A DNA stretch of 64,000 nt from NCBI GenBank assembly GCA_004431415.1, contig QPMI01000568.1, forward strand, positions 1-64,000, written 5' to 3'. Shown here in pieces: positions 1-64,000 of this stretch. Positions within the stretch are counted from its first letter, which is position 1. Each line of letters starts with the position of its first letter. The DNA is from Cyanophora paradoxa CCMP329 (Eukaryota > Plantae > Glaucophyta). Under the pieces are notes generated by a model that ran no database searches, was not told the origin of the DNA, and saw only the letters and a program-made list of their open reading frames with translations. The translations under genes were made by a program, and so were the position numbers.

Positions 1-429
1 TCTTTCTGTCTACTGCTGCATACAATGATCTAATAATGAGATGAAGCGAATTTGAGACACCTGGATTGCAGTAATTATGATCCCCCCTCTCTATGACAGG
101 AGCAATCGTTGATTCCAGGTAAATATAAAAACGAGTTTCCCAATGCAAAGATTGTGGAGTATGTAGGTCTGAGATCGAAACTCTATGCTTTTCAGAACTG
201 AGACCTTTGATAAAATAAGATGTCTGGTACTTCCTCCAAAGAGGTTCACTTTGATGATTTCAAGAGATGCCTGTTCGAAGGAATCACCAAAACAGTAGCA
301 GTAGTAAACAAGCGAAGGCAAGACCACAACCTATATGATTTGGAGAGCAGAAGGGTGGCTCTAAACCAACTCGATAGCAAAAGGAAGATATTAGACGATG
401 GAATTCACAGCATTCCATTTGGGCTCTAA
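1..429 (+). pseudogene. Protein-primed family B DNA polymerase, C-terminal part (frameshifted)
   Basis: Manual translation across frames gives HLDCSNY, IPGKYKNEFPNAKIVEYVGLRSKLYAF and ALNQLDSKRKILDDGIHSIPFG, typical Polinton pPolB C-terminal motifs. Several indels. Confidence 0.8.
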
Positions 430-612
430 TCTACTTCATCAATCTTTCTTTTTCTTTGGTTTCGCTCTCCAAGAAGTAATAAACCGCGAATTAAATGCAG
501 CAGCCATATACATCTTAATCCTGGATCATTGGGCTCGATTGCAAAGTAGTTGGGAATTGTGTTCTCCTTCCACACAGAGTCTTGCATTTATTATATGAGA
601 GATAAGGTAAAG

Positions 613-2001
613 ATGCCTTCCACACAAATAGGATTGAGACAACCACCAAGAATTGTGAGAAAAGAGGCAATTGAAGATCGAGGGAATATCCTGCCCATCA
701 CAGTTCCAGTGGAGGAGAAGAGCAGTCGAATATTAAAAAGATCAGAGATGGTCAAGCAATTAATCCCAGAGACCCTCCCAGCTGAGACAGCACCAAAAGA
801 GTCGAAGATTGCTAAGAAGTTCTATGATCCCAGAACAGGTTACAAGGGATTTACTGCAATGAGACAGGAACTACCAGAGGAGAACTACAAGAAAATGAGA
901 GAATGGTATGATAAGCAGGAGGTTGTCCAAATTAATGCACCTACCCTATCTCGAAAGAGAGATCCCATGATTCCAATTAGGCAACCCCTTGATACATATG
1001 TGATTGATCTGCTCTTCTTTCCTGCATACAAAAAGCAGAATGATGGTTATGATACATTTATGAGTGCAATGGATCAACCCTGAGAACAGGGTTCATTATT
1101 CCAATGAGAGACAAAAGTGCTCTTACTACACTTGCAGCATTCAAGCAACTTGAACAGAGAGTCCCAGACAATTGTTCGCATTCAGAGTGATAGTGGAAGC
1201 GAATTTACCAATGTGTTATTCACAGATTATTTGGGAACGAAATCATTGAGCATCAACTAAGTGATGTTGCAGATCACAGAACCCAAGTCGGATTGAAGCC
1301 TTTAACAGACAGATCAAGAGATTAATCACAAACTACTGCATTGCAAATAATACTGCACGATTTTTTGATGTGTTGGGTGATATTGAGTATAATTATAATA
1401 ATACCATCCACTCTGCAACCAAGAGAAAACCAGCAGAGACCACAGAAGCCCACTACAAAGAGATAGTGAATATGGAGGATCAGAGATTCAAGAAATCGAT
1501 GAGTATCTTGATGCTCTGAAACCTGGAATGTTTGTGAGAGTGAAGTTGAAAAGAATCCATTTGCAAGCAGGGTGTTAATTGGTCTCGAATGTTTATAGTG
1601 TGGAGGGCAGAGAGGCTTCAAATTCAGAATCAGAAGTCCAGTGGTGAGATAGTTGATGGTAGATTCGCTTTTCATGAACTGCTTCCATTAAAGGTGTTGA
1701 GTATCATGAAACTCCACAGTGGATGCCCTTGAACAGGCAAAAGAGGAAGCCAGGGTTGATTCAGCAATCAGAAAGGAGGGCATAGAAAAAGCAAGTGAAG
1801 TTCCAAAGAACCCCTCACAGAAGCAAGAGCACAAAAGAAGGCAGAGTAGAGAAAGAGTTGAAGAAGTTGACCATAGCAGGAACCAGAAATTATCAGAAGT
1901 TAACAGTCAGAGATGGTATAATGACTTTTCAACCACCAAGGAAACATATACTGCACCCCAAACTCGATTTAATTTACGAAGTGGTCAGAGGAATAGATTA
2001 A
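613..2001 (+). pseudogene. rve (retroviral-like) integrase, multiply frameshifted
   Basis: KIAKKFYDPRTGYK, YVIDLLF, IQSDSGSEF and IEAFNRQIK segments are colinear with the intact integrase at 54923-56290. Confidence 0.8.
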
Positions 2002-2049
2002 CAACGTTTTCGGAATCTCTTAGACCTCTGGCGAATTTTCCTCATTTGT

Positions 2050-2238
2050 CTATCTTTTCAATAATTTCAAGAAGAAAGTTTCAAGGTTTGAAACCAGTTG
2101 ATAATTGTAAACAAAGAACAGTCTCACATGCTCTGGCTGTGACATGAAGAAATTGTAATAGAAAGCAGTCTTGAAATCATGTATCCAATCTGACTGGGAA
2201 GCATGGATGATAGCAGGGTCTTGGTAGATGGGATCCAT
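2050..2238 (-). CDS. Hypothetical viral protein (may continue past a frameshift)
   Basis: ATG at 2238 is preceded about 31 nt upstream by AAAAAATTGAC, matching the motif ahead of other non-structural genes. Confidence 0.4.
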   Translation of the reverse strand: MDPIYQDPAIIHASQSDWIHDFKTAFYYNFFMSQPEHVRLFFVYNYQLVSNLETFFLKLLKR

Positions 2239-2415
2239 AGCAGAAGTTGAGAGAATCCAAAAAATCCTTGTCAATTTTTTATTTTGTTAGTGCCCGATCT
2301 CGACGAAACCTGATAGCTGCTGCCGAGAGGATTCCGAATCTGCTTTCAGAATTGAAAACGGAGCAGTTGGTAATAAATACATATGTATGACCGAGATTGA
2401 TGGAGTTTCAGTGAT

Positions 2416-2504
2416 GTTTCGGTGAAGTTTCGGTGCGAAGTTTCGGTGAAGTTTCGGTGTGAAGTTTCGGTGAAGTTTCGGTGAAGTTTCGGTGAAGTTT
2501 CGGT
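2416..2504. repeat. Tandem 11-13-bp repeat (GAA)GTTTCGGT x8
   Basis: Counted directly in the sequence. Confidence 0.9.
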
Positions 2505-2530
2505 CAATAGGATAATTCTATAAATCGAAA

Positions 2531-2780
2531 AATGGTTGCGCGTCATCGCAACCATCATCGCAACCATGGTTGCATCATCGCAACCATCATCGCAACCATG
2601 GTTGCATCATCGCAACCAGGTCGCGCAACCACTCAATCGGGAAAAAAATGGTTGCGCAACCACTGAATCGGAAAAAAATTGGTTGCGCAACCAGGTTGCG
2701 CAACCAGCGCAACCATGGTTGCATCATCGCAACCATCATCGCAACCATGGTTGCGTCATCGCAACCAGGTCGCGCAACCA
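2531..2780. repeat. Mixed direct/inverted repeat array of CGCAACCA / TGGTTGC units
   Basis: Many CATCGCAACCAT and ATGGTTGC(G) units, including the palindromes GGTTGCGCAACC. Confidence 0.85.
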
Positions 2781-3225
2781 GTATGACGTCATGACATCAC
2801 GTGTTTCATCATATATATACACCATACATTTCGTGTGACCCTGAGCCCAGAGTCCCCGACCGACCAATCCGCTATTTTGTGGTCAAAATGTATATATGCG
2901 CATATATACTGACGGTTCGCGTTACTACTGTCGGCATCGCCTAACGTTCCCACTGTTGGGCTGTCGGCATCTTCAAACGCTCGTATCTCACCACCAGATC
3001 ATCAGATCGTGACCGTCGACATAGCGCTGGAAAGCGCTTGAAAAGATCTACACGATGGTGTAGGTATCAAGTATATATACGTATAGATTACATACAAATA
3101 TTTCGAAAAACGATTAATCGGCTACTTTCTACTGTAAGGAACATACAGTAAAATAATGCGAAAATACAGTAGCTACTGTTAAAAAGCCATAATCTGGCGC
3201 ACCATACATCAGAAGTCCTGATGTA

Positions 3226-4763
3226 TCATACACTTCGAATAAATGCACCTGTCACATCCACTCTCATTGTTGGGGTATTTATATATACCAGTGGATAAAT
3301 ACGAATATACCTTGTCCTCAGAGGGTAGCCAATATAGAAAACGTCTTTAATAGAGGTGGGATACCCAGAACTGTATGAGACATCACCACTGTTATGGGCA
3401 TTATTAATTGTTTCACACATGAACACTCTATTCACACCTTCATACTTGATAAATGACCAGGAAACACCATCTTGTGAGGTTGCAACATTGAAGGTCTTAA
3501 CAAAGGCATTGGTCACACCAGACCATATGCAATTATAGATGCTACCTCATATATATATGGGAAGGATACTTGGAGATACTCAGTGGGAACACTCCATATC
3601 CCATCAGGAGCAGATGCATTTGCCTCCCAACCTGTTAAAGAAGGTCTTGCTTTAAATGCCTCCCTTCCAATTTTTGATGATGAAGCAGTGAATGCACCAT
3701 CTGATAGAAGATACCAGTTAGCATCAATGGAGGTATATTATTCAGAGTGGATGATATATAGAACCTTGCAGGGTTCTTGATTTCGTAATTTGCAACCAGT
3801 AAATCACAGAGTCTATCAATCATTACTGTGTTTGCTGCTATATACATTTCGGTTGCATCTATCATATCAGGGATCTTAGAGGTATCATCCAGAGAGTTTA
3901 CTATGGTCTTTGGAAGTGGAACAGAGAGTCTATAATATCTTGCATATCCTTGGTCATCATTATATGGGAGAAACTCTTGCATCTTTTCCAGGGCTGAGAG
4001 TTCACTTGCAGCCATCAACATATTAATTAATGGACTCCCAGAGGTCGAAGCAATCCATGAGAGAATGCCCAGCTGTTGACATCTTCATAGGAATATCCAC
4101 ATTTGGGGCATCTGTTTCATTGACCTCACCACAGGATATACTGATCACAATTATATCATCATCATCATCATAGATCTTTTTAGCATGGCTGTAACCACAT
4201 ACACTGGGATTGTTGTTACCTGATATTGCACCATCAATTAGAGACATCCCATCATAGTTCACAGGTGAGAAGTAAGTTGGTGCAGCAGAGGTGGATCTTG
4301 CAGCAATCTTGCTGGGGATGGATTTGTAGGAGTTATCATTGGTGATAAAAATGGGCTTCATGCTCACAGTGTCAAAACTTGTGATCACTACATCTTTTAG
4401 AGAGTCTTGAATGAGAGACTCACCAGTAACAGTGAGAATGGCTGTCTCCAATGGGGTCACATCATACTTGGTGTTGAAAAGGGCATTATCTATAATATTT
4501 CTGGGATTTGCAAAGATTAATGGAAGTTGATTGAGATATGTTGAATGCAAATCGGTAGCAGTGAGTTTGGGTTCGTTTGGAAATTCGAGATTTTTCACAT
4601 TGAGACCAATCGCAATAATCCCACCAGTGGATGTTCCACTCACCAGGTCAACAAGGTCTATTACTCTTTTTCCAGTTCGAGTTTCGATTTCTTTTAGCAA
4701 TCTCGTAATAATTATACCACGAGCTCCCCCACCTGAGAGACTGAGAATTACACGAAGGGGCAT
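3226..4763 (-). pseudogene. Patatin-like phospholipase fused to an F5/8 type C (discoidin)-like domain, frameshifted
   Basis: LSLSGGGARG, SGTSTGG (GxSxG), RSTSAAPTYF, IDGA; C-terminal TRYIRIYP...MRVDV. Split over three ORFs; homologous to 42056-43611. Confidence 0.85.
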
Positions 4764-4812
4764 CTTTACTTTACTCAAATTTAATAAATCTCTATAAGTA
4801 GAGTAAACAGGG

Positions 4813-7800
4813 ATGAGTTTCAATTATCCAGCAAACCTGCAAACCATTCCTTCATCAGGAAGAGGGAAGGCAGATAACAAACATGTAAATTTCGATAACT
4901 TGACAGCCAGGGGGTCAATCTCAATTGATCACAGTGCAGATGAACCCTCAAAGACTCACCCAAGAGAGCATGCACTTTCAATAAACGAAATGGATCCCGA
5001 AAAGGAGGATGTGAGTGTTGCTTTCAGCATGGGAAATGTGAAATCGAATCAGGTAGCCCAGATTAAAGCAACCAGGAGCAGACCAAGAAAACTGAAAACC
5101 AGTGGAACCCATCCAGATATTCCAACTCGATTCGATAGTGGTAGGTTAATATTCAATGTTCAAAATGAGAAGGGTGGGCATCAGAGTGGTTTGAGAATCT
5201 ATAATGAAGGATCAAATGCAATTGCACAAATTCCCGAAATATTACAGATAGCCCCCCATGGAGAGACCAACAAAATCGAGTTCACTAACAATGTTTATCC
5301 AAGGGATATTGTGGCGAATTCGGCTTCTAATGCACAATTCGGTTTCCAACTACCTGGTGATACAGCAAAGAATAAGGCGTCTATCACTGTCAACAGTAGC
5401 CCCACTCAACCAGTAACAGTTCATTTACACCCAGACCTTGTCGAAATGGATAGGCACCTTTTACCTTTGGTCACCAACACCAAAGATCTTGGTATCAGAA
5501 CCAGGCAATGGCGAAATATCCATGGAAGCAATGTGTATGCAAATGGTGAGAAACTGGTAAGTGAGAAGACCATAAGAGAGATCTTTGAATATTATGGACC
5601 TAATGGACCTGTCCCAGTTCCCTTTCCTCTTCCATGGGATCCACCAGATTTAACACCCAAAAAGCAACCAGGAAGAGAGTATACAGCAGATGAGACAGTT
5701 CCCTTTGGGCAGCACATTGTGAGTTGGGAGCAGGTTCGAAATAAACCGATAATTGAACCAAGAAAGCAAATTGATGAGCAATATTTACCTCCCGAAATCG
5801 ATATATTGGAGCTTGATGATTACTACTTCGTCCCAGATGAGGAGGAATACCTACCAGACGGTTTTGACCCACAGGAATATGAGTATGATCAATATGACCC
5901 CAATGAGGAAGAGTATTTACCAGATGGTTTAGATCCACAAGAGTATGAATATGAGCAGAATTATGAACCCCATGAGGAATATTTAGCAGATGGTCACGAA
6001 CCACCAGTTGTTGATTATGAGCAACCATATGAACCCCATGAAGAATTATTACCAGATGGATTTCGACCTGAGATTTGGGAATTCTTCCCTGATTGGGAGC
6101 AGATCAACAATAAACCAGCCAGATTTCCACCAGAGGATCACAACCATGACTGGGATGAGATCTTAGGTAAACCAGACAAATTCCCACCAGAGGATCACAG
6201 GCATGACTGGGGTGATATTGATGGAAAACCAGAAGAGTTTCCACCAGAAGATCACAGACATAAATGGAGCGAAATAGATGAACAACCAAAATTCGCATCA
6301 GCAGGTGATGATTTCGACACCTTACATGGTGTTACTCTCTACCAAAGTAATATCATACCAGAGAGATTAAGATTAGATGAATATTACCTGAATCTCAAAG
6401 GAATAGATGCAGGAACCAAAATGCAGGGTGAATTATACATCAGACCCCTACAAGGATGCAGATAATTGCAGCAGGCGGAAATTTCGGTTTGATGGACACC
6501 AAACCAGGTATCTATTTAACCAGTTACTATGCAGATGACATCCCAATGACAGGAGGATTGATCTCTCTACCATCTGATCCAGCAAACTATGATGACAAAG
6601 ATGCAGCAATCCAAATTAATGTAACTGATGTGAGTGATTTAGATAGTTCAAGACCCAAATTAATATTCACCAGAGAAAGATTGTTACCCAATGCTCTCAT
6701 TGGAAATCGAGATGACTACAAGAGATGCGAAATCTCATGGATCAAAACGAATTATAATGGTGGAGTTGGTGAGGGAGTCTTAGAAATCAATCAGAGGGCA
6801 GCAGCAAAGAATATTCACAATGACACCATTTCGAGAGTGGTCACAGAGGATTACCTTCAAGCCCAAAACTACATAGATGAAACAGAACTGAATACAATCA
6901 TCGCAGGTATAAATATTGGTGTGACAGGGGATTACCTCCCTCTCACAGGTGGGGTAATTGATGGAACAGTGACAGCATGCAACTTCTTTGTCCACACTGA
7001 AAGCAATCAAACCTTCCCTGTGGTTCACCCAGGAGGTGAGTATGAGATTCCAGATGATCCAGCTATCATGCCCATCAAGATTGATCTACCTTCTGATTAT
7101 GTAGGAAGGGGTGAACTGAAAACCATTTCATTTACAGGAGATTATAATGATCTCATAAATAAACCTACTGCTGCAAATCTGCATCCTGTTGCATTTTCGG
7201 GTAGTTTCCTTGATCTAAATAATAGATCACACACCCACACAAAGGCAGAAATCACAGATTTTGCACACACTCACACCAAATCACAAATTACAGATTTTGC
7301 ACACTTCCACACAAGAGCAGATATCACAAATTTCGCTCACACTCATGTTAAATCAGAGATATTAGATCTCGGAAATGTTGCATATGTGGGTCACACCCAT
7401 ACCAAGGCAGAGATTACAGATCTTGGAAATGTTGCATATGTTGGTCACACCCACACAAAGGCAGAGATTACAGATTTTGCACACACTCATGATTGGAATA
7501 CAGATATCTATAACAAACCTGCAATTTTCTCAGGAAACTACAATGATTTGACCAATAGACCAACTCTTGATCCTTTCACAGCCACCACAATCAGAGCCAA
7601 CAACACAATGTATGTAGGATCAGGTCAGATTGTAGAACCAGCAGGACCTATGTTTGAAGAAACATGGTTCTTCCACAATTCGCAGAATTACTTTGATAAA
7701 ACCTTACTTGTTCGTGGAAATGCCTATGCAAGAAATTTCTATGCTATGAACCCCTCAAATAATGCGACCATCAGTCGATGTATTACAGAGGCAGATCTTT

Positions 7801-8111
7801 CCAGTCAACTCAATGCATATTTTAATGGGAAAATCCAAGCAGGAACGTATGTTTACACTACTCCTTATCTTTGGGCAAATCCTGACCATAGGTTTAACCT
7901 CACTATTAATTTCAACAGCAGCTTTGCTAACCCTCCTATTGTAACAACTGGTATACAACACAATGAGACAGCCTACTACTATCGAATGTATGTTAGGCTT
8001 AAACAAGTTTACAGTAGCTATTTCACTTGTGAGCTTGACATAGTTCCATTAAGTTCTTTTGACAGACCAGGATTTCCAGTTACAATTCATTACATTGCTG
8101 TCGCAATTTAA
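4813..8111 (+). CDS. Large fibre/spike protein (ORFs 4813-6465 and 6456-8111 are probably one frameshifted gene)
   Basis: Both halves align to the single giant ORF of element C. Contains acidic EEYLPDG repeats, PPEDHxHDW repeats, HTHTKAEITDFA phage-fibre-like repeats and a C-terminal H-lectin/gp53-like head. Confidence 0.75.
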
Positions 8112-8130
8112 CTATTTCGTAATTATAAAG

Positions 8131-9153
8131 ATGACCTCCCTTTTAGAGATTCCAAACTATGAACTTGCAGCCAAATCACTCCACAGCACCTCTCATGAAG
8201 TAGTCGACTCCACACCCGGTTTTATTTGCACTGAAACTACAAGTAATACCTCTTTCACAGAGAACAGTATACTGAGGGTCAAAGAAATTCGATGCGATCG
8301 AAATGGAGGCAAGATTAGAACCACAGGCATTATAATCTCGAATACAAATCAGGTTCAAGCAGGTCAAGTAGTCCCAGATTCAGCAGTGTATGATAATGTG
8401 GGTGGATTCACCACAGCACAGATAGTTACTTTTGGAAACACAAGCAATAATTCCGCCCTTGTAGTCAAGAGTGGAGGAGCCTACATTGGTGATGGAGCAA
8501 TTGTGGCGGGGACTGTCACAGCAAATCAATTGAATGTGAGTGGGACAAGTTCATTTGCAGGATTGATGACCTTTAATGGTGGTCTTTCAGGAAATATTCA
8601 GTATGGAACTATCACAGCTACTACAAGAATTAATGCACCTGAGATAGATAATGGTAAAGATTCGAATGTTAATTATAGACGAAATGGAACTACTATTTTT
8701 ACTCTCGAAAAGACAGCAGAAAATATTGAGACATTCAAAATATCGGGCTTTTTAAAACGGAGTGGTTGCCCACGATTTATGGCGACAAAAGCAACAACAG
8801 CCGTTTCATCTACCTTTACCGCCTCAGGTTACATTGTTTCATTTCCAACAGTGTTAGTTAACCAAGGAAATAATTTCGATTCTGCAACAGGAACATTTGT
8901 AGCTCCTATTGAAGGATGCTACCGATTCTTCTTCACAGGAATGCAGTCATCATCTTCATCCGTTTTGATATTATATCGAAATGGTTCAAGCACACTCCTG
9001 TCGACAACCAGTTCGGCAACTGGAACTCACTCCTTTGCATTAGATTGTTTTTTAAATCTTGCACAGAATGATTCAATCCGCATATTTAGTAACACACAAA
9101 TAACATTAAACACAAGGTTCTTATTTGGAGGAATGCTGATAAGTTCAATATAA
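8131..9153 (+). CDS. Fibre-like protein with C-terminal C1q-like domain
   Basis: PRFMA...FPTVLVNQGNNFDSATGTFVAPIEGCYRFFF...LNLAQNDSIRI...FGGMLI; N-terminal module shared with neighbouring genes. Confidence 0.8.
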   Translation: MTSLLEIPNYELAAKSLHSTSHEVVDSTPGFICTETTSNTSFTENSILRVKEIRCDRNGGKIRTTGIIISNTNQVQAGQVVPDSAVYDNVGGFTTAQIVTFGNTSNNSALVVKSGGAYIGDGAIVAGTVTANQLNVSGTSSFAGLMTFNGGLSGNIQYGTITATTRINAPEIDNGKDSNVNYRRNGTTIFTLEKTAENIETFKISGFLKRSGCPRFMATKATTAVSSTFTASGYIVSFPTVLVNQGNNFDSATGTFVAPIEGCYRFFFTGMQSSSSSVLILYRNGSSTLLSTTSSATGTHSFALDCFLNLAQNDSIRIFSNTQITLNTRFLFGGMLISSI

Positions 9154-9175
9154 TATTCGAACTATATTGTAAAGA

Positions 9176-10201
9176 ATGACTACTCAAATAGCTGTTCCTG
9201 TTTTCTGTTATGCTGCACCTAAATTACATCAACTTAACCACACAGTATCAGATGCAACCCCTGGTTTCATATGCACAGAAACAACAGGAGCAGATTCATT
9301 TTCGCAGAATTCAGTTTTAAGATGCAAGGAAATTCGATGTGATCGCAATAATGGGAAAGTAAGAACCACAGGTTTAATAGTTTCAAACAAAAACCAAGTT
9401 CAATCTGGATCGATTGTATCAGATTCAGCAATTTATGATGATGTGGGAGGGTTCACCACACCCAAGATAGTCAATTTCGACAACACTGTTAATAATTCGG
9501 CTCTTGTAGTAAATAGTGGAGGCGCTTACATTGGAGATGGGGCAAGGGTTGATGGAACTCTAACGGCGAACCAGATAAATATAGCTGGAACAAGCACATT
9601 CACAGGTCTTGTTGCAGCAAATGGTGGTATTTATGCACCAAGTCACTCACAACAAATACTGGAAGCATCTACAAAAGTAGTTACACCAGAAGTAGACACT
9701 GGGGCAGATGTAAACCTTCTCTTGAAAAGGAATAGCACTAATATAGCAACTCTTGAACCAAACAGTTTCACAATTAACCAAGGATACTATCTAAAACAAA
9801 ATTCTCAACCACGATTTTGCGCTCAATTAGGATATAATCATACAGCAACAAGCGCCTCCGATTTGATAAACTGGGGAGTTATTTATGTGAATCATCCTAC
9901 AACGCATTTTAATGTTGCTAATGGAAGGTTCACGGCTCCTGTATCAGGACATTACCGATTTTCTGCATTTGCAAGTTCTACTTCAACAAACGCAATTGAA
10001 TTAACTCTTAAAATAAATAATGCCGATCCAAGTGGTGTTGCAATAAACACAATAAACTCAACAACTGTAACAAACAAAACCATTGCACTTAGTTGCATTC
10101 TGTATCTGGCTGTCAATGAATTTGCAACGCTTGTGACAAATGCAAATGGAGGTTATAGTTTGAGAACAACATTCTCAGGTGAGCTTATCAGCATAACATA
10201 A
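9176..10201 (+). CDS. Fibre-like protein with C-terminal C1q-like domain (paralogue)
   Basis: PRFCA...FNVANGRFTAPVSGHYRFS...LYLAVNE...FSGELI; N-terminal ~150 aa highly similar to the preceding gene. Confidence 0.8.
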   Translation: MTTQIAVPVFCYAAPKLHQLNHTVSDATPGFICTETTGADSFSQNSVLRCKEIRCDRNNGKVRTTGLIVSNKNQVQSGSIVSDSAIYDDVGGFTTPKIVNFDNTVNNSALVVNSGGAYIGDGARVDGTLTANQINIAGTSTFTGLVAANGGIYAPSHSQQILEASTKVVTPEVDTGADVNLLLKRNSTNIATLEPNSFTINQGYYLKQNSQPRFCAQLGYNHTATSASDLINWGVIYVNHPTTHFNVANGRFTAPVSGHYRFSAFASSTSTNAIELTLKINNADPSGVAINTINSTTVTNKTIALSCILYLAVNEFATLVTNANGGYSLRTTFSGELISIT

Positions 10202-10222
10202 TTTTCTATTGTAAAAGTAAGA

Positions 10223-10489
10223 ATGTCGAATATATACCAAGTAGTTCTGACTGATACCGAAAAGTTGGGAATGGAATATTGCGCTGCTTCTGTTCAGGAC
10301 TGGATTGATAATGCTGCCCACAATAGGGCAAGAATTGCAATCGATGATATTGTTCAAAAAGAAATTCAATCTTGCATCTCATCAGGAGTTCAAATACCAA
10401 CCTCAAAGGAAGCGATTGTGTTACAGGCATTCCAAAGGGGAACTGTAAAGAAAGGCATAGAGTATAATAATCTCACAGAAGAGCAATAA
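10223..10489 (+). CDS. 88-aa protein resembling small proteins found downstream of C1q fibres in aquatic phages
   Basis: LTDTE..MEY.AAS.QDWIDNA..NRARIA pattern, recognised from memory and not verified. Confidence 0.6.
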   Translation: MSNIYQVVLTDTEKLGMEYCAASVQDWIDNAAHNRARIAIDDIVQKEIQSCISSGVQIPTSKEAIVLQAFQRGTVKKGIEYNNLTEEQ

Positions 10490-10524
10490 ACATTATTTTT
10501 CTTTCCTTCTTAGTAAAAGAAGCA

Positions 10525-11379
10525 ATGGGCGAATATAATCGAGTTCAACTTCCAATATATTCCCTTGGATCCCCAGCAATGCACTTTCGCCAGCATGAAG
10601 TTAATGATGAGGTTCGTGGTTTAGAATCCACAGAGAGACCCAATTCCAATGGTAACTCCTTTGATAAGAATTCGATTATTCGAGTTAAAGAGCTGAGAGC
10701 TGATAAGAACTCAGGTGTGGTGAAAACAACTCGACTCCTGGTCTCAAATGCGAACTTTTTTCAACCTACTAATGGAGGTCCTGATGCTTACAGTGTTGAT
10801 CTGAAAGCCCTTGATTTCGATAAGAATTCTGCTGCTGCTACAATTCGTTCAGGTGGAGCATTTATTGGTGGTGGCTGTCGAGTTTCAGGTCAACTTTCTT
10901 CATCAATTTCGTATAATGATGTCCCAGATACTCTTGAACAGAATGTGGAGAACCCACAACGAATTCGGTTCTATACACCAGTTGCACAGCAACCTTTTCT
11001 GCATTTCTATGTTGCATCATCTGTCACTCTTGAAAATTCAGAGTTGGTTTCCATTACAGGAACTGATCGTGTGAGAAGGAATATTCCTCTTCCCACAGCA
11101 ATGCTCTCAATGTGCAGAGCAAACAACAATCAACCAGGTCACAATTACCTATTCTTTGTTCAAGCATCAAATCATTTCGGTCGGGGATATTGTGTATATA
11201 ACAATTTGACATTTACTTATGATTTGTTTGTCACTGAGGTTGGAGTTTACAATACTATGATTATGGGACTGAGAACAGATATAGCAGCTGTTTCAGCACT
11301 TCGTGGGGTAAACATTGCAGATATCTTCACAACAGGGTTTTACCAGGAACCAGATGTGATTGATAACCCAACCCCATAA
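10525..11379 (+). CDS. Virion-associated protein with shared N-terminal fibre module
   Basis: RVKELRADKNSGVVKTT...SGGAFIG module; orthologue at 34625-35469. Confidence 0.75.
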   Translation: MGEYNRVQLPIYSLGSPAMHFRQHEVNDEVRGLESTERPNSNGNSFDKNSIIRVKELRADKNSGVVKTTRLLVSNANFFQPTNGGPDAYSVDLKALDFDKNSAAATIRSGGAFIGGGCRVSGQLSSSISYNDVPDTLEQNVENPQRIRFYTPVAQQPFLHFYVASSVTLENSELVSITGTDRVRRNIPLPTAMLSMCRANNNQPGHNYLFFVQASNHFGRGYCVYNNLTFTYDLFVTEVGVYNTMIMGLRTDIAAVSALRGVNIADIFTTGFYQEPDVIDNPTP

Positions 11380-11402
11380 ATTATATATCACTTTAATGTA
11401 AA

Positions 11403-12230
11403 ATGGCTGCCCCAGTAGAGCGAATTATTACACCCCAACTATCATTAGCAGCACCTGCAAATCACGTTTTGCAGCATGCTACCTTTGATGATGTAGAAGG
11501 TCTCCAATCCACAGAAGTCCAACCTACCATGAATACTTTTGGTTCAACCCATAAACTGAGATTGCAGGAACTCAGGTGTGATAAAAATAATGGTATAGTT
11601 AAGACAACGAAACTCCTTGTCACAAATGCAAACTTTTCTGCCCATTATGGAGACCCAGACAGTTATGGTGCTCCTCTTTCTACTTATTCTTTTGAATCTC
11701 GGTCGGGAGCTATTAACTGCAAAACGGGGGGAGCATATATTGGTGATGGTCTTCGGATTGGTGGAGCTGTTGGTGCGCCTCTTTTCGTAAATGATCAACC
11801 CAACCCCATTGATCCCAACACCAGAATTCGCACCTATGTCCCCAGTATGAATGCACCATATATTATAAAGATCTTCCCAATTGTTGTGAATGAACAGACA
11901 TCAGTAGTTGATTCTCTTGTTGAGATTGGTGACCACTACAAGGTGGTCGTGGATATTCCACCAGATGTTTATGCTGTCTGTCAAGTAGAGGGTGGAACCC
12001 CAAATATTGCAGTTGTGATCACCCCATATGACAATTTCGGAATCGCTTATCATGGTGTGAATTTCGGTCTTGAAGATTACCAGTTCTTGGTGAGAGCCAC
12101 CAGATTTGGTATCTACAAATGCATTCTCTATGCTGAGAGAACCGATGCTATTGCAAGACAGAATACATATGCAGAGTATTACGGCACAAATCGATACTTC
12201 CCCATTTTCGGGCAGGATACTGCTCCATAG
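11403..12230 (+). CDS. Virion-associated protein with shared N-terminal fibre module
   Basis: LRLQELRCDKNNGIVKTT...GGAYIGDG module; near-identical orthologue at 33768-34601. Confidence 0.8.
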   Translation: MAAPVERIITPQLSLAAPANHVLQHATFDDVEGLQSTEVQPTMNTFGSTHKLRLQELRCDKNNGIVKTTKLLVTNANFSAHYGDPDSYGAPLSTYSFESRSGAINCKTGGAYIGDGLRIGGAVGAPLFVNDQPNPIDPNTRIRTYVPSMNAPYIIKIFPIVVNEQTSVVDSLVEIGDHYKVVVDIPPDVYAVCQVEGGTPNIAVVITPYDNFGIAYHGVNFGLEDYQFLVRATRFGIYKCILYAERTDAIARQNTYAEYYGTNRYFPIFGQDTAP

Positions 12231-12255
12231 AAATCTCAGGTATATATAGAGAGGG

Positions 12256-12528
12256 ATGGATGATAAAACAAAGAAATTTATAGAATCTGCAATGATGGTT
12301 CATGGTGATGCTAAATTCGATTATAGTGAGACAGTCTATAAGAAAGCGCAAGAGAAGGTCTCTGTTAGATGCCTCAAATGCAACAAGATCCTCCAAACCT
12401 ACCCATTTAATCATGTAAGGGGAAGTGGATGCAGAGAGTGCAACAAGAAATCCTCTCATGCTTACAGAAAAAAGACTACATCAGGAATTGTGATAGAGGA
12501 TAAACCAGTAGTATTATATTTCGATTAG
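12256..12528 (+). CDS. Small zinc-ribbon protein (single copy of the homing-endonuclease-associated repeat)
   Basis: FI..A..VHG..FDYS..Y....KV.VRCxxC...H..G.GCxxC; same repeat as in 47069-48001; orthologues in C and D. Confidence 0.75.
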   Translation: MDDKTKKFIESAMMVHGDAKFDYSETVYKKAQEKVSVRCLKCNKILQTYPFNHVRGSGCRECNKKSSHAYRKKTTSGIVIEDKPVVLYFD

Positions 12529-12674
12529 ATCTTTGAGAGAGAAATGAGAATCTTTCCCCATTTTCCCTTGGTGATTATGCATGTGTCAAAGCAGTTTGGA
12601 CAGGTCTTGTGGTAGTGCAACAGAATGATATCCACCAACTCATAAGGTAGCACTCTTGCTAAGATGGTTCGCAT
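12525..12674 (-). CDS. 49-aa Cys-containing microprotein, F-box-like N-terminus
   Basis: MRTILARVLPYELVDIILLHYHKTCPNCFDTCIITKGKWGKILISLSKI; same length and mostly synonymous changes in the orthologue at 63793-63942. Not in the ORF track. Confidence 0.7.
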   Translation of the reverse strand: MRTILARVLPYELVDIILLHYHKTCPNCFDTCIITKGKWGKILISLSKI

Positions 12675-12714
12675 TCTACCAATCGCGTTTTTAATTTTTC
12701 TAAATTATTCATAA

Positions 12715-13116
12715 ATGAATACTCATCGAGGCTTCCATGTGATGCTGGATTACAAGTTCAGAACCCAATTAGCAGTAGGAATGGAAAACTTGGAGACAAC
12801 AACCAGGTGGTTAATGCAGTTCTTGCAAACTATTATTCAAGAGCAAGGTATTCGAGTAGTTCACAAGCATTGCGAGATTTTCGATGGTGGTATTTCTCCT
12901 CCTGGTTTTGCAATGGTTCTTCTGCTGGATGAGAGCCACTGCACTGCTCATTGTTACTCAAATGAAGGTATGCTGGCGATTGATATATTCAGTTGTGGAT
13001 TAGAAGCAGAGAGAAAAACCACGAGAGTATCTCATGAGATAGATGAGAGAATAACAGGTGTGTTTTCAGGGTTGGAGAAATCGGAGAAACATAGAGTATT
13101 GCGATTTCCGAGTTAG
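12715..13116 (+). CDS. speD: S-adenosylmethionine decarboxylase proenzyme (bacterial class 1B-like)
   Basis: G.H...D at the N-terminus; GFAMVLLLDESHCTAHCY...LAIDIFSCG with the E/S-H pyruvoyl self-cleavage site. Confidence 0.85.
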   Translation: MNTHRGFHVMLDYKFRTQLAVGMENLETTTRWLMQFLQTIIQEQGIRVVHKHCEIFDGGISPPGFAMVLLLDESHCTAHCYSNEGMLAIDIFSCGLEAERKTTRVSHEIDERITGVFSGLEKSEKHRVLRFPS

Positions 13117-13184
13117 TTGACACTGAGAAATTCAGAATTTCAGATGGTCTTACTGAAAATGGTCAGATAATCGGGTGTGACACC

Positions 13185-13612
13185 TATTTAATTGACTGTG
13201 ACGCCTCTTTAATTGACTGTGACGCCTGTGACGCCTGTGACGCCTACTTTCAAACTTTTTAAAATTTTCAAAAATTACAGACTTCTGAAAACAGCCGTCA
13301 CAGCCGTCACAGGCGTCACACCCAATTAACAATGGAATCTCTTTCTCTTACTGAGATTTTCGAAAATATATTCTTGTCTTACTGAAATCCGTCTTGTGAC
13401 ACCTCTGACACCTACAAAACACTATCCATTAATCAACCTTTTTGAAAATGCGAAGTTGTCTTACTGGAAATGGTCTGCAATTTCGCTGTGACACCTAATT
13501 TAATTGAGTGTGACGCCTGTGACGCCTGTGACACCTACTTTCAAACTTTTTAAAATTTTCAAAAATGACAGACTTCTGAAAACAGGCGTCACAGCCGTCA
13601 CAGGCGTCACAG
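13185..13612. repeat. Two duplicated blocks of inverted 9-mer iterons (TGTGACGCC)n ... (GCCGTCACA)n around an AT-rich core
   Basis: Blocks at about 13185-13321 and 13487-13611 share CTACTTTCAAACTTTTTAAAATTTTCAAAAAT. Confidence 0.85.
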
Positions 13613-13732
13613 ACATTCCACCCCTCTTACTGACTTTCTCAAAAACAAAACTATCTCTTACTGAATATCATTTGAATACTACCTGTCACACTTGAATTCA
13701 TTTATTCTGTTTTATAGAACATATGCAATCTA

Positions 13733-13992
13733 ATCGATTGTTCAATTGGAGACCATGCAACTCTGTGACACTTTTTCGGTGCAAAAATGTAAATCCGCAA
13801 TCCCATCGATTGTTTAATTGGAGACCATGCAACTATGTGACACTTTTTGGGTGCAAAAGTGCCCATCCCCATTATAATCGATTGTTTAATTGGAGATAAT
13901 GCAACTCTGTGACAGTTTTTGGGTGCACAAATGCAAATCAGCAATCTCATCGATTGTTTAATTGGACACAATGCAACTCTGTGACACTTTTT
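13733..13992. repeat. Four 72-bp tandem units with core ATCGATTGTTTAATTGGA
   Basis: Cores start at 13733, 13805, 13877 and 13949; homologous to 62589-62949. Confidence 0.9.
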
Positions 13993-14304
13993 GCGTTTTT
14001 CGATACAGAATGGGCGGTGGTCTACTTCAATACCAGAGAGATATATCGAGTTTATGCGAATTTATGCAATTTAATCGCGATTATTTCGTTCTTTAAGTAG
14101 TTTAATGCAAATTAATCGCAGTTATATATGTAATCGACAAAGAACATAATCAATCGATATAAGATCAATTGATTCAATCGTTAATATGCATAAAGTTAAA
14201 CGCGTTTTTCATTTTTAATACAAAGTTTGCATTAATTTATACAAAGTTTGCATAAAAAAGTTAAAGAATTTAATCGATAAATACGTATTTTAGTATTAAT
14301 TTTG

Positions 14305-14399
14305 ACACATATGTATAAACTTATTTAAATCCTGAGTGAATCGAGATCGCGAAGCGATCGAGATGAACGAGGGATTTAAATAAGTTTATACATATGTGT
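14305..14399 (+). other. Terminal fold-back hairpin of element B
   Basis: 28-bp perfect arms (14305-14332 / 14372-14399) enclosing an inner stem with three tandem G.A mismatches and a GCGAAGC apex. Confidence 0.9.
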
Positions 14400-17300
14400 G
14401 CTGTAAATTGGGGTAGCAGTATGGCGGAAGGGGAAGCCCCAGTTGCTCCTGCGCTGCGAAAATGCGGTGCATGATATACGGGAGAAGCAGGGGGTGGTTC
14501 GTGCGGATGGTTTCATCGAGCACGTGAATGGCCAGCTGTTCGTCCTCCGTTCTCTTGAGGCCGTAGAAGCCTCGGCTCCACATGAGCGCGTTGGGCGTGG
14601 ACCCCCTAAGGCGGGCATGATGTTTAGTGAGCGTCATCCAGAGAGTGTCGAGCTGGGCACATTGTCTCTCGGTAAAGGAAACAATCTTGCAGGCGTAAGT
14701 GATGCGAGGGAGAAGGACGCTATTTACTATGTATATCGTCTCTTTGGCGGTGAGTTTCTTACGCCTTAGTATCGCGCAGGCTGCCCGAGCTGTTGAGTAT
14801 ACAGCCTCAAATTGCCGCCGCCAGTCCAGATTTGCTGTCATCCAGACCCCGAGCACCTTGAATGGTTTGTTCGGCGCAAGGACTTTGTCGGCCGGTTCTT
14901 TAGCATCGGGCGGGCCTAGTAGCGGGGCAGACGGGCGTGGGGAGACGTTGTTGTACGTAAATTCGGTTTTCTTCGCGTTGAGGGCAATATCATGTATCCA
15001 GAAGAATTCAGAGGCCAGGTCTGCGTGCAGCTGGATGCCCCGGGCTGTACCGCTAATAAGTACGGTGTCGTCTGCGTATGCTTGCCCCGGCGAGGTCACC
15101 CGAGGCAGGCGCGCTCGCAGGCGTCGGGTGGGCGCGGGCAGGTTAGCGTCAGACGCAGAGGGCGGCGGGCCCATGGAGTATTGGGTGCTCTCCGCAGCGC
15201 TGACTTCGCGTAAAGCCGATAGAAATACGTCATAGAAGATGAGCCAGTGAATTGGGGACTCGGTTCCTCCTTGCGGGAGCCCGCACTCCACATCGAAGGG
15301 GTCAGTTGGGCCGTACCCTGTCGCGACGGACGCTGTACGTGATGTTGATATTTGTCCGTAGAGGCTTATGTACCGTTCGGGAATTTTTAGGCGGCGGAGT
15401 GCCATTTCCATGCTAGACCAGCTGACGCTGTCGTAGGCTCTGCGAATATCTAGCAGTAGCAGATAGATCGGTTTCGAGAATTGTTTTGCGTCCTCCAGTA
15501 GCGCGCGCAGCATGTACAGAGGCTCGTCGGTGGACTTGCCTCGAGTAAAGGCGAAGTTCGCGCCCTGTAATATGTCGTGTTTGCGGAGAACGCGCGAGAG
15601 GCGGTCAGTGAGGACTGCCGTCACGAGTTTCAGCGTGCATTCTTGGAGTGTAATGGGGCGGACATTGTCAGGGTGCCCATCCCATTCCCCGCCCTTGGGG
15701 ATAAGACATATATTTCCGTGAAGAAGGGGCGCAGGGACAGACGAGAGTTTTAGGATCAGATTTACCGTAGTGAGGATTACCTGGCGGCACGTCGGGAACA
15801 GGTTATCGGGTTCTTGGAGCGGCTCCGGGTCCAGGCCCGCCTTGCGTAGTTCTTCGCAAGTTTTCTTTGAAAGGACCGGTGCCGTCCACAGCATTTTTAT
15901 CATTTCGTGGGAAAATCCCGAGGGCCCCGCCGCACCGTTTCGGAGAGAGCCGATGATTCGGTCCAGTTCGGCCTCGCTGGTGGGTTCCATTAGGTACACA
16001 TAAATTGCATCATCAATATCCTGGCGCGGGGAGTGAAGTCGGCGCCATATTGAGGCCTCCTGTGCACATGTACTAAGTGGCAGCGCGCCCGGGTCCCTGT
16101 TCGCTGTGAGTGGGCTACGCTGCCGTGTCCAGGCATGCATGTGATGGCGTGCGAACTGTTTCACTGCATCTTCATTGCCGTATACCTGATATTCTCCAGC
16201 GTGGCAGAGGGAGAAGGAGGTAATCGGCCTGCGTTCTGGGGCTTCAAGTGTTTGGCGGAGGTATTGGGCGAGGTCTGTCTTGAACATGCGCTGCGAGCGC
16301 TCTCGGTTTGCTCTGATTGTCGTGGCTTCGAAACGTTTAATGTGGGCCTGGACTTTGGTGTCCAGGGCCGAGGCCCAAGTGGTGAAGCTTGGAAAATAGT
16401 CGAGCCAGCTTGGTTGTCGGGCAGAGAATGGCGGCGGCACAGGGGGTAGTGGGAGTTTAAGATAGCCTGACCGCTTGTCTATTGGGAGTTTGTCAAGCCG
16501 GCGGTTGTGATTTGAGATTGCCCTGCGCAGGTCAGAGAGGGAGTGCCGTACGCGGCGCGGCGTGGAGTCGATCCCGTGGCGCGCCGCTTCCCATGCCTTG
16601 CGCAGTTCCTGGGCCCTCGTGAGCAGGTTGGATTCGGGGCGGCCGCGGCGGGAGAATTTTTGAGGGATTTTTGGGGGCGTAAAGATGCCAAATACTGGCG
16701 ATTGGCCGAGGTCACAGATGTGGGCGAGAGTGGATTTGAGGGCTTCGTGCAGGCGGGCTAGGCGGTCCTCTGGCGGGGTGCCGTCGTCGTCCTCCAGCGT
16801 TGCGAGTAGCTCTCGTACGCTAGCTGAGGACCCCGGCACCGGCTGCTGTAGCTTTTCTTCCAGTAGTTCTTTGAAGCGAATTTTTGTGAGCGATGCCTGT
16901 GTCGCGTACTTGAAACGCGGGGGGCCGGGCGAAGACGCTGGGGGCCCCAGTTTATATTTGATGGCCAGGGCCCGTTTACTGTACTCTGCAAGGAGTGGGA
17001 AATGGTCCGAGGGGAAAGGGGCGTTTCTAGGCGACGCTTGGGCCGCTCGAAGGGCGTTAGTCGCGACTTGGGATTGTAAGATGTAGTCGAGCCTGGTAGC
17101 ATGGCGGAGCGTGCCATCTGGGGCGATGCCTCGAGGGTTGGGGTTGTCAGGAGCGTCAGGAAATATGAAGGTGATTTGGTCGTCGGTGCCCATGGCTGTG
17201 GCAGCGTCGGAGAGGGTCCAGTCGTGAAGCAGTTCATGCCACCAGCGGTGATCAGGTTCTCGTGTGGTCGCATATTGCCCCTGTCTGATTTTGCCCGTCT

Positions 17301-17920
17301 CGGGACAGAGGCAGCTGTTAAGATCGCCAAGGAGGAAAAAGTGCGCGCGGGGGCGGAGCGCCCAGTCAGCGTACATGGTCGCGCGGAGATAGTCGAAGAT
17401 TTTCGCACTTTCAGTAGACCGCGCCGTCCGACTTTCGCCGGGGGGAGGTACACGCTGGCGATAAAGATCTGAACATTATTTGCAAATCGAAGCTCACAGC
17501 CGGCCACGCGGCCTGGCATTGTGTAGGTCTTAAAACAGTGCTTGGCCATATTTTCTGAGAGAAAAAGGGCTACGCCGGAGCCGCGGGGGAGGCTCGATTT
17601 TGGCGGAGTTTCTTCTGCGAGAGGGGCGGGGTGGGCGGGGCTCGAGCTGGGAGCTCCTGAGCACTAGTTGTGCGCGTGGCCGAGTCGGCGTGCACGGACG
17701 TGAGCATGAGCCCCGATGTCACTGACCTGCGCATCGCTCTGACCGTAGCCTGGGTGCAGTTAAGTGATTGGACCCCTAATACGCTCAGCCCCCAGTCAAG
17801 CATATATTTCTGGATCTGGCCGACATGGTTGACGCTAGAGCAGGTGCGGGCGTTCCAGGTCGCGAGTCTCCAGTACTGGTCAGAGTCAAAGCGGCGGCGT
17901 ATGATACCCGATTTTCGGTG
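14400..17920 (-). mobile_element. Non-LTR retrotransposon (LINE) ORF2: APE endonuclease + reverse transcriptase; 3'-truncated, frameshifted at the 5' end
   Basis: APE motifs LATWNART, FIASVYLPP, LLGDLNS, TRLDYI, SDHFPL; RT motifs RPITL, LLDIRRAYDSV, GLPQGGTESP, AYADD, FKVLG. The 5' boundary is uncertain and may extend to about 18.9 kb. Confidence 0.9.
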
Positions 17921-19214
17921 AGTGCCCGCAGGTTTGGCTCCGAGGCGCTCGTGTGTAAACAGCTCGAGGGAAATAGCGTGCGGAGCAGCGGCGCGGGACG
18001 GCCGGCACCAGCGGGGCCAGGCGTGTTATATGCGGTCATGGGACTCTGGGCGGGTGGAACATTTTCTTGTGCCCCTGGTGCAGGCCAGACTCCAGGCCTG
18101 GGTTCTTCGCGGCGGTGCGCGGGGGCGGGCCGGATAGCGCTGTCGTTGGATGCCATGATGCCGGGCTCGCGCGTGATGCATGGGCCAGCATGGCCGGGTC
18201 AGCTTGGCCCGCCGCGGCGAGGGCCGAGCCCGCTGCCGCTGCCTGGCGGCGCCACCCCGCATTCGCATGTGAGCCTCTAGCGCTGTGGTCATGGCAGCTA
18301 TCGGGCCCGATTGACTGGTTGCTCCCGATTGGCGGGTGCACAATGAATGGCGACGACGACGTAGTGCCGGCGCTAGCGGCCGGTCCGGGAGGGCAGAAAA
18401 AATTCTTTTTCTGTTCATGCATATGTCTTGGGGCCGGGGACTCGGACGGTTCGCCGGAGCCAGTGATCGAGCTCGCGGTAGGCGTCGCGGAGATTCGAAT
18501 TCGGGTCGGGATCCAGCTGCAGCGCCGGCCGCGGCGTGCACCGCCGTGCAGTCTACAGTGCAGACCGTACACGTGCGGGCCACTGACAGTGAGGCTACGT
18601 ATGCTATGCTGGCGGTAGCGCCGGCGGCGCACATACACAGTGTCATACTGGTACTAGTAATTGTAGTGGCGGTGGCGCTAGCTGTTGTGATTGCCTTGGC
18701 GTACCCATCTTTGGCAGCCCTAGCTCTAGATCGGGATCTGGGGCCTGGGGGGACAGAGGATAACTGACACGAAGAAGAGCCAGAGCTAGAGGATAACTGA
18801 CACGAAGAAGAGCCAGAGCTAGAGATACCACAGCGGAACGCTTGTATGGGGAAAAAAGTAACCGAGTAACTTAGTGAAGTCAGGTCTAGTACTCTGGTCT
18901 AAAGACTCATGTTCACGTGGATTGTCCGGAACGTTCGCGCTCGCGGCGAAAATCGGTGCACACACTCTTAAGACATTATTCTTTTAGATTGTCACTCGTT
19001 TATATCGAGATGGCGCGCTGGTGGTTCAATATTTTGTCGGCGTGACCGTCGAATGAGGGAAAGCGGCTAAGGCACGGCACCCAGGCACGGTACAGGCTCT
19101 GCTGGGGCCAGTGAAGCGGCAAACGAAAGCCATTTGAGTGCCATACACGTTCTCCAAGGCAGCGGGTGCAAGAACAGGGCACAGGGCAGGTGGGGTAGGG
19201 CAGGGATGGGCCCC

Positions 19215-19890
19215 CGCCGCCCCCTGCCCACCGCCCCGGCCCCCGCCACGCCCGGCCGAGCCGCGCCGCCACCCACCGCGCCCTCGCCACGCGGCGAGCC
19301 ACGCCACCGCCCGCCGCGCCCCCGCCCCGTGCGGCGAGCTGCGCCGCCGCCCCATGCGCCCCCACCACGCCCGGCGAGCCGCGCCGCCACCCGCCGCGCC
19401 CCCGCCACGCCCGGCGAGCCGCGCCGCCGCCCGCCCCGCCCCCGCCACGCCCGGCGAGCCGCGCCGCCGCCCGCCGCGCCGCCGTCCCGTGCGGCGAGCC
19501 GCGCCGCCGCCCGCCGCGCCGCCGTCCCGTGCGGCGAGCCGCGCCGCCGCCCGCCCCGCCCCGTCCCGTGCGGCGAGCCGCGCCGCCGCGCGCCGCGCCC
19601 CCGCCCCGTCCGGCGAGCCGCGCCCCCGCCCGCCGCGCCCCCGCTACGCCCGGCGGGCTGCGCCGCCGCCCGCCGTGCTCCTGCTCCGTGCTGCAAGCCG
19701 CGCCGCCGCCCGCCGCTCCCGCCCCGTGCGGCGAGCCGTGCCGCCGCCCGCCGCGCCCCCGCGACGCCCGGCGAGCCGCGCCGCCGCCCGCCGCGCCCCC
19801 GCCACGCCCGGCGGGCTGCGCCGCCGCCCGCCGTGCTCCTGCATGCTCCGTGCTGCAAGCCGCGCCGCCGCCCGCCGCCCCCGCCCCGTG
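19215..19890. repeat. GC-rich minisatellite, ~38-39-bp unit (CCGCGCCGCCGCCCGCCGCGCCCCCGCCACGCCCGGCGAG-like)
   Basis: Direct tandem repetition; explains the many low-complexity ORFs here. Confidence 0.85.
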
Positions 19891-22188
19891 CCTGCGCTGC
19901 GCCCGCCATGCTGCCATCTTAGGGTCCGGCGGTCCCGCCGCGTGCGGTGGCTGATGGGTGTTGTCCGGTGGATCCGGTCCGCCGCCGCCGCGCTTCCGCG
20001 CCGCCGCCGCCCGGCGAGCAGCGACGCATCTGCGTGACCGAAGGCCCGGGGCCCGCGCATGAGCAGCATGTGTAGTTTAGCGAGCGCTCTCGAGCTCTCG
20101 CTCTCTATAGCCATGTCTCTCGAGCTCTCTCTCTCGCCGCGCCTTGGCCATGGTTCCGGTGGCCTTCGCGGCTGAGGCTCCGCCAGTGCTGCAGCTGGCG
20201 GCGTTCTATGCGCTATTCGGGTTCCGCATACTGCGTGGATGCTCGCTGGCGGCTGCCGGCGCGGGCCGACTTGACCGCGCCATCGATCCTGCGGCCGTGC
20301 GCGTTCTCGCGGCGCTAGCGCCAAGTCCCACCAATGCTCCGATTTGCACCCCCGGTGGGATCATTGCAAAGCTGGGTACGTTACCTACTCGCCTGGGCCG
20401 CGGATTGGTCGATTTCGCGATCGAAAAAAATAGCGACCGCCGCCGCCGTGCCGCCGCGCCTTGCAAAAAAAATGGCCGTCGCGATCGATGCTTGGATCAA
20501 GGATTCCATGCTACCGGAGCTAGCGCTTGCGAAGAGCTTCCTAATGAACCTAACCGCGCCGCCAGGACATCGCTGGGTGTGGAGCTGCATCGCTGGCAAA
20601 CTCACAGCAAGTTTGCAACAAAACGAAAAAAGTCGCGGGGGTACAACCTTGTACCGAAAAACAAACTATTGGCGCCGGCTCAGAAAACCTTTAATCGAAC
20701 CGAGTCATATGTAGGTTGTATATACAGCGCTGCGTGACTCGGCTTCGCTTTCTCTCATACAAGCGTTCCGCTGTGTACCATCAATATCAGAAGGAATTAC
20801 ATCACTAAGAAGCGGGGGACAAAATTGAGAAAGATAAATAACAGGAAGAAGACAAGTAAGAGGAACAACAAGACGACATGGAGGCGGAGGCGAAGCAGGA
20901 CAATGCGAAAGGGCAGAGCTACGGCACGAGGTCGAGGAGGACACAGGAGGCGGAGCAGGCGGATCAAGAGCAGGCAAAAGAACAGTCAAAGGAATCACTA
21001 AAGCCAAAACTTTCTGCAAGCTTTGGAAAAGATTGTGCAAATATTTGCACCATATATATAGAAAACATTCCAAGCACCGCAAAATTTTTTAAAGCACTGT
21101 ATTTCTTGGCAAATAAGCGTCTAAACGAGAGATATAAGCTTTATAATGATACCTGTGAGTTTAGATTCAAAGTTTGCACGCGTTTAGTCTTGTTTTGGCC
21201 TTCTTTTCAGGTTCCCCGAGAGGGGGGTACCCATGGGCCATGGCCATCTAGATCTGATCTGAAGGAGGCGACCTTCGCCCTCCTGACATGTACACCCTTG
21301 TAACTCTATCAACTCTAGAATTATGTCAGAACCGAAGGGAATGCCGCAAGCAGCCGGTAGATCTTGCTCGTAACAGGCGGTAGGGTGGGGTGGGGAGGGG
21401 GGGTCAAGTGCAAATTATAATTAACTGAACGTTTTCTAGCTATAGGCCTAGGGTTGTAGCTATAGGATGGGGCCCGGTGCGGCGTGGCCCCGCCGCCGGC
21501 GCCGGGCCGGGGCTGCCGGCCGCGGGCCAGTACTAGTGCCGGCCGCGCGCGTCGACGTCGCAATTGCAAGTCCGACGGTCTCGCGACTCGGCGAATCTCG
21601 CGATCGCGATCGCCTGATATCGATGGCCCAGCTGCAGTGAATTCGAATCGGCAGTGATCTCGGACCGGATGGGCCGTGAAATCCCCACCGTAGTCTCTCA
21701 AAAAAAAGAAATTAATTATATAAATCTGCCGCCGATTTTATCGGCGTGATCCCCGTCACGGCGTTATGGCAGTCACCTGATCAGCCCGGGGCCCGGGCTG
21801 CCAAGCTGCCAGGCTTATAATCATCATCGGAGATTCGGAATCCGATGATCGCCGAGTCGATCAGATGGCTGCACAACATGTAGGTACACTCAGTGACTGC
21901 CAACTTGTCCCAAGGAGTGGCAGCCACTGGCATGCGCAGGCACTGGGAAGACTTGAAGAGTCAATGAAGACTCGACTTATATTATAAAAGACTCGACAAG
22001 CTTAAGGGGGGCTGATCATGATTATGAATTCGAAAACTCGACCGTCGGACAGCAGCGGAGACTCCGCCGGAGAGGACTCTAGATCTGAAGACATCGGCCG
22101 GACATTCCATGTTATAATAAAAGCCGTATTGAACAATACTTAAAAGATGACGAATATTAATTTAGGCACATGCATTTAGGCACGCCCG

Positions 22189-24770
22189 CTAGCGCTGGGG
22201 TCTGGGCCTTGGACGATTCAAATGGGCCCCGCGCAGGGCCAGGGCCCGCGGTGCTGGCCAAGGGCCTACTGCAGGGCGAAGGCGGCGCCGCCGGCGAGCT
22301 GGAGGCCGGCGCCGCCCTCGAGGCGGAGGTGCGGGAGGGGCCACATTGCCGCCCCCGTCCCCACCCGCTTCACCGCCCCGTAGACCTGCCCGCCCCCGCC
22401 GAGCCCGGGTCAAGGGGTGCGGCGGGGCCGGCGGGGCGGGCGGGAGATGCGGGCGCACCCAGTCGGAGAGGTACACGCCGACGTAGAGGTCGCCTGGCCC
22501 CGGCCAGTCAGGGCGCTCGGCTCGGGATCGGAGGGAGTGGGGCGGGGCGGGGCGGGGCGGCGGACCGGAGAGGGGGTCGAGGGCGACGGACTGGACGAAC
22601 TCGTAGAAGCACGCCGAGGTCCCCACTGCAGGCGCCCCTCGGACGAGAATGCAAGACAGAGAGTCGGAGAGGGGCGCGCGCACCGCCGTCGGCGTCGACC
22701 CAGGCGGCGGCGGCGCAGCCGGCGACCGTCACGACCTCCATCGTCTGCCGGCAGGCGGCTCGCGGTCGGAGGCGGGAGGAGGAGGGGCGGGGGGGCGCGG
22801 GGGCGGGGCGCCTTGAAGAGGACCGCGCGGAGGCCGTTGACGCTGTAGTCGGTGAAGAGCAGCGCGTCCGCCCCCGGCACGTACCGCGCGAACTGCATGC
22901 AGCCCGGGGCGGGGCGGGGCGGGGCGGGTGAGCGGGCGGGCTCCAGGCCCGGGCGGGGCGCGGGGCGCGCACGGCGGCGTCCCTGAGCTTGGCGGTCGCG
23001 CAGGGCCCGTCGGTGTAGTCGTAGCCGCCGCTGCCACGGCGCGCGCGGCGTCGCGGGCGGGCGGCGTCGGCCTCCGGGCCCGAGGGGGCCGGGGGGCGCA
23101 CGCGCAGAAGGTGCCGGAGAGGGCCTCCGTCCCGAGGTCGAGGTACGCCACCCCGAAGTTCCACCGCTGCCCGCCCGCCGGCGTCGGCGCCCGAGGGCCG
23201 GCGCAGGGCCCTCCGGGAGGCGGGGCGGGGCGGGCCGGGGCGGGCCGGCGCACGACCATCCAGAGGCGGTCCCTTGCCGCGTCCACTGCCAGGCCCGTCT
23301 GCGCGGACGTCGGAGGCATCATGGCGAAGCCCGGGGGAAGGGCCCCGGGAAGGCGGCGCTGGGGAGGAAGGCGAAGGACGAGGGAGGGTGGGGAGAGGGG
23401 TAGGCGAGGGGGTAGGAGAAGTTCGGGCGGATGGAGGCATGGGGAGAGGGACGGAGGGAGGGTAAAGGGGAAGAGGGAGGGGGGGGGAGCGGGGCTTGGG
23501 GGAAAGGGGGGAAGGGGAGGGGGGGGGGGGGGGCGCACGTCTCCGTAGTCCCCCGTGAGCACTAATGTGTAGGCCCCCGTCGCGACCGAAACCTGCGGGT
23601 ACGAGATTCGATTCCAGGGACCGGAGGGAGGACGGCGCGGGGGGGGCGCGCTGTACAGCGAACCTTGTACATGCCCGGATTCGTCCTGTTCGAGCTCGAT
23701 CCGCACGCGACCCACTGCGCTCGGGCCGGACTCGATTCAGCCGCGCAGGTGGACACGAGGGTACGGCGCGCAGCGGGCGGGGGTACGGCGTCCAGCGCAC
23801 CAGGTTGTTCCTCGCGGCGTCCAGTACGATGGTGTCGGGGTCCGTCGCGGGGATTACCGCCTGAGGGGGGTACGCGTCTCACGGACGAGAAACGCGCAAA
23901 AGGGGACCTAGAGGGGCGGCTGTAGTGTGGAGGCGTCGGGCCCGCCCGGGGCCGACTGGGGGGGCGCACGAGGGTGGACCAGGCCCCGGCGCGGGTGACG
24001 CGGAGGATGCCGCCGATGCCCCCGTGGTCCACCATCCCCACGTACCTGCCCCCGGCTGATCATGAGCCCAGGCGGTTCCGAAGCTGAGCTCGGGCGGAGA
24101 GGGGCTGGGGCGGACGCGGTGCAGGAGGCGTCGAGGGTCATGGACCAGGGCCAGCCCGGGGCCCCCGAGAGGTCCGCGACGCGCGACGCGGCGTAGGGCG
24201 GGGCCGTCTGCAGCCGCCAGAGCCCCTGCCCCGTCCCCGACGACGTCCACGGCTGCCGGCGCGGCCGGGCGGCCTCAGCAGCCGCAGCGAGGCGGCCACG
24301 CCGCGGGCCGGGGAGCGGGCGCGGGCACCAGGACCCAGTAGAGGGAGCGGTCGAGCATACAGAACTCCATATCCTGCCCGCCCGCCATCAGAGCTGCTGA
24401 GGGCGGCCCGGCCGGCGCCGGCGCTCGGGCGCGCACCGAAATGGCGGTGAAGCGCGTCCGCGTGCCTGTCGGCGCCGCGCTCATGATCAGAGCGGGCGCG
24501 CACGCGCCGATCCAGAGAAAGCAGCCGGCATAGGAAAGGCGCACCGAGGCCAGGCTGGTCGATGGGATAGGAGGCGTTCATGCTGCCCATCACGGTGACG
24601 ACGCGCGGGGGCGGCTGGAAGGGGACCTGCACGACCGCAGACGCGCCCCACGCGCACAGCAGCAGCGCCGTGGCCCGCAACAGTTCCCCCCGCGCCGCCG
24701 CCGCCGCCCGATCCCCCCCGCCGCTCGCTCGCGCTCGCGCTCCTCGAAAGGTGCGCTTCTTCATATGCAT
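22189..24770 (-). CDS. Host multi-exon gene, probable secreted/membrane protein of unknown function (envelope coordinates)
   Basis: Signal-like LLRATALLLCAWGASA and short coding-looking blocks separated by GC-rich GT..CAG introns. Boundaries approximate. Confidence 0.35.
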
Positions 24771-25326
24771 GCGCCTGGGATATATACGGGGCGCGCGGCG
24801 TCGCTGACCGCCCGAAACCACCACCGCAGAGTTGGAGAGCACTTCTGTTATGCCCCGAAGCCCGAGCCTTTGACTAGCTAGAGCTGTCGGCTGCGCATAC
24901 AGGCTGGTGAGCTGGCGACCGCAATTGCAAGGCGCGGTCCCTGGGAGGCTTGCAGCTGCGAGCAGTGGCACGAAGTCGATAGCTGCCCTAAAGCCTGAAG
25001 GTCGAGCCCGCGCGCCCGCACGTGAATTCGCGGAAACGCTCGGACGTGGATTTACGTTCGAGACATCTTGGAGCGCCTCGAATGGCCGGAGGCCCGGCCG
25101 CGGAGGGCGTCGCACTCACCGGCTGCTAGCTTGCTGCTGCTGCCAAGTCGAAGCGCACCGACTGACATCCACATGCACGTGTACCCCTCTACGAAGTAAA
25201 CTGTAACCAACGCGCCAGCTGACAGCCGATCAGCGTGATTGCTCAGTTTGTACATCGATATCTAGCGCTAGCTATAGCCTCAGTAGCGAGGCAGACGCGC
25301 CGGTAATCTCATCGGCGCCGGCGCCG

Positions 25327-26439
25327 ATGACTTGGTTCGCGGTTCGTGCTCCCCCCGCGAAGACCGAGCTCGCGTGCAGTCAACCGATCGAGCCTCTCCT
25401 CGAGCTCGCAGCGCTACAACAAGGCGGAGGAGGTGCCCGACGACCTCATTCGGGCGAACGCGAAGCTCAGCGGCACCTGCGTGCACGTACACGACGGTGA
25501 CACGATCCGCGTGTGGCGTGCGCGAGGTTTTCGACGCGTTGGGCCGCCCGCGCTGATCCCCCCGCGCGCAGACGAGCCGACGCTGCGGTGCGGGAGCATG
25601 CCGCGAGGCCGGCCGCTCCGCGAGGTCGCCCTCTCCATCCGCCTCGCCGGAATCGACGCCCCGGGTGCGCTTTTGGGCGCGCGCCTCGCCGGGCGTATGC
25701 CAGCGCCGAAGCTGAAGGTCGGGCACGCGTACGCGCGGGCGCAGAGATCGGGAAGGACGGGCGGCCGTCGCAGCCGGGCGCGGAGGCGAGCCGGGAGTGG
25801 CTGCGGGAGATGCTGGAGGGCCAGAAGGTGACCGTCGTCCTGCACAGAAGGGACCAGGTGCCGCCCCGGCCCTCCCGCTAGCTGCAGCCCTCCCGGCAGC
25901 AGCTTCGCACGCATGCATCCCCGGGCGCTCACGGCGGGGTGCTCGGCAGTACGGGCGGCTGGTGGGGACGGTGCTGGTGCGCAAGTGCCTCTTCAAGAAG
26001 AACGCGAGCGTCATGAGCCTGCGCAAGGGCATGTCCTCCATCTACAAGGGCGGTGCGCCCCGCGGCCGCCGCAGGCCGCCCTGCCCTCTCGTTCAGCTTC
26101 TGACGGGGCGGGGCGGGCGCGGGGGCAGGCGGGGCGGAGTACGGGGGCAGCCTGGAGGAGATGGAGCGGGCTCAGGCGAAGGCGAAGGAGAACAGGCGGG
26201 GCATCTGGGGCGACCCCAGCCACCAGGTGCGTGCGACGCCCCGCGGCGCCCCGACGCGGGGCGCCCCGGCCGCTTCAATGCCGGCCCGGCTCGGCTCGCC
26301 TGCTCATGCGCCGCTTCCGCCCGTCCCGCAGAGTCCGGCCGAGTACAAGAAGAAGCTGCGGGAGGAGCAGGCCGCGGCCGGCGGCAGGCCGCCCGGGGGC
26401 GCCGGGAACCGGACCGGCGCCGCGGCAAACGCAATATAG
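25327..26439 (+). CDS. Host staphylococcal nuclease (SNase/LCL3-like), multi-exon
   Basis: Exonic motifs VHDGDTIRV, IRLAGIDAP, RDQ/YGRLVG, AKENRRGIWG, SPAEYKK. Confidence 0.85.
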
Positions 26440-26872
26440 CCCCCTGCAGGCTGCCACTGATCTTGCCTAGACTGTGCACTTGCTCCTAGGGGCATCCATG
26501 CCAGCGGCTGGAATATCAATGCAAGGCCTATGGGCCGGGGGAATCCGGGGGTCTTGTTTGCATATGGATCACGGGCGGCTAGCGCTGGCATGGGAATTCG
26601 AAGCTGATCTCATGAGGGCCGGGCTCGCGATCGACGTACGCGTGGGGGTGCACGTTCGCGTGGGGGCGCCGGCGGCGCGCGGCCTCGAGCTCGCGCCGCG
26701 GGCCGGGCGCCACCGTGATATCGATATCATATGCATCATCGATATATCAGATCACGCTCAGCTGGTCGTCCTGGGGTACAGCGAGCGCTCAATCCAGACC
26801 TTATCCGCCTGCCCCGGTCAACAGCGCCGAATACGAACGGGGAGCTTGCCGGCAGCGCGCTGGTCTCAAGGC

Positions 26873-29800
26873 ATGCACGGCGCGCACGCCTACGGGATGG
26901 GGCTCGTGCAGGGCGCCGGCGGCGAGGATTTCACGATTCTGGAATCTGCGCCGCAGCCGCCAAGCGCAGCCGCCGGAGAACAGTCCGCGATCATCGAAGT
27001 CGAGCGGGAGGCGCTTCGCCCGTCGCCCTCGTCCGAGCTGGCGGCCGTCGGCCGGTGAGATCGATATCGGGCCCTGGCTCGCGCTCGCGCCGTGCGATCT
27101 TGCGATCGCCTCAAGCTCATCCGTTCGCAGGTCGGAAAAGGCAGCCAAGGATGCCGGCGAGCACACGGCCGCGGCGGAGCGAGCTCGCGCTCGGCGCTCC
27201 CAGATCCATCCACTCCTCAGCGCCGCGGCTCTAGATCTGGACCTGGACGTCGAAAACGACGCCGACGCGGGCGACCTCGATGCCAAGCCGATTCCAGGCA
27301 TCACGCACGGTCGCCGATCCTGGATCGTTCGCTTCCTCCGCTCCCTCGGGTCAGCGCGCGCGCGCGCGCGCGCCTGCTCGCGGCTAGCGCTAGCGCCGCC
27401 GGCTTACCTCCCGCGGCCGCCGGGTCGCCGCTGCTTGCGCAGGCCCGGGTTTGTCGTATCCGTCGGCTACATGGATCCCGGCAACTGGGCGACGGACCTC
27501 GCCGCGGGATCCGTGCGCGCCCCTTCGCGCCGCGAACCGGCACCCCGAGTCCCTGACCGCGCGGCCGGCATACCGCTTACCGCCCCGCCGCTAGACCTTC
27601 GGGTACATGCATCTCTTCGTCATCCTGCTCTCCTCCCTCGCCGCCATGTTCCTCCAGTCCCTCGCCGTGCGCCATACCCCCGCCCCGCTGCATGCACGCG
27701 TACCCCGGGCGATCGCGAGACGGCGCGGGCGTGCGCAGGTGCGGCTGGCGGTGGCGACGGGGCGGAACCTGGCAGAGATGTGCCGCACCGAGTACCGGCC
27801 CGCCGTCTCCGCCGTCCTCTACCTCCTCTGCGAGGCCGCCATCGTCGTGCGCCCGCACGCGTACCCCGATCGGAATCGCCCCCCCTCCACCGCTGATTCC
27901 CCTCTTCGCGAACAGGCGTGCGACCTGGCGGAGGTCATCGGGGGGGCGATCGCCCTGAACCTGCTCGGCGGCGTACCCCTCCCCGGCGGCGTCGCGATCA
28001 CGGGTCTGTCCCGGCCTGTACCCCCACGGGAGGCTCCGGATCGAAATCGCTGATTCCCCGTACCCCAGCGGGGTCCACGTTCCTCGTCCTGTTCGGCTTC
28101 CAGGGGCCCAACGGCCGCCGCTTCCTCGAGGTTCCCCCCCCCCCCCCCCACCCCCCCCCTCCCCTCTCCCTCTCCACCTCCCCCCCTCTCCCTCTCCCGC
28201 CCCGCCGACCACCGCCCCTCTTTCCCCGGACCCCCTTTCCCTTTCACCCAGATCAGCACGGCGTGCTTCGTGGCTACGGTCGGCATCGGCTTCGCGGTGC
28301 TCATCGGGTACACGAATCCCGACCCCGGGGACACCCTCCGCGGTGCGCGGCGCAGTACCTCGCCTGAGGGCACCCCCCCCCTGAGGCGGGGGCAGGGTAC
28401 GTGCCGTCGGGGACGCTGGTGACGAACTCGGAGGCGCTGTTCCTCGGGATCGGCATCCTCGGGGCCACCGTCATGCCCCACAACCGTCCGCCCCCGCGCC
28501 CCCGCGCTCTCGCCGCCCCCGCCCTCCCTGGGCCTAGGCCAAGGCTGGCGCCATGCCTGGCACATTATTAGCCCTCGAGGCTCGATCTATTGCAGTTGCA
28601 AGTGTTGCGTGCAGTGTGAGGACCCGGGATGATTCGGGGAATCACTAGCCTCTCGCGAGATGGCCTATTGGTAGAACTGCCGCCTTGACACCCCTTAGTC
28701 GTTGGTTCGACTCCGGCGGGTCGCAACGCGTCCATAACACAAGCTATCTCACCGCCGACAGCAAGCGTGACCTCCGCGCGGGGCGGGGCGCAGTGTACCT
28801 GCACTCGGCGATCGTGGGCCCGCCGGGGCCGTCCTCGCGGGAGACGCCGCGCTCGGCGCTGCGGCTGCTCACCGCCGAGTCCTCCTTCGCGCTGACCGCC
28901 GCCTTCTTCGTCAACTGCGCCATCCTCATCGTCTCCGCCGCCGCCTTCCACGCCACCGGCCACCAGGAGGCACGCCCCGGCCCCGCCCCTCAAGCTTGCA
29001 TTCAAGAGTTTATTATATGACCTTAATTTGCGCCTTCGATGCCGCCTCCGCGGCCGATTCCCCCCCCCCCCCCCCCCCCCCCCACGACCCCCCCGCGTGG
29101 TCGTGGGGGGCGCTGAGGGGCGCGGGGCGGGGCGCAGGTGGCGGAGCTGCGGGACGCGTACGGGCTGCTGGCGGAGCTCGTCGGGCGCTCCTCCGGCACC
29201 ATCTTCGCCGTCGCCCTCCTCGCCTCCGTCCGCACCCGCCCCCGCCCCCCGCCCCGTCATCCTCGCCGCCCTCTCTTTGAAATTTGAGATTTTACCCCCC
29301 CCCCTCCCCCCTCTCCCCCGCCCCGCCCCTGACTCGCCGTCGCCGTTCGCAGGGCCTCTCGGCGACAATAACGGCGACGACGGCGGGGCAGGTGCCGTCC
29401 CTCCCGCCCCGCGACGACAGCCGGGGGGGCGTTGCACGCCCCTCCCGGTCTGGGCTGATTTCGCGCTCGCGGCGGCGCCTCGCAGATCGTCTGCGAGGGC
29501 TTCCTGCGCCTCCGGGTCCGCCCCTGGGTGCGCCCATGGCCCGCCTCGCCCCGCTCCCGCGCCGCCCCGCGCCCGCTCCGTGCCTCGCCGGCCGTGCCGC
29601 CGACGGGCTCGGACGGGGGCAGGTGCGGGCGGCGCTCACGCGGGGCCTGGCGATCGTGCCCGCGATGGCCGTCGCCTGCACCGCCGGCGAGACCGGCCTC
29701 GGCCGCCTCCTCGTCCTCTCCCAGGTCCATCCTCCTCGTTCGCATCCGATCCTCACAGACGGCGCCCTCTGACTCGCAGCTCGCGCCGTGCGGCCGCAGG

Positions 29801-30055
29801 TGGTTTTGAGCCTGCAGCTGCCCTTCGCCGTCTTCCCCCTGGTCCTCTTCACCTCGTCGCGGCGCATCATGGGGGACCTCCGCGCCTCCCTCCCCGTCCG
29901 CGTGCGCCCCCCGTATGCGCATGCGCACCTTGTTTGGCTGCGGATGACGCGGGGCGCCGGCCGGGCAGGTGGTGGGCTTCGCTGTGGCGACGCTCATCTC
30001 GGGCCTCAACGCGTACCTCCTCATCAACACCTGCCGCGAGGGTCTCCCCGACTGA
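26873..30055 (+). CDS. NRAMP: Host NRAMP/MntH divalent metal transporter, multi-exon
   Basis: [68 protein letters not shown]; stop at 30053-30055; start approximate. Confidence 0.9.
28655..28725 (+). pseudogene. tRNA-derived sequence (degenerate tRNA or SINE head) in an NRAMP intron
   Basis: A-box TGGCCTATTGG (28661), B-box GGTTCGACTCC (28704), loop TTGACAC; acceptor and anticodon stems pair poorly. Confidence 0.45.
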
Positions 30056-30369
30056 AGGCCCCGGAGGCCCCGGCGGGGCTCTGCTGGCCGGGCATGGATC
30101 GAAGGGACGTCGACTGGCCATGGGCCGTGGGCGCGGCGCGGCGCCAGCGTGCGGGCCAGACGAAAGTCGAGAATTGACATGTACCGTACCGTAGTACATC
30201 TGCAGTCTCTAACTTAATGAAAATCCAAATGAAAATCCAAATGAAGTTCGAAGCGAAAGCTACAATTAATTCTCGGTTATGACTACAACAATAAAGCGCC
30301 GAACACCGTGGCACGCGTGCACGCACTAAGGCTAGATGTACAAATCAAACACTACGTAAATAAGCGTGA

Positions 30370-30787
30370 GTCGGTCGGTCTGTAGTGAACCTCACAGTTA
30401 AAACCCCGCATCGCATTAATAGACCTCATCGATAATCAAAGCAATTTACGATCGATTCCTTACCAATGCCCGATAGGAATCGTAAATTGCTCACTTTTCA
30501 TCAACCCTCGATCAAAAACCATGACCCCCTACCTATGCCTCTCATATATATCTATCGACTTTATTGATAAATCACATTTTCTCTCTTTACCCATGACCCC
30601 CTCCCTGTGGTTTTACTGTAAGATTTTATTGTATCTATACGGAAAAAAGGATATACTATATCCTTTTTTAATGATAGATCTACCTTGGGGATATCGAACA
30701 GTATCCATTGTTGAAAAACAAAGGAATCCTTTATTTCCACGAGATACAATAGAATCATACAGTAGAATGTCTATCGTAAAAAATGAC
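30370..30787 (+). repeat. Left terminal inverted repeat of element C
   Basis: Reverse complement of 57850-58256, apart from a few substitutions and a short divergent patch near 30495-30515; internal hairpin at 30441-30490. Confidence 0.95.
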
Positions 30788-31212
30788 CGGAATCCGGAAA
30801 GTAATCATTGTAGAAAGCTATTGTAATAAAAAAGGTAAATTACCCTGATCACCATAATAGAAACCCATCAAAACGGGAATCTATCATGTTTATGTCTCTC
30901 AGTCTTCTCAAATGTTAAGAAATTCATTGTTTTATCGATCTCATCTGCTACTGATTGTGTTTTATGCTGAGCTTCTTTACCACAACTGAATATATCAATT
31001 GCTAACATGCCTTCATTGGAATAACAATGAGCTGTACAATGGCTTTCATCTAATAGCAGAACCAAAGCAAAACCAGGAGGTGATATTTTGCCATCAAATA
31101 TCTCACAATGCTTATGAACAATCCTAATACCTTGTCTCAATACTGCTTGTTCAAGGGTTCCCATAATCCAATTACCTAGGAAGCTAACATGCTCATAACC
31201 TGTTGCTATAGC

Positions 31213-33379
31213 GAGGGGAGAGGGGGGTACGGAAAATTTACGGTAGCGCGACGATTACGGCGGCGCAGCGGGCCAGGTTTCCCACCCGTGGGTTCCTGAT
31301 AACGCTGCGTGTCAAGCTGCTCGGAAAGTCGCGCGCCAGCTCCACCCGACCCCCGTAGCCAGAACGCGCTAGATAGACCAGCCGGGCGTGCACGGACAGC
31401 CGACACGAGCACATCATCACCAATCGCAACCGCCGAAGTCGGTAGCCCGCCCCGGAGCGCCAGGCAGCCCCGCCAACCTCGCCGCGTCATCTTTTTTGAA
31501 TTCCACGGACCCCGGACCCCACCTGCGCCCTGCGCGGAGCGCAAAGCAATCGCCCTGCCTCTCCCGATAGACGATAAGAGCTCTTAAGCAACTGAACTGC
31601 CGCCCAGTCCCGCGCATTGCGCCCCGATGCTGACACTCACTCACTGCCTGTCACACCGCAGACATGAGCCGATCATCCACGGACGACACACCGGATGTCG
31701 CCGCCATGCCCGGCGAACGACGTAGACCGTGCTTGCGCGACGCTCGCCGGCGCCCAGGCCCCGCGGGCCCACGCCCCGCCCCCTTTCCCCGGACTGGGCC
31801 CAAAGGGCGCCCACCTGGACTCCTCCCCCCCGAGGCCGGTACAGAAGCGTGTACGCTCGGACCCCCTGCCCCCCGTCCGCAGTCCGAGCCAGACGAGGCC
31901 CGCCCGGACCCGGCCTTCAAGCCGGCCCCTGCCCTCCCGCTTCAGCGCCCCGCCCCCGCCCTCCGGCTCCAGCGCCCGCCCCGCCCTCCGCTCCAGCGCC
32001 CCGCCCCCGCCCTCCGGCTCCAGCGCCCCGCCCCGCCCCCAGCTCCAGCGCCCCGCCCCCGCCCCAGCTCCAGCGCCCCGCCCCCGCCCCCAGCTCCAGC
32101 GCCCCGCCCCGCCCTCCGCTCCAGCGCCCCGCCCCGCCCCCAGCTCCAGCGCCCCGCCCCCGCCCCCAGCTCCAGCGCCCCGCCCCGCCCTCCGGCTCCA
32201 GCGCCCCGCCCCGCCCTCCGGCTCCAGCGCCCCGCCCCGCCCTCCGGCTCCAGCGCCCCGCCCCCGCCCTCCGGCTCCAGCGCCCGCCCCCGCCCTCCGG
32301 CTCCAGCGCCCCGCCCCCGCCCCCAGCTCCAGCGCCCCGCCCCCGCCCCCAGCTCCAGCGCCCCGCCCCCGCCCTCCGGCTCCAGCGCCCCGCCCCCGCC
32401 CTCCGGCTCCAGCGCCCCGCCCCCGCCCCCAGCTCCAGCGCCCCGCCCCGCCCCCAGCTCCAGCGCCCCGCCCCCGCCCTCCGGCTCCAGCGCCCGCCCC
32501 CGCCCCCAGCTCCAGCGCCCCGCCCCCGCCCCCCAGCTCCAGCGCCCCGCCCCCGCCCTCCGGCTCCAGCGCCCCGCCCCCGCCCCCAGCTCCAGCGCCC
32601 CGCCCCGCCCTCCGGCTCCAGCGCCCCGCCCCCGCCACCCCTCTAAGTGCCCCGCCGCCCTAGCGCCCCGCCGCTCCCTCGCGCCCTTCCCCGTCGCCCC
32701 CAGCGCCCCGCCGCCCCCCCAGTGCCCTTCCCACGTCACCCCTCTCAGCGCCCCGCCGCCCTAGTGCCCCGCTGCTCCCCCGTGCCCTTCCCCCGTCGCC
32801 CCCGGCGCCCCTCCGCCCCCCAGCGCCCTTCCGCCGCCGCTTCCCCAGGGCCCCGCCCCCAGTGCTCCTCCACCCCTTAGCCCCCCGCCCTTTGCCCCGG
32901 CCCCCAGCGCCCCGCCCCCGCCGCCCCCAGCGCCCCGCCCCCGCCGCCCTCTAGCGCCCTGCCCCGACCCTCGGCGCCCCGCCCCGCTCCCGGCCCGTCA
33001 CCCTCCCGCCCGCCCCGCCCCGCCCGCCCCCAGCTCCCCGACCCCAGCGCCTCACCCCCGCCACCCTCCAGCGCTCCGTGTACCCCACTCCCTGCCCTTC
33101 TCCCCCTCCCTACGCCTCGCCCCCGCCGACCCCCAGCACCCCGTGCGCCTCGCCTCCCCCTCCCCCCTCTCTTCCACAGGGCCAAGGACACCAACGCATC
33201 AGGCCCTCCTAAAGCTGTAGATCGATAGCTCACAGCTAGGATAAGATAGCAGGACGTCTTCCTTCTATGCCGCAGAGCATTTGCGCTAGCCTAGGCGCCC
33301 CCCCGGTCGACGTCACCGACGGGGCGGCGGTTGTTGTCCTTAATACGAACATTGCCCGGTTGGGCTTTTGCAAAAAAAA
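31213..33379 (+). mobile_element. Non-autonomous non-LTR retroposon (SINE-like) with GC-rich tandem repeats
   Basis: 16-bp TSD AACCTGTTGCTATAGC (31197-31212, 33380-33395), A-tail, 3' stem-loop GCCC-GGTT-GGGC, no credible ORF. Confidence 0.9.
31920..32640. repeat. GC-rich tandem repeat, ~23-29-bp units with core CTCCAGCGCCCCGCCCC
   Basis: Direct tandem repetition. Confidence 0.9.
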
Positions 33380-33472
33380 AACCTGTTGCTATAGCTGATT
33401 TAGCCTTGTAATCAAGCATAACATGAAAGCCTCTGTATTTAGTCTCCATTAAGAATACCTTAGAAAAATTAA

Positions 33473-33745
33473 CTAGTCAAACCTAATGCAAATATCCCTA
33501 TACTCTACTCTGATTGATGAAGTAGCCCTTTTCCTGTGTGCTTGACTCTTTCTTTTGTTACAGTCCCTACACCCTGATCCCTTCACATGATTAAAGGGAT
33601 ATGTTAGGATCACCTTGTTACATTGCAAACATCTAACAGATACTTTCTCTTGAGCTTTGATGTAATGTGTCTCACTGTAATCGAATTTATCTTTACCATG
33701 GACTGTCATAGCAGCATCAATAAACTTTTTTGTTTTAGTATCCAT
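33473..33745 (-). CDS. Small zinc-ribbon protein
   Basis: Orthologue of 12256-12528. Confidence 0.75.
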   Translation of the reverse strand: MDTKTKKFIDAAMTVHGKDKFDYSETHYIKAQEKVSVRCLQCNKVILTYPFNHVKGSGCRDCNKRKSQAHRKRATSSIRVEYRDICIRFD

Positions 33746-33767
33746 ACTCTATATATACCCAATATTC

Positions 33768-34601
33768 TTATGGAGCAGTATCCTGCCCAAAAATGGGGAA
33801 ATATCGATTTGTCCCATAGTACTCAGCATAGGTATTCTGCTTTGCAATAAAATCGGTTCTCTCAGCATATAATACACACTTGTAGATGCCAAACTTGGTG
33901 GCTCTAACCAGAAACTGATAGTCTTCCAAACCGAAATTGACTCCATGATAAGCAATACCAAAATTATCATATGGGGTGATCACAACAGCAAAATTAGGAG
34001 TTCCACCCTCTACTTGACAAAGAGCATAAACATCTGGTGGGATATCCACAACTACCTTGTAGTGGTCACCAATTTCAACAAGAGAGTCTACTACTGCTGT
34101 TTGTTCATTCACAACAATTGGGAATATTTTTATTATATAGGGGGCATTCATGCTGGGGACATAGGTTCGAATTCTTGTGTTGGGATCAATGGGATTGGGT
34201 TGATCATTCACAAATAGAGGCGCTCCAACAGCCCCACCAACCCTAAGACCATCACCAATATAAGCTCCCCCCGATTTGCAGTTAATAGCTCCCGACCTAG
34301 ATTCAAAAGAATAAGTAGAAAGAGGATCTCCATAGCTATCTGGGTCTCCATAATGAGCAGAAAAGTTTGCATTGGTAACAAGTAGCTTAGTTGTCTTAAC
34401 TATTCCATTATTTTTATCACATCTGAGTTCCTGTAATCTCAGTTTATGGGTGGAACCAAAGGTGTTCATTGTAGGTTGGACCTCTGTCGATTGGAGACCC
34501 TCTACATCATCAAAGGTAGCATGCTGTAGAACATGGTTTGCTGGGGCAGCTAATGATAGCTGTGGTGTAATAATTCGTTCAAGTGGGGGTTGCTCAGCCA
34601 T
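33768..34601 (-). CDS. Virion-associated protein with shared N-terminal fibre module
   Basis: Near-identical to 11403-12230. Confidence 0.8.
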   Translation of the reverse strand: MAEQPPLERIITPQLSLAAPANHVLQHATFDDVEGLQSTEVQPTMNTFGSTHKLRLQELRCDKNNGIVKTTKLLVTNANFSAHYGDPDSYGDPLSTYSFESRSGAINCKSGGAYIGDGLRVGGAVGAPLFVNDQPNPIDPNTRIRTYVPSMNAPYIIKIFPIVVNEQTAVVDSLVEIGDHYKVVVDIPPDVYALCQVEGGTPNFAVVITPYDNFGIAYHGVNFGLEDYQFLVRATKFGIYKCVLYAERTDFIAKQNTYAEYYGTNRYFPIFGQDTAP

Positions 34602-34624
34602 TTTACATTAAAGGGATATATCTT

Positions 34625-35469
34625 TTATGGGGTTGGGTCATCAATAATATCTGGTTCCGAATAAAACCCTGTTTGAGAAAGAGTATCAGGAGTTACACCT
34701 CTAAGAGCTGATACAGCGGCTATATCTGTTCTCAAACCGATAAGAGTTATAGTATATAACCCAATATCTGTAACAAACAAGTCAAAGGTGAAATTATTAT
34801 TATAAACACAGTAGCCATAACCGAAATGATTATATCCCTGAACATTGAAATAGTATTTATGACCTACTTGATTGTTGTTGGCTCTACAAAGGGAAAGCAT
34901 TGCAGATGGAATCGCAAGACCTCTCAGTACTCTTTTGGTTCCTTCAATTAATTCCGAGTTTTCAAGAGTAACAGTATATCCAATGTAAAATTGAATTAAT
35001 GGCTGCTGTGCAACAGGAGTATATAATCGAATTCGTTGGGGGTCTTCCACATTTTGCTCTAGAGTATCTGGGACATCATTATACGAAATGGAGGATGAGA
35101 GTTGACCTGACACTCTGCAACCTCCCCAATAAATGCTCCTCCTGATCTCACAGTAACAGCAGCAGTATTCTTGTCGAAATCTAGGGCTTTCAGGGCAACA
35201 CTGTAAGCATCAGGACCTCCATTTGTAGGCTGGAAGAAGTTAGCATTGGTGACAAGAAGTCGAGTTGTTTTAACCACACCAGAATTCTTATCAGCTCTCA
35301 GCTCTTTTACTCGAATAATCGAATTTTTATCAAAGGAGTTACCATTGGAATTGGGTCTCTCTGTGGATTCTAAACCACGAACCTCATCATTTACTTCATG
35401 CTGGCGAAAATGCATTGCAGGGGATCCAAGGGAATATATAGGCAGTTGAACTCGATTATATTCACCCAT
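34625..35469 (-). CDS. Virion-associated protein (one frameshift near 35120)
   Basis: Orthologue of 10525-11379; N-terminal half near-identical, C-terminal half diverged. Confidence 0.75.
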
Positions 35470-35518
35470 TGCTTCTTTTACTAAGAAGGAAAGAAAAATA
35501 ATGCGAAATATGCATTTA

Positions 35519-38500
35519 TTATGGGATTCCATATGCTGTCCAATGGATTGTGCAAGTAATACTTCGACTTTCAGATAGAGTAGGGGATGCTATGAATGTC
35601 ACATAAATTGTTGTATAGGTAGATGTGGAGTTTGAGATTCCAATTCTAAAATCTACATCCCCAGGGTTTGTTGCAGGAGTTCCTTCAAGTGTGGCAGTTA
35701 CAACAGGTGTCTTAGTGTAAAAAGCAGGATCCCAATTCAAAACCTGTGCATGCTGTGTTCTCTGACCTGCGCTTATAACACCACTTGTAGCCTGATATTT
35801 GCCTGATTTAAACCGCCTTTCCATATCATGCCATGAGGGGACTTGGCTAATTGTGTTGGTGGTTCCTGCATTCATTGCATAAAATGCCCTTGCATAAGCA
35901 TTTCCTCTGCAGAGCAAGGTTTTATCATAGAAGTTTGCTGAATTGTGGAAGAACCAAGTTTCCTCATTTGTAGGCGATGCAGGGGCTACTATTTGACCTG
36001 ATCCTACATACATAGTATTATTTGCAGTGATTGTATTGGCTGTGAATGGGTCTAAACTTGGGAGATCTGTGATTTCTGATTTAGTATGAGTATGGGCGAA
36101 ATCTGTAATATTTGCCTTTGTGTGAGTATGGGCAAAGTCGGTGATATCTGATTTAGTGTGAGAGTGAGGTCCGACAGTTGTAGAAGCTGTTGGTTTCCCA
36201 TAAATGTTATCCCAATGCAAGAAGCCGCTATGTGAGGATACAGTGGGGTTCTTGCTCCAACCTACAAGACCCACAAGGTAAATCCTTCCTATTCGCCCTT
36301 GAACACCCACTTTACTCAGCCCTTCACAATTCACTCCGACATATTGCCTATACTCTACACTTGGGTCACTACCAGGAGAATAAGCATTTACTCTCGAAAG
36401 AGTATAGGAATTGGTTGATGGATAAACTCCTACAACATCAAAGTATCTACTATTGTATTGACACACATAGAAGATATAGCATGTTTTCATTCCAGCAGGC
36501 ACAGTCCATAACATCTTGTAGCCACTACAATCTTCATCACCAGAAGCCCATGTGTTTGCTCCTGAGTAAGGAGATATAAATGTGAAAAATCTCCAATCAC
36601 CTGTGCGATCTGTGGAAAGACCATTTGTGGCATCAAAGTTAATTGGAGATGTGTATGTTGGTTTATTTATCAGATCATCGTAATTTCCTGTCGTTGCAAC
36701 AGTTGCAAGATTAGGTCTATCTGTGATATTTGACCAAGCATGAGTATGGGTTGCAGGAGGGAATGTTAAAGGTTTATCTGTGATATTGTTCCATGCATGA
36801 CTGTGAGTTTGAAGTGCAACACCCAATTCGGTTTCATCTATATAATTTTTGCTTTGTAGGTAATCATCTGTGACCACACCCGAAAGTGTTTCATTGTGTA
36901 AGTTTTTTGCCGCCATTCTCTGATTGGCTTCAATAGCCCCACCTGATAGCGTTTTAATCCAAGCGATCTCAGCTTTACTGTAATTATCAGTTGGTTGCCC
37001 AACAAGTGGAATATAATTGAGTTTATCCCGAGTGAAAACTATCTTAGGTCTTGATCCATCCAAGCTGCTTACATCTGTCACATTCACATGGACAGCTGCT
37101 GAGAAGTCTTGATAACCCGCAGGATTGGAGGGAACACCGAACCCATCCTTTGGAATATCGTTTTTGTAATAGCTTGTCACATAGATATTGGGGAAGGTGT
37201 CACCTGGGTTAACATAGGCTACATCTTGCACTCGGAATTGAGGCAAGCTTCGGACAAATAGAGGTCCTGTCATTCCACTGCCTGCATCAGCCCCTTTGAG
37301 GTGAACATAATGCTCATTCAAAATAGTTCTTTCCGCAATATTGCAGGATTTATAAAGGGAAACCCCCATATTCACAGGTTCGACCTTTGAGAATTCAGGT
37401 TGGTTATTGATCTCATCCCATGTATGCTCATGGGTTGCAGGTGGGAATATTGAAGGTCTATCTGTGATATTCGACCAAGCATGAGTGTGGTTTTGTATCC
37501 ATCCCTGCACAACATTGGATGTAGTGTAGTTTGGAATTATAGCGTTTGAACCTACTATTAAATTTTTAATGTGGACATAGTCGGAAGAAATTCGCAGATT
37601 TTCTGGATAATAGAGAGATTGAGTTTTTGGGAAGCCATAATAATCCTGAATATAGTATCTCACCCTTTGCTTCTCCTCAAACGTCAAGGCTCTGTTGAAA
37701 ATGATGTATTCGGCTATATCACCTATGAAATAGTTAACACCCATCCTACTGAAAGTTGAAGGTGGAAGGTAATTTGTTCCTGTAAAGGTTCCTACATCTT
37801 GTCCTCTGATTCCAAAGGTTATGCTGTTTGAAGTTATGGTGGTGTCCCAATAATTAGCTGAATGGGAAGCATAATTGGTGTTCACTCGTGGGGCTGTGTA
37901 ACCCACCCCATTACTCGTAAAAGAATACAAGCCAAATAATAAGGAGTTTACATAGCCAAACTCTATTTTATGGGTTCCATCAGGAGAACCAAAATCTAAA
38001 TGAACTGTTTGCCAATTTGTTGCAGAGTAGTGGCTGCCTACATAGAACAGTGTCATGCCCTCTGACCAATCAACGGATACATTATAGTTAATGAATGCCG
38101 ACGCAGTATATCCACCTGACTTTCTTACCACTTTTCGGTTGTTCAATGCAGCATTAGCTGCAACAGTTCCACTACTTCCCCAAAATGGGAAAGTAATCCC
38201 TGAAATAAATGGCACAGCTGCTGTCGCTCTATTGGGGATGAACTGATTGTAAGGATTTGTGTTAACAGGAAGCCCATCCATTCTCATTGTATAGAGGCAT
38301 TTCGGTGTGGTTTTGGCAGGGTCAGTGTTGGAAGTAATGGGGTAATAGGGTGGATCATAGTAGACATCGATTTCTGTATTTCCGTCTCCTATTTTCAGCT
38401 TTCCCTTCACATTCAGGTTACATGTAACTGTAAGATTGCTACCAATCCAAGCGGATCCTGTGTTGCTACTGTTAATTGATTTCAATGTTCCATTTACATC

Positions 38501-41500
38501 CAAATTACTTGTGGTTAGGTTGCTTGTTATAATAAGATTTCCATCTATTGTTCCCCCTGATTTTGGCAAGTAGTTGTTGAGCCACCCTAATGTAACATTA
38601 CTACTTGTGAGAGGAGCCAAGAGTTCGTTTAATGTAGCTGCACTCACCTTCGAAACAAGCCATCCCTGAACAGTATTTGAAGAGGTTAGAGGAGCTATTT
38701 GAGCATTCACAGTTGCTGTATCAGCCTTAGTAGCAAGCCATCCCTGAACTGTGTTAGAAGAGGTTAGAGGAGCTATCTGAGCATTCACAGTCGCCGTATC
38801 AGCCTTTGGAGCCAACCAACCCTGCACCACATTGGATGTAGTGTAGTTTGGAATGGAAGCGTTTGAACTAACTATAATGTTCTCAATGTGAACATAATCA
38901 GCAGCGATTCGTAGATTGTCAGGATAATACAGTGATTGCGTTTTTGGAAAACCGTAATAATCCTGAATATAATATCTCACCCTTTGCTTCTCCTCAAACG
39001 ACAAGGCTCTGTTGAAAACGATGTATTCGGCTACATCACCTATGAAATAATCGACTCCCATTCGATTGAAAGTGGAAGGGGGAAGGTAATTTGTTCCTGT
39101 AAATGTTCCTACATCTTGACCACCAATGCCGAAAGTTATTGCATCAGAAGTGATTGTGGTATCCCAATAATTGGCTGAATATGATCCATAATTTGTATTC
39201 ACTCGTGGAACTGGGTAACTCACCCCATTACTCGTAAATGAATACAAGCCAAATGATAAAGATGACCCATACCCAAATGCTATTTTATGGGTTCCATCAG
39301 GAGAACCAAAATCTAAATGAACTGTTTGCCAATTTGTTGCGGAATAGTGATTACCCACATAAAAAAGTGTCATTCCTTCCGACCAATCCACAGTAACAGA
39401 GTAGTTTATGAATGCCGCCGCAGTATACCCACCTGACTTTCTTACCACTTTTCGGTTGTTCAATGCAGCATTAGCTGCAACAGTTCCACTACTTCCCCAA
39501 AATGGGAAAGTAATCCCTGAAATAAATGGCACAGCTGCTGTCGCTCTATTGGGGATGAACTGATTGTAAGGATTTGTGTTAACAGGAAGCCCATCCATTC
39601 TCATTGTATAGAGGCATTTCGAAATGGTTGTAGCAGGGTCAGTGTTGGAATTAATTGGGTAGTAGGGTGTGTCATATGTCACATTCAATAGAGTTCCATA
39701 GGTTCCTAATTCGAAGTTGCTGGATACTTTCAGACTGCCTGCAATGGTGACATTATTACTTGTATAAATGTTACTTGTGTAAAGGTTGCTTGTGTAAATA
39801 TTACTATTAACTGTCAGGTTTCCTGTGATTGTCCCACCCACCAGAGGAAGATACTTGGATAATTCGGCTGCAAGTTCATTTTTAGTTACATAATTTGCGA
39901 GCATAGCAAGGGTGACTATATTCACAAGAACAACAGCAGTAAGGTAATCCTCTGTGACTACTCTCGAAATGCTCTCATTGTGTATGTTTTTTGCTGCCAT
40001 CCTCTGATTGGCTTCCAGAACCCCACCATAATCTGTTTTAATCCATGCAAGCTCTGCCCTTCCATAATTATCATTTGCAGTTCCCACTATGGGAATGTAG
40101 GAATACTTATCTCGACTGAAAACTATCATTGGTCTTGATCCATCTAGACTGCTTACATCTGCTACATGAACCTGTATAGCAGAGTTGTAATTTTGGTAGG
40201 TTGCTGGGTCTGTTGGGACTCTGAATGTATCTGTGGGAATGTCAGCCTCCATATAGCTTGACACAAAGATATTTGGTATGGTTGCTCCTGGTTCAGGTGG
40301 TGGATTATAAGAGCCTGGTAATGTCCTAATATGAAGTGGTCCTCTCATAGCTGAATTCGCAAGTGTCCCATTCACATGAACATAGTGGTGATTCAAAAAG
40401 ATCCTTTCAGGGACATTGCAAGTCTGGTAAAGAGAAACTCCCAGAGTAGCAAGAGGCTCAACTTTTGCAAATTCTGGTTGGTCATTGATCTCATCCCAGG
40501 TGTGTTCATGGTTGCTTGCTGCAAACTTATCTGGAATCCCATCAATATCACCCCAATCATGCCTGTGGTCTTCTGGTGGGTATTTCTGTGGTTTGCCTAA
40601 GATCTCATCCCAGTCATGATTGTGGTCCTCTGGAGGATATCTCGCTGGTTTATTGTTTATTTGCTCCCAGTCAGGGAAGATCTCGAAAACCTCAGGTTGC
40701 AAACCATCTGGTAACAGTTCCTCATGGGGGTCATGGGGTTGCTCATAGTCAACAGCTGGGGGATCATGACCATCTGCTAAATACTCCTCATGTGGTTCAT
40801 AATTCTGCTCATACTCATACTCTTGTGGATCATGTCCATCTGCTAAATACTCCTCATGGGGTTCATAGTTCTGCTCATACTCATACTCTTGTGGGTCTAA
40901 GCCATCTGGTAATATTTCCTCCTCATTGGGGTCATATTGATCATATTCATACTCTTGTGGGTCGAAACCATCTGGTAAATACTCTTCCTCATCTGGAACG
41001 AATTGATATTCATCAAGCTCTAATATATCGACTTCAGGAGGTAAATACTGCTCATCTATTTGCTTTCTGGGTTCAATTATAGGTTTATTGCGAACTTGCT
41101 CCCAACTCACAATATGCTGCCCAAAGGCTACATCTTCAGTTGCTGTGTATTCTCTTCCAGGCTGCTTCTTTGGTGTTAGATCGGGTGGTCCATTGGGAAA
41201 TGGAATAGGGAATGGGACAGTAGGTCCATTGGGACCATAATGCTCAATGATTTCCCTTAGAGTTTTCTCACTAACAAGCTTCTCTCCATTTGCATACACA
41301 TTGCTGCCATGGATATTTCGCCATTGCCTGGTTCGAATTCCAAGGTCTTTCACATTGCTATACAAAGGCAAAAGGTGCCTATCCATTTCGACTAAATCAG
41401 GATGCAAATGGATTGCTACTGGTTGACTGGGGCTACTGTTGATTGTAATTGATGGCTTTTTTTGATGGACATCTTTTGGAGTAAAGAACCCAAAAGGCTC

Positions 41501-42012
41501 ATTTCTTGCAAAGTCATATGTAATATCCTTGGGGTAGACATCATTTGTGTAGGAGACCTGATTTGTATTGGCAATGGGACCCACTTGCAATACTTGGGGA
41601 CCTCAGCTTTTGCAGTGCTGCCCTCATTGTAAATTCGTAAAGCTGTGTTCTGTTTGCCCTGCTCATCTTGAACATTGAAAATCAATCGACCACTATCGAA
41701 CCTGGAAGGTATATCTGGGTGAGTGCCACTGGTTTTCAGTTTCCTAGGTCTCCTTCTGGTGGCTTTGATCTCTGCCACTTGGTTTGCTTTCACATTACCC
41801 AAACTAAAAGCAACACTGACATCCTCTTTATCTGGATCGGTTTGATTCACAGATAAAGCATGCTCCCTTGATTGAGTCTTTGATGAATTATCAGAGCTGT
41901 GGTCAATTGAAACTGAACCCTTTACTTTAATATTATCAAAGTTCACATGCTTGGTGCTGCTTGCATTATCATCTTGAATGGTTTCTAGATTGGGTGGGTA
42001 ATTGAAGCTCAT
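35519..42012 (-). CDS. Giant fibre/spike protein (~2160 aa; one frameshift near 41595) with duplicated LamG/ConA-like domains
   Basis: Homologous to 4813-8111, plus two copies of a domain ending FIGD(V/I)AEYI(V/I)FNRAL..EEKQRVRYYIQDYYG, TSNx repeats and HTH repeats. Confidence 0.8.
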
Positions 42013-42055
42013 GGCTTTTACTATATGGATTTATAAAATTCCTGATAAGTAAAAG

Positions 42056-43611
42056 ATGCCTCTCAAGGTCGCTTTAAGTCTTTCTGGCGGGGGTGCAAGG
42101 GGCATTATCATTACCAGGTTGCTCAAAGAAATCGAAAATCGAACTGGCAGGAGAATAATCGATCTTGTGGATCTTGTGAGTGGAACTTCCACTGGTGGGA
42201 TCATTGCTATTGGGTTAAACATCAGGCATCCTGATAAACCAGGTGAACCTAAACTGACAGCAAACGATTTACACAATATTTACCTAACTCAACTGCCCTT
42301 GATTTTCGCAAATCCTCGAAATATCATTGAAAATGCCCTATTTAACACAAAGTATGATGTGGGACCCTTGGAGACTGCAATCAATTCAGTTACTGGTGAA
42401 TCACTAATACAGGATTCCTTAAGGACATTGTGATCACATCCTTTGATACTCAGAATATGAAACCAATATTTATCACAAATGACAACAATTACAACTTTAT
42501 GCCTTGTAAGATTGCTGCTAGGGCTACTTCTGCTGCTCCTACATATTTCTCTCCTGTAAGCATTGTTGATTTCAATCGGGGAGTATATGTCTGTCTCATT
42601 GATGGTGCCATTTCGGGAAACAATAATCCCAGTGTGTGTGGTTACAGCCATGCAAAGAAGATTTACAGTGATGATGATGATATTATAGTAATAAGCATCT
42701 CTTGTGGTGAGGTAGACCCACATTTAGAGTCTGATTATGTGGGTTATGCTTATGAGACTGTAAACAGCTGGGGTATTCTCTCATGGATTGCCTCAACAGA
42801 TGGAAGCCCATTGATTAACATGCTCATGGCTGCAAGTGAGCTTTCTGCCCTTGATAAAATGGAGGAGCTTTTACCCTACAACTATGATCAGGATTATGGG
42901 AGATACTATAGGCTATCAGTCCCTCTTCCAAATCACATAGTAAGCTCCCTGGATGACACATCTAAAATCCCAGACATGCTTTCCTTCACTGAAACTTACA
43001 TAGCAGCAAACAATGATATGATTAATAAGCTTTGCAGCCTACTAGTAGCAAACTATGAACTAAAGAACCCTTCAAAGGCTTACATTTCATCCACTCTCAC
43101 TACATCACCTCCTTTGGATGCCAATTGGTATCAGCTTGCAGATGATGCCTTTACTGCCTCATCCTCTGTGACAGGTAAAGAGCCTTTCATGGCAAGACCT
43201 TCAGCATTTGGCTGGGAAGCTGGAGCCTTTGCTCCTGAGCAGATATGGGAAACCCCCACTGAATACCTTCAAGTTGCTTTCCCATATACTTTTGAACTCT
43301 CTTCTGTGATTGCCTATGGATCAGGGGACACCAATGCTTTTATTAAGACTTTCAATGTGGCAACATCCACTGATGGGATCAACTGGTCTTTTATTCGATC
43401 AGATGGGCAGAACAAAATATATGTCTGTGAGAACATTAACAATGCTCACAACTCAGGTGATGTGGCTCTATTGAGTGGATTTCCTCTCAGCATCAAGGAT
43501 GCTTTTTACATAGGTTTTTCTCTCAGAATTAAATATATTCGCATTTATCCCCTTGTGTATGTGAATGCTCCCACAATGAGAGTTGACTTTACAGGTGCCT
43601 TTATTCGATAA
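42056..43611 (+). CDS. Patatin-like phospholipase with C-terminal discoidin-like domain (frameshift near 42425)
   Basis: SGGGARG, GTSTG, ATSAAPTYF, IDGA; EYLQV...KYIRIYP...MRVDF. Confidence 0.85.
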
Positions 43612-44533
43612 ACTCCAACTGAAAAGAATTATCGATTCCATTCATATCAATCAGTTCACCAAAGTAATCTTTAAACTCAACTGTGAGTTCCCTTATCACC
43701 AGGTTTCTGTCATTTATCTGAATGAATTCTGCATGTTCACCACTATGGTAAACATAGCCACCTATATCCTTACTCAATTGCAATCTAAGGATAGCTCCCT
43801 GGTTTTGTGGTTGCGATTTTGGAATTATATTGTGTCTGCTGGCAAAAGGGGCAAGCTCTTTAATGTGCATGTATAGATACTGCTCAGCATTCATATCAGA
43901 CATCTTTCTGCTGTCAAAATAATATTGCAAGGGCTTAGATGAGAGTCTGGGTCCTGAAAAGGTGGTTCCCCATGCTGGGTGATCAGGTGTAATAGGTTTG
44001 CCATCATACTTTAACAGGTTCTCAGGTCGATAGGGTGATCCACCAACAGGAGGAGTGCTATAATACCCATTGGTGTATTCAGTAGAACTCACACCCAAAA
44101 GCTTCCCTATTCTCTGGTTGCTTGCAATAAAACGAAACTCATGGTTACTGTAAAACTCCACTTTATAGGTAGTTGGGTTATAGAATATCTTGAACTCAAA
44201 AGCTACTGTTTTGCCTGCAATGGTTTGGAAGCTTGAATAGTTCAGCCCATAATTATAAGGGTGTGTTACCCCAAAATGACCCTGATTGATGTAGCCACTG
44301 GGAAGGGGATACACTTGTTGTGTGATCACTTGGTTATATGAACCATCTTGGTAATTAAACTGAACTGTTAAATGATCAGTCCCCACACTGTTATAGATAC
44401 TGTTTGGAATCTCTGCATAGAGAACCCTGCATTCTCTTGGTCTCTCTACTGGAGTTGTGAGGGTGACCCTGTAAGAGTTTTCATTTTGTCCTTGGCTTCT
44501 ATCCCTGCTATCAATATTAACGAGCCGGTTCAT
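43601..44533 (-). CDS. Minor capsid (penton) protein 1
   Basis: IDSRDR...AEIPNSIYN N-terminus and IRELTVEFKDYFGELIDMNG C-terminus, typical of PLV single jelly-roll pentons. Confidence 0.8.
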   Translation of the reverse strand: MNRLVNIDSRDRSQGQNENSYRVTLTTPVERPRECRVLYAEIPNSIYNSVGTDHLTVQFNYQDGSYNQVITQQVYPLPSGYINQGHFGVTHPYNYGLNYSSFQTIAGKTVAFEFKIFYNPTTYKVEFYSNHEFRFIASNQRIGKLLGVSSTEYTNGYYSTPPVGGSPYRPENLLKYDGKPITPDHPAWGTTFSGPRLSSKPLQYYFDSRKMSDMNAEQYLYMHIKELAPFASRHNIIPKSQPQNQGAILRLQLSKDIGGYVYHSGEHAEFIQINDRNLVIRELTVEFKDYFGELIDMNGIDNSFQLEFIE

Positions 44534-44562
44534 TTTAATATATAAATATAGATAAAAGAAGA

Positions 44563-45573
44563 ATGCCTGTGGATTACATCGAGGTTAGCTCATTTAATAC
44601 AATCTCTGGTGATGGTCCCACATCAAGCTTTGTGGCTCGACTCCCCAGTAGTTATGAGAATGTGAGGGCTGTGAGACTGGTCTCAGCCGAATTTTATAAC
44701 AGCATCCCTATGGTGAGTGGTGAAACCAAAGCAGGAGATGTCACAGTTGATAACACATTTAGTATTTATTATTCGGAACAAACTCCAGGAGCTGGAAGCT
44801 CAGGAATTCCAACAACTCGCCCAGCTGCTGATTTTGAACAATGGAAACAATTCATGGTAAATCGCGAGACCCCCATCCAAAGCCACCAACAGCTGGTGAA
44901 TGTAATCAACTCAAAATTCGAAGGCAGAACTCCCCAACCATCCATTCGCTGCAAATGGGATGAGTCACTGAAACGAATTATATTCCACTCGGCAGTGCCT
45001 TTTTACCTGGCTTTCTCACTTGCTGTAAACCCAAGCCAACAAACAATCCAAAAGCTATTGAGTTCAGCTAGACTGCTTGGTCTTGATCCTGGAAGATATG
45101 GGAATTCCCCAATCAAATCCCAAGTTTATGATGCTCTCACTGATGGAATCTTTACTGATGGTCGAGTGAATGGCATTATATCTTCTTTTGAGCCTGAGAA
45201 GACCAGGGACAGTGTTTTGTTTGTGAGAGTAAAGGAGCTGGGTGATCTGGTTCAATGTGGGGATGGTCTTCTGACTGGTTACTTCCATAAAATAGTGGTT
45301 CCTGACAAAGATTATGGTGAGCATGTTGTTTACAATTCAACAGAGGCTCATCCACTTTATAAATACTATAACAAAAAGGTTGGATTATCCACTTTCTCGG
45401 TTGATATTGTTAATGCTGTAAATGAACCAATTGATTTTGAGGGTCAACCTGTTCATCTGACCTTTGAAATTCGCTATGGTGATGAGCCAGCAGGAGACCC
45501 AGTTTATGAATACTTTAAGATGAGAATGTCGCAGCTTCACCCTTCCTATCCAGTTATTACAAGCTTCGCATAA
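44563..45573 (+). CDS. Minor capsid (penton) protein 2
   Basis: F...LP..YENVRAVRLVSAEFYNS and LSTFSVDIVN..NEPIDFEG..HLTFEI. Confidence 0.7.
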   Translation: MPVDYIEVSSFNTISGDGPTSSFVARLPSSYENVRAVRLVSAEFYNSIPMVSGETKAGDVTVDNTFSIYYSEQTPGAGSSGIPTTRPAADFEQWKQFMVNRETPIQSHQQLVNVINSKFEGRTPQPSIRCKWDESLKRIIFHSAVPFYLAFSLAVNPSQQTIQKLLSSARLLGLDPGRYGNSPIKSQVYDALTDGIFTDGRVNGIISSFEPEKTRDSVLFVRVKELGDLVQCGDGLLTGYFHKIVVPDKDYGEHVVYNSTEAHPLYKYYNKKVGLSTFSVDIVNAVNEPIDFEGQPVHLTFEIRYGDEPAGDPVYEYFKMRMSQLHPSYPVITSFA

Positions 45574-45626
45574 ATTAAGGATCATTGGTAGATTTTTTAT
45601 GTTGCAGTATAATAAAAGAGAATATA

Positions 45627-46996
45627 ATGGATATCACTTCCACTCTTCAAAGACTTTCGCTGAAAGAAGCCCTAACAACCCCAGAGGAGGCGAAAGCCTT
45701 TTTCCTGGATAACTCCCTTATGCTTGGTCTCGAATCCAAGTCTAAGCCAGTTCTAGTTGTTGTGAATCCCAGCAATACTTTTGAGAATAATGTTGGAAAT
45801 CGCATTTCCTTCAAGCTACCTCGCTACAATTTCTGTGGAAAACTCGAACTTGCTTTCGACCTTCCAGCCATCACTTTTGCTGGTGATACTGACCTAGTTC
45901 GCAATGGATACACTCGCCCAGTTGGTGCTTTAGTTCAGCGACTTGAAATTACCTATGGATCTTACACCTACCATATTCCATCTGATTTCCTTGCTCATTT
46001 CCCCTGGTCTATTATTCGGAGGATCAACTAGCTAAAAAGAAGCGATCAATGGGCATGGTTCATGGCATTCCTGCTCATGGAACCAACCGCCTTGGTGGCT
46101 CATTTTTCGTTGAAATTCCTGTGCCTTGGCTAAATCACTACCTTCCCCTTGGTGCTTTATCTGGTGAAATGGTTGTTACTGTTTGGTTTAAGGATGCTGG
46201 AAAGGGTTATGTTGAAACTTCCTATGGTGGTCGTGGTCTTACTGTTGCAGCAGCTGATGTAGATTATTCAAAAGATGATGGTCTTGGAACTGCCCCTGCT
46301 GAAACTGTTCTGGCAAATGTTGGTCAAAACATCACAGACTTTACTCTTGGTGCAACAACCCCTGTCATTTCTATTACTTCTCCTCGCCTTTACATGCATG
46401 CTATTAATGTTTCTGATGAGCTTTTCGCTACTGTAATTGAAAAAGTAAAGACTACTGGCATGGCTATTCCCTCCCTTGATATTGGATTTGTAGATGCTAG
46501 TGCTTTCCCTGCCAAGGGCAATGCCCAACCCAATCGAATTAACCTCTCTCAAATCTCAGGTCTTGTATATGCTCTGCTTGTTTCAGTTCGTGATCATGAA
46601 ACTGTTGACAAATCCAATGGCTCCCACAGTGTTCTTAAGACCTATGCCAACTCCAAAGATATTACTTTCACTGTTGAAATTAATGGACAGCGACTTTATG
46701 CCACTGAGCCAATTTCCCTACTCAAAGGTGCTGAGCTAATTGCTGATGCCTTCAAATGCTCTAACATGGATAAGGTTGCTGATCGCTATGTCCTTTCAGG
46801 TTTAAGTTTCTGCATTGATGGAGAGAAGGCAATTCGAAATATTGCCCAGTCTGGTTATGTTGATTTAACAAATTCCTCCTCTTCATTCCTCACCCTGTAC
46901 ATGCCTTCAGATAAGGTAATCGATGTTAATGTTCGCGCTCTCATGCATTCCTATATAATTTTGGACAAAGATGGTTTACGCAGAATTAATTTATAG
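45627..46996 (+). CDS. Major capsid protein, double jelly-roll (frameshift near 46005)
   Basis: ~455 aa when joined; beta-rich, G.RISFKLPR...LELAFDLPAI, V.R.EI, EIPVPW...LPLGAL; lies between pentons and the packaging ATPase. Confidence 0.75.
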
Positions 46997-47068
46997 ATTG
47001 TTACGATATATCGTAAGGCATTTAAGGAAAAAGTGATTATTTATTTTTGAAAACATTTAAAAAGTCAA

Positions 47069-48001
47069 ATGTCGCATACTCGTGAAACTTTCATAGCCAA
47101 GGCTATTCAGGTCCATGGTGAAAAGTATGATTATTCGAAAGTTGAATTTCATGGGGTAATGAAGAAAATTACTATAGTCTGCAGAATTTGCAACACTGAG
47201 TTTATTCAAGCTGCCCATAGTCACATAAACTCTAAATGTGGCTGTCCAGCTTGTGGGAATATCAAAAAAGGAAAATCGCATAGGTTGACTCAAGATGAGT
47301 TTGTTGAAAGGGCCAAGCAGAAACATAAAGATCTGTACGATTATTCGGAGTCTGTTTATATAAGGACAGATGACCCTATAACAATTTTCTGCAAGAAATG
47401 TCAGGAATATTTCACTCAAAAGCCACACAAACACATGCAAGGAGATGGGCATGCAAAATGTAAAATGGATCGCATCAAAGATAAGTTGCAAATGGGGATT
47501 GAGAAGTTTACAGAGAGGGCATTAAAACTCTACGGGGATAAATATGACTTATCTAAAGCTGAGTATGTTAATGCAAGAACAAAAGTTACCATTATCTGTA
47601 AGAGTTGTGATCTTGAATTCAAAAAGACACCAAGTGATTTTCTCAATGGGTATGGCTGTCTGTCATGTAGATCGTCTATTGGTGAGACGAAAGTTCAAGC
47701 AGCCCTAAAAGAAATTGGTTTAGACTTCTCAATATCCCACAGATTTCCTGATTGCAAGCATAAAAGAGTTCTCCCATTCGATATTTATATTCCATCTCTC
47801 AAAATTGCAATTGAATATGATGGTATACAACATTTCAAACCTGTGGAACAGTTTGGAGGTCAGAAGGCCTTTGAAGATACCCAAATTCGTGATGGAATTA
47901 AAAATCGGTACTGTGAAGCTAATAATATCAAACTCCTAAGAATCCCATACACCGAAACTGATATTGAGGGCTGCATTAAAAGATTCCTTTCTAACCTGTA
48001 A
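47069..48001 (+). CDS. Homing-type endonuclease: three zinc-ribbon repeats + PD-(D/E)xK (Vsr/DUF559-like) domain
   Basis: Repeated KYDYS..CxxC..GCxxC; LPFDIYIPSLKIAIEYDGIQHF...RDGIKN.YC...IKLLRIPY. Confidence 0.8.
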   Translation: MSHTRETFIAKAIQVHGEKYDYSKVEFHGVMKKITIVCRICNTEFIQAAHSHINSKCGCPACGNIKKGKSHRLTQDEFVERAKQKHKDLYDYSESVYIRTDDPITIFCKKCQEYFTQKPHKHMQGDGHAKCKMDRIKDKLQMGIEKFTERALKLYGDKYDLSKAEYVNARTKVTIICKSCDLEFKKTPSDFLNGYGCLSCRSSIGETKVQAALKEIGLDFSISHRFPDCKHKRVLPFDIYIPSLKIAIEYDGIQHFKPVEQFGGQKAFEDTQIRDGIKNRYCEANNIKLLRIPYTETDIEGCIKRFLSNL

Positions 48002-48057
48002 ACCATATTCAGTCACCTTGCATTATTTTTATCTGTTTCTTTATAGAAAGATACACA

Positions 48058-48852
48058 ATGCCAATACCAAGTTCTGATCTGGAGGAATTCAATGCTGGAG
48101 AAATGATAGAACCCCCTTTCCGACTACTCATACTAGGTAAAAGTGGATGCGGAAAAACAGAAGCTGTAAAGTATTATTTGAAACAGCTGCATGATGCGAA
48201 AAAAATTGATACAACCCTTATTATATCCGCTACGTCATTCTCACATTTTTGGGACAAAGCTGCTACAGTGCAACTGGGTGCATGGGACCCCCAATACATG
48301 TCGAAAATTATAAAAGAAAGAGAGGCAAAAAGGGAGAAAGGAGAAGAACTTAACCATATGCTGGTGATTTTAGAAGATATGATAGAAAATGACCAGCTGG
48401 ATCTCAGTCGAGATAAAACAGTGGGAATGCTTTATGTTCGTGGCAGACATGTCAATATATCAATTATAACTATTTCTCAGAAATTGCGGAAGGTTGCAAG
48501 TGTAATTCGCTGCAATAGTGATATAGTAATTATGGTTTGTGCAAGCAATCAAAAAGAGCTGGAAGCATTTGCAGAGGAGTTTTCTACTTTTCCCCGCAAA
48601 GAAGATTTCTATAAACTTTTTGAGGAGTATGTGCATTCGTATCAATTCATTGTTTATACTTCTTTCAAGTATAATGTGGGCTACTATGTTGATAAAGCCG
48701 ATTTAGTTGGAGATTTTGATTTTCCTCGCTTCCACAGGAAGCCCAAAAAGAAAGAAGATGAACTGAAACCACCAGAGAAAGAGGAAGCCCCTAAAGAAGT
48801 GAAAAGCCAAGTCCATAGCAATAAATTGATGCGATATAAACGCGGTTTATAA
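48058..48852 (+). CDS. A32-like FtsK/HerA genome packaging ATPase
   Basis: PFRLLILGKSGCGKT (Walker A), LVILED (Walker B), RGRHVNISIITISQ, IRCN. Confidence 0.9.
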   Translation: MPIPSSDLEEFNAGEMIEPPFRLLILGKSGCGKTEAVKYYLKQLHDAKKIDTTLIISATSFSHFWDKAATVQLGAWDPQYMSKIIKEREAKREKGEELNHMLVILEDMIENDQLDLSRDKTVGMLYVRGRHVNISIITISQKLRKVASVIRCNSDIVIMVCASNQKELEAFAEEFSTFPRKEDFYKLFEEYVHSYQFIVYTSFKYNVGYYVDKADLVGDFDFPRFHRKPKKKEDELKPPEKEEAPKEVKSQVHSNKLMRYKRGL

Positions 48853-48880
48853 AATTATCTCTCATTCTAATAAAGATACA

Positions 48881-49615
48881 ATGCCTCCCAAACGAAAGAT
48901 AGGGATCCCAGCTGGGGCTGTTGGCTATTCAGGTGGTGGAAACAATGGATCCATTAACACAGACCCACTGAAATTCAATGGTATGAATGAAGTGAAGCCC
49001 TCTCAACAACAAGAAGACCCCCTCAATGCTGCCTATGAGGAATCATTTGATGACAAAGCCCCACAGGCTTCAACCAGTGACCAACTCAACATTTCACCTG
49101 AAGCCTCAAAGATGAAGGCTGTAGCTGAGGGAGCCAGGCGAATTATTGGTGCTGCTGATGATAAAGGTTTAGGCTTGCAAGATCTATCACTGGCTCGCAA
49201 AGGTGAGGGTCTCAGTAAAGAATCAGACAAGGTAATCCAGTCTATGGCTGGTGAAGTCACATACAAGACTGCTCCCACTCAAAATATTCATCGAATTCCC
49301 AAGGCTCAATGGGATGAGATGACTGCTAAACTCAAAGATCTGGAAGCCAAATCCAGTGCCTTAGAGCAGTATGTTACTGAGAAGAAAGAGAGAGCCAAGC
49401 TCAAGGAGATGCTTCGAAAGGAAGTTTATAAAATGGGCATTACTGGTGTCCCAGATAAACAGTTTATTGCTAAGAAAGAGAACCAAATCGATGAGCAAGC
49501 AGTAGATGAAATGAAAACAAAGACCCAAAAGGGAACCATTGAACCTGGTGCCACTAAAGCTGAAGTAGAAAAGGGAGTAGCTCCCACAGTATATAAAAGA
49601 CGAGTTTGGCTTTAA
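48881..49615 (+). CDS. Hypothetical charged protein (possible core protein)
   Basis: Clean 244-aa ORF in the viral gene run. Confidence 0.6.
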   Translation: MPPKRKIGIPAGAVGYSGGGNNGSINTDPLKFNGMNEVKPSQQQEDPLNAAYEESFDDKAPQASTSDQLNISPEASKMKAVAEGARRIIGAADDKGLGLQDLSLARKGEGLSKESDKVIQSMAGEVTYKTAPTQNIHRIPKAQWDEMTAKLKDLEAKSSALEQYVTEKKERAKLKEMLRKEVYKMGITGVPDKQFIAKKENQIDEQAVDEMKTKTQKGTIEPGATKAEVEKGVAPTVYKRRVWL

Positions 49616-49637
49616 TTTTCTCTGTTTTATTAGAGAC

Positions 49638-49910
49638 ATGGATATAATACGAAAGTTTATTGAGATGCTCAGTCTGCATGTGGTGAGCAATTGCCACAGT
49701 GGATGCTGTGACACAACAATAGAGTTTGAGATGTCAGATACTGAGGATAATGCCTCAGAAGCAAGAGAGAGAAGGAGATCAACAGTTTCTGTGGAGTCAA
49801 TGCCAGCAGACCCCACAGAGTATACATATGAGCAACAGGAGTATCCAAGGAGAAGTTCTCTGCCAGCAGAAAACGTTTTCTCTGGGAATATAAATGGAGG
49901 ACACTATTAG
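49638..49910 (+). CDS. Hypothetical protein
   Basis: 90-aa ORF with SNCHSGCC, tightly packed with its neighbours. Confidence 0.5.
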   Translation: MDIIRKFIEMLSLHVVSNCHSGCCDTTIEFEMSDTEDNASEARERRRSTVSVESMPADPTEYTYEQQEYPRRSSLPAENVFSGNINGGHY

Positions 49911-50103
49911 TTTAATCGAGTTTACCAGTGATGAACCTGTTACTGAGGGTTCTATTAGACACATTCTAGCAATGCAGAAACGATATAGAGAGGACCCAGC
50001 ATATAGAGAGTATAAAAAGCAGCAAGCCCTGGCATCCTATTATCGCAGGAAAGCTGAGCAAGGTTTATTAGGCAAAGGTCCAGGAAGACCAAGGAAGTAT
50101 TAG
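49894..50103 (+). CDS. Small basic protein with C-terminal AT-hook
   Basis: YREDPAYRE...LASYYRRK...GPGRPRKY. Confidence 0.65.
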   Translation: MEDTISLIEFTSDEPVTEGSIRHILAMQKRYREDPAYREYKKQQALASYYRRKAEQGLLGKGPGRPRKY

Positions 50104-50187
50104 ATCTCGCTGCATCACAAAAAATGATTTAAGGATAACCCCCTAATTTAATTAGAGAAAAAACTTTTCTTGGCTATTAATAGGAAG

Positions 50188-50580
50188 ATGGCAGATATCG
50201 AAACTACCCCTGCAATCGCAGAAGTGCCTAAAAAGAGAACTCCATACAAGCTGTCCCCAGAGCAGAAAAAAGCGCGGAACGAAAAGTACAGGGAAAGGTA
50301 TCACAGTGATCCCGAATTCCGAGCCAAACAGCTGGCAGTCCGCAAGGCTAGGTATGAGAAAACAAAGGAGCAATGCCTCGAAAGGCAATGCTATAAAAAA
50401 CAGGAGAAATACCAGAATGATGCCGAGTTCAGAGAAAAGAAGAAGGCATCATCGCTTGCATACTATCATAGGAAATACGCCGAAAAACTCGCTGCTATTG
50501 CTGAGGAACAAAAGGCAGAGACATCCCAAAATCCCCCTAAACCCGGTAGACCCCGCAAGTATAACAAGGAGACACAATGA
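50188..50580 (+). CDS. Basic protein with C-terminal AT-hook (paralogue)
   Basis: Y..DPEFR repeats, LAYYHRK, PKPGRPRKY. Confidence 0.7.
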   Translation: MADIETTPAIAEVPKKRTPYKLSPEQKKARNEKYRERYHSDPEFRAKQLAVRKARYEKTKEQCLERQCYKKQEKYQNDAEFREKKKASSLAYYHRKYAEKLAAIAEEQKAETSQNPPKPGRPRKYNKETQ

Positions 50581-50761
50581 ATGCTGAGGTTTGCAGCTCT
50601 GTATATATTATTTTTATGCATGCTTTTCTATCGAAAAAGAAAAAATGATTTTATCGCTGTGGTCAACAAAAAATGACTTAAGGAAAATCTATTTATATAA
50701 CTTAGAGAAAAAAGAGTTTTTTTCTTCTTGCGGCATTTATTTTCTTGGCTTAAAGTAAACA

Positions 50762-53700
50762 ATGCCTCGCGCAAGTTACAAGAGAAGAAAAGGCTTGAAA
50801 GCAAAAGCGATTGAATTGATTAACCTTGGTATCCAGCGGAACCTGTTCACCAAGAGAACCGCTGATGCATTATTGCGCAAATTCTCGGGAACATCCAAGG
50901 TTCCCGAAACCATGCTGGAGCTGTATTTGAAAAACATCCAGTCAATATTCGATATCGAACGGCCTGCAAGGGGATATACCCTGCAATCGCTGCTTGGGGT
51001 TCGCCAGGCTTTATTTGATCGAGAGGTCGGTCGCATCGGAGCCATTGAGGCTGAACCTACGAGACCCCGAGAGAACAGGCAGCTAACTCAATTTTTCCGG
51101 CAGATTGCCCAGTTTCCCGACGACGCTATTGTCCGGGTCACTTTCAGACTCTGGGCTGAGATTAATGCTGAACCCACTGGTCGTGCAAGGGATCAGCCAC
51201 TCCGCTTCGAAGGTCGCATGTACCGACCCCTGAAAAGGGCTTCAATCACAATTCCAGTAAGGATGCTGCGACAAATAGCCCAAGATGGTTTCGTTACGAG
51301 GTTTGTGCTAAACCAGAGACACTATATGGTCGCTGATTTCCTGTATGTTGTTGAGACCGTATTTAGGGCTGATCGACTTGCAAGCGAAATTCAGCATTGG
51401 TACGATTATTTTGCGGAAATTCACGAAATCGTTCTGGTGGAGGCTCAGGCTGAGGAGGAAGCCCAGGAAGCCGTTCAAGAAGAATTTCTCGATGAGGAAC
51501 TCGAAGAATCGATGCGATGTACCGCAGCTGTGAGCCAGTACATTAATTACGATCTCAATCCCGAGGCGAAATCGATCGAGGAATTAATCATCAAGCCTGC
51601 TTCCGGAAAATCGAATGCCTGTGTCTACGATATGCTGATCTCATTGTACTCTCGTTCAATGGAAGCTTGTCACAGAAACAGGAAGTACAAGGACATTGAG
51701 ATGACCTACGAGGGTCTGTATCGATTTTTCCACGGAAAGGAATATACTGAGGGAGCCTCTATGTCCCTCACTCTGAGGCAGCTCCGAAAATTCGCGGATC
51801 GTTGCAGGCTGGGATTCCGTGTTTACTCGGAGGATAACAAGCTCAAGTACAGATACCCACAGGGAGAGATGCCCGTGAATAAGGATCTGCATCCGCAATG
51901 CATGAATTTCATGGTACACAATAACCACGTTTACTGCTACAACGATAACATCAAAGCCCTCGAGAAGAATTTCAAGAAAATGGACCTGGAAACCGAAAAC
52001 CCTTCCGAAGCTTCGCTGAACTCATCCTACCAAATCACCGAGACCAAGCAATACGATATGTTCGCCCACACACCTGCCGATCTGCTTAAGATTGCGACCA
52101 TGGGATTGAAAGCTGATAAGGAGAAAGCTACAGTCCGAATCGTCTACACTGGGTCCATGGATGAGCTTCTGTTCACTTTCTTGGATCGCCTACAATACGA
52201 ACCAAAGCTCGGAATGAAAGGGGGACAGATTAAAACTCTAATATTCAAAGCGAGTGGAATATTCTTTTCCGTATTTAATCCCTCCGTTTCTGATCACATG
52301 GTTCAGTGTGAGTTTGAGACTGAGGCTTACTACAAAAAGGTCCAATCTATTCGTCAAGAATTCAAGGAAGCCCTGATTAACACCGACACAATTTCACAGT
52401 ACGAGGAGGGCTTCCGAACAGCCCTTATTAATTACAATCGCTCTGCTCTGAATGGCTATTTCATTAAGCCGAAGCCAGGAACTAAATACACTGCAGTGGA
52501 TATGTGCAAATGCTACCCAGCTGTTATTAGCAAGATCGAGAAGCTTCCAGTATTCAATATTTTCGATGGCATCCGCCCCTATGATGGTCACCCAATTGAG
52601 GAGGATACCTTCTATGTGATTGATGTGCAGCAGTTCGATACTGGAACCTACATGCAAGGAGTGGATACATACGAAGAGGATATTGATGATGAGCCAGTTG
52701 GATACAAATCCCGCATCTGCGATCCAGGAATTCAGATCCTGCTCGATCGTTACAAGGCTGCATCATACTCGAACTTGATCACAGGGTACACTCTGAAACG
52801 TCACTGGGAGGACATCAAGGATCTCGTGACTATTACAGGCTACAACCGCCCATCATTTTTCGTAAGCAACCCCTCAAAAAGGCTGATCCAGAAAATAATG
52901 TCAAGCGACCTGAATCCTCGCGAGAAAAAGGCTACTCTCGTAGAAGTGATTGGTCTGCTAGGAAAGCGACTCGATAAGCGATCCAAGACCAGGTTGTTCT
53001 GCAAAAAGTCCGAGGCTGATATCTATGCCCAGCAGGTGGGCGGAATGGTGGAAGTATTCACCTTTTGTGCGAAAACTGATACTCTGGTCAAGAACCTTTC
53101 GGATTTCGATGGCCACATCTATTATGTGAGAACTGATTCTCAAAAGGATCTCATTAACGGGTTCCTTCCGATCCAGTTCGCAATGTACGATCGAGTTCGC
53201 AGCGAAATGTATGACAAGTACAAGGAACTCAAAAGCAAGGGTTACGAGGTCGTGGGAATCCACACTGATTGCCTGTATATCAAAGGAAGGTATAGCTCAA
53301 AGCCCTTTGATCGTAACTCATTTGCCAACATTGGTCGCTTCTCCTATATTCCGAACAAGAAGCCCCCAATGAACCCCATTCGCATTCGGACCCTCCCGAA
53401 GCCTATTAAAATTGAGGATCCCCTTTTGAATATCAATTCCTTCTGCCTTCGAAACGAATTTGATTCGGACGCTTATACCAAGGTTTACAATGAGTTCAAT
53501 CATGTCAATACCCTTGGAATGCTTCCAGGAGCCGGAAAGTCGACCGGATTGATGGTCTACCTGCTAAAAAATGACATCAACGGACTCATAGTTTGCCCCT
53601 ACAACAAACAAGCGGCCGAGTTCCGATGCTCTCTGAAAGAAATGGGCATCAGATTGGGGAAGCCCGAAGCTGCAAGCCGCATTGAGGTGGCCACCCTGTA

Positions 53701-54904
53701 CAGTGTTCTGGGTCTGCGAGTCTCAAATGAGCAAACCTGTGAAGAGGCCCTATCGGCTTCACAGGTCAATGAGTTTATGGAAGGCTTTTCCCATGTAGTA
53801 TTCGATGAGGTCTATGCCTATAAAGTAAAGGACCTTGCAAAGATCAAAAAATTCATAAACAAGTATTCGGATAAGAAATTCTACTGCAATGGAGACCCCC
53901 ACCAAAACGCTCCCATAAATGATGCTCTTGCTGTGGCTGACCCCAAACAATATTACAGCGATGCTATCTCAAGCATCTTCCCCAACACACTGCAGCTGAT
54001 GATCAACAAGAGGCATCGCAAGCCTGAGGATCGAGAGAAGCTGAAAGCAATCAAGGTCGATCTCTTTGAGAACGGACTTGCTCCTACAGAAATAGTAAAT
54101 AAATACGGATTCAGAACTGCAACTGATCTAAACGAAATTCCTGATTCCTACAGGGCTGTATGCTATAGAAACGAGATGGCTTACCTGTACAACCGAACCA
54201 TGCATAAACGTATATACCCCGAAACCGAGGGGATCCTTGTGAACGGAATCAATTTTTTCAAAGGAATCGAAATCGTTTGTCGTGAATATATCTGTGTGAC
54301 CCGAGGTAAAAAAGATGAGAAAGTAGCGGCTTTCACTAATTACAGTTATACCATAGTCGATATCAATCGGAACCAGGTCACTTTGGAGGATGTGTTTGAT
54401 GGGACCCAGTTCTCTCTCCCCACTGCTCTGTTGGAAAAGTTCAACCTACCCTATGCTGGAACATGCCACAGTGTTCAAGGACTCACCTACGATTCGGGCA
54501 TTGTCGTCTGTGAGGCCTCGTTCTGCCATGTTACTCCTGAGTGGTTCTGGACTGCTCTGACTCGCAACCGAGATTTGAGCGAGATTCTCATTTATACCAA
54601 GCTCCACAAGTTCGAGGCTAAATCCGAGATCTTCGAGCATCTGAAGGCCAAGGTTCGGGCATACAAGTGCCAGGATCAGAAAGCGGGCCGAGATTATAAC
54701 GATGATGATTATATTACACCCGAGTGGATCATTGAGCAGCTCAAGGAGCAGAAGCGAATCTGCTCTCTGTGTACCGAACCCCTTTCCCTCCAGGCAAAGG
54801 ATCTAAGGTACAGGCTTACTGTCGATAGGATTAATAATAAAGAGGCTCACATCAAGTCGAACTGCAAGCTGGCTCATCAAGGATGCAACAGCAGCAAAAA
54901 ATAG
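50762..54904 (+). CDS. Divergent family B DNA polymerase fused to an SF1 helicase and a C-terminal HNH/EndoVII-like domain
   Basis: PolB motifs AVDMCKCYP, KATLVEVIGLLGK, GIHTDCLY; SF1 motifs PGAGKST, FDEVY, GDPHQN, TCHSVQGLT, WTALTR; CxxC...TVDRINNKEAHIKSNC...CN. Confidence 0.85.
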   Translation: MPRASYKRRKGLKAKAIELINLGIQRNLFTKRTADALLRKFSGTSKVPETMLELYLKNIQSIFDIERPARGYTLQSLLGVRQALFDREVGRIGAIEAEPTRPRENRQLTQFFRQIAQFPDDAIVRVTFRLWAEINAEPTGRARDQPLRFEGRMYRPLKRASITIPVRMLRQIAQDGFVTRFVLNQRHYMVADFLYVVETVFRADRLASEIQHWYDYFAEIHEIVLVEAQAEEEAQEAVQEEFLDEELEESMRCTAAVSQYINYDLNPEAKSIEELIIKPASGKSNACVYDMLISLYSRSMEACHRNRKYKDIEMTYEGLYRFFHGKEYTEGASMSLTLRQLRKFADRCRLGFRVYSEDNKLKYRYPQGEMPVNKDLHPQCMNFMVHNNHVYCYNDNIKALEKNFKKMDLETENPSEASLNSSYQITETKQYDMFAHTPADLLKIATMGLKADKEKATVRIVYTGSMDELLFTFLDRLQYEPKLGMKGGQIKTLIFKASGIFFSVFNPSVSDHMVQCEFETEAYYKKVQSIRQEFKEALINTDTISQYEEGFRTALINYNRSALNGYFIKPKPGTKYTAVDMCKCYPAVISKIEKLPVFNIFDGIRPYDGHPIEEDTFYVIDVQQFDTGTYMQGVDTYEEDIDDEPVGYKSRICDPGIQILLDRYKAASYSNLITGYTLKRHWEDIKDLVTITGYNRPSFFVSNPSKRLIQKIMSSDLNPREKKATLVEVIGLLGKRLDKRSKTRLFCKKSEADIYAQQVGGMVEVFTFCAKTDTLVKNLSDFDGHIYYVRTDSQKDLINGFLPIQFAMYDRVRSEMYDKYKELKSKGYEVVGIHTDCLYIKGRYSSKPFDRNSFANIGRFSYIPNKKPPMNPIRIRTLPKPIKIEDPLLNINSFCLRNEFDSDAYTKVYNEFNHVNTLGMLPGAGKSTGLMVYLLKNDINGLIVCPYNKQAAEFRCSLKEMGIRLGKPEAASRIEVATLYSVLGLRVSNEQTCEEALSASQVNEFMEGFSHVVFDEVYAYKVKDLAKIKKFINKYSDKKFYCNGDPHQNAPINDALAVADPKQYYSDAISSIFPNTLQLMINKRHRKPEDREKLKAIKVDLFENGLAPTEIVNKYGFRTATDLNEIPDSYRAVCYRNEMAYLYNRTMHKRIYPETEGILVNGINFFKGIEIVCREYICVTRGKKDEKVAAFTNYSYTIVDINRNQVTLEDVFDGTQFSLPTALLEKFNLPYAGTCHSVQGLTYDSGIVVCEASFCHVTPEWFWTALTRNRDLSEILIYTKLHKFEAKSEIFEHLKAKVRAYKCQDQKAGRDYNDDDYITPEWIIEQLKEQKRICSLCTEPLSLQAKDLRYRLTVDRINNKEAHIKSNCKLAHQGCNSSKK

Positions 54905-54922
54905 AATTTGTATAGTTATAGG

Positions 54923-56290
54923 ATGGCATCGAAAATAGTGAGGCGAGGGGCTGGGGATGAGACCGAAACGACCCTGCTCCCCATTCCGATCCCAGATACA
55001 GAGAGAGTAGAAGGCAGAATTAGTAAAAGAGAAGCAAAGGTAAATGTAGTAGGGGATGTCCCTTTTAAAACCGTGAGTCCGGCTTCGAATAAAATAGTTA
55101 GGCGAATGTACGATCCTAAAACAGGTTACAAGCATCCCCATACGATCTATCAGGAGCTGAAGAAAGAGGATCCGAGTGTTACTTATAACGAGGTCAAAGA
55201 GGTGGCAGAAAAGCAAGAGTTTATGCAGATTAACAAGAAGCCACCCCCTGCATCGCAGTCCACATTCATTCCAATCACAGCTCCACCCTGGACCTACCAG
55301 GCCGATCTGATATTCTATTTATCTTACGGAAAGTACAATGCGGGGTACATTGCGGTACTCACTCTTATTGAGATCACGAGCAGGAGGGCTTACGCTAAGA
55401 AATTAAAGAATAAAGAGGGAGTCAGTGTTGCGACTGCATTTAGAGAGGTATTGGGTGAGCTTCCCGCTCCAATGAGGGTGTTAGAGACTGATTTGGGTTC
55501 CGAGTTTAAAGCGAAAGAGTTCCAGGCAGTGATCCAGGAGTTTGGAATCGAGCATAGGTTTAAACAGGCTGGGGATCACACGAGTTTAGGCATCATGAAT
55601 CGATTCCATTTCACCCTCAAAACGATGATCAATAACTACTGCATCGCTTTCAACACAGTCAAGTTTATGGATAAGCTAGAGGACTTTGTTCTGAATTATA
55701 ATTCCAGTGTTAATAGGACTATAGGTATGCGACCAATAGATGTTAGGTTAGAGGATATGGCTCGCATTCGCAGTTTCATTTTATCGAAAAAGAAAGCAAT
55801 TGTTGATGATATCTTCGAGAAATTCAAGCCCGGCCTGTTCGTTCGAGTCTTGCTGCCTAGGTCTAAGTTTGACAAGGGGGCCACTCAGAGATACAGTCGA
55901 GAGGTCTACAAGATTGCAGGAAGGGCCGGGAATGGAATCCAGGTCGTAGATGCCCAGGGTGTACCTTTGAATCGAATCTTCAAGCCTCATGAGCTGCAGA
56001 TCATATCGGAAGTTGAAGCAATCGTTGAGCCTTCCGCAAGTACAGTGGATACAGTGAGGCAGGAGGCCGCAGCAATTAGACAGATCCACAGAGAGGGCAT
56101 AGATCCGGCCGAATCAGTCCCAAAGGGCAGCTTGATCGAGGATAGGGTCCAGAGAACAAAGAGGGTTTCAAGGGAGCTAGCGAATCTAAGAGTAGCCGGA
56201 ACCGAGAAATTAGCCGGTGGGGCAGAGGCTGTAGCATCCTATGATAAGGCTCCAGCTATAAGGGCTAGTACTAGGATCCGAACCAGGTAA
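54923..56290 (+). CDS. rve (retroviral-like) integrase
   Basis: YQADL, LETDLGSEF, GIMNRFHFTLK, YNSSVNRTIGMRP, F.PG.FVR...FDKG...YS.EVYKI. Confidence 0.9.
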   Translation: MASKIVRRGAGDETETTLLPIPIPDTERVEGRISKREAKVNVVGDVPFKTVSPASNKIVRRMYDPKTGYKHPHTIYQELKKEDPSVTYNEVKEVAEKQEFMQINKKPPPASQSTFIPITAPPWTYQADLIFYLSYGKYNAGYIAVLTLIEITSRRAYAKKLKNKEGVSVATAFREVLGELPAPMRVLETDLGSEFKAKEFQAVIQEFGIEHRFKQAGDHTSLGIMNRFHFTLKTMINNYCIAFNTVKFMDKLEDFVLNYNSSVNRTIGMRPIDVRLEDMARIRSFILSKKKAIVDDIFEKFKPGLFVRVLLPRSKFDKGATQRYSREVYKIAGRAGNGIQVVDAQGVPLNRIFKPHELQIISEVEAIVEPSASTVDTVRQEAAAIRQIHREGIDPAESVPKGSLIEDRVQRTKRVSRELANLRVAGTEKLAGGAEAVASYDKAPAIRASTRIRTR

Positions 56291-56535
56291 AATTTTATAT
56301 ATTCGTATAGTAGGAAATGGAGAAAATCTATATTGAGGTCCCTTTTGAACAAAAAGATGAAGCTAAAGCCCTTGGGGCTAAATGGGATGGTATGTCTTGA
56401 AACCTTCGAAAGATTACACCCGGTTGTATCGGTAAACACCTTATCGGTTATTGCTTTTATGCGCTCTTCTTCCGATAAATCTGGATTAACGTAAAATCCC
56501 AAATGATTCGCGAAATACTCTTTGGTAATCGCCAT
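56239..56535 (-). CDS. Hypothetical protein (3' end probably rearranged)
   Basis: AAAAAATGAC motif 32 nt upstream; the 3' part runs antisense through the DUF5710 fragment and the integrase end. Confidence 0.4.
   Translation of the reverse strand: MAITKEYFANHLGFYVNPDLSEEERIKAITDKVFTDTTGCNLSKVSRHTIPFSPKGFSFIFLFKRDLNIDFLHFLLYEYIKFYLVRILVLALIAGALS
56317..56400 (+). pseudogene. Truncated DUF5710-like ORF
   Basis: MEKIYIEVPFEQKDEAKALGAKWD followed by a stop three codons later. Confidence 0.55.
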
Positions 56536-56591
56536 GGTTACAGTGTGTAAACTTCTAAAAAAGGGGCGTCATTTTTTACCCGCGTTACATT

Positions 56592-57053
56592 TTACAAATA
56601 ATCAGGTCTTCTAAGTTCTTCTACCTCCATAAGTGAGAACATCTTAAAGATCTTACATATCTCACTTTCAGGATTATTAACATACCATAAACGATACTGA
56701 GGATCGTATATGGCGCCTTGTTTTTTTATGTATTTACGTAATGATGCCTGGGTAAATATACGTTTTGCCTCAATCTCCGGAAGTCTTGCTTTAATATCGG
56801 CAACGAAATAACGGGGACAATACTTTATAAAATACTCTTGGTCGATTTTGACAGGATGTTTAACAGGAAATTGCTTTAAAAGTTCGTTTTTTTCGTTTTC
56901 GACATACCATAACTGTAAAGCGGTATCCCATTTAGCCCCATTGTTTTCGAGAAGATCTTTATGTAATTCTGGATTCTCAATATCCAACATGAAAGCACCA
57001 TAGTAATTCATCGGTTCTTTCGTGGTGTTGCCGTAGTATACGAATGGATCCAT
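56592..57053 (-). CDS. Protein with two DUF5710-like repeats
   Basis: NNGAKWDTALQLWYV and KKQGAIYDPQYRLWYV. Confidence 0.6.
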   Translation of the reverse strand: MDPFVYYGNTTKEPMNYYGAFMLDIENPELHKDLLENNGAKWDTALQLWYVENEKNELLKQFPVKHPVKIDQEYFIKYCPRYFVADIKARLPEIEAKRIFTQASLRKYIKKQGAIYDPQYRLWYVNNPESEICKIFKMFSLMEVEELRRPDYL

Positions 57054-57116
57054 TTGTATTATATGTTTAACTTCTAAAAAAAAGATTGTCATTTTTTGTC
57101 CCGTTGAACATTTCAT

Positions 57117-57821
57117 TTAAATACCATGTTTTGAGAGAATACGGAATTTTGCACGATTGTAAAATTTCATTCTCTCTAACCAATCATCAGACTCTGGATC
57201 AAATGTTTTAAGCCAATTTTCAAAGTCTCTTGGCGATGAATGATTTAAACAATCACATGTTTTAGCTGAGATAATGTTTACCTTCGCACATTTCTTATCA
57301 CTACACATACAGTTACACATGTGAAATTCGGTCTCATTGTTTTCAATGCATTCCATCACATACTTAATCGTTCTTAAAGTGTGTGGATATTTCGGTTGTT
57401 CTCCGAGTTCTAATGGTTTCCGGTCTAATAAAGGAATGTAATTTAGAAGTTGTGGTTTAAAGTCTGTGATAAGATCGCATGCGTCTACACTTGAACATCC
57501 ATTTACAGAAAACCAAATTTTGCATATAACCTTTTCCAATTTAGGCGTTTTAGAATTTCCATGTGATGCTTTCCAATTCACATATGTGTAATCTTGCTTA
57601 CAGATTGGGCAACTTATCCATGTTTTAGATAGACTCAGATTAAGTGCAAATAAATTATCCGACTCACAGAATGGTTTTCCTTTACACGCTGGAAAAACAG
57701 AGATTTGTTTAACACTTGCTTTATACCAATCATCGAAACACTTTTTACAGAAGTTATGACCGCATTCTAATTGAGTCATACGATGACTTTTCATTTTATT
57801 AAAGCAAATAGGGCAATCCAT
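57117..57821 (-). CDS. RING-finger (C3HC4) protein, putative E3 ubiquitin ligase
   Basis: CPIC...LECGHNFCKKC...CPICK. Confidence 0.8.
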   Translation of the reverse strand: MDCPICFNKMKSHRMTQLECGHNFCKKCFDDWYKASVKQISVFPACKGKPFCESDNLFALNLSLSKTWISCPICKQDYTYVNWKASHGNSKTPKLEKVICKIWFSVNGCSSVDACDLITDFKPQLLNYIPLLDRKPLELGEQPKYPHTLRTIKYVMECIENNETEFHMCNCMCSDKKCAKVNIISAKTCDCLNHSSPRDFENWLKTFDPESDDWLERMKFYNRAKFRILSKHGI

Positions 57822-57849
57822 CGTTACTATATTTGATTGTTAAATTCTT

Positions 57850-58256
57850 GTCATTTTTTACGATAGACATTCTACTGTATGATTCTATTGTATCTCGTGG
57901 AAATAAAGGATTCCTTTGTTTTTCAACAATGGATACTGTTCGATATCCCCAAGGTAGATCTATCATTAAAAAAGGATATAGTATATCCTTTTTTCCGTAT
58001 AGATACAATAGAATCTTACAGTAAAACCACAGGGAGGGGGTCATGGGTAAAGAGAGAAAATGTGATTTATCAATAAAGTCGATAGATATATATGAGAGGC
58101 ATAGGTAGGGGGTCATGGTTTTTTGGGGAAAGTGAGCAAATTACGATTCCTATCGGGCATTGGTAAGGAATCGATCGTAAATTGCTTTGATTATCGATGA
58201 GGTCTATTAATGCGATGCGGGGTTTTAACTGTGAGGTTCACTACAAACCGACCGAC
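57850..58256 (-). repeat. Right terminal inverted repeat of element C
   Basis: Reverse complement of 30370-30787; ends in CCGACCGAC. Confidence 0.95.
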
Positions 58257-58630
58257 GAGGCATTCGGAATCGCAAGAGAATAAATCGATACATGCAAATA
58301 AATAAGAAACGAAACTACACTATAGCTAGCCCCTTCAATGTCTGCGAGGGGACTGCCCACAATGGCAATTAAGAAAAGCTGTACAAAGTTCAAGCTAACC
58401 TCAGGTCCATAAGCGCTGGCGGAGCCGGGCGCAATTCCGAACGCTGCAAATCAAAGCTGTACATGTATAACTACTTCTTACAACACCAATTGCAACGGCC
58501 GCAAGTTGAGCGCGCGCGATCGGTATTGAAAGTAAAATGTGACATGCACCTTCCAAGCTGACAGTTTCAAGCTTCATCGCTATCGATATTGATGCTCAAA
58601 GAAATTATACAATCCAGAGCCTGCAGCTGG

Positions 58631-61600
58631 TCACTGCACGCCGACGGAGGCGGCGGCCTTCTGGATGAGGAGGACGCGAATCGAGTCGACGGTCTCAATA
58701 ATTTCCGAAGGAATCATCAGCAGCTGCGCGCACGCGAATTTCGGGCGTCAGCAGGGCCCCGCGCGCTCTAGATCTCTTCCTCGGGCTCGAACGGAAGCGC
58801 ACGAGGAACATGGTGCGGCGCGCGTCGTCCTTGACGGACGTGATTGTCGTCCGGAACGCCAGGCTGCACGCGTACCAGGGGCGAAATCACTACAAGGGAA
58901 GCGAGCTGTGATTAAGGAAGATTAAGGAAGACGGACATGTACGCGGCGGCGACGACGCCGATGACGAGGCCCAGCATCGACTGCTGGATCCTCAGGTACT
59001 CCCCCAGCGTCTGCCGGGTGCGGCCCGTGTGAGCGCCGGCTGCAAGGCACGCTTCGAGGTGTGCTTCAAGGCACGCGCACCTGGTAGGCCTCCTTCTCGA
59101 GGAGGGAGTTGGCGGCCGCCAGCTGCGCCTCCAGCGTTGTTTCCGCGGCCGCGCGCAGCTCCTGCCGGCGCCGATGCGAGTCGAATCAGCGTCGCGTGTG
59201 ATCGGAGCACGAGCACGCGCGCGGCCGTCGCAATCGAGTTAAAATTCGCAGCGCTCAACGCTTACGCACGTGGAAGTGCGGGTTGTCCGGTGTGAGAAGG
59301 TGGCGCGGGGACCGCATGACCATGAGCGCATTCTGTGCACGCAGTCGTGAGCTCGACCTCGCAATTATTTCGCATTTGCAATATTAATTGCTGCAGACAT
59401 CTAGATGGATATGGCGCCTTGGGATGTGTTTTGAGCAGAGTACTAGTGCGGAGGGCGAGGTCGCGAGCGGATCTGGACCTCGATGTAGTAGTTGAGGTAG
59501 CGGCTGAGGCCGTTGCCGTTCTTGACGGCCGAGCAGGCGACGCGGTCGTCCAGGCACGAGGTCCCGAAGAGGAGCGTGTCCATCGCCCGCGTCCGCCCCG
59601 CGATCCCCGGCAGGCCCTCCGTCTTGTTCGCTGCCGCGACGCCCCGCGTCACCCGAAGCGTCCGAAGCTAACGCCATCGATGCATGCGCAATAGGCGCTC
59701 ACAATGTTCGAGGGACCGGTGCGCCACTGCAAGTCGGTGAATGGCGCCTTCCAACGCGTTGCGGTCTTCGATGTAGTCCTTTTCTGCGACATCAACATTG
59801 TGATAAGCACCCGTGCACGCCAAATCAGCGCCTTCTCGACGAAAAAAAGCACGAGCCAGTTGCATGACCCGCGCCGAATGTGCCCGCTCGTCCGACCAAG
59901 AGCTCTTGAGCATAGTAGAAGACCTGATCGCAACCGCGACGGAACCCGTCATCATCGCAATCGACGCAGTCCAACTGCAAGCGTGCGGGTGCGATGCCTC
60001 GGGCTTCGCACCATGCGAGTGAGGCTCTTGCGCAGGCCGCCGTAGTTGCGCTCCGCCGTGAAGTACTCGCAGCTCTGGCTCGCCACGTACGCGTAAACGA
60101 ACCTGACCGAGCGTTACGCGTGCGGTCAACGTCGTTGCTAGCGCTGTACACGCGTCGAAGAAAGCCGGAGACGCGGCTCACCAGACGAAGAAGACGAAGA
60201 AGAGGGCGAGGAAGGCGGCGACGTAGCGGATGGTGATGGCCGAGAAGCGCCTCTTCCCCTTCACGAAGATGCGGTGCAGCTTGCGCATCTGCACGGCGGC
60301 GACGTAAATAAGGGGCCACAAAAAGCAGATCAGATAAATAAGCGGCGACCTTGATGACCTCCTCGCGGGACTTGCCGGCCTCGGCGGCCCTCGCGAGCTC
60401 GGCCTCGAGGCGGGCGTCCTCGCCGGCGGCGGCGGCGGAGGCGGCGGCGCCCTTGGCGGCGAGCTTGCCCTTGCCGGCGCCGTGCTCGACGTTGAAGAGC
60501 GAGTCGTCGTCGTCGAACTCGTCATCCTCCTCGTCGTCCGTCATCGGGCCTGGGCGTGCGCGCGCGCGCGCGCGCGACCGTCAGAGTATGTCAGGCCGGA
60601 CCTATCTGCATCCGAGGATGTGTTTGTGACGGCTAGCTATATAGAGCTTCGCCGCGCTGAACATGGATTCAAAAGAATAGTAGGGGGCGGACCTTTGCCG
60701 AAGCGCATGATTTTGTGCTGCGGCCACAGAAAGGCATGATGTCGACACAAGTTCAGAAGTGCGGCGAGTGAGTACAAAAGCCGCCGCACCAGCGTCTGCT
60801 TGGGGATATCGAAGAACAGGCGAAGCATGTCCTCCTTTTCCTTGTGCACTGCGCCCCGGCCCCGCGTTCATCAACACGAAGACATCGACACGACACATCA
60901 ATGTCCGACGTAAACACACCGGCATTGATAGTCGGCCTGCGCAGGATGCACAATTTCGCAAGCTTAAGCTTAAGTTTGCGGTAACAGTCGGTATCGATAC
61001 GAATCAAGAAGAAGCCCACCTGAAGAAGAATATAGCCAGAACAAAGCATAAAATCGCGGCGGCGGCAAACATCGCGATAAGGAATGCTCTGAGAAAAAGA
61101 TGATGATCATGATGTTAGTTGGCCCCCATCAACATGTACAGGCCTATAGCTATCGCTAGCTATAGGAGGATCGGAAATCAAAATAGATCACCGGATGGCA
61201 GTGAAAGACTTGGAAGCTTGGTCGCTCTCTGCGTCCGCGTCCTGAACTAGAGCTTCGTAAATCTCGTCGACGTCCTTGGACCTGAACCAGATACGTATAC
61301 GCCGGTCAGCCGATCGGACGGCCATAGAAGCGAGCGGCTGTCGGGCCGGGGAGCGGGGCGTCGTGACGGCGCACAGGACGAAGAAGTCGTCGTTGGTCTC
61401 GGGGTCGGGGAACTCCTCCCGGAAGGCCGCGGGGGAGGGCCAGTGGAGGATGCCACGCCCCGCGTCGATCGTCTCGAACACTGCGCTCACGGTCATGATC
61501 AGACGTCGACGCGAGTTCGATCTCGGAGGCGGCGCTCCGTCGACGTTCCGAAGTTCGGCAGGCAGCGGCACGCGCAGCGCGCACCGGCGTCCCAGAGGGT

Positions 61601-62110
61601 GTGCTGGTTGGGGATGTGGACGGCGCTGTGGGCGGGCACCTTCTCCCGCTGCAGGCGGAACAGGGTGACCGGGCCCGACGAACGCGCCTCTTGTAGCTGC
61701 AAGTGATTTGTCTGCGCAGGAGTGAGTTCAGCGATTGCTCAGCGACGAGCGCGCGGGACCGGCGCGGGGCCACCTCGAGAGTGTTGATGTACGAGACGAG
61801 GTTCTTGCGGGCGTGCGCCTCGAGGGTGCCGTCCGTGTCCCACTCGGGGAGCCCGGCGAGGGCGAACATGCGCCCGTACACGGCGAGCGAGACGGAGAGG
61901 AAGCGCCGCGAGCCCGAGAGGCCCACGCGCGACACCCCCGTCTGCAATCGCAACATGGTTAATTCCATGTGAAATCGAAAACATTGAACAAATCAAATAG
62001 ATCAGTGACAGAGGCACACCTGATAGGCTAAGAGCAGATTGTCCTGAAGGAACGCATTCAAATCATGATCATCAGTTTTGGTCGAGTTCGAGCACAATTC
62101 GGCTTTACAT
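58631..62110 (-). CDS. Host multi-exon membrane protein, TmcB/TmcC-like C-terminal region (5' part apparently cut off by element D)
   Basis: TM helix followed by HKEKEDMLRLFFDIPK, and C-terminal RRTMFL/LMIPSEIIETVDSIR, both recalled as TmcB-like patterns. Exon structure not fully resolved. Confidence 0.45.
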
Positions 62111-62114
62111 GACA

Positions 62115-62225
62115 TTACACATAAATAAAAACAAATTTTAATCCCTCGCTCTATCGCTCAATTCGCGCTTCGCGCTCATTTCGCTCTGTCGCTCAGGATT
62201 AAAATTTGTTTTTATTTATGTGTAA
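62115..62225 (-). other. Terminal fold-back hairpin of element D
   Basis: 30-bp perfect arms (62115-62144 / 62196-62225); on the minus strand the inner stem has five tandem G.A mismatches and a GCGAAGC apex. Confidence 0.9.
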
Positions 62226-62588
62226 ATTAATCGAAAATATTTAAAAAATAAATCAAAAATTTTAATAAAATCAATTAAATTTAAATAAATTCGATTAAAT
62301 TAATTGGTATAATATCAATTAAATTATGATTTTATAAAAATTATATAAATTTTTGATAAATTACGTATTTCTCGATTGATTTATTGATATAAACGCGATT
62401 AATTTGTATTAAAATGAAAAATACGTATTTTTCGATTGATATAAACGCGATTAATATGTATTTTATGCAAATTCGATATAATCTCGATTGAAGGAACATA
62501 AATTTATGATATAATCACGATTGATATAATCACGATTGAAGTAGTCCACCGCCCATTCTATCGGAAAACGCAAAAATTCACACAGAGT

Positions 62589-62949
62589 TGCATTATGTCC
62601 AATTAAACAATCGATGAGATTGCGGCGTATTTTGTTGGATTAGATGGCTACTGCATTATGTCCAATTAAACAATCGATGAGATATCGGTTGAAAATAATT
62701 CACTCGTTACTGCATTATGTCCAATTAAACAATCGTTGAGATTGCGGCGTATTTTGTTGGAAGGGATGGTTACTGCATTATGTCCAATTAAACAATCGAT
62801 GAGATTGCGGTTCGATTTTTACTGTATCAAAAATGACCCCAGAGTTGCATTATGTCCAATTAAACAATCGATGAGATTGCGGTTCGATTTTTACTGTATC
62901 AAAAATGACCCCAGAGTTGCATTATGTCCAATTAAACAATCGATGAGAT
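62589..62949. repeat. Six copies of 32-bp TGCATTATGTCCAATTAAACAATCGATGAGAT with 27-40-bp inter-related spacers
   Basis: Copies at 62589, 62652, 62711, 62774, 62846 and 62918. Confidence 0.9.
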
Positions 62950-63021
62950 TGGATTCTGTTTTTTACTGTATCAAAATTGTGTTTCAAGTGTAACACGTCC
63001 AATTAATCAATCGATAATCAA

Positions 63022-63302
63022 TGTGTAACAGGTGAATCCCAACGTGTAACAGGTGAATCCCAAGGTGTAACGGATGAATCCCAAGGTGTAACGGGTGAAT
63101 CCCAAGGTGTAACGGATGAATCCCAAGGTGTAACGGATGAATCCCAACGTGTAACAGTTGAATCCCAAGGTGTAACGGATGAATCCCAACGTGTAACAGG
63201 TGAATCCCAAGGTGTAACGGGTGTAACAGGTAAATCCCAAAGTTTTGGGTTTTTGGCCTCCCTAGGAGCGAAGTTTGGGATTTACCTGTTACACCTGTTA
63301 CA
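63022..63302. repeat. About ten 21-bp units GTGTAAC(A/G)G(G/A)TGAATCCCAA(C/G), followed by inverted CCTGTTACA x2
   Basis: Direct inspection. Confidence 0.85.
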
Positions 63303-63353
63303 CATGACGATATTCAATAATACATGTTATATTTCTTCAAAATCTCAGTGTGA

Positions 63354-63752
63354 TTAACTCGGAAATCGCGCTGCTATCTGCTTCTCCGCTTTCTCCAACC
63401 CTGAAAAGATCTCTGTTATTCTCTCATCTATCAATTTAGATATTACGGAGGTCTTACTTTGCGCTTCTGTTCCGCAAGTGAATACATCAATCGCTAACAT
63501 TCCTTGATCCGAATAACAATGAGCGGTTAAATGGCTCTCATCGAGAAGTAATACCATCGCAAAACCCGGTGGCGAAACACCACCATCGAAAATCTCGCAA
63601 TGCTTGTGAACAACTCGGATACCTTGTTCTTGAATAATAGATTGAAAAAATTGCATTAACCACTTCGTTGTGGTGTCTATGTTGTCCAATCCCACCATCA
63701 ATGGATGATTGAACTTGTAATCTAACATAACATGGAAACCGCGATGATTCAT
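63354..63752 (-). CDS. speD: S-adenosylmethionine decarboxylase proenzyme
   Basis: GFAMVLLLDESHLTAHCY...LAIDVFTCG; intact. Confidence 0.85.
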   Translation of the reverse strand: MNHRGFHVMLDYKFNHPLMVGLDNIDTTTKWLMQFFQSIIQEQGIRVVHKHCEIFDGGVSPPGFAMVLLLDESHLTAHCYSDQGMLAIDVFTCGTEAQSKTSVISKLIDERITEIFSGLEKAEKQIAARFPS

Positions 63753-63792
63753 TTATGAATTATATAGAAAAATTAAAAACGAAATTGGTAGG

Positions 63793-63942
63793 ATGCGAAC
63801 GATCTTAGCAAAAGTATTTCCGTTTGAGTTGGTCGATATCATAATGCTCCATTATCATAAGACGTGTCCGAATTGCTTCGATACTTGCATAATAACCAAA
63901 GGTAAATGCGGAAAGATGCTCATTTCTCTTTCGAAACTTTAA
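63793..63942 (+). CDS. 49-aa Cys-containing microprotein
   Basis: MRTILAKVFPFELVDIIMLHYHKTCPNCFDTCIITKGKCGKMLISLSKL; orthologue of 12525-12674. Confidence 0.7.
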   Translation: MRTILAKVFPFELVDIIMLHYHKTCPNCFDTCIITKGKCGKMLISLSKL

Positions 63943-64000
63943 TCAAAATATAACATAATCGGCTTCTCTTCTATAACTATTCCCCATGTAGTCTTTTTTC
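63939..64000 (-). CDS. C-terminus of small zinc-ribbon protein (partial)
   Basis: KKTTWGIVIEEKPIMLYFD* matches KKTTSGIVIEDKPVVLYFD* of 12256-12528. Confidence 0.7.
   Translation of the reverse strand, partial: KKTTWGIVIEEKPIMLYFD

Follow-up and report, generated by a model that had tools for sequence, protein, structure and literature searches.

Conserved tandem G.A mismatches on one strand of a terminal hairpin in integrated PLV elements of Cyanophora paradoxa

The 64,000-nt stretch of Cyanophora paradoxa DNA analysed here (hereafter the window) contains viral elements, which we label A to D, embedded in host DNA (Table 1). Viral GC content is ~40%, against 58–85% in the host DNA, and the boundary is sharp, as expected for endogenous Polinton-like viruses (PLVs). 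The genes of element B are partly 72–83% identical, at the DNA level, to those of element C. PTR plus H-lectin has been reported in one PLV from Cyanophora, and a fusion of patatin to F5/8 in PLVs from groups of which glaucophytes are one; the same study recorded AdoMet decarboxylase in 66 of the 156 glaucophyte PLVs of its Table S6 (PMC12220804). Elements B and D are collinear over ~1.9 kb, sharing, in order, a zinc-finger gene, the AdoMet decarboxylase-like gene, repeat arrays, a common 72-bp repeat, an AT-rich stretch and a hairpin. Their visible parts contain only the arm genes shared with C; the window includes no capsid, ATPase, polymerase or integrase gene of B and not its other end, and D leaves the window at position 64000.

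Table 1 Features of the window (positions in the 64,000-nt stretch)
Feature	Positions	Strand	Basis
Other element B genes: patatin, fibre-like PTR/H-lectin and C1q proteins, zinc finger	3235..12528		
Element B AdoMet decarboxylase-like gene, the last before the end of B; also in D and, interrupted, in C	12715..13116	+	
Two internal palindromes of 9-bp repeats (13209-13329 and 13509-13611), mixed mismatches, no GA tandem; internal control	13209..13611		
72-bp tandem repeats, 3.7 copies	13725..13993	+	
AT-rich stretch ahead of the hairpin, 24% GC over 250 nt, repeated AATCG	14055..14304	+	
PLV element B terminal hairpin, 95 nt	14305..14399	+	symmetric pairing; junction from contigs
Host LINE reverse-transcriptase frame, cut at the junction, continuing to a stop within the hairpin arm	14400..17376	-	protein scan, contigs
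Comparison element C, nearly whole PLV: arm genes as in B/D, plain 424-bp TIR (96%) ending GTCGGTCGG/CCGACCGAC, no hairpin	30370..58256		
PLV element D terminal hairpin, 107 nt: 28-bp arms, T.G, five 5'-GA/AG tandems, one C.A, GCGAAGC tip	62117..62223	-	pairing table
Element D subterminal region: AT-rich stretch (14% GC over 250 nt), 72-bp-family repeats, 21-bp repeats, palindrome 63212-63303 without GA tandems	62224..63353	-	
Element D AdoMet decarboxylase-like gene, 75% identical to that of B	63354..63752	-	

Between the last gene and the hairpin, the core of the 72-bp repeat is common to B and D (93% over 89 columns at 13941–14031). We infer that these repeats are iteron-like and that the AT-rich stretch of element B would suit an unwinding region. 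The internal palindromes of both subterminal regions consist of inward-facing 9–10-bp repeats around an AT-rich centre, with repeat words that differ between B and D, and they look like putative subtype-specific protein-binding sites.

Elements A and C, which carry PolB-type genes, end in short direct repeats without a hairpin. Element C encodes an rve integrase, an A32 ATPase, a capsid-like protein and a 1380-aa PolB-like protein fused to an SF1 helicase, and it has no obvious target-site duplication. Its capsid-like gene is split over two frames (45585–46996); the label rests on position and on the relative P0001, with no match in Pfam. The protein has one close relative (56%), a EukProt protein of Cyanophora paradoxa, and is very isolated, with 6 proteins, including the query P0001, at E ≤ 0.001 among 1.84 billion representatives. 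Taken with the gene content described above, this relative makes a glaucophyte host likely. A capsid profile was detected in only 2 of the 156 glaucophyte PLVs (PMC12220804, Table S6). The AdoMet decarboxylase gene of C is split by a 2.2-kb GC-rich insertion (31200–33395) with an A-run and a flanking direct repeat of ~15 bp. The end of element A (1–2864) contains frameshifted polymerase-like and rve genes and two repeat arrays; it shares the CCGACCGAC terminus with C, their TIRs being otherwise unlike. The elements with visible integrases in the window carry rve.

Symmetric pairing of the element B end gave 28 Watson–Crick pairs (14305–14332 with 14372–14399), followed directly inside by a T.G at 14333/14371 and by three tandem 5'-GA/AG mismatches, at 14334–35/14369–70, 14338–39/14365–66 and 14343–44/14360–61, which are spaced by 2 and 3 pairs. 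The tip is a 6-bp inner stem with a GAA loop, GCGAAGC occupying 14349–14355. The pairing table thus bears out what a first-pass annotation of this DNA had described, namely a perfect 28-bp arm pair (28/28 Watson–Crick) whose interior departs from Watson–Crick pairing in one G.T and three GA/AG tandems only. The apposition just outside, 14304/14400, is G.G, and the outermost pair of the hairpin contains the final base of the element.

The position of the hairpin relative to host DNA was checked with contigs from four public sequencing runs of one organism, of which 32 of 793 pieces were listed. In 4/4 runs, an 869-nt LINE contig has its match to the window start exactly at 14400 and carries 154 different letters on the other side of that point. 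Since the match starts exactly at 14400, the junction lies at 14399/14400, so that the hairpin sits exactly at the virus/host junction, as first annotated; over the 100 nt on each side, GC content is 33% on the element side and 57% on the host side. Contig depth just beyond the junction equals that of the LINE contig alone, no contig among the 32 of 793 pieces listed bridges 14399/14400, and the insertion of element B may be strain-specific. Variant contigs, for their part, span the hairpin in 4/4 runs. The hairpin type is therefore independently confirmed in the runs, while the single insertion at 14399/14400 has no bridging contig among those listed. A third arm variant was found among the contig loose ends, and a third tip variant, with GA steps ahead of GCGAAGC, forms a loose end in at least 2 of the 4 runs; it is represented by its 5' half, whose predicted pairing is consistent with the hairpin design.

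The end of element D, located by BLAST of the element B end against the window, bears a second hairpin of the same construction. Two further pairs are possible outside its arm, placing the end possibly at 62115–62117. Both hairpins combine a 28-bp arm with the T.G and the GCGAAGC tip, and their first GA tandems stand in register; in both, the GA strand is the strand that ends 3' at the junction, so that the 3' placement first noted for B extends to D. The fold is terminal and not internal, again as first claimed, B ending at the last paired base and D within two bases of it. This host therefore harbours two end types on the same viral arm, an arrangement that fits the swappable end module proposed elsewhere (PMC11296320).

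The arms of B and D are 79% identical. Six of the 28 outer-arm positions differ, yet all pairs are still Watson–Crick, as copying of one arm on the other would produce; because such copying yields compensatory changes free, we left them out as evidence of covariation. Between B and D, identity in the shared gene block is 80%, and this equal divergence indicates that the hairpin evolves with the virus. Across the two hairpins, 16 of 19 non-Watson–Crick positions fall within tandems and all tandems (8/8) have the 5'-GA orientation, whereas the window's remaining six long palindromes, of which three lie in these subterminal regions, contain no GA/AG tandem. When a perfect hairpin was decayed in a model by as many random substitutions as were observed, the actual tandem counts were reached in 0/300,000 runs for B and 0/300,000 for D; shuffles of the inner part that kept its composition reached them in 141/200,000 cases for B and 1/200,000 for D. 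Owing to the shared ancestry of B and D, these null-model results are not independent tests, and a uniform-null value of 2e-10 treats the two copies as independent although they are kin. The tandems of D are nevertheless more numerous and differently spaced, which indicates that the design was rebuilt and not merely inherited; the GA tandems seen in B were thus both kept and multiplied, to five, in a diverged copy. A conserved, strand-asymmetric G.A design argues for function, and we conclude that the hairpin is real, terminal and under selection.

The same observations bear on whether the hairpin is an accidental snap-back repair product or an assembly artefact. A preprint raises accidental annealing for palindromes of this kind (bioRxiv 10.64898/2026.07.28.741278), and the unbridged junction could be read in the same way. 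Such events, however, would give perfect arms or random mismatches and not 8/8 oriented GA tandems in two diverged copies, and variant contigs cover the hairpin in every run; we consider this origin extremely improbable, and the oriented tandems together with the contig cover in 4/4 runs largely refute it.

How strongly the two strands differ in folding depends on the part of the structure considered. The 28-bp outer arm can fold on both strands, and the strand-specific part is the inner third only, where the complement would bear TC/CT tandems and a TTC loop. A DNA energy model gave –32.5 kcal/mol for the GA strand and –30.6 kcal/mol for its complement. Nearest-neighbour DNA folding in ViennaRNA separated the strands by only 1.9 and 2.7 kcal/mol in the two copies, and ViennaRNA DNA energies did not resolve the strand difference. 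Folding energy models do not explain the GCGAAGC mini-hairpin, which melts at 76.5 °C and resists nucleases, against 39 °C for its RNA tetraloop counterpart, and hairpins with a TTC loop are nuclease-sensitive (PMC13037366); GA-AG tandem steps stack strongly in DNA (PMC8163305). The earlier proposal that one strand is selected to fold thus stands for the tandems, which are kept and lie on the 3' strand in both copies, but does not extend to the outer arm, which folds on either strand. A single-stranded step is the simplest reason for the GA strand being at the 3' end and for the retention of the tandems.

It is also conceivable, though very improbable, that the structure acts as RNA, ending or processing read-through transcripts. 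RNA often contains tandem GA pairs, the last genes have the GA strand as their sense strand and, folded as RNA, this strand is 8.6 and 10.6 kcal/mol better than its complement in the two copies. Against this, the hairpin lies 1.2 kb past the last stop codon and exactly at the DNA end, and the mini-hairpin is a speciality of DNA, as the melting temperatures above illustrate (PMC13037366). No known RNA family was recognised: of the 18 weak Rfam matches in 13000–14600, none reached the gathering score.

We propose that the hairpin is the terminus of an integrated PLV subtype whose 3' strand self-primes by fold-back, without a terminal protein, a reading that commands about half of our confidence. 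The 3'-end base of the GA strand is paired and faces an internal template, forming, by sequence geometry, a primer–template junction; by that geometry alone, B and D possess the 3'-terminal hairpin with a paired 3' base that marks the parvovirus type. After excision or strand displacement the end would become single-stranded and the GA strand would snap back into a stable rod, whose paired 3'-OH would then be extended, copying the genome without a terminal protein. The complementary 5' end, folding worse in its inner part, would remain duplex or serve as template. The mismatches would keep the two strands different, giving the end an orientation, and the mismatched integrated duplex may extrude as a cruciform less readily than a perfect palindrome would. 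Because simple nick-and-copy resolution inverts the hairpin in each round, an extra step must be assumed: GA could be kept on the 3' strand over many rounds through asymmetric resolution of a head-to-head junction, comparable to that of the minute virus of mice left end.

That virus offers a close parallel. Its left (3') end is likewise a 3'-terminal fold-back with a G/A mismatch asymmetry (PMC1185569, PMC8242256), its dimer junction is resolved asymmetrically (PMC1185569), and some parvovirus ends occur in one orientation only (PMC1185569, PMC8242256). Parvoviruses differ in being small ssDNA viruses with an HUH nickase, Y-shaped ends and a bubble that acts as a spacer (PMC1185569, PMC8242256), whereas B and D are PLV-type elements whose end is a simple rod with three to five paired tandems and whose visible parts contain no nickase.

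As for the enzymes, our guess is a D5-type primase-helicase module acting with an rve integrase. Among the 156 glaucophyte PLVs of Table S6, rve was found in 85, D5_N in 40, pPolB in 49 and a tyrosine recombinase in none (PMC12220804). The visible parts of B and D contain no replication, nicking or integration gene, and the window holds neither another end nor a target-site duplication for them; no HUH nickase or SF3 helicase was found among the 30 window proteins scanned, B and D being incomplete.

A poxvirus-style telomere, covalently closed, existing in flip and flop forms, and nicked and copied before integration, would be a different source of the same end, its mismatches serving packaging or protein binding. 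In a closed end, perfect outer arms with fully compensated changes arise automatically. The vaccinia terminal hairpin is also incompletely paired and continues a perfect stem, and its mismatches are essential for virion maturation, structure counting for more than sequence (PMC8956199). One contig, moreover, ends exactly where the perfect arm ends (14332), which is the branch point that flip and flop would make, though the third variant would make it too. However, flip is the complement of flop, so that a form with GA tandems has a counterpart with TC tandems and a TTC loop, and one would not expect selection to favour the most stable mismatch on a single strand. Both copies (2/2) are in the GA orientation, an agreement with a chance of 1 in 2 under 50:50 flip and flop for copies that are, besides, related by descent, and no strand-changing joint, as a fold-back molecule would give, occurs among the contigs listed for the four runs, in which rare forms are dropped. 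The small number of copies behind the orientation and the lack of a listed fold-back joint weigh against self-priming as well. Vaccinia further differs in having two complementary forms, in needing loops and extrahelical bases for maturation and in not being integrated, and the abstract of that study makes no mention of a GA bias (PMC8956199). On balance a closed telomere seems unlikely. Since the GA tandems mark orientation, counts of GA and TC ends would separate a parvovirus-like from a poxvirus-like mechanism.

Alternatively, the hairpin could be a 3' overhang that folds to cap the end and draws in an end-patching protein or a primase, which would recognise it without extending it, with replication starting from the subterminal repeats. 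Lagging-strand synthesis leaves a 3' strand, which here is the GA strand, a single orientation would be kept without any extra step, and the repeats and the AT-rich stretch lie just inside the hairpin. Precedents come from Streptomyces, where the telomeric 3' overhangs bind Tap and form hairpins with sheared G.A closing pairs (PMC4513846), and from G4-type phages, in which mini-hairpins mark primase sites (PMC13037366). But Streptomyces telomeres are bacterial, with several short palindromes and Tap/Tpg terminal-protein priming (PMC4513846), whereas B and D each present one long rod; its 28-bp arm would bury the very end that needs copying, which would have to be reopened, and the visible parts contain no candidate protein. 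We therefore judge a capping overhang to be decidedly unlikely.

A substrate on which a tyrosine recombinase or HUH enzyme would act as a folded single strand, or a Helentron- or Crypton-like 3' end attached to a viral arm, appears more doubtful still and is, in our view, quite improbable. The arm genes of B and D recur in element C beside a different end, which makes ends exchangeable. HUH genes were left out of the Table S6 screen (PMC12220804), and a host or unseen enzyme is conceivable. Helentrons (Helitron-like elements group 2, HLE2) likewise have a stem-loop close to their 3' end and pass through a single-strand step, but they have 11–18-nt TIRs and insert between T and T (PMC11417382), neither of which is seen in B or D: T-T and A-T insertion sites are absent, as is a CTRR end, the first flanking letters are GC (B) and AA (D), the hairpin reaches right up to the end, and the longest upstream inverted matches, of 10 and 11 nt, are AT-rich and unshared by B and D. 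A Helentron/HLE2 end was rejected on the flanks and the length of these matches. This reading is further opposed by the in-step divergence of hairpin and genes and by the gene surveys, with no tyrosine recombinase among the 30 window proteins scanned and 0/156, against 85/156 for rve, in glaucophyte PLVs (PMC12220804). From the list of candidates first drawn up for this end, self-priming fits best, and integration of the attC or CTX type is disfavoured by the rve of the visible integrases and the 0/156 count.

Palindromic ends as such are not new for these viruses, and the initial view that a hairpin terminus would be unusual for a PLV was not borne out in that form: terminal palindromes next to target-site duplications were described for endogenous virophages of Halocafeteria seosinensis (subtypes 1, 2, 5 and 6) and for PLV subtype 4 in that species, with the same priming model (bioRxiv 10.64898/2026.07.28.741278). 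In that report, palindromic PLV and virophage ends go with non-pPolB replication genes, and hairpin priming is proposed with accidental annealing left open. B and D resemble these elements in being integrated, of PLV type and tipped by a palindrome at the extremity beside host DNA, and in this host, as in Halocafeteria, palindrome-ended types coexist with hairpin-less pPolB types. The Halocafeteria example, though, is a 52-nt palindrome, whereas the ends of B and D measure 95 and 107 nt and conserve GA tandems on one strand. The main text of the preprint does not use the words mismatch, imperfect or flip, and its sequences may hold similar mismatches. Judging from the pairing tables, B and D would escape its screen, which tolerated 4 mismatches and a gap of 10 nt; this suggests that standard palindrome screens overlook this class of end. 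We found no description of a one-strand G.A design at PLV or virophage ends in literature covered mostly at the level of titles and abstracts, outside subscription journals. What is new is thus the conserved strand-asymmetric G.A design, palindromic PLV ends with a proposed priming role being known. The sole report of palindromic ends that we found could not tell function from accident (bioRxiv 10.64898/2026.07.28.741278); G.A tandems conserved on one strand bear the mark of selection acting on a folded single strand, which accident would not leave. The hairpin thereby bears on two questions, how ends are copied in PLVs without a protein-primed polymerase and how integrated copies exit.

Taken further, self-priming would imply an integrating double-jelly-roll virus lineage that dropped protein priming for a parvovirus-like rolling hairpin that keeps its orientation, with a G.A zipper folding only the 3' strand, particles possibly containing nicked-hairpin or single-stranded genomes, and a junction resolvase of an undescribed, asymmetric kind. 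We offer this fuller scenario tentatively and consider it rather unlikely.

Searches for relatives of the design by DNA pattern returned 2, 117, 82 and 1 matches in IMG/VR and 8 in JGI metagenomes, none with long arms or similarity to the window; one script check of the loci re-found the pattern in 88/90. Short GA-zipper hairpins do occur in unrelated viral contigs: in 4 of the 117 matches all five spacer pairs are complementary, against 0.11 expected. The GA-zipper is therefore a recurrent device for folded single strands and, as the same design appears in unrelated settings, the design alone does not name the process. The short hairpins of the IMG/VR loci L017, L035, L048 and L098, on unrelated contigs, combine two GA/AG tandems with a GCGAAGC tip; the L017 contig is 5.6 kb long. 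An integrase search among phage records gave no match, and protein-guided locus searches returned either nothing or single loci, L210 and L211, with no terminal hairpin in the parts examined. Both lie on virophage- or PLV-like IMG/VR contigs and, with labels assigned by eye, L210 has a primase-helicase-like gene beside an AdoMet decarboxylase-like gene, and L211 a related rve integrase together with a packaging-ATPase-like gene.

Follow-up and report, generated by a model that had tools for sequence, protein, structure and literature searches.

Polinton-like viruses (PLVs) of glaucophytes have already been tabulated, and among the 156 elements of that table pPolB is listed for 49, D5-type for 40, SF1 for 34, TVpol for 6, rve for 85, S-adenosylmethionine decarboxylase (SAMDC) for 66 and lipase for 89 (PMC12220804). 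The Cyanophora paradoxa PLVs described there resemble the elements studied here in their patatin-F5/8 fusion, PTR-H-lectin fibre, SAMDC, rve integrase without tyrosine recombinase and several replicase classes; hairpins or palindromes are, however, absent from the main text of that study, whereas two of the present elements have hairpins. The occurrence of SAMDC with a polinton is tabulated in a supplement of the same work, and no main-text report of it was found.

Reshuffling of replication and integration genes within one host, as seen here, is likewise described for PLVs and virophages of Halocafeteria seosinensis in the accessible part of a recent preprint, in which terminal palindromes are proposed to prime replication as hairpins and the replication mode of most PLVs is called unknown (10.64898/2026.07.28.741278). 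In polisuviruses, too, replicases reassort against capsids and stay tied to the integrase type; these elements also show tandem insertions and repeat-bracketed replication modules, and the word hairpin is unused in the main text (Barth et al., 10.64898/2026.10.13.758929). The literature thus already contains shuffled replicases and ends, fusions of the Tlr1 type, palindromic ends and a glaucophyte with a heavy load of PLVs. It also contains the reassortment of modules for morphogenesis, replication and integration, even inside a single host, and the thesis of module shuffling adds little to it. New relative to the literature we found is a strand-specific hairpin with a G-A ladder at the termini of two elements, for which a function can be proposed from its sequence. 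From our point of view, it is fairly probable that three PLVs of a likely glaucophyte host are present here, two of which (AB and C) have a collinear accessory arm in common, likely through patchwise exchange, and differ in replicase and end type, while the ends of AB and D fold into G-A-mismatch hairpins predicted to act in genome-end copying.

Layout of the window and the junction inside AB

The window, by which we mean the whole 64,000-nt stretch analysed, contains three endogenous PLVs, termed AB, C and D, and the host is likely a glaucophyte; no tRNA was found in it. The first-pass annotation had counted four elements in 64 kb, with A and B apart, but contigs cross the supposed end of A at 2864, so that A and B form a single element and the count falls to three. 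The left part of AB and nearly all of D lie beyond the window, and their capsids, their other ends and any second replicase would fall there; no capsid, penton or ATPase gene of B was found within the window, so that the single virion module of the first-pass annotation is conjectural for B.

AB is one multicopy unit, consisting of a probable classical pPolB, an rve integrase, the accessory arm, repeats and a hairpin end at 14399, and is inserted in a LINE. It enters the window with the C-terminal ~130 aa of a Polinton-type PolB (1..426, + strand; stops and frameshifts in this copy), recognised as two collinear pieces against the C-terminus of P0009, a PolB with an exonuclease and A/B/C motifs. 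Only these last ~130 aa lie inside the window, their match is weak (E 0.003; pairwise E 4e-4), and an atlas search with the tail returned nothing above 0.9. A frameshifted rve integrase (595..1990, +) follows, and then tandem repeats with units of 11 and 31-32 bp (2404..2792) and an internal CCGACCGAC (2856..2864, +). The accessory arm comprises a frameshifted patatin-F5/8 lipase (3235..4763, -; PF01734; 67-83% identical to its C counterpart), two fibre-like ORFs of 550 and 551 aa identified by domain and pairwise comparison (4813..8111, +; PTR, H-lectin), two C1q-domain genes of low contig depth and without orthologue in C (8131..10201, +; PF00386), the 284-aa and 275-aa genes (10525..12230, +) and a 90-aa zinc-finger ORF with SAMDC (12256..13116, +; PF02675). 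Before the terminus come subterminal repeats of 9/21 bp and a 72-bp unit present in 3.7 copies (13176..13993), homologous to repeats of D. The multicopy non-LTR retrotransposon interrupted by AB (14400..17549, -; PF00078) is the target and not part of AB, and LINE contigs that fit exactly from 14400 on in 4/4 runs fix the end at 14399; one contig of 869 nt matches 14400-15114, and its remaining 154 nt do not fit.

The CCGACCGAC at 2856-2864 had been read as a terminus common to A and C, but it is not an end: in AB, the element covered by this short-read evidence, contigs with depths of 494 (run X1) and 80 (run X13) bridge it in 2/2 runs, with at least 39 letters on either side and with changes at 2854-2856. 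Binned read depth does not collapse past 2864, and in X1 variants of depth 494 and 605 span 2840-2873, followed by a single contig of 1045. Of the AB-type depth of ~2,070 in X1, ~1,100, about half, is accounted for at 2845-2873; the remainder may represent diverged copies or copies ending there (12 of the 35 loose ends listed).

Compatible with a single AB, and in our judgement almost as likely to be right as wrong, is the reading that the 9-mer is the relic of an end: a GTCGG-ended pPolB-rve module, either transpoviron-like or the right end of a C-like virus, would once have landed next to the patatin gene of a PLV with a hairpin end, and this composite would then have spread, its internal end now decaying. 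The exact 9-mer has a chance expectation of 0.006-0.010 and sits, as an end would, after an integrase and tandem repeats, and the order patatin, end, integrase, polymerase is the product expected of an inverted C-like right end; moreover, the summed depth of hairpin ends is several-fold that of the AB pol-int block, and repeats bracket replication modules in the polisuviruses of Barth et al. (10.64898/2026.10.13.758929). However, the 9-mer was chosen after the fact, beyond its 9 nt there is no likeness to the C terminal inverted repeat (TIR), with 8/8 local alignments within the shuffle range, and the other end of the module would lie beyond the window.

Terminal hairpins of AB and D

The assignment of repeats plus a hairpin to the end of B is borne out by the 72-bp repeats at 13725-13993, whose role as iterons is putative, and the hairpin at 14305..14399 (+; z = -11), whose stem pairs perfectly over 29 bp and is followed by three tandem GA/GA loops and a GCGAAGC tip. 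A second hairpin at 62115..62225 (-) forms the terminus of D, with a 30-bp perfect stem, five such loops and the same tip; D begins with 5'-ACACATA at 62117 on the + strand, a motif also found at the AB terminus, and continues with 63-72-bp and 21-bp repeats and SAMDC (63354-63752) until it runs off the window (62589..64000, -).

Both ends fold on the 3'-terminal strand only and with the same polarity (folding z -8 to -12), and between the two stems, 29 and 30 bp long, there are 6 differences in 28 positions, all of them compensated. The stem tops are ladders of tandem G-A mismatches, which make up all of the two-by-two loops (3/3 in AB, 5/5 in D) below the GCGAAGC loop, and G-A accounts for 6/6 tip mismatches in AB and 10/12 in D. 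The sample consists of two hairpins that are homologous to each other. A search for the pattern with AB spacing gave 0 matches, none of the 120 matches listed for a looser pattern in viral contigs folded like the AB/D ends, and inside the window the pattern was, D excepted, not above chance. No report of G-A hairpin ends in PLVs was found in main texts; supplements of the preprints may show palindrome sequences.

One could imagine, tentatively, that these hairpins are to a group of viruses what the telomere is to Streptomyces: a family of DNA viruses that integrate in eukaryotes would have as its replication end a terminal hairpin specific to one strand and made of a tandem sheared G-A ladder and a GAA miniloop, would combine it with a protein-primed polymerase and an rve integrase, and could exchange this end, as a module, for TIRs of the ordinary kind. 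In the mechanism that we favour for AB and D, the 3' end of a displaced or excised strand, always the GA-rich strand, would fold back on itself, and sheared G-A pairs in tandem would close the tip along with the GAA loop; the paired 3'-OH could then prime the second strand, or protein priming at the 3'-TGTGT end could use the fold as its landing site. Copying by fold-back would keep both hairpin arms identical, and the integrase would join the ...ATGTGT-3' end to the host. The Halocafeteria palindromes, in the accessible part of that preprint, occur chiefly with non-pPolB replicases and without mention of G-A mismatches (10.64898/2026.07.28.741278), whereas here a pPolB element, AB, has the hairpin; it may therefore belong to another replicase.

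Alternatively, the hairpin could be a covalently closed, mismatched telomere of the poxvirus or chlorovirus type, which the integrase would nick at a distance of ~29 bp from the tip, the palindrome then arising as the host's repair unfolds it. Perfect compensation between the arms would follow mechanically if they were the two strands of one duplex, and the succession of genes, tandem repeats and a mismatched hairpin is the end layout described for NCLDV. We nevertheless regard this explanation as doubtful: junction resolution, which in poxviruses yields flip and flop forms, should produce both here as well, the flop bearing T-C mismatches, yet the GA form is found at 2/2 integrated ends; in addition, no resolvase was seen in the window, and AB has a pPolB. 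Strand-specific fold-back of the 3' end is the reading we favour.

Element C and its relation to AB

Element C (30370-58256) is a near-complete PLV. Its length of 27.9 kb falls within the 14-40 kb PLV range, and its GC content is about 0.33-0.48 outside an insertion, compared with up to 0.75 in host DNA. TIRs of ~410 bp starting GTCGGTCGG, as annotated, are present at 30370-30793 (+, 424 bp, by repeat comparison) and 57844-58256 (-, 413 bp); an 11-bp indel and a small number of substitutions distinguish the two. The flanks are unlike, with no target-site duplication of 5-6 bp; such duplications are frequent with rve, not obligatory, and in two published clusters just 58% of the PLVs with rve are flanked by them.

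From the left TIR inwards, SAMDC (30868..33470, -) is interrupted by a GC-rich insertion of 2183 bp (31197-33395), accompanied by poly(A) and a duplication of 16 bp, and comparison with B identifies a 90-aa ORF, a 277-aa gene and a broken 284-type gene (33473..35532, -). These are followed by a fibre-like gene of 198 + 1955 aa with an internal duplication (35519..42012, -), a broken patatin-F5/8 fusion (42056..43611, +; PF01734, PF00754) and two candidate minor capsid genes of 310 aa (-) and 336 aa (+) at 43601..45573, presumably pentons by position and an N-terminal motif, with no Pfam match. The major capsid protein (45627..46996, +, in two frames) is of the double jelly-roll type, as 10/10 ESM atlas family matches agree (recognition < 2300; 0.97 to Capsid_NCLDV clusters), and shares 58% identity with a protein of Cyanophora paradoxa; an AlphaFold model of a capsid homologue was uninformative (pLDDT 35). 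A DUF723-type zinc-finger/endonuclease-like ORF and an A32-like packaging ATPase follow (47069..48852, +; PF05265 and PF04665, the latter with E 6e-14), and beyond the replication genes lie a 98-aa ORF, a DUF5710 ORF and a RING protein found by profile search (56239..57821, -).

The intact replicase of 1380 aa (50762..54904, +) combines an OTU-like domain, PolB palm motifs, an SF1 helicase and an HNH-like tail. In the OTU-like part, before the palm, the predicted catalytic Cys and His are invariant in 5/5 sequences, and 11 of the 50 structure matches listed are OTU domains aligned to model residues ~23-135 with middling Z scores of 4.2-5.4; glyoxalase matches from the same search were rejected as reflecting a common fold. 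The palm motifs, D-x3-C/A-Y, GLL and xTD, recur in 5/5 sequences with the first Asp of motif C missing, and we read them as motifs A, B and C in line with the published description of the Tlr1-like helicase. The helicase matches PF01443 (E 4e-4), and the sequence itself shows Walker A/B and a Cys/His-rich tail, the relatives being alike; the best of these are just 23-28% identical. An AlphaFold model, consulted for TPR1/TPR2 subdomains and a terminal-protein domain, had a pLDDT of 41. Protein collections yielded 2 homologues for the capsid, 3 for the replicase and 2 for the integrase, numbers that do not suffice for the gene-by-gene phylogenies proposed in the first-pass annotation. An intact rve integrase (54923..56290, +; PF00665) follows directly, and the annotated contrast between a classical pPolB in A, of which the window shows a C-terminus of the Polinton type, and a PolB-helicase fusion in C, each directly upstream of rve, is borne out to that extent. 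The two integrases are both rve, but the kinship claimed for them is not close (28-45% identity over five pieces, about 36%; E 7e-27), and with the shared arm as reference AB and C have their pol-int blocks in opposite orientations.

The accessory genes of B and C had been called near-identical and in the same order. The order stands, while near-identity is confined to the 275/277-aa pair (96% aa, 88% nt) and, in the 284 gene, to the N-half (93%, as against 73% in the other half), the other ten pairwise segments being 48-83% identical. This 1.7-kb patch is the sole close B-C stretch (93-96% aa, 88% nt), and four-fold sites are the same at 126/181 positions within it compared with 74/189 in six flanking segments (p = 4e-9). 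At the SAMDC-proximal end C has a TIR where AB and D have repeats and a hairpin; SAMDC protein identity tracks end type (AB-D 75%, AB-C 63%, C-D 55%), whereas at four-fold sites the association is not significant (p = 0.79). Mosaicism is real because patchy four-fold identity, the switch of end type and two replicase classes upstream of rve all point to it. Summed contig depths in X1, which are not copy numbers, amount to 20,700-25,900 for the 284/275 patch, 15,300-19,500 for the end, 3,500-7,000 for pol-int and 250-4,100 for the C1q genes, a pattern alike in 4/4 runs. Homologous recombination between co-resident copies could swap arm patches, receptor-binding cassettes and ends, and rve integrases could re-insert the products. 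Searches of viral and metagenome contigs for relatives of the 275-aa gene, the ATPase, the capsid and the PolB tail gave none that were real, L002 being a spurious 12-residue match.

Strong selection or slow mutation could also have kept the patch close, as dN is very low (0.02-0.05) and the C-half of the 550 ORF is intermediate at four-fold sites, too (46/83 the same). This is, however, improbable, given that the difference persists at four-fold sites, which are under little protein constraint, and that the non-adjacent halves of the 284 gene are so sharply unequal. The dS of 0.5-0.7 in the patch (0.48 and 0.66 for the 284 and 275 genes) implies that the exchange we favour was not recent. It is equally unlikely that C itself is a chimera of two copies, by ectopic recombination or mis-assembly: the lack of a target duplication, the TIR indel and read support examined for AB only would allow it, but duplications are far from universal in rve PLVs, the gene set of C is coherent, and a Tlr1-type replicase directly followed by rve occurs again in L135. 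The layout in which A is a separate element ending at 2864 and adjoins B by chance at this locus is very improbable despite the exact match to the terminal 9 nt of C and the subterminal-like repeats upstream, as the junction is bridged in 2/2 runs at depths comparable in magnitude to that of the element, and diverged variants lie to either side of it. Of the proposed recombining PLV population that shuffles its modules, then, the mosaicism survives and the argument from four elements and a common A/C terminus does not, and the capsid module of B would lie outside the window.

Comparison with known replicases and genome ends

The AB and D ends offer a short, precise and testable substrate, namely a hairpin of 95-111 nt whose terminus is defined to the base, which occurs in natural compensatory variants and for which a strand asymmetry is predicted. 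With tens of copies and varied ends and replicases in one likely culturable alga, it should be directly testable which replicase goes with which end.

The replicase of C does not differ in substance from the Tlr1-like helicase: Tlr1 elements and transpovirons share with C the vOTU, the pPolB palm without the first Asp of motif C, the SF1 helicase, a C-terminal HNH and rve (PMC11161782). In this class the C-terminal domain, either HNH or GIY-YIG, is optional. OmPLV, in contrast, has the reverse domain order and an exonuclease.

For the hairpins, a functional parallel is provided by the G:A-closed 3' hairpins of protein-primed Streptomyces telomeres, likened in the same source to parvovirus ends (PMC4513846). 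Typical Streptomyces telomeres and the 3' hairpins of autonomous parvoviruses resemble AB/D in a 3' fold-back with sheared G:A closure beside a protein- or self-primed end, a comparison of how they work only. A Streptomyces-type telomere would have a terminal protein, a Tap-like binder and several short palindromes; no such set of palindromes is present at the AB/D ends, no Tap or Rep homologue was seen in the window, and the Streptomyces parallel is an analogy only. The Streptomyces telomeres are bacterial and have several (four) short palindromes with single G:A closures bound by Tap, whereas AB/D have one long stem with a tandem GA/GA ladder in an integrating eukaryotic virus. Poxvirus, ASFV and chlorovirus telomeres share with AB/D the sequence of genes, tandem repeats and an AT-rich, incompletely paired hairpin; they are, however, covalently closed, exist in flip and flop forms and do not integrate by rve, while the mismatches of AB and D are G-A on one strand.

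Unity of the first element

GC content, ORFs and self-alignment resolve the window into three AT-rich viral islands amid GC-rich host DNA, namely 1-14399, 30370-58256 and 62117-64000. The first-pass annotation had divided the first island into two elements, A (1-2864), thought to be separate and to end at 2864, and B (2865-14399). To probe this supposed terminus, contigs from two short-read runs, X1 and X13, were placed over 2000-3700, where 29 and 30 out of 30 bins were covered without a collapse past 2864. In both runs a contig bridges the position (X1: 2772-2903, depth 494; X13: 2751-2903, depth 80), and changes at 2854-2856 alter the 9-mer that had been read as the end of A. A second contig form spans at least 2840-2873 at depths of 605 and 139, the next contig in X1 having a depth of 1045, and the bridging forms account for about half of the short-read contig depth of 2,070 at 2108-2287. 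None of the 12 of 35 loose ends listed for the contigs of the two runs falls at 2864. A and B are hence a single element, hereafter AB, and the bridging contigs, the diverged forms and the depth kept past 2864 indicate that the junction is old and amplified.

Two collinear stretches within the first 426 nt of A match the C-terminal end of a Polinton-type PolB, and its integrase shares 28-45% identity with that of element C (30370-58256). Taking the arm shared with C as reference, the polymerase-integrase block of AB is inverted relative to that of C. Since the 9-mer would be expected by chance only 0.006-0.010 times, yet its surroundings have nothing else in common with the terminal inverted repeat (TIR) of C, it may be what remains of a terminus that once bounded a pPolB-rve module (compare Barth et al., 10.64898/2026.10.13.758929).

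A mosaic accessory arm in a probably large family

The block common to B and C comprises patatin, fibres, the 284-aa and 275/277-aa genes, a 90-aa ORF and S-adenosylmethionine decarboxylase (SAMDC). Its genes are collinear, in inverted orientation, so the shared order noted at first pass holds; the near-identity also claimed there applies to the N-half of 284 (93% aa) and to 275/277 (96%), with 88% nt identity and dS of 0.48 and 0.66, and fails for the other 10 of 12 segments (48-83% aa, dS above 1.1 or saturated). At four-fold sites, B and C agree in 126/181 positions of this patch against 74/189 in six flanking segments (p = 4e-9), a contrast that leaves out the intermediate C-halves of 550 (46/83) and 284 (28/60). 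The similarity ends at the patatin stop codon, the two C1q genes of B have no counterpart in C, and among the capsid, penton, ATPase, replicase and integrase of C the integrase alone finds a match elsewhere in the window, where B thus displays no virion core. Patchy divergence over the segments and the lack of C1q genes in C make the arm a mosaic, with a probable old exchange, rather than a near-identical module. The 340, 341, 284 and 275/277 proteins (8131-12230, 33768-35532) share an N-terminal domain of ~120 aa (33-46% identity) and differ in their C-termini; this domain is likely a capsid anchor with swappable heads.

Summed contig depths, which are not copy numbers, vary many-fold along AB in a pattern alike in all four runs, with the 284/275 patch and the end highest, the polymerase-integrase block lower and the C1q genes lowest. 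This is consistent with a large family bearing variable cassettes. The two C1q paralogues (8131-10201), where contig joints from 8261 to 9329 and from 8650 to 9172 each skip one gene, are likely a variable, receptor-binding cassette. As most listed indels of the window are missing from high-depth contigs, the frameshifts seen in it could stem from errors in long reads or from decay of the copy present here.

The crowding of elements in 64 kb had been ascribed to a hotspot or a very high load; the 156 glaucophyte elements tabulated in PMC12220804 (Table S6) favour high load and speak against a special hotspot. By column reading, that table gives pPolB in 49, D5-type replicases in 40, SF1 helicase in 34, TVpol in 6, rve in 85, tyrosine recombinase in 0, lipase in 89 and SAMDC in 66. 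The same source describes a PTR-H-lectin fibre and a patatin-F5/8 fusion, both present in the window. Together with the Cyanophora paradoxa affinity of the capsid protein of C, these parallels make a glaucophyte the likely host. SAMDC, a polyamine-pathway gene here found in small DNA viruses, lies beside an end in all three elements (12715-13116, 30868-33470, 63354-63752), and our literature search found no discussion of it with polintons in main texts.

Element C and its replicase

Element C is bounded by TIRs of 424 and 413 bp beginning GTCGGTCGG, and comparison of its flanks revealed no target duplication. It codes for SAMDC, patatin-F5/8, an A32 ATPase, an rve integrase, DUF5710 and RING proteins, and a capsid protein that matches NCLDV-type capsid clusters (atlas score 0.97) and whose nearest named relative is a Cyanophora paradoxa protein (58% identity). 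Two further proteins we take, by position and a motif, to be likely pentons. The fibre gene (35519-41386) contains internal duplications (36858-37438 vs 39942-40515; 37499-37798 vs 38816-39115), both absent from AB. SAMDC is split by a GC-rich, non-autonomous retroelement-like insertion (31197-33395; 2183 bp) with a 26-bp tandem array, poly(A) and a 16-bp target duplication.

The replicase (1380 aa) combines an OTU-like domain with invariant Cys and His, palm motifs with xTD, an SF1 helicase and an HNH-like tail; in a low-confidence model, OTU domains make up 11 of 50 structural rows (Z 4.2-5.4). This domain set is that of the enzyme which Krupovic et al. (PMC11161782; also PMC12721341) call the Tlr1-like helicase, and a metagenome contig (678-4855) carries a Tlr1-type replicase followed directly by an rve integrase, in the order seen in C.

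Hairpin ends and their possible role

The end of AB falls at 14399, within a LINE that the element interrupts, because an 869-nt LINE contig matches only from 14400 (14400-15114), its other 154 nt not matching, in all four runs; 14399 is also the last base of the outer arm of the AB palindrome. The target LINE (14400-17549, RT PF00078) is multicopy, the main contigs showing no differing letters over 14400-16000, and upstream of it lies a GC-rich 40-bp tandem array (19231-19891, 16.5 copies) similar in composition to that of the insertion in C.

Hairpins occupy 14305-14399 in AB and 62115-62225 in D, the element that starts at 62117 and whose terminus is placed by its likeness to that of AB. 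Both termini begin 5'-ACACATA, and pairing stays perfect in each stem across the 6 positions out of 28 at which AB and D diverge. G-A accounts for 6/6 tip mismatches in AB and 10/12 in D, arranged as 5'-GA/5'-GA tandems (three and five) below a GCGAAGC loop. GA/GA tandems adopt a stable sheared pairing, and GCGAAGC forms a miniloop of very high stability; the standard folding behind the z of -8 to -12 for the two hairpins scores neither. In both elements the strand with its 3' end at the terminus is the GA-rich one; its complement would have T-C mismatches instead. Farther inside, inner inverted and direct repeats of TGTGACGCC units (13214-13329, 13500-13615), to which a 21-bp array corresponds in D (63019-63223), could possibly be a protein-binding origin.

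Anatomy, termini, patchy divergence and fold-back potential are all evident in these elements. Recombination between co-resident copies would trade arm patches, cassettes and ends, and the rve integrase would re-insert the recombined products, while a 3' fold-back of the hairpin would act in second-strand synthesis, either by self-priming or as a landing site for protein priming. Less favoured is a closed, poxvirus-like telomere, a layout described in PMC12085832 and PMC11296320, since its flip/flop cycle would yield T-C tips and both ends carry the GA form. With two hairpin ends observed, which is thin evidence for this choice, we prefer the 3' fold-back at about an even chance.

The first-pass finding is in part wrong and largely known: already in print are the shuffling of modules, fusions of the Tlr1 type, and terminal palindromes together with a model of priming by hairpins (10.64898/2026.07.28.741278). 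A term look-up in PMC10120064 and 10.64898/2026.06.19.733378 found no mention of hairpins, our literature search of main texts turned up none that describes termini with tandem G-A hairpins in polinton-like viruses or virophages, and a pattern search of viral contigs gave no relatives of the hairpin among the matches listed. What is new is the variant in which a pPolB-rve element ends in a G-A ladder, and it merits a bench test. In Streptomyces, 3' hairpins closed by G:A pairs are documented at ends primed by protein (PMC4513846).

Follow-up and report, generated by a model that had tools for sequence, protein, structure and literature searches.

A G·A hairpin terminus of an integrated Polinton-like virus in Cyanophora paradoxa, a candidate self-priming structure

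The window analysed here, the whole 64,000-nt stretch at positions 1–64,000 of contig QPMI01000568.1 (Cyanophora paradoxa CCMP329), is a GC-rich, intron-dense eukaryotic region with three related AT-rich elements, denoted B, C and D (Table 1). B extends to position 14399 and D begins at 62117; the far end of D, together with its polymerase, integrase, capsid and ATPase region, lies beyond the window. In all three elements the gene nearest one end encodes S-adenosylmethionine decarboxylase (12715–13116 in B, 30926–31134 in C, Table 1 for D). The host frame that crosses the B junction terminates 14 nt into the B hairpin.

Table 1. Position of the elements, hairpin parts and neighbouring features in the window.
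Feature	Position	Strand	Remarks
Homologous hairpin end of element B	14305–14399	+	Arms 14305–14332 and 14372–14399; apex 14349–14355
Host LINE-type reverse-transcriptase frame crossing the B junction	14386–17376	-	Pfam RVT_1, E 1.7e-21
Element C, related virus	30370–58256		Terminal inverted repeat of ~420 bp
6-bp target site GACATT, duplication at far D end inferred	62111–62116	+	X1 loose end before 62117 is the reverse complement of the hexamer
Outer 28-bp arm of D	62117–62144	-	Element ends at base 62117, where the G·A strand has its 3' end
51-nt core of D	62145–62195	-	T·G, five tandem G·A steps, one C·A, 4-bp apex stem
GCGAAGC mini-hairpin apex of D	62167–62173	-	
Inner 28-bp arm of D	62196–62223	-	Perfectly complementary to the outer arm
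AT-rich subterminal spacer of D	62224–62534		
Conserved block and 63/72-bp repeats common to the B end	62535–62976		Local matches of 69–98% identity
21-bp tandem repeats (9.8 copies) and 33-nt inverted repeat	63019–63303		
S-adenosylmethionine decarboxylase gene, nearest to this D end	63354–63752	-	Pfam PF02675, E 1.3e-12; 79% to the B homologue

C, which shares structural and accessory genes with B, encodes an rve integrase (Pfam rve, E 3.3e-10), an A32 ATPase (Pox_A32, E 6.1e-14) and a Tlr1-like polymerase-helicase whose C-terminal domain is endonuclease VII-like (PHROG 1035, E 4.6e-10). Its capsid-like frame gave no match in one search and two relatives in another; the closest is a Cyanophora paradoxa protein (58% identical), a low-confidence model of which (pLDDT 39.6) matches viral capsid proteins, with Tetraselmis virus S1 at the top. 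The S-adenosylmethionine decarboxylase gene of C contains a GC-rich insert (31193–33396) with a 26-bp tandem array, an A-tract and a flanking 13-bp direct repeat, which is probably a host retroelement. The ends of C are non-palindromic, start with GTCGGTCGGT and have no visible target-site duplication. They serve as an internal control: neither carries a terminal G·A hairpin, and the hairpin is therefore not universal among such elements. The type of end may track the replication module.

Upstream in the B region lies a broken rve gene (550–1519, 36–39% to the C integrase), preceded by a frame (97–426) that we take to resemble the end of a protein-primed polymerase; repeated searches gave no confirmation of this identity. 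A repeat block at 2400–2790 (11-, 12- and 32-bp repeats, short palindromes) sits between the integrase and a patatin gene. It may mark a boundary between internal modules or the end of a further element, and may separate the 97–426 fragment and the broken rve gene from B. A stretch within an apparent host intron (28660–28730) is tRNA-like; ARAGORN, which found no tRNA, made no call there.

The hairpin on the minus strand at 62115–62225, the sequence of which we confirmed, forms a palindrome of 107 bases that terminates element D, an integrated Polinton-like virus. Read pair by pair from the base, 28 Watson–Crick pairs are followed by a T·G pair, GA/GA, 2 pairs, GA/GA, a C·A mismatch with 1 pair, GA/GA, 2 pairs, GA/GA, 3 pairs, the fifth GA/GA, 4 pairs and the GAA loop. 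This reading bears out the first-pass annotation, which had described five tandem G·A mismatches separated by 2–3-bp blocks, one of them with a C·A mismatch. The arms, put there at 30 bp, are 28 bp long because the element starts at 62117; the outer TT (62115–62116) is host target DNA that matches by chance. The outer arm is AT-rich (23 of 28 positions), and the duplex form of the core amounts to 2.9 copies of a direct repeat of period 18.

Sheared G·A pairs have been reported in a pyrimidine-GA-purine context, consecutive blocks of which fold stably (PMC10085684). Six of the eight tandems in B and D have this context on both strands (3/3 in B, 3/5 in D); the other two steps of D fall outside it. 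The apex corresponds to an extra-stable loop: a Tm of 76.5 C has been given for the GCGAAGC heptamer, and mini-hairpins of this type are reported to resist 3' exonuclease (PMC13037366). The cases described in the consulted parts of these sources come from a human promoter, from phage origins and from synthetic DNA (PMC10085684, PMC13037366), whereas here the motif lies at the end of a eukaryotic virus.

Folded as DNA, the whole hairpins of D and B give z-scores of −9.9 and −13.8, and the arms account for both. The core folded alone gives z = 0.0 because ViennaRNA treats G·A steps as open loops, and the program did not tell the two strands of the core apart. When G·A is counted, 22 of 24 positions pair on the G·A strand versus 12 of 24 on the opposite strand; the D core pairing was reached by none of 200,000 shuffles on the former and by 69 of 200,000 on the latter. 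The prediction for the centre of D is closure in one of its strands and not in the other, via five tandem G·A pairs. Six Rfam matches to microRNA precursors, all far under the gathering score, were dismissed as generic hairpins.

The end of B has a shorter core (39 nt, three tandem G·A steps) and 7 non-Watson–Crick positions, versus 12 in D; it pairs at 28 positions and at T·G, after which the three GA/GA steps alternate with blocks of 2, 3 and 6. As the first-pass annotation had noted, B and D have in common the CCTGAG/CGAGGG base with its T·G pair, the GCGAAGC apex and the ACACAT end, to which the 28-bp arm length can be added. D is not the ‘independent’ second copy it had been called: the two share the S-adenosylmethionine decarboxylase gene, the 72-bp repeats and the hairpin, and are therefore homologous ends of related elements. 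That they close off a single element was rejected, as their bodies are directed away from one another. The subterminal repeats (13209–13329, 13509–13611, 63212–63303) differ in sequence between B and D, and in each set inverted copies come after the last copies, giving extra hairpins ∼ 0.8–1.2 kb inside the end.

The arms had been said to differ from B at many positions yet to remain complementary, a pattern attributed either to selection on structure or to regeneration of one arm from the other. Complementarity holds throughout, with 6 of 6 changes compensated, but the changed positions number 6 of 28. Re-synthesis of one arm from the other would fit these compensated changes. It would not account for the core, since arm-from-arm copying turns GA into TC and therefore cannot make G·A/G·A steps. 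Here all eight two-by-two loops of B and D are GA/GA although the paired blocks and the core length differ, a comparison of sequences that supports selection on the core structure. Selection and regeneration therefore appear to concern separate parts of the hairpin, the core and the arms. It is very unlikely that the structure is a by-product, with arms from accidental fold-back repair and a core from slippage of a short GAGC-rich unit. The D core is indeed a direct repeat, a tandem repeat can mimic a G·A ladder in scoring (locus L072, below), and accidental annealing is named as an alternative for Halocafeteria (bioRxiv 10.64898/2026.07.28.741278); but B lacks such a repeat unit and yet maintains the exact register with different blocks, and both ends keep the same base, T·G pair and apex and an arm length of 28 bp.

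Further hairpins were sought with a scan that tolerated tandem G·A steps and read both strands. In the 64-kb window it returned exactly two, B (14305–14399, +) and D. Protein-led scans of viral contigs yielded 2 distant loci and 35 loci, 3 of these with long matches, and further scans of this kind yielded none; the G·A-tolerant scan found no hairpin in these 37 loci (548,189 bases), the ends of which may be incomplete. Hairpin motif scans of viral contigs gave no match. The virome scan proposed by the first-pass annotation has thus produced no additional viral copy. Among 65 bacterial-type loci (272,252 bases) there were 8 matches in 2 loci, one a REP-like palindrome and the other a tandem repeat, and the metagenome and GTDB scans returned only REP-like bacterial palindromes. 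Such palindromes (L038–L102) have the stem base and apex of B and D, with Acidobacteriota, Rhodopseudomonas and Nitrobacter among the named matches. The fold of L066:1490–1540 has this apex along with a T·G pair and two tandem G·A steps, and L072:2804–2928, on a bacterial-type contig, is a 14-bp tandem repeat for which self-pairing through G·A steps is possible.

The likeness to CGTC-tagged bacterial REPs extends to a shared stem base of 16 nt and often to the apex as well (PMC3733652), and base and apex motifs occur at 49 metagenome and 16 bacterial genome loci, although the search pattern was derived from B and D and the match is partly by design. One might accordingly read the hairpin base as an HUH nuclease recognition site, as in bacterial REP elements, whose enzymes read one strand and require stem mismatches (PMC8266576). 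We regard this as extremely unlikely. CGTC REPs carry a tetranucleotide tag (GTC or CTC at 48 of the 49 metagenome loci) and no long arms (0 of 49 loci with > 9 further pairs), whereas 5' of the stem B and D have paired AT-rich arms in place of an unpaired CGTC, TGTC or CCTC tag. No HUH domain or Rep/NS1 nickase was found in the 45 frames scanned, most of D lying beyond the window; the consulted part of one source knows of no transposase for CGTC REPs (PMC3733652); and the 6-bp duplication described below indicates a DDE integrase. The likeness is probably convergence.

The host junction was followed in sequencing runs. At least half of the sampled words occur in 19 of the 24 runs listed, none of which is listed as an RNA run. 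The evidence consists of Logan contigs, which omit rarer paths, from four runs on a wide stretch and two (X1, X12) on a narrow one. In all four runs, which may be one strain, contigs cross from the host flank into the arm by 28–30 element bases with zero differences, just short of the 31-base bridging threshold, and on this basis an assembly artefact was rejected. The host flank is unbranched up to the junction; no empty-site allele appears in the contigs of the four runs, though one may still exist. Core contigs begin at 62117 in both X1 and X12, which locates the exact junction that the first-pass annotation had left to be defined. They are 6.6 (X1) and 10.2 (X12) times deeper than the flank; depth does not equal copy number, but suggests several copies.

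A duplication of the target site, likewise sought in that annotation, can be read from one X1 contig (among 8 of 20 records), in which a different flank directly abuts 62117. The depth of this contig (∼ 110, by subtraction) matches that of the single flank (104.5). The final six bases of the new flank are the reverse complement of GACATT, and the duplication is exactly 6 bp, as 5 or 7 bp fail to fit (one contig in one of two runs). The match has an estimated chance of ∼ 1 in 4,096 per flank pair, three flanks being known. We infer that the contig is what the far end of D with a 6-bp duplication is expected to look like. It spans 62117–62146, the identical 30 terminal bases on the matching flank, and therefore indicates the same core polarity at the far end. 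A second flank on the same end with the GACATT duplication makes it very likely that D bears the hairpin at both ends, the G·A strand being the 3' one at each. Duplications of 6 bp are typical for rve integrases (PMC12220804).

Three ends are thus seen joined to the host (B, the near D end and the far-flank contig), and in all three the G·A strand is 3', in keeping with the earlier placement of the hairpin at the host junction on the 3' side of that strand. No flop (inverted) end occurs among these three junctions, in contigs that can lose rare forms. Poxviruses, which are not known to integrate, offer one comparison. Their flip-and-flop telomeres are likewise imperfect terminal hairpins in which structure matters over sequence, but occur in two complementary forms (PMC8956199), whereas a single polarity is seen in D and B. 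Parvovirus rolling-hairpin termini (AAV2 ITR, left end of MVM and LuIII) resemble D in their single-palindrome bridge and in the role of a GA mismatch (PMC11575299, PMC1185569). Unlike these, D belongs to a dsDNA virus that probably uses a DDE integrase; its hairpin has no branches, B and D show 3–5 regular G·A tandems, flip-flop is absent from 3/3 host junctions, and Rep/NS1 was not found in the window.

The X12 contigs (all 8 records) bear on how element bodies may be joined. Two 53-nt records differ at 62139. A 92-nt record (62140–62231) passes unbranched through the inner arm into the body, and a 38-nt record consists of two unaligned letters, the inner arm changed at the paired position 62201, and 8 body bases; an additional 51-nt record has the same clip as the 38-nt record and lies outside the simulated set. 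Six molecule sets were simulated with an edge-based de Bruijn graph and no graph cleaning. Only one of the six, a body-arm-core-arm-body junction, reproduces the X12 boundaries, with both the 92-nt and the 38-nt records. The boundaries of the simulated normal-polarity integrated, flop and mixed sets differ from X12, and in both flop models a break would fall at 62200 or 62223, where the 62140–62231 contig is unbroken. The contig coordinates of this single-core junction come from one run, with change positions deduced from record ends, and a distinct family whose core starts elsewhere could give rise to the appearance of the 38-nt record. No strand-change joint is listed in the Logan contigs of the runs compared.

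The single-core junction could equally be a head-to-tail array or a circle, which short contigs cannot separate from a head-to-head arrangement. The 28-bp arms could serve as direct repeats through which the two ends recombine, giving a one-core circle and then rolling-circle replication or tandem arrays, with the G·A hairpin as a single-strand origin. This would yield an identical junction, and the presence of an arm variant on one junction side only is consistent with two ends that differ slightly. In AAV, a junction of this kind links head-to-tail concatemers, always in the same orientation, and primase sites coincide with mini-hairpins (PMC11575299 and PMC13037366, respectively). We nevertheless judge recombination through the arms to be quite unlikely, given that the 64-kb window holds no solo hairpin footprint and that the constant 3' placement of the G·A strand would go unexplained.

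We give an even chance to the reading that the D hairpin is a one-strand self-priming structure, used for fold-back priming with fixed polarity. A single strand would fold through the GCGAAGC apex and the sheared G·A ladder, which would leave the terminal 3'-OH base-paired where the element body begins. A polymerase could extend this folded 3' end into a hairpin-closed duplex, the copying of which would give the body-arm-core-arm-body junction. A cut of the same strand at the arm/body boundary would release a 3'-OH, which the rve integrase would join to host DNA with a 6-nt stagger; the host would fill in the opposite strand, and the core would hence never be inverted. Trimming of the AT-rich outer arm and its re-extension on the inner arm would keep the arms identical, while the core, which would not be self-copyable, would be maintained by selection. 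Once integrated, the duplex core would be a direct repeat and a 51-nt spacer rather than a palindrome, and cruciform breakage would be spared. In yeast, Mre11 attack is confined to hairpins with loops under 9 nt (PMC8053094), for which reason an integrated copy with a 51-nt non-palindromic centre is plausibly safer.

Several observations favour self-priming. The 3' end at 62117 is flush-paired with the inner arm, so that the end has by geometry the form of a parvovirus-type 3'-terminal self-priming palindrome. Only the single-core model yields the 92-nt and 38-nt contigs of X12. The GA/GA loops with their mostly sheared-type context, the stable apex, the compensated arms and the unbranched 62140–62231 contig also speak for it, and hairpin priming has been proposed for the Halocafeteria elements too. 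Participation of an integrase is supported by the 6-bp duplication and by the rve genes in C and, broken, upstream in the B region. Counted against self-priming, the Logan contigs show no replication intermediate, no fold-back at the level of reads and no nick site, and the ends start with a reiterated AC-AC-A, a kind of terminus also suited to protein priming. The C·A mismatch and the two D steps outside the favoured context likewise weigh against it. Palindromes are, moreover, tied mainly to non-pPolB elements in the Halocafeteria preprint (10.64898/2026.07.28.741278).

Protein-primed replication from open ends is the alternative that we take most seriously, unlikely as we hold it to be; the hairpin would then cap the displaced 3' end or serve as a binding structure for a packaging protein or the integrase. 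Fixed polarity is expected here too, Polinton-type polymerases have terminal-protein domains (PMC11161782), the mismatches of the vaccinia hairpin serve packaging and not DNA synthesis (PMC8956199), and the exonuclease resistance of the mini-hairpin would suit a cap (PMC13037366). Protein priming alone, however, leaves the fully compensated arms and the single-core junction unexplained, and the flush, paired 3'-OH would presumably be a ready primer.

Terminal palindromes have already been reported in Polinton-like viruses, together with a proposal of hairpin priming. In endogenous virophages and Polinton-like viruses of Halocafeteria seosinensis, palindromes adjoin target-site duplications and hairpin priming has been proposed (bioRxiv 10.64898/2026.07.28.741278, July 2026). 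These elements resemble B and D in having a palindrome beside the target-site duplication and, probably, in its position within a terminal repeat and in an rve integrase. Unlike the present description, the preprint text, in the part available, makes no mention of a G·A ladder, its polarity or the form of the junction, although G·A steps may be present in its figure sequences; B and D exceed the limits of its screen (gap 10, 4 mismatches) and would escape it. A G·A ladder at the end of a Polinton-like virus was not found in the literature searched, which included the accessible parts of PMC11161782, 10.1101/2022.07.28.501842 and 10.64898/2026.10.13.758929, and neither was fixed polarity or a single-core junction; most subscription papers lie outside that literature. 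Our broader proposal for this viral lineage combines fold-back self-priming from a sheared-G·A zipper present on the 3' strand only, a core that is never inverted, and integration by hairpin opening. It would amount to a polarity-fixed rolling-hairpin cycle in which an rve integrase replaces the HUH nickase, and we advance it tentatively, as somewhat short of an even chance.

The D end is a real, conserved and probably multi-copy terminal structure of a Polinton-like virus. As a cis element of 107 nt, it offers a boundary known to the base, a probable target-site duplication and an asymmetry predicted between its strands, which makes the hairpin-priming model testable. The D and B ends would be a natural example of a long G·A ladder maintained by selection and, since such ends escape ordinary palindrome screens, they may be overlooked in other protist genomes.
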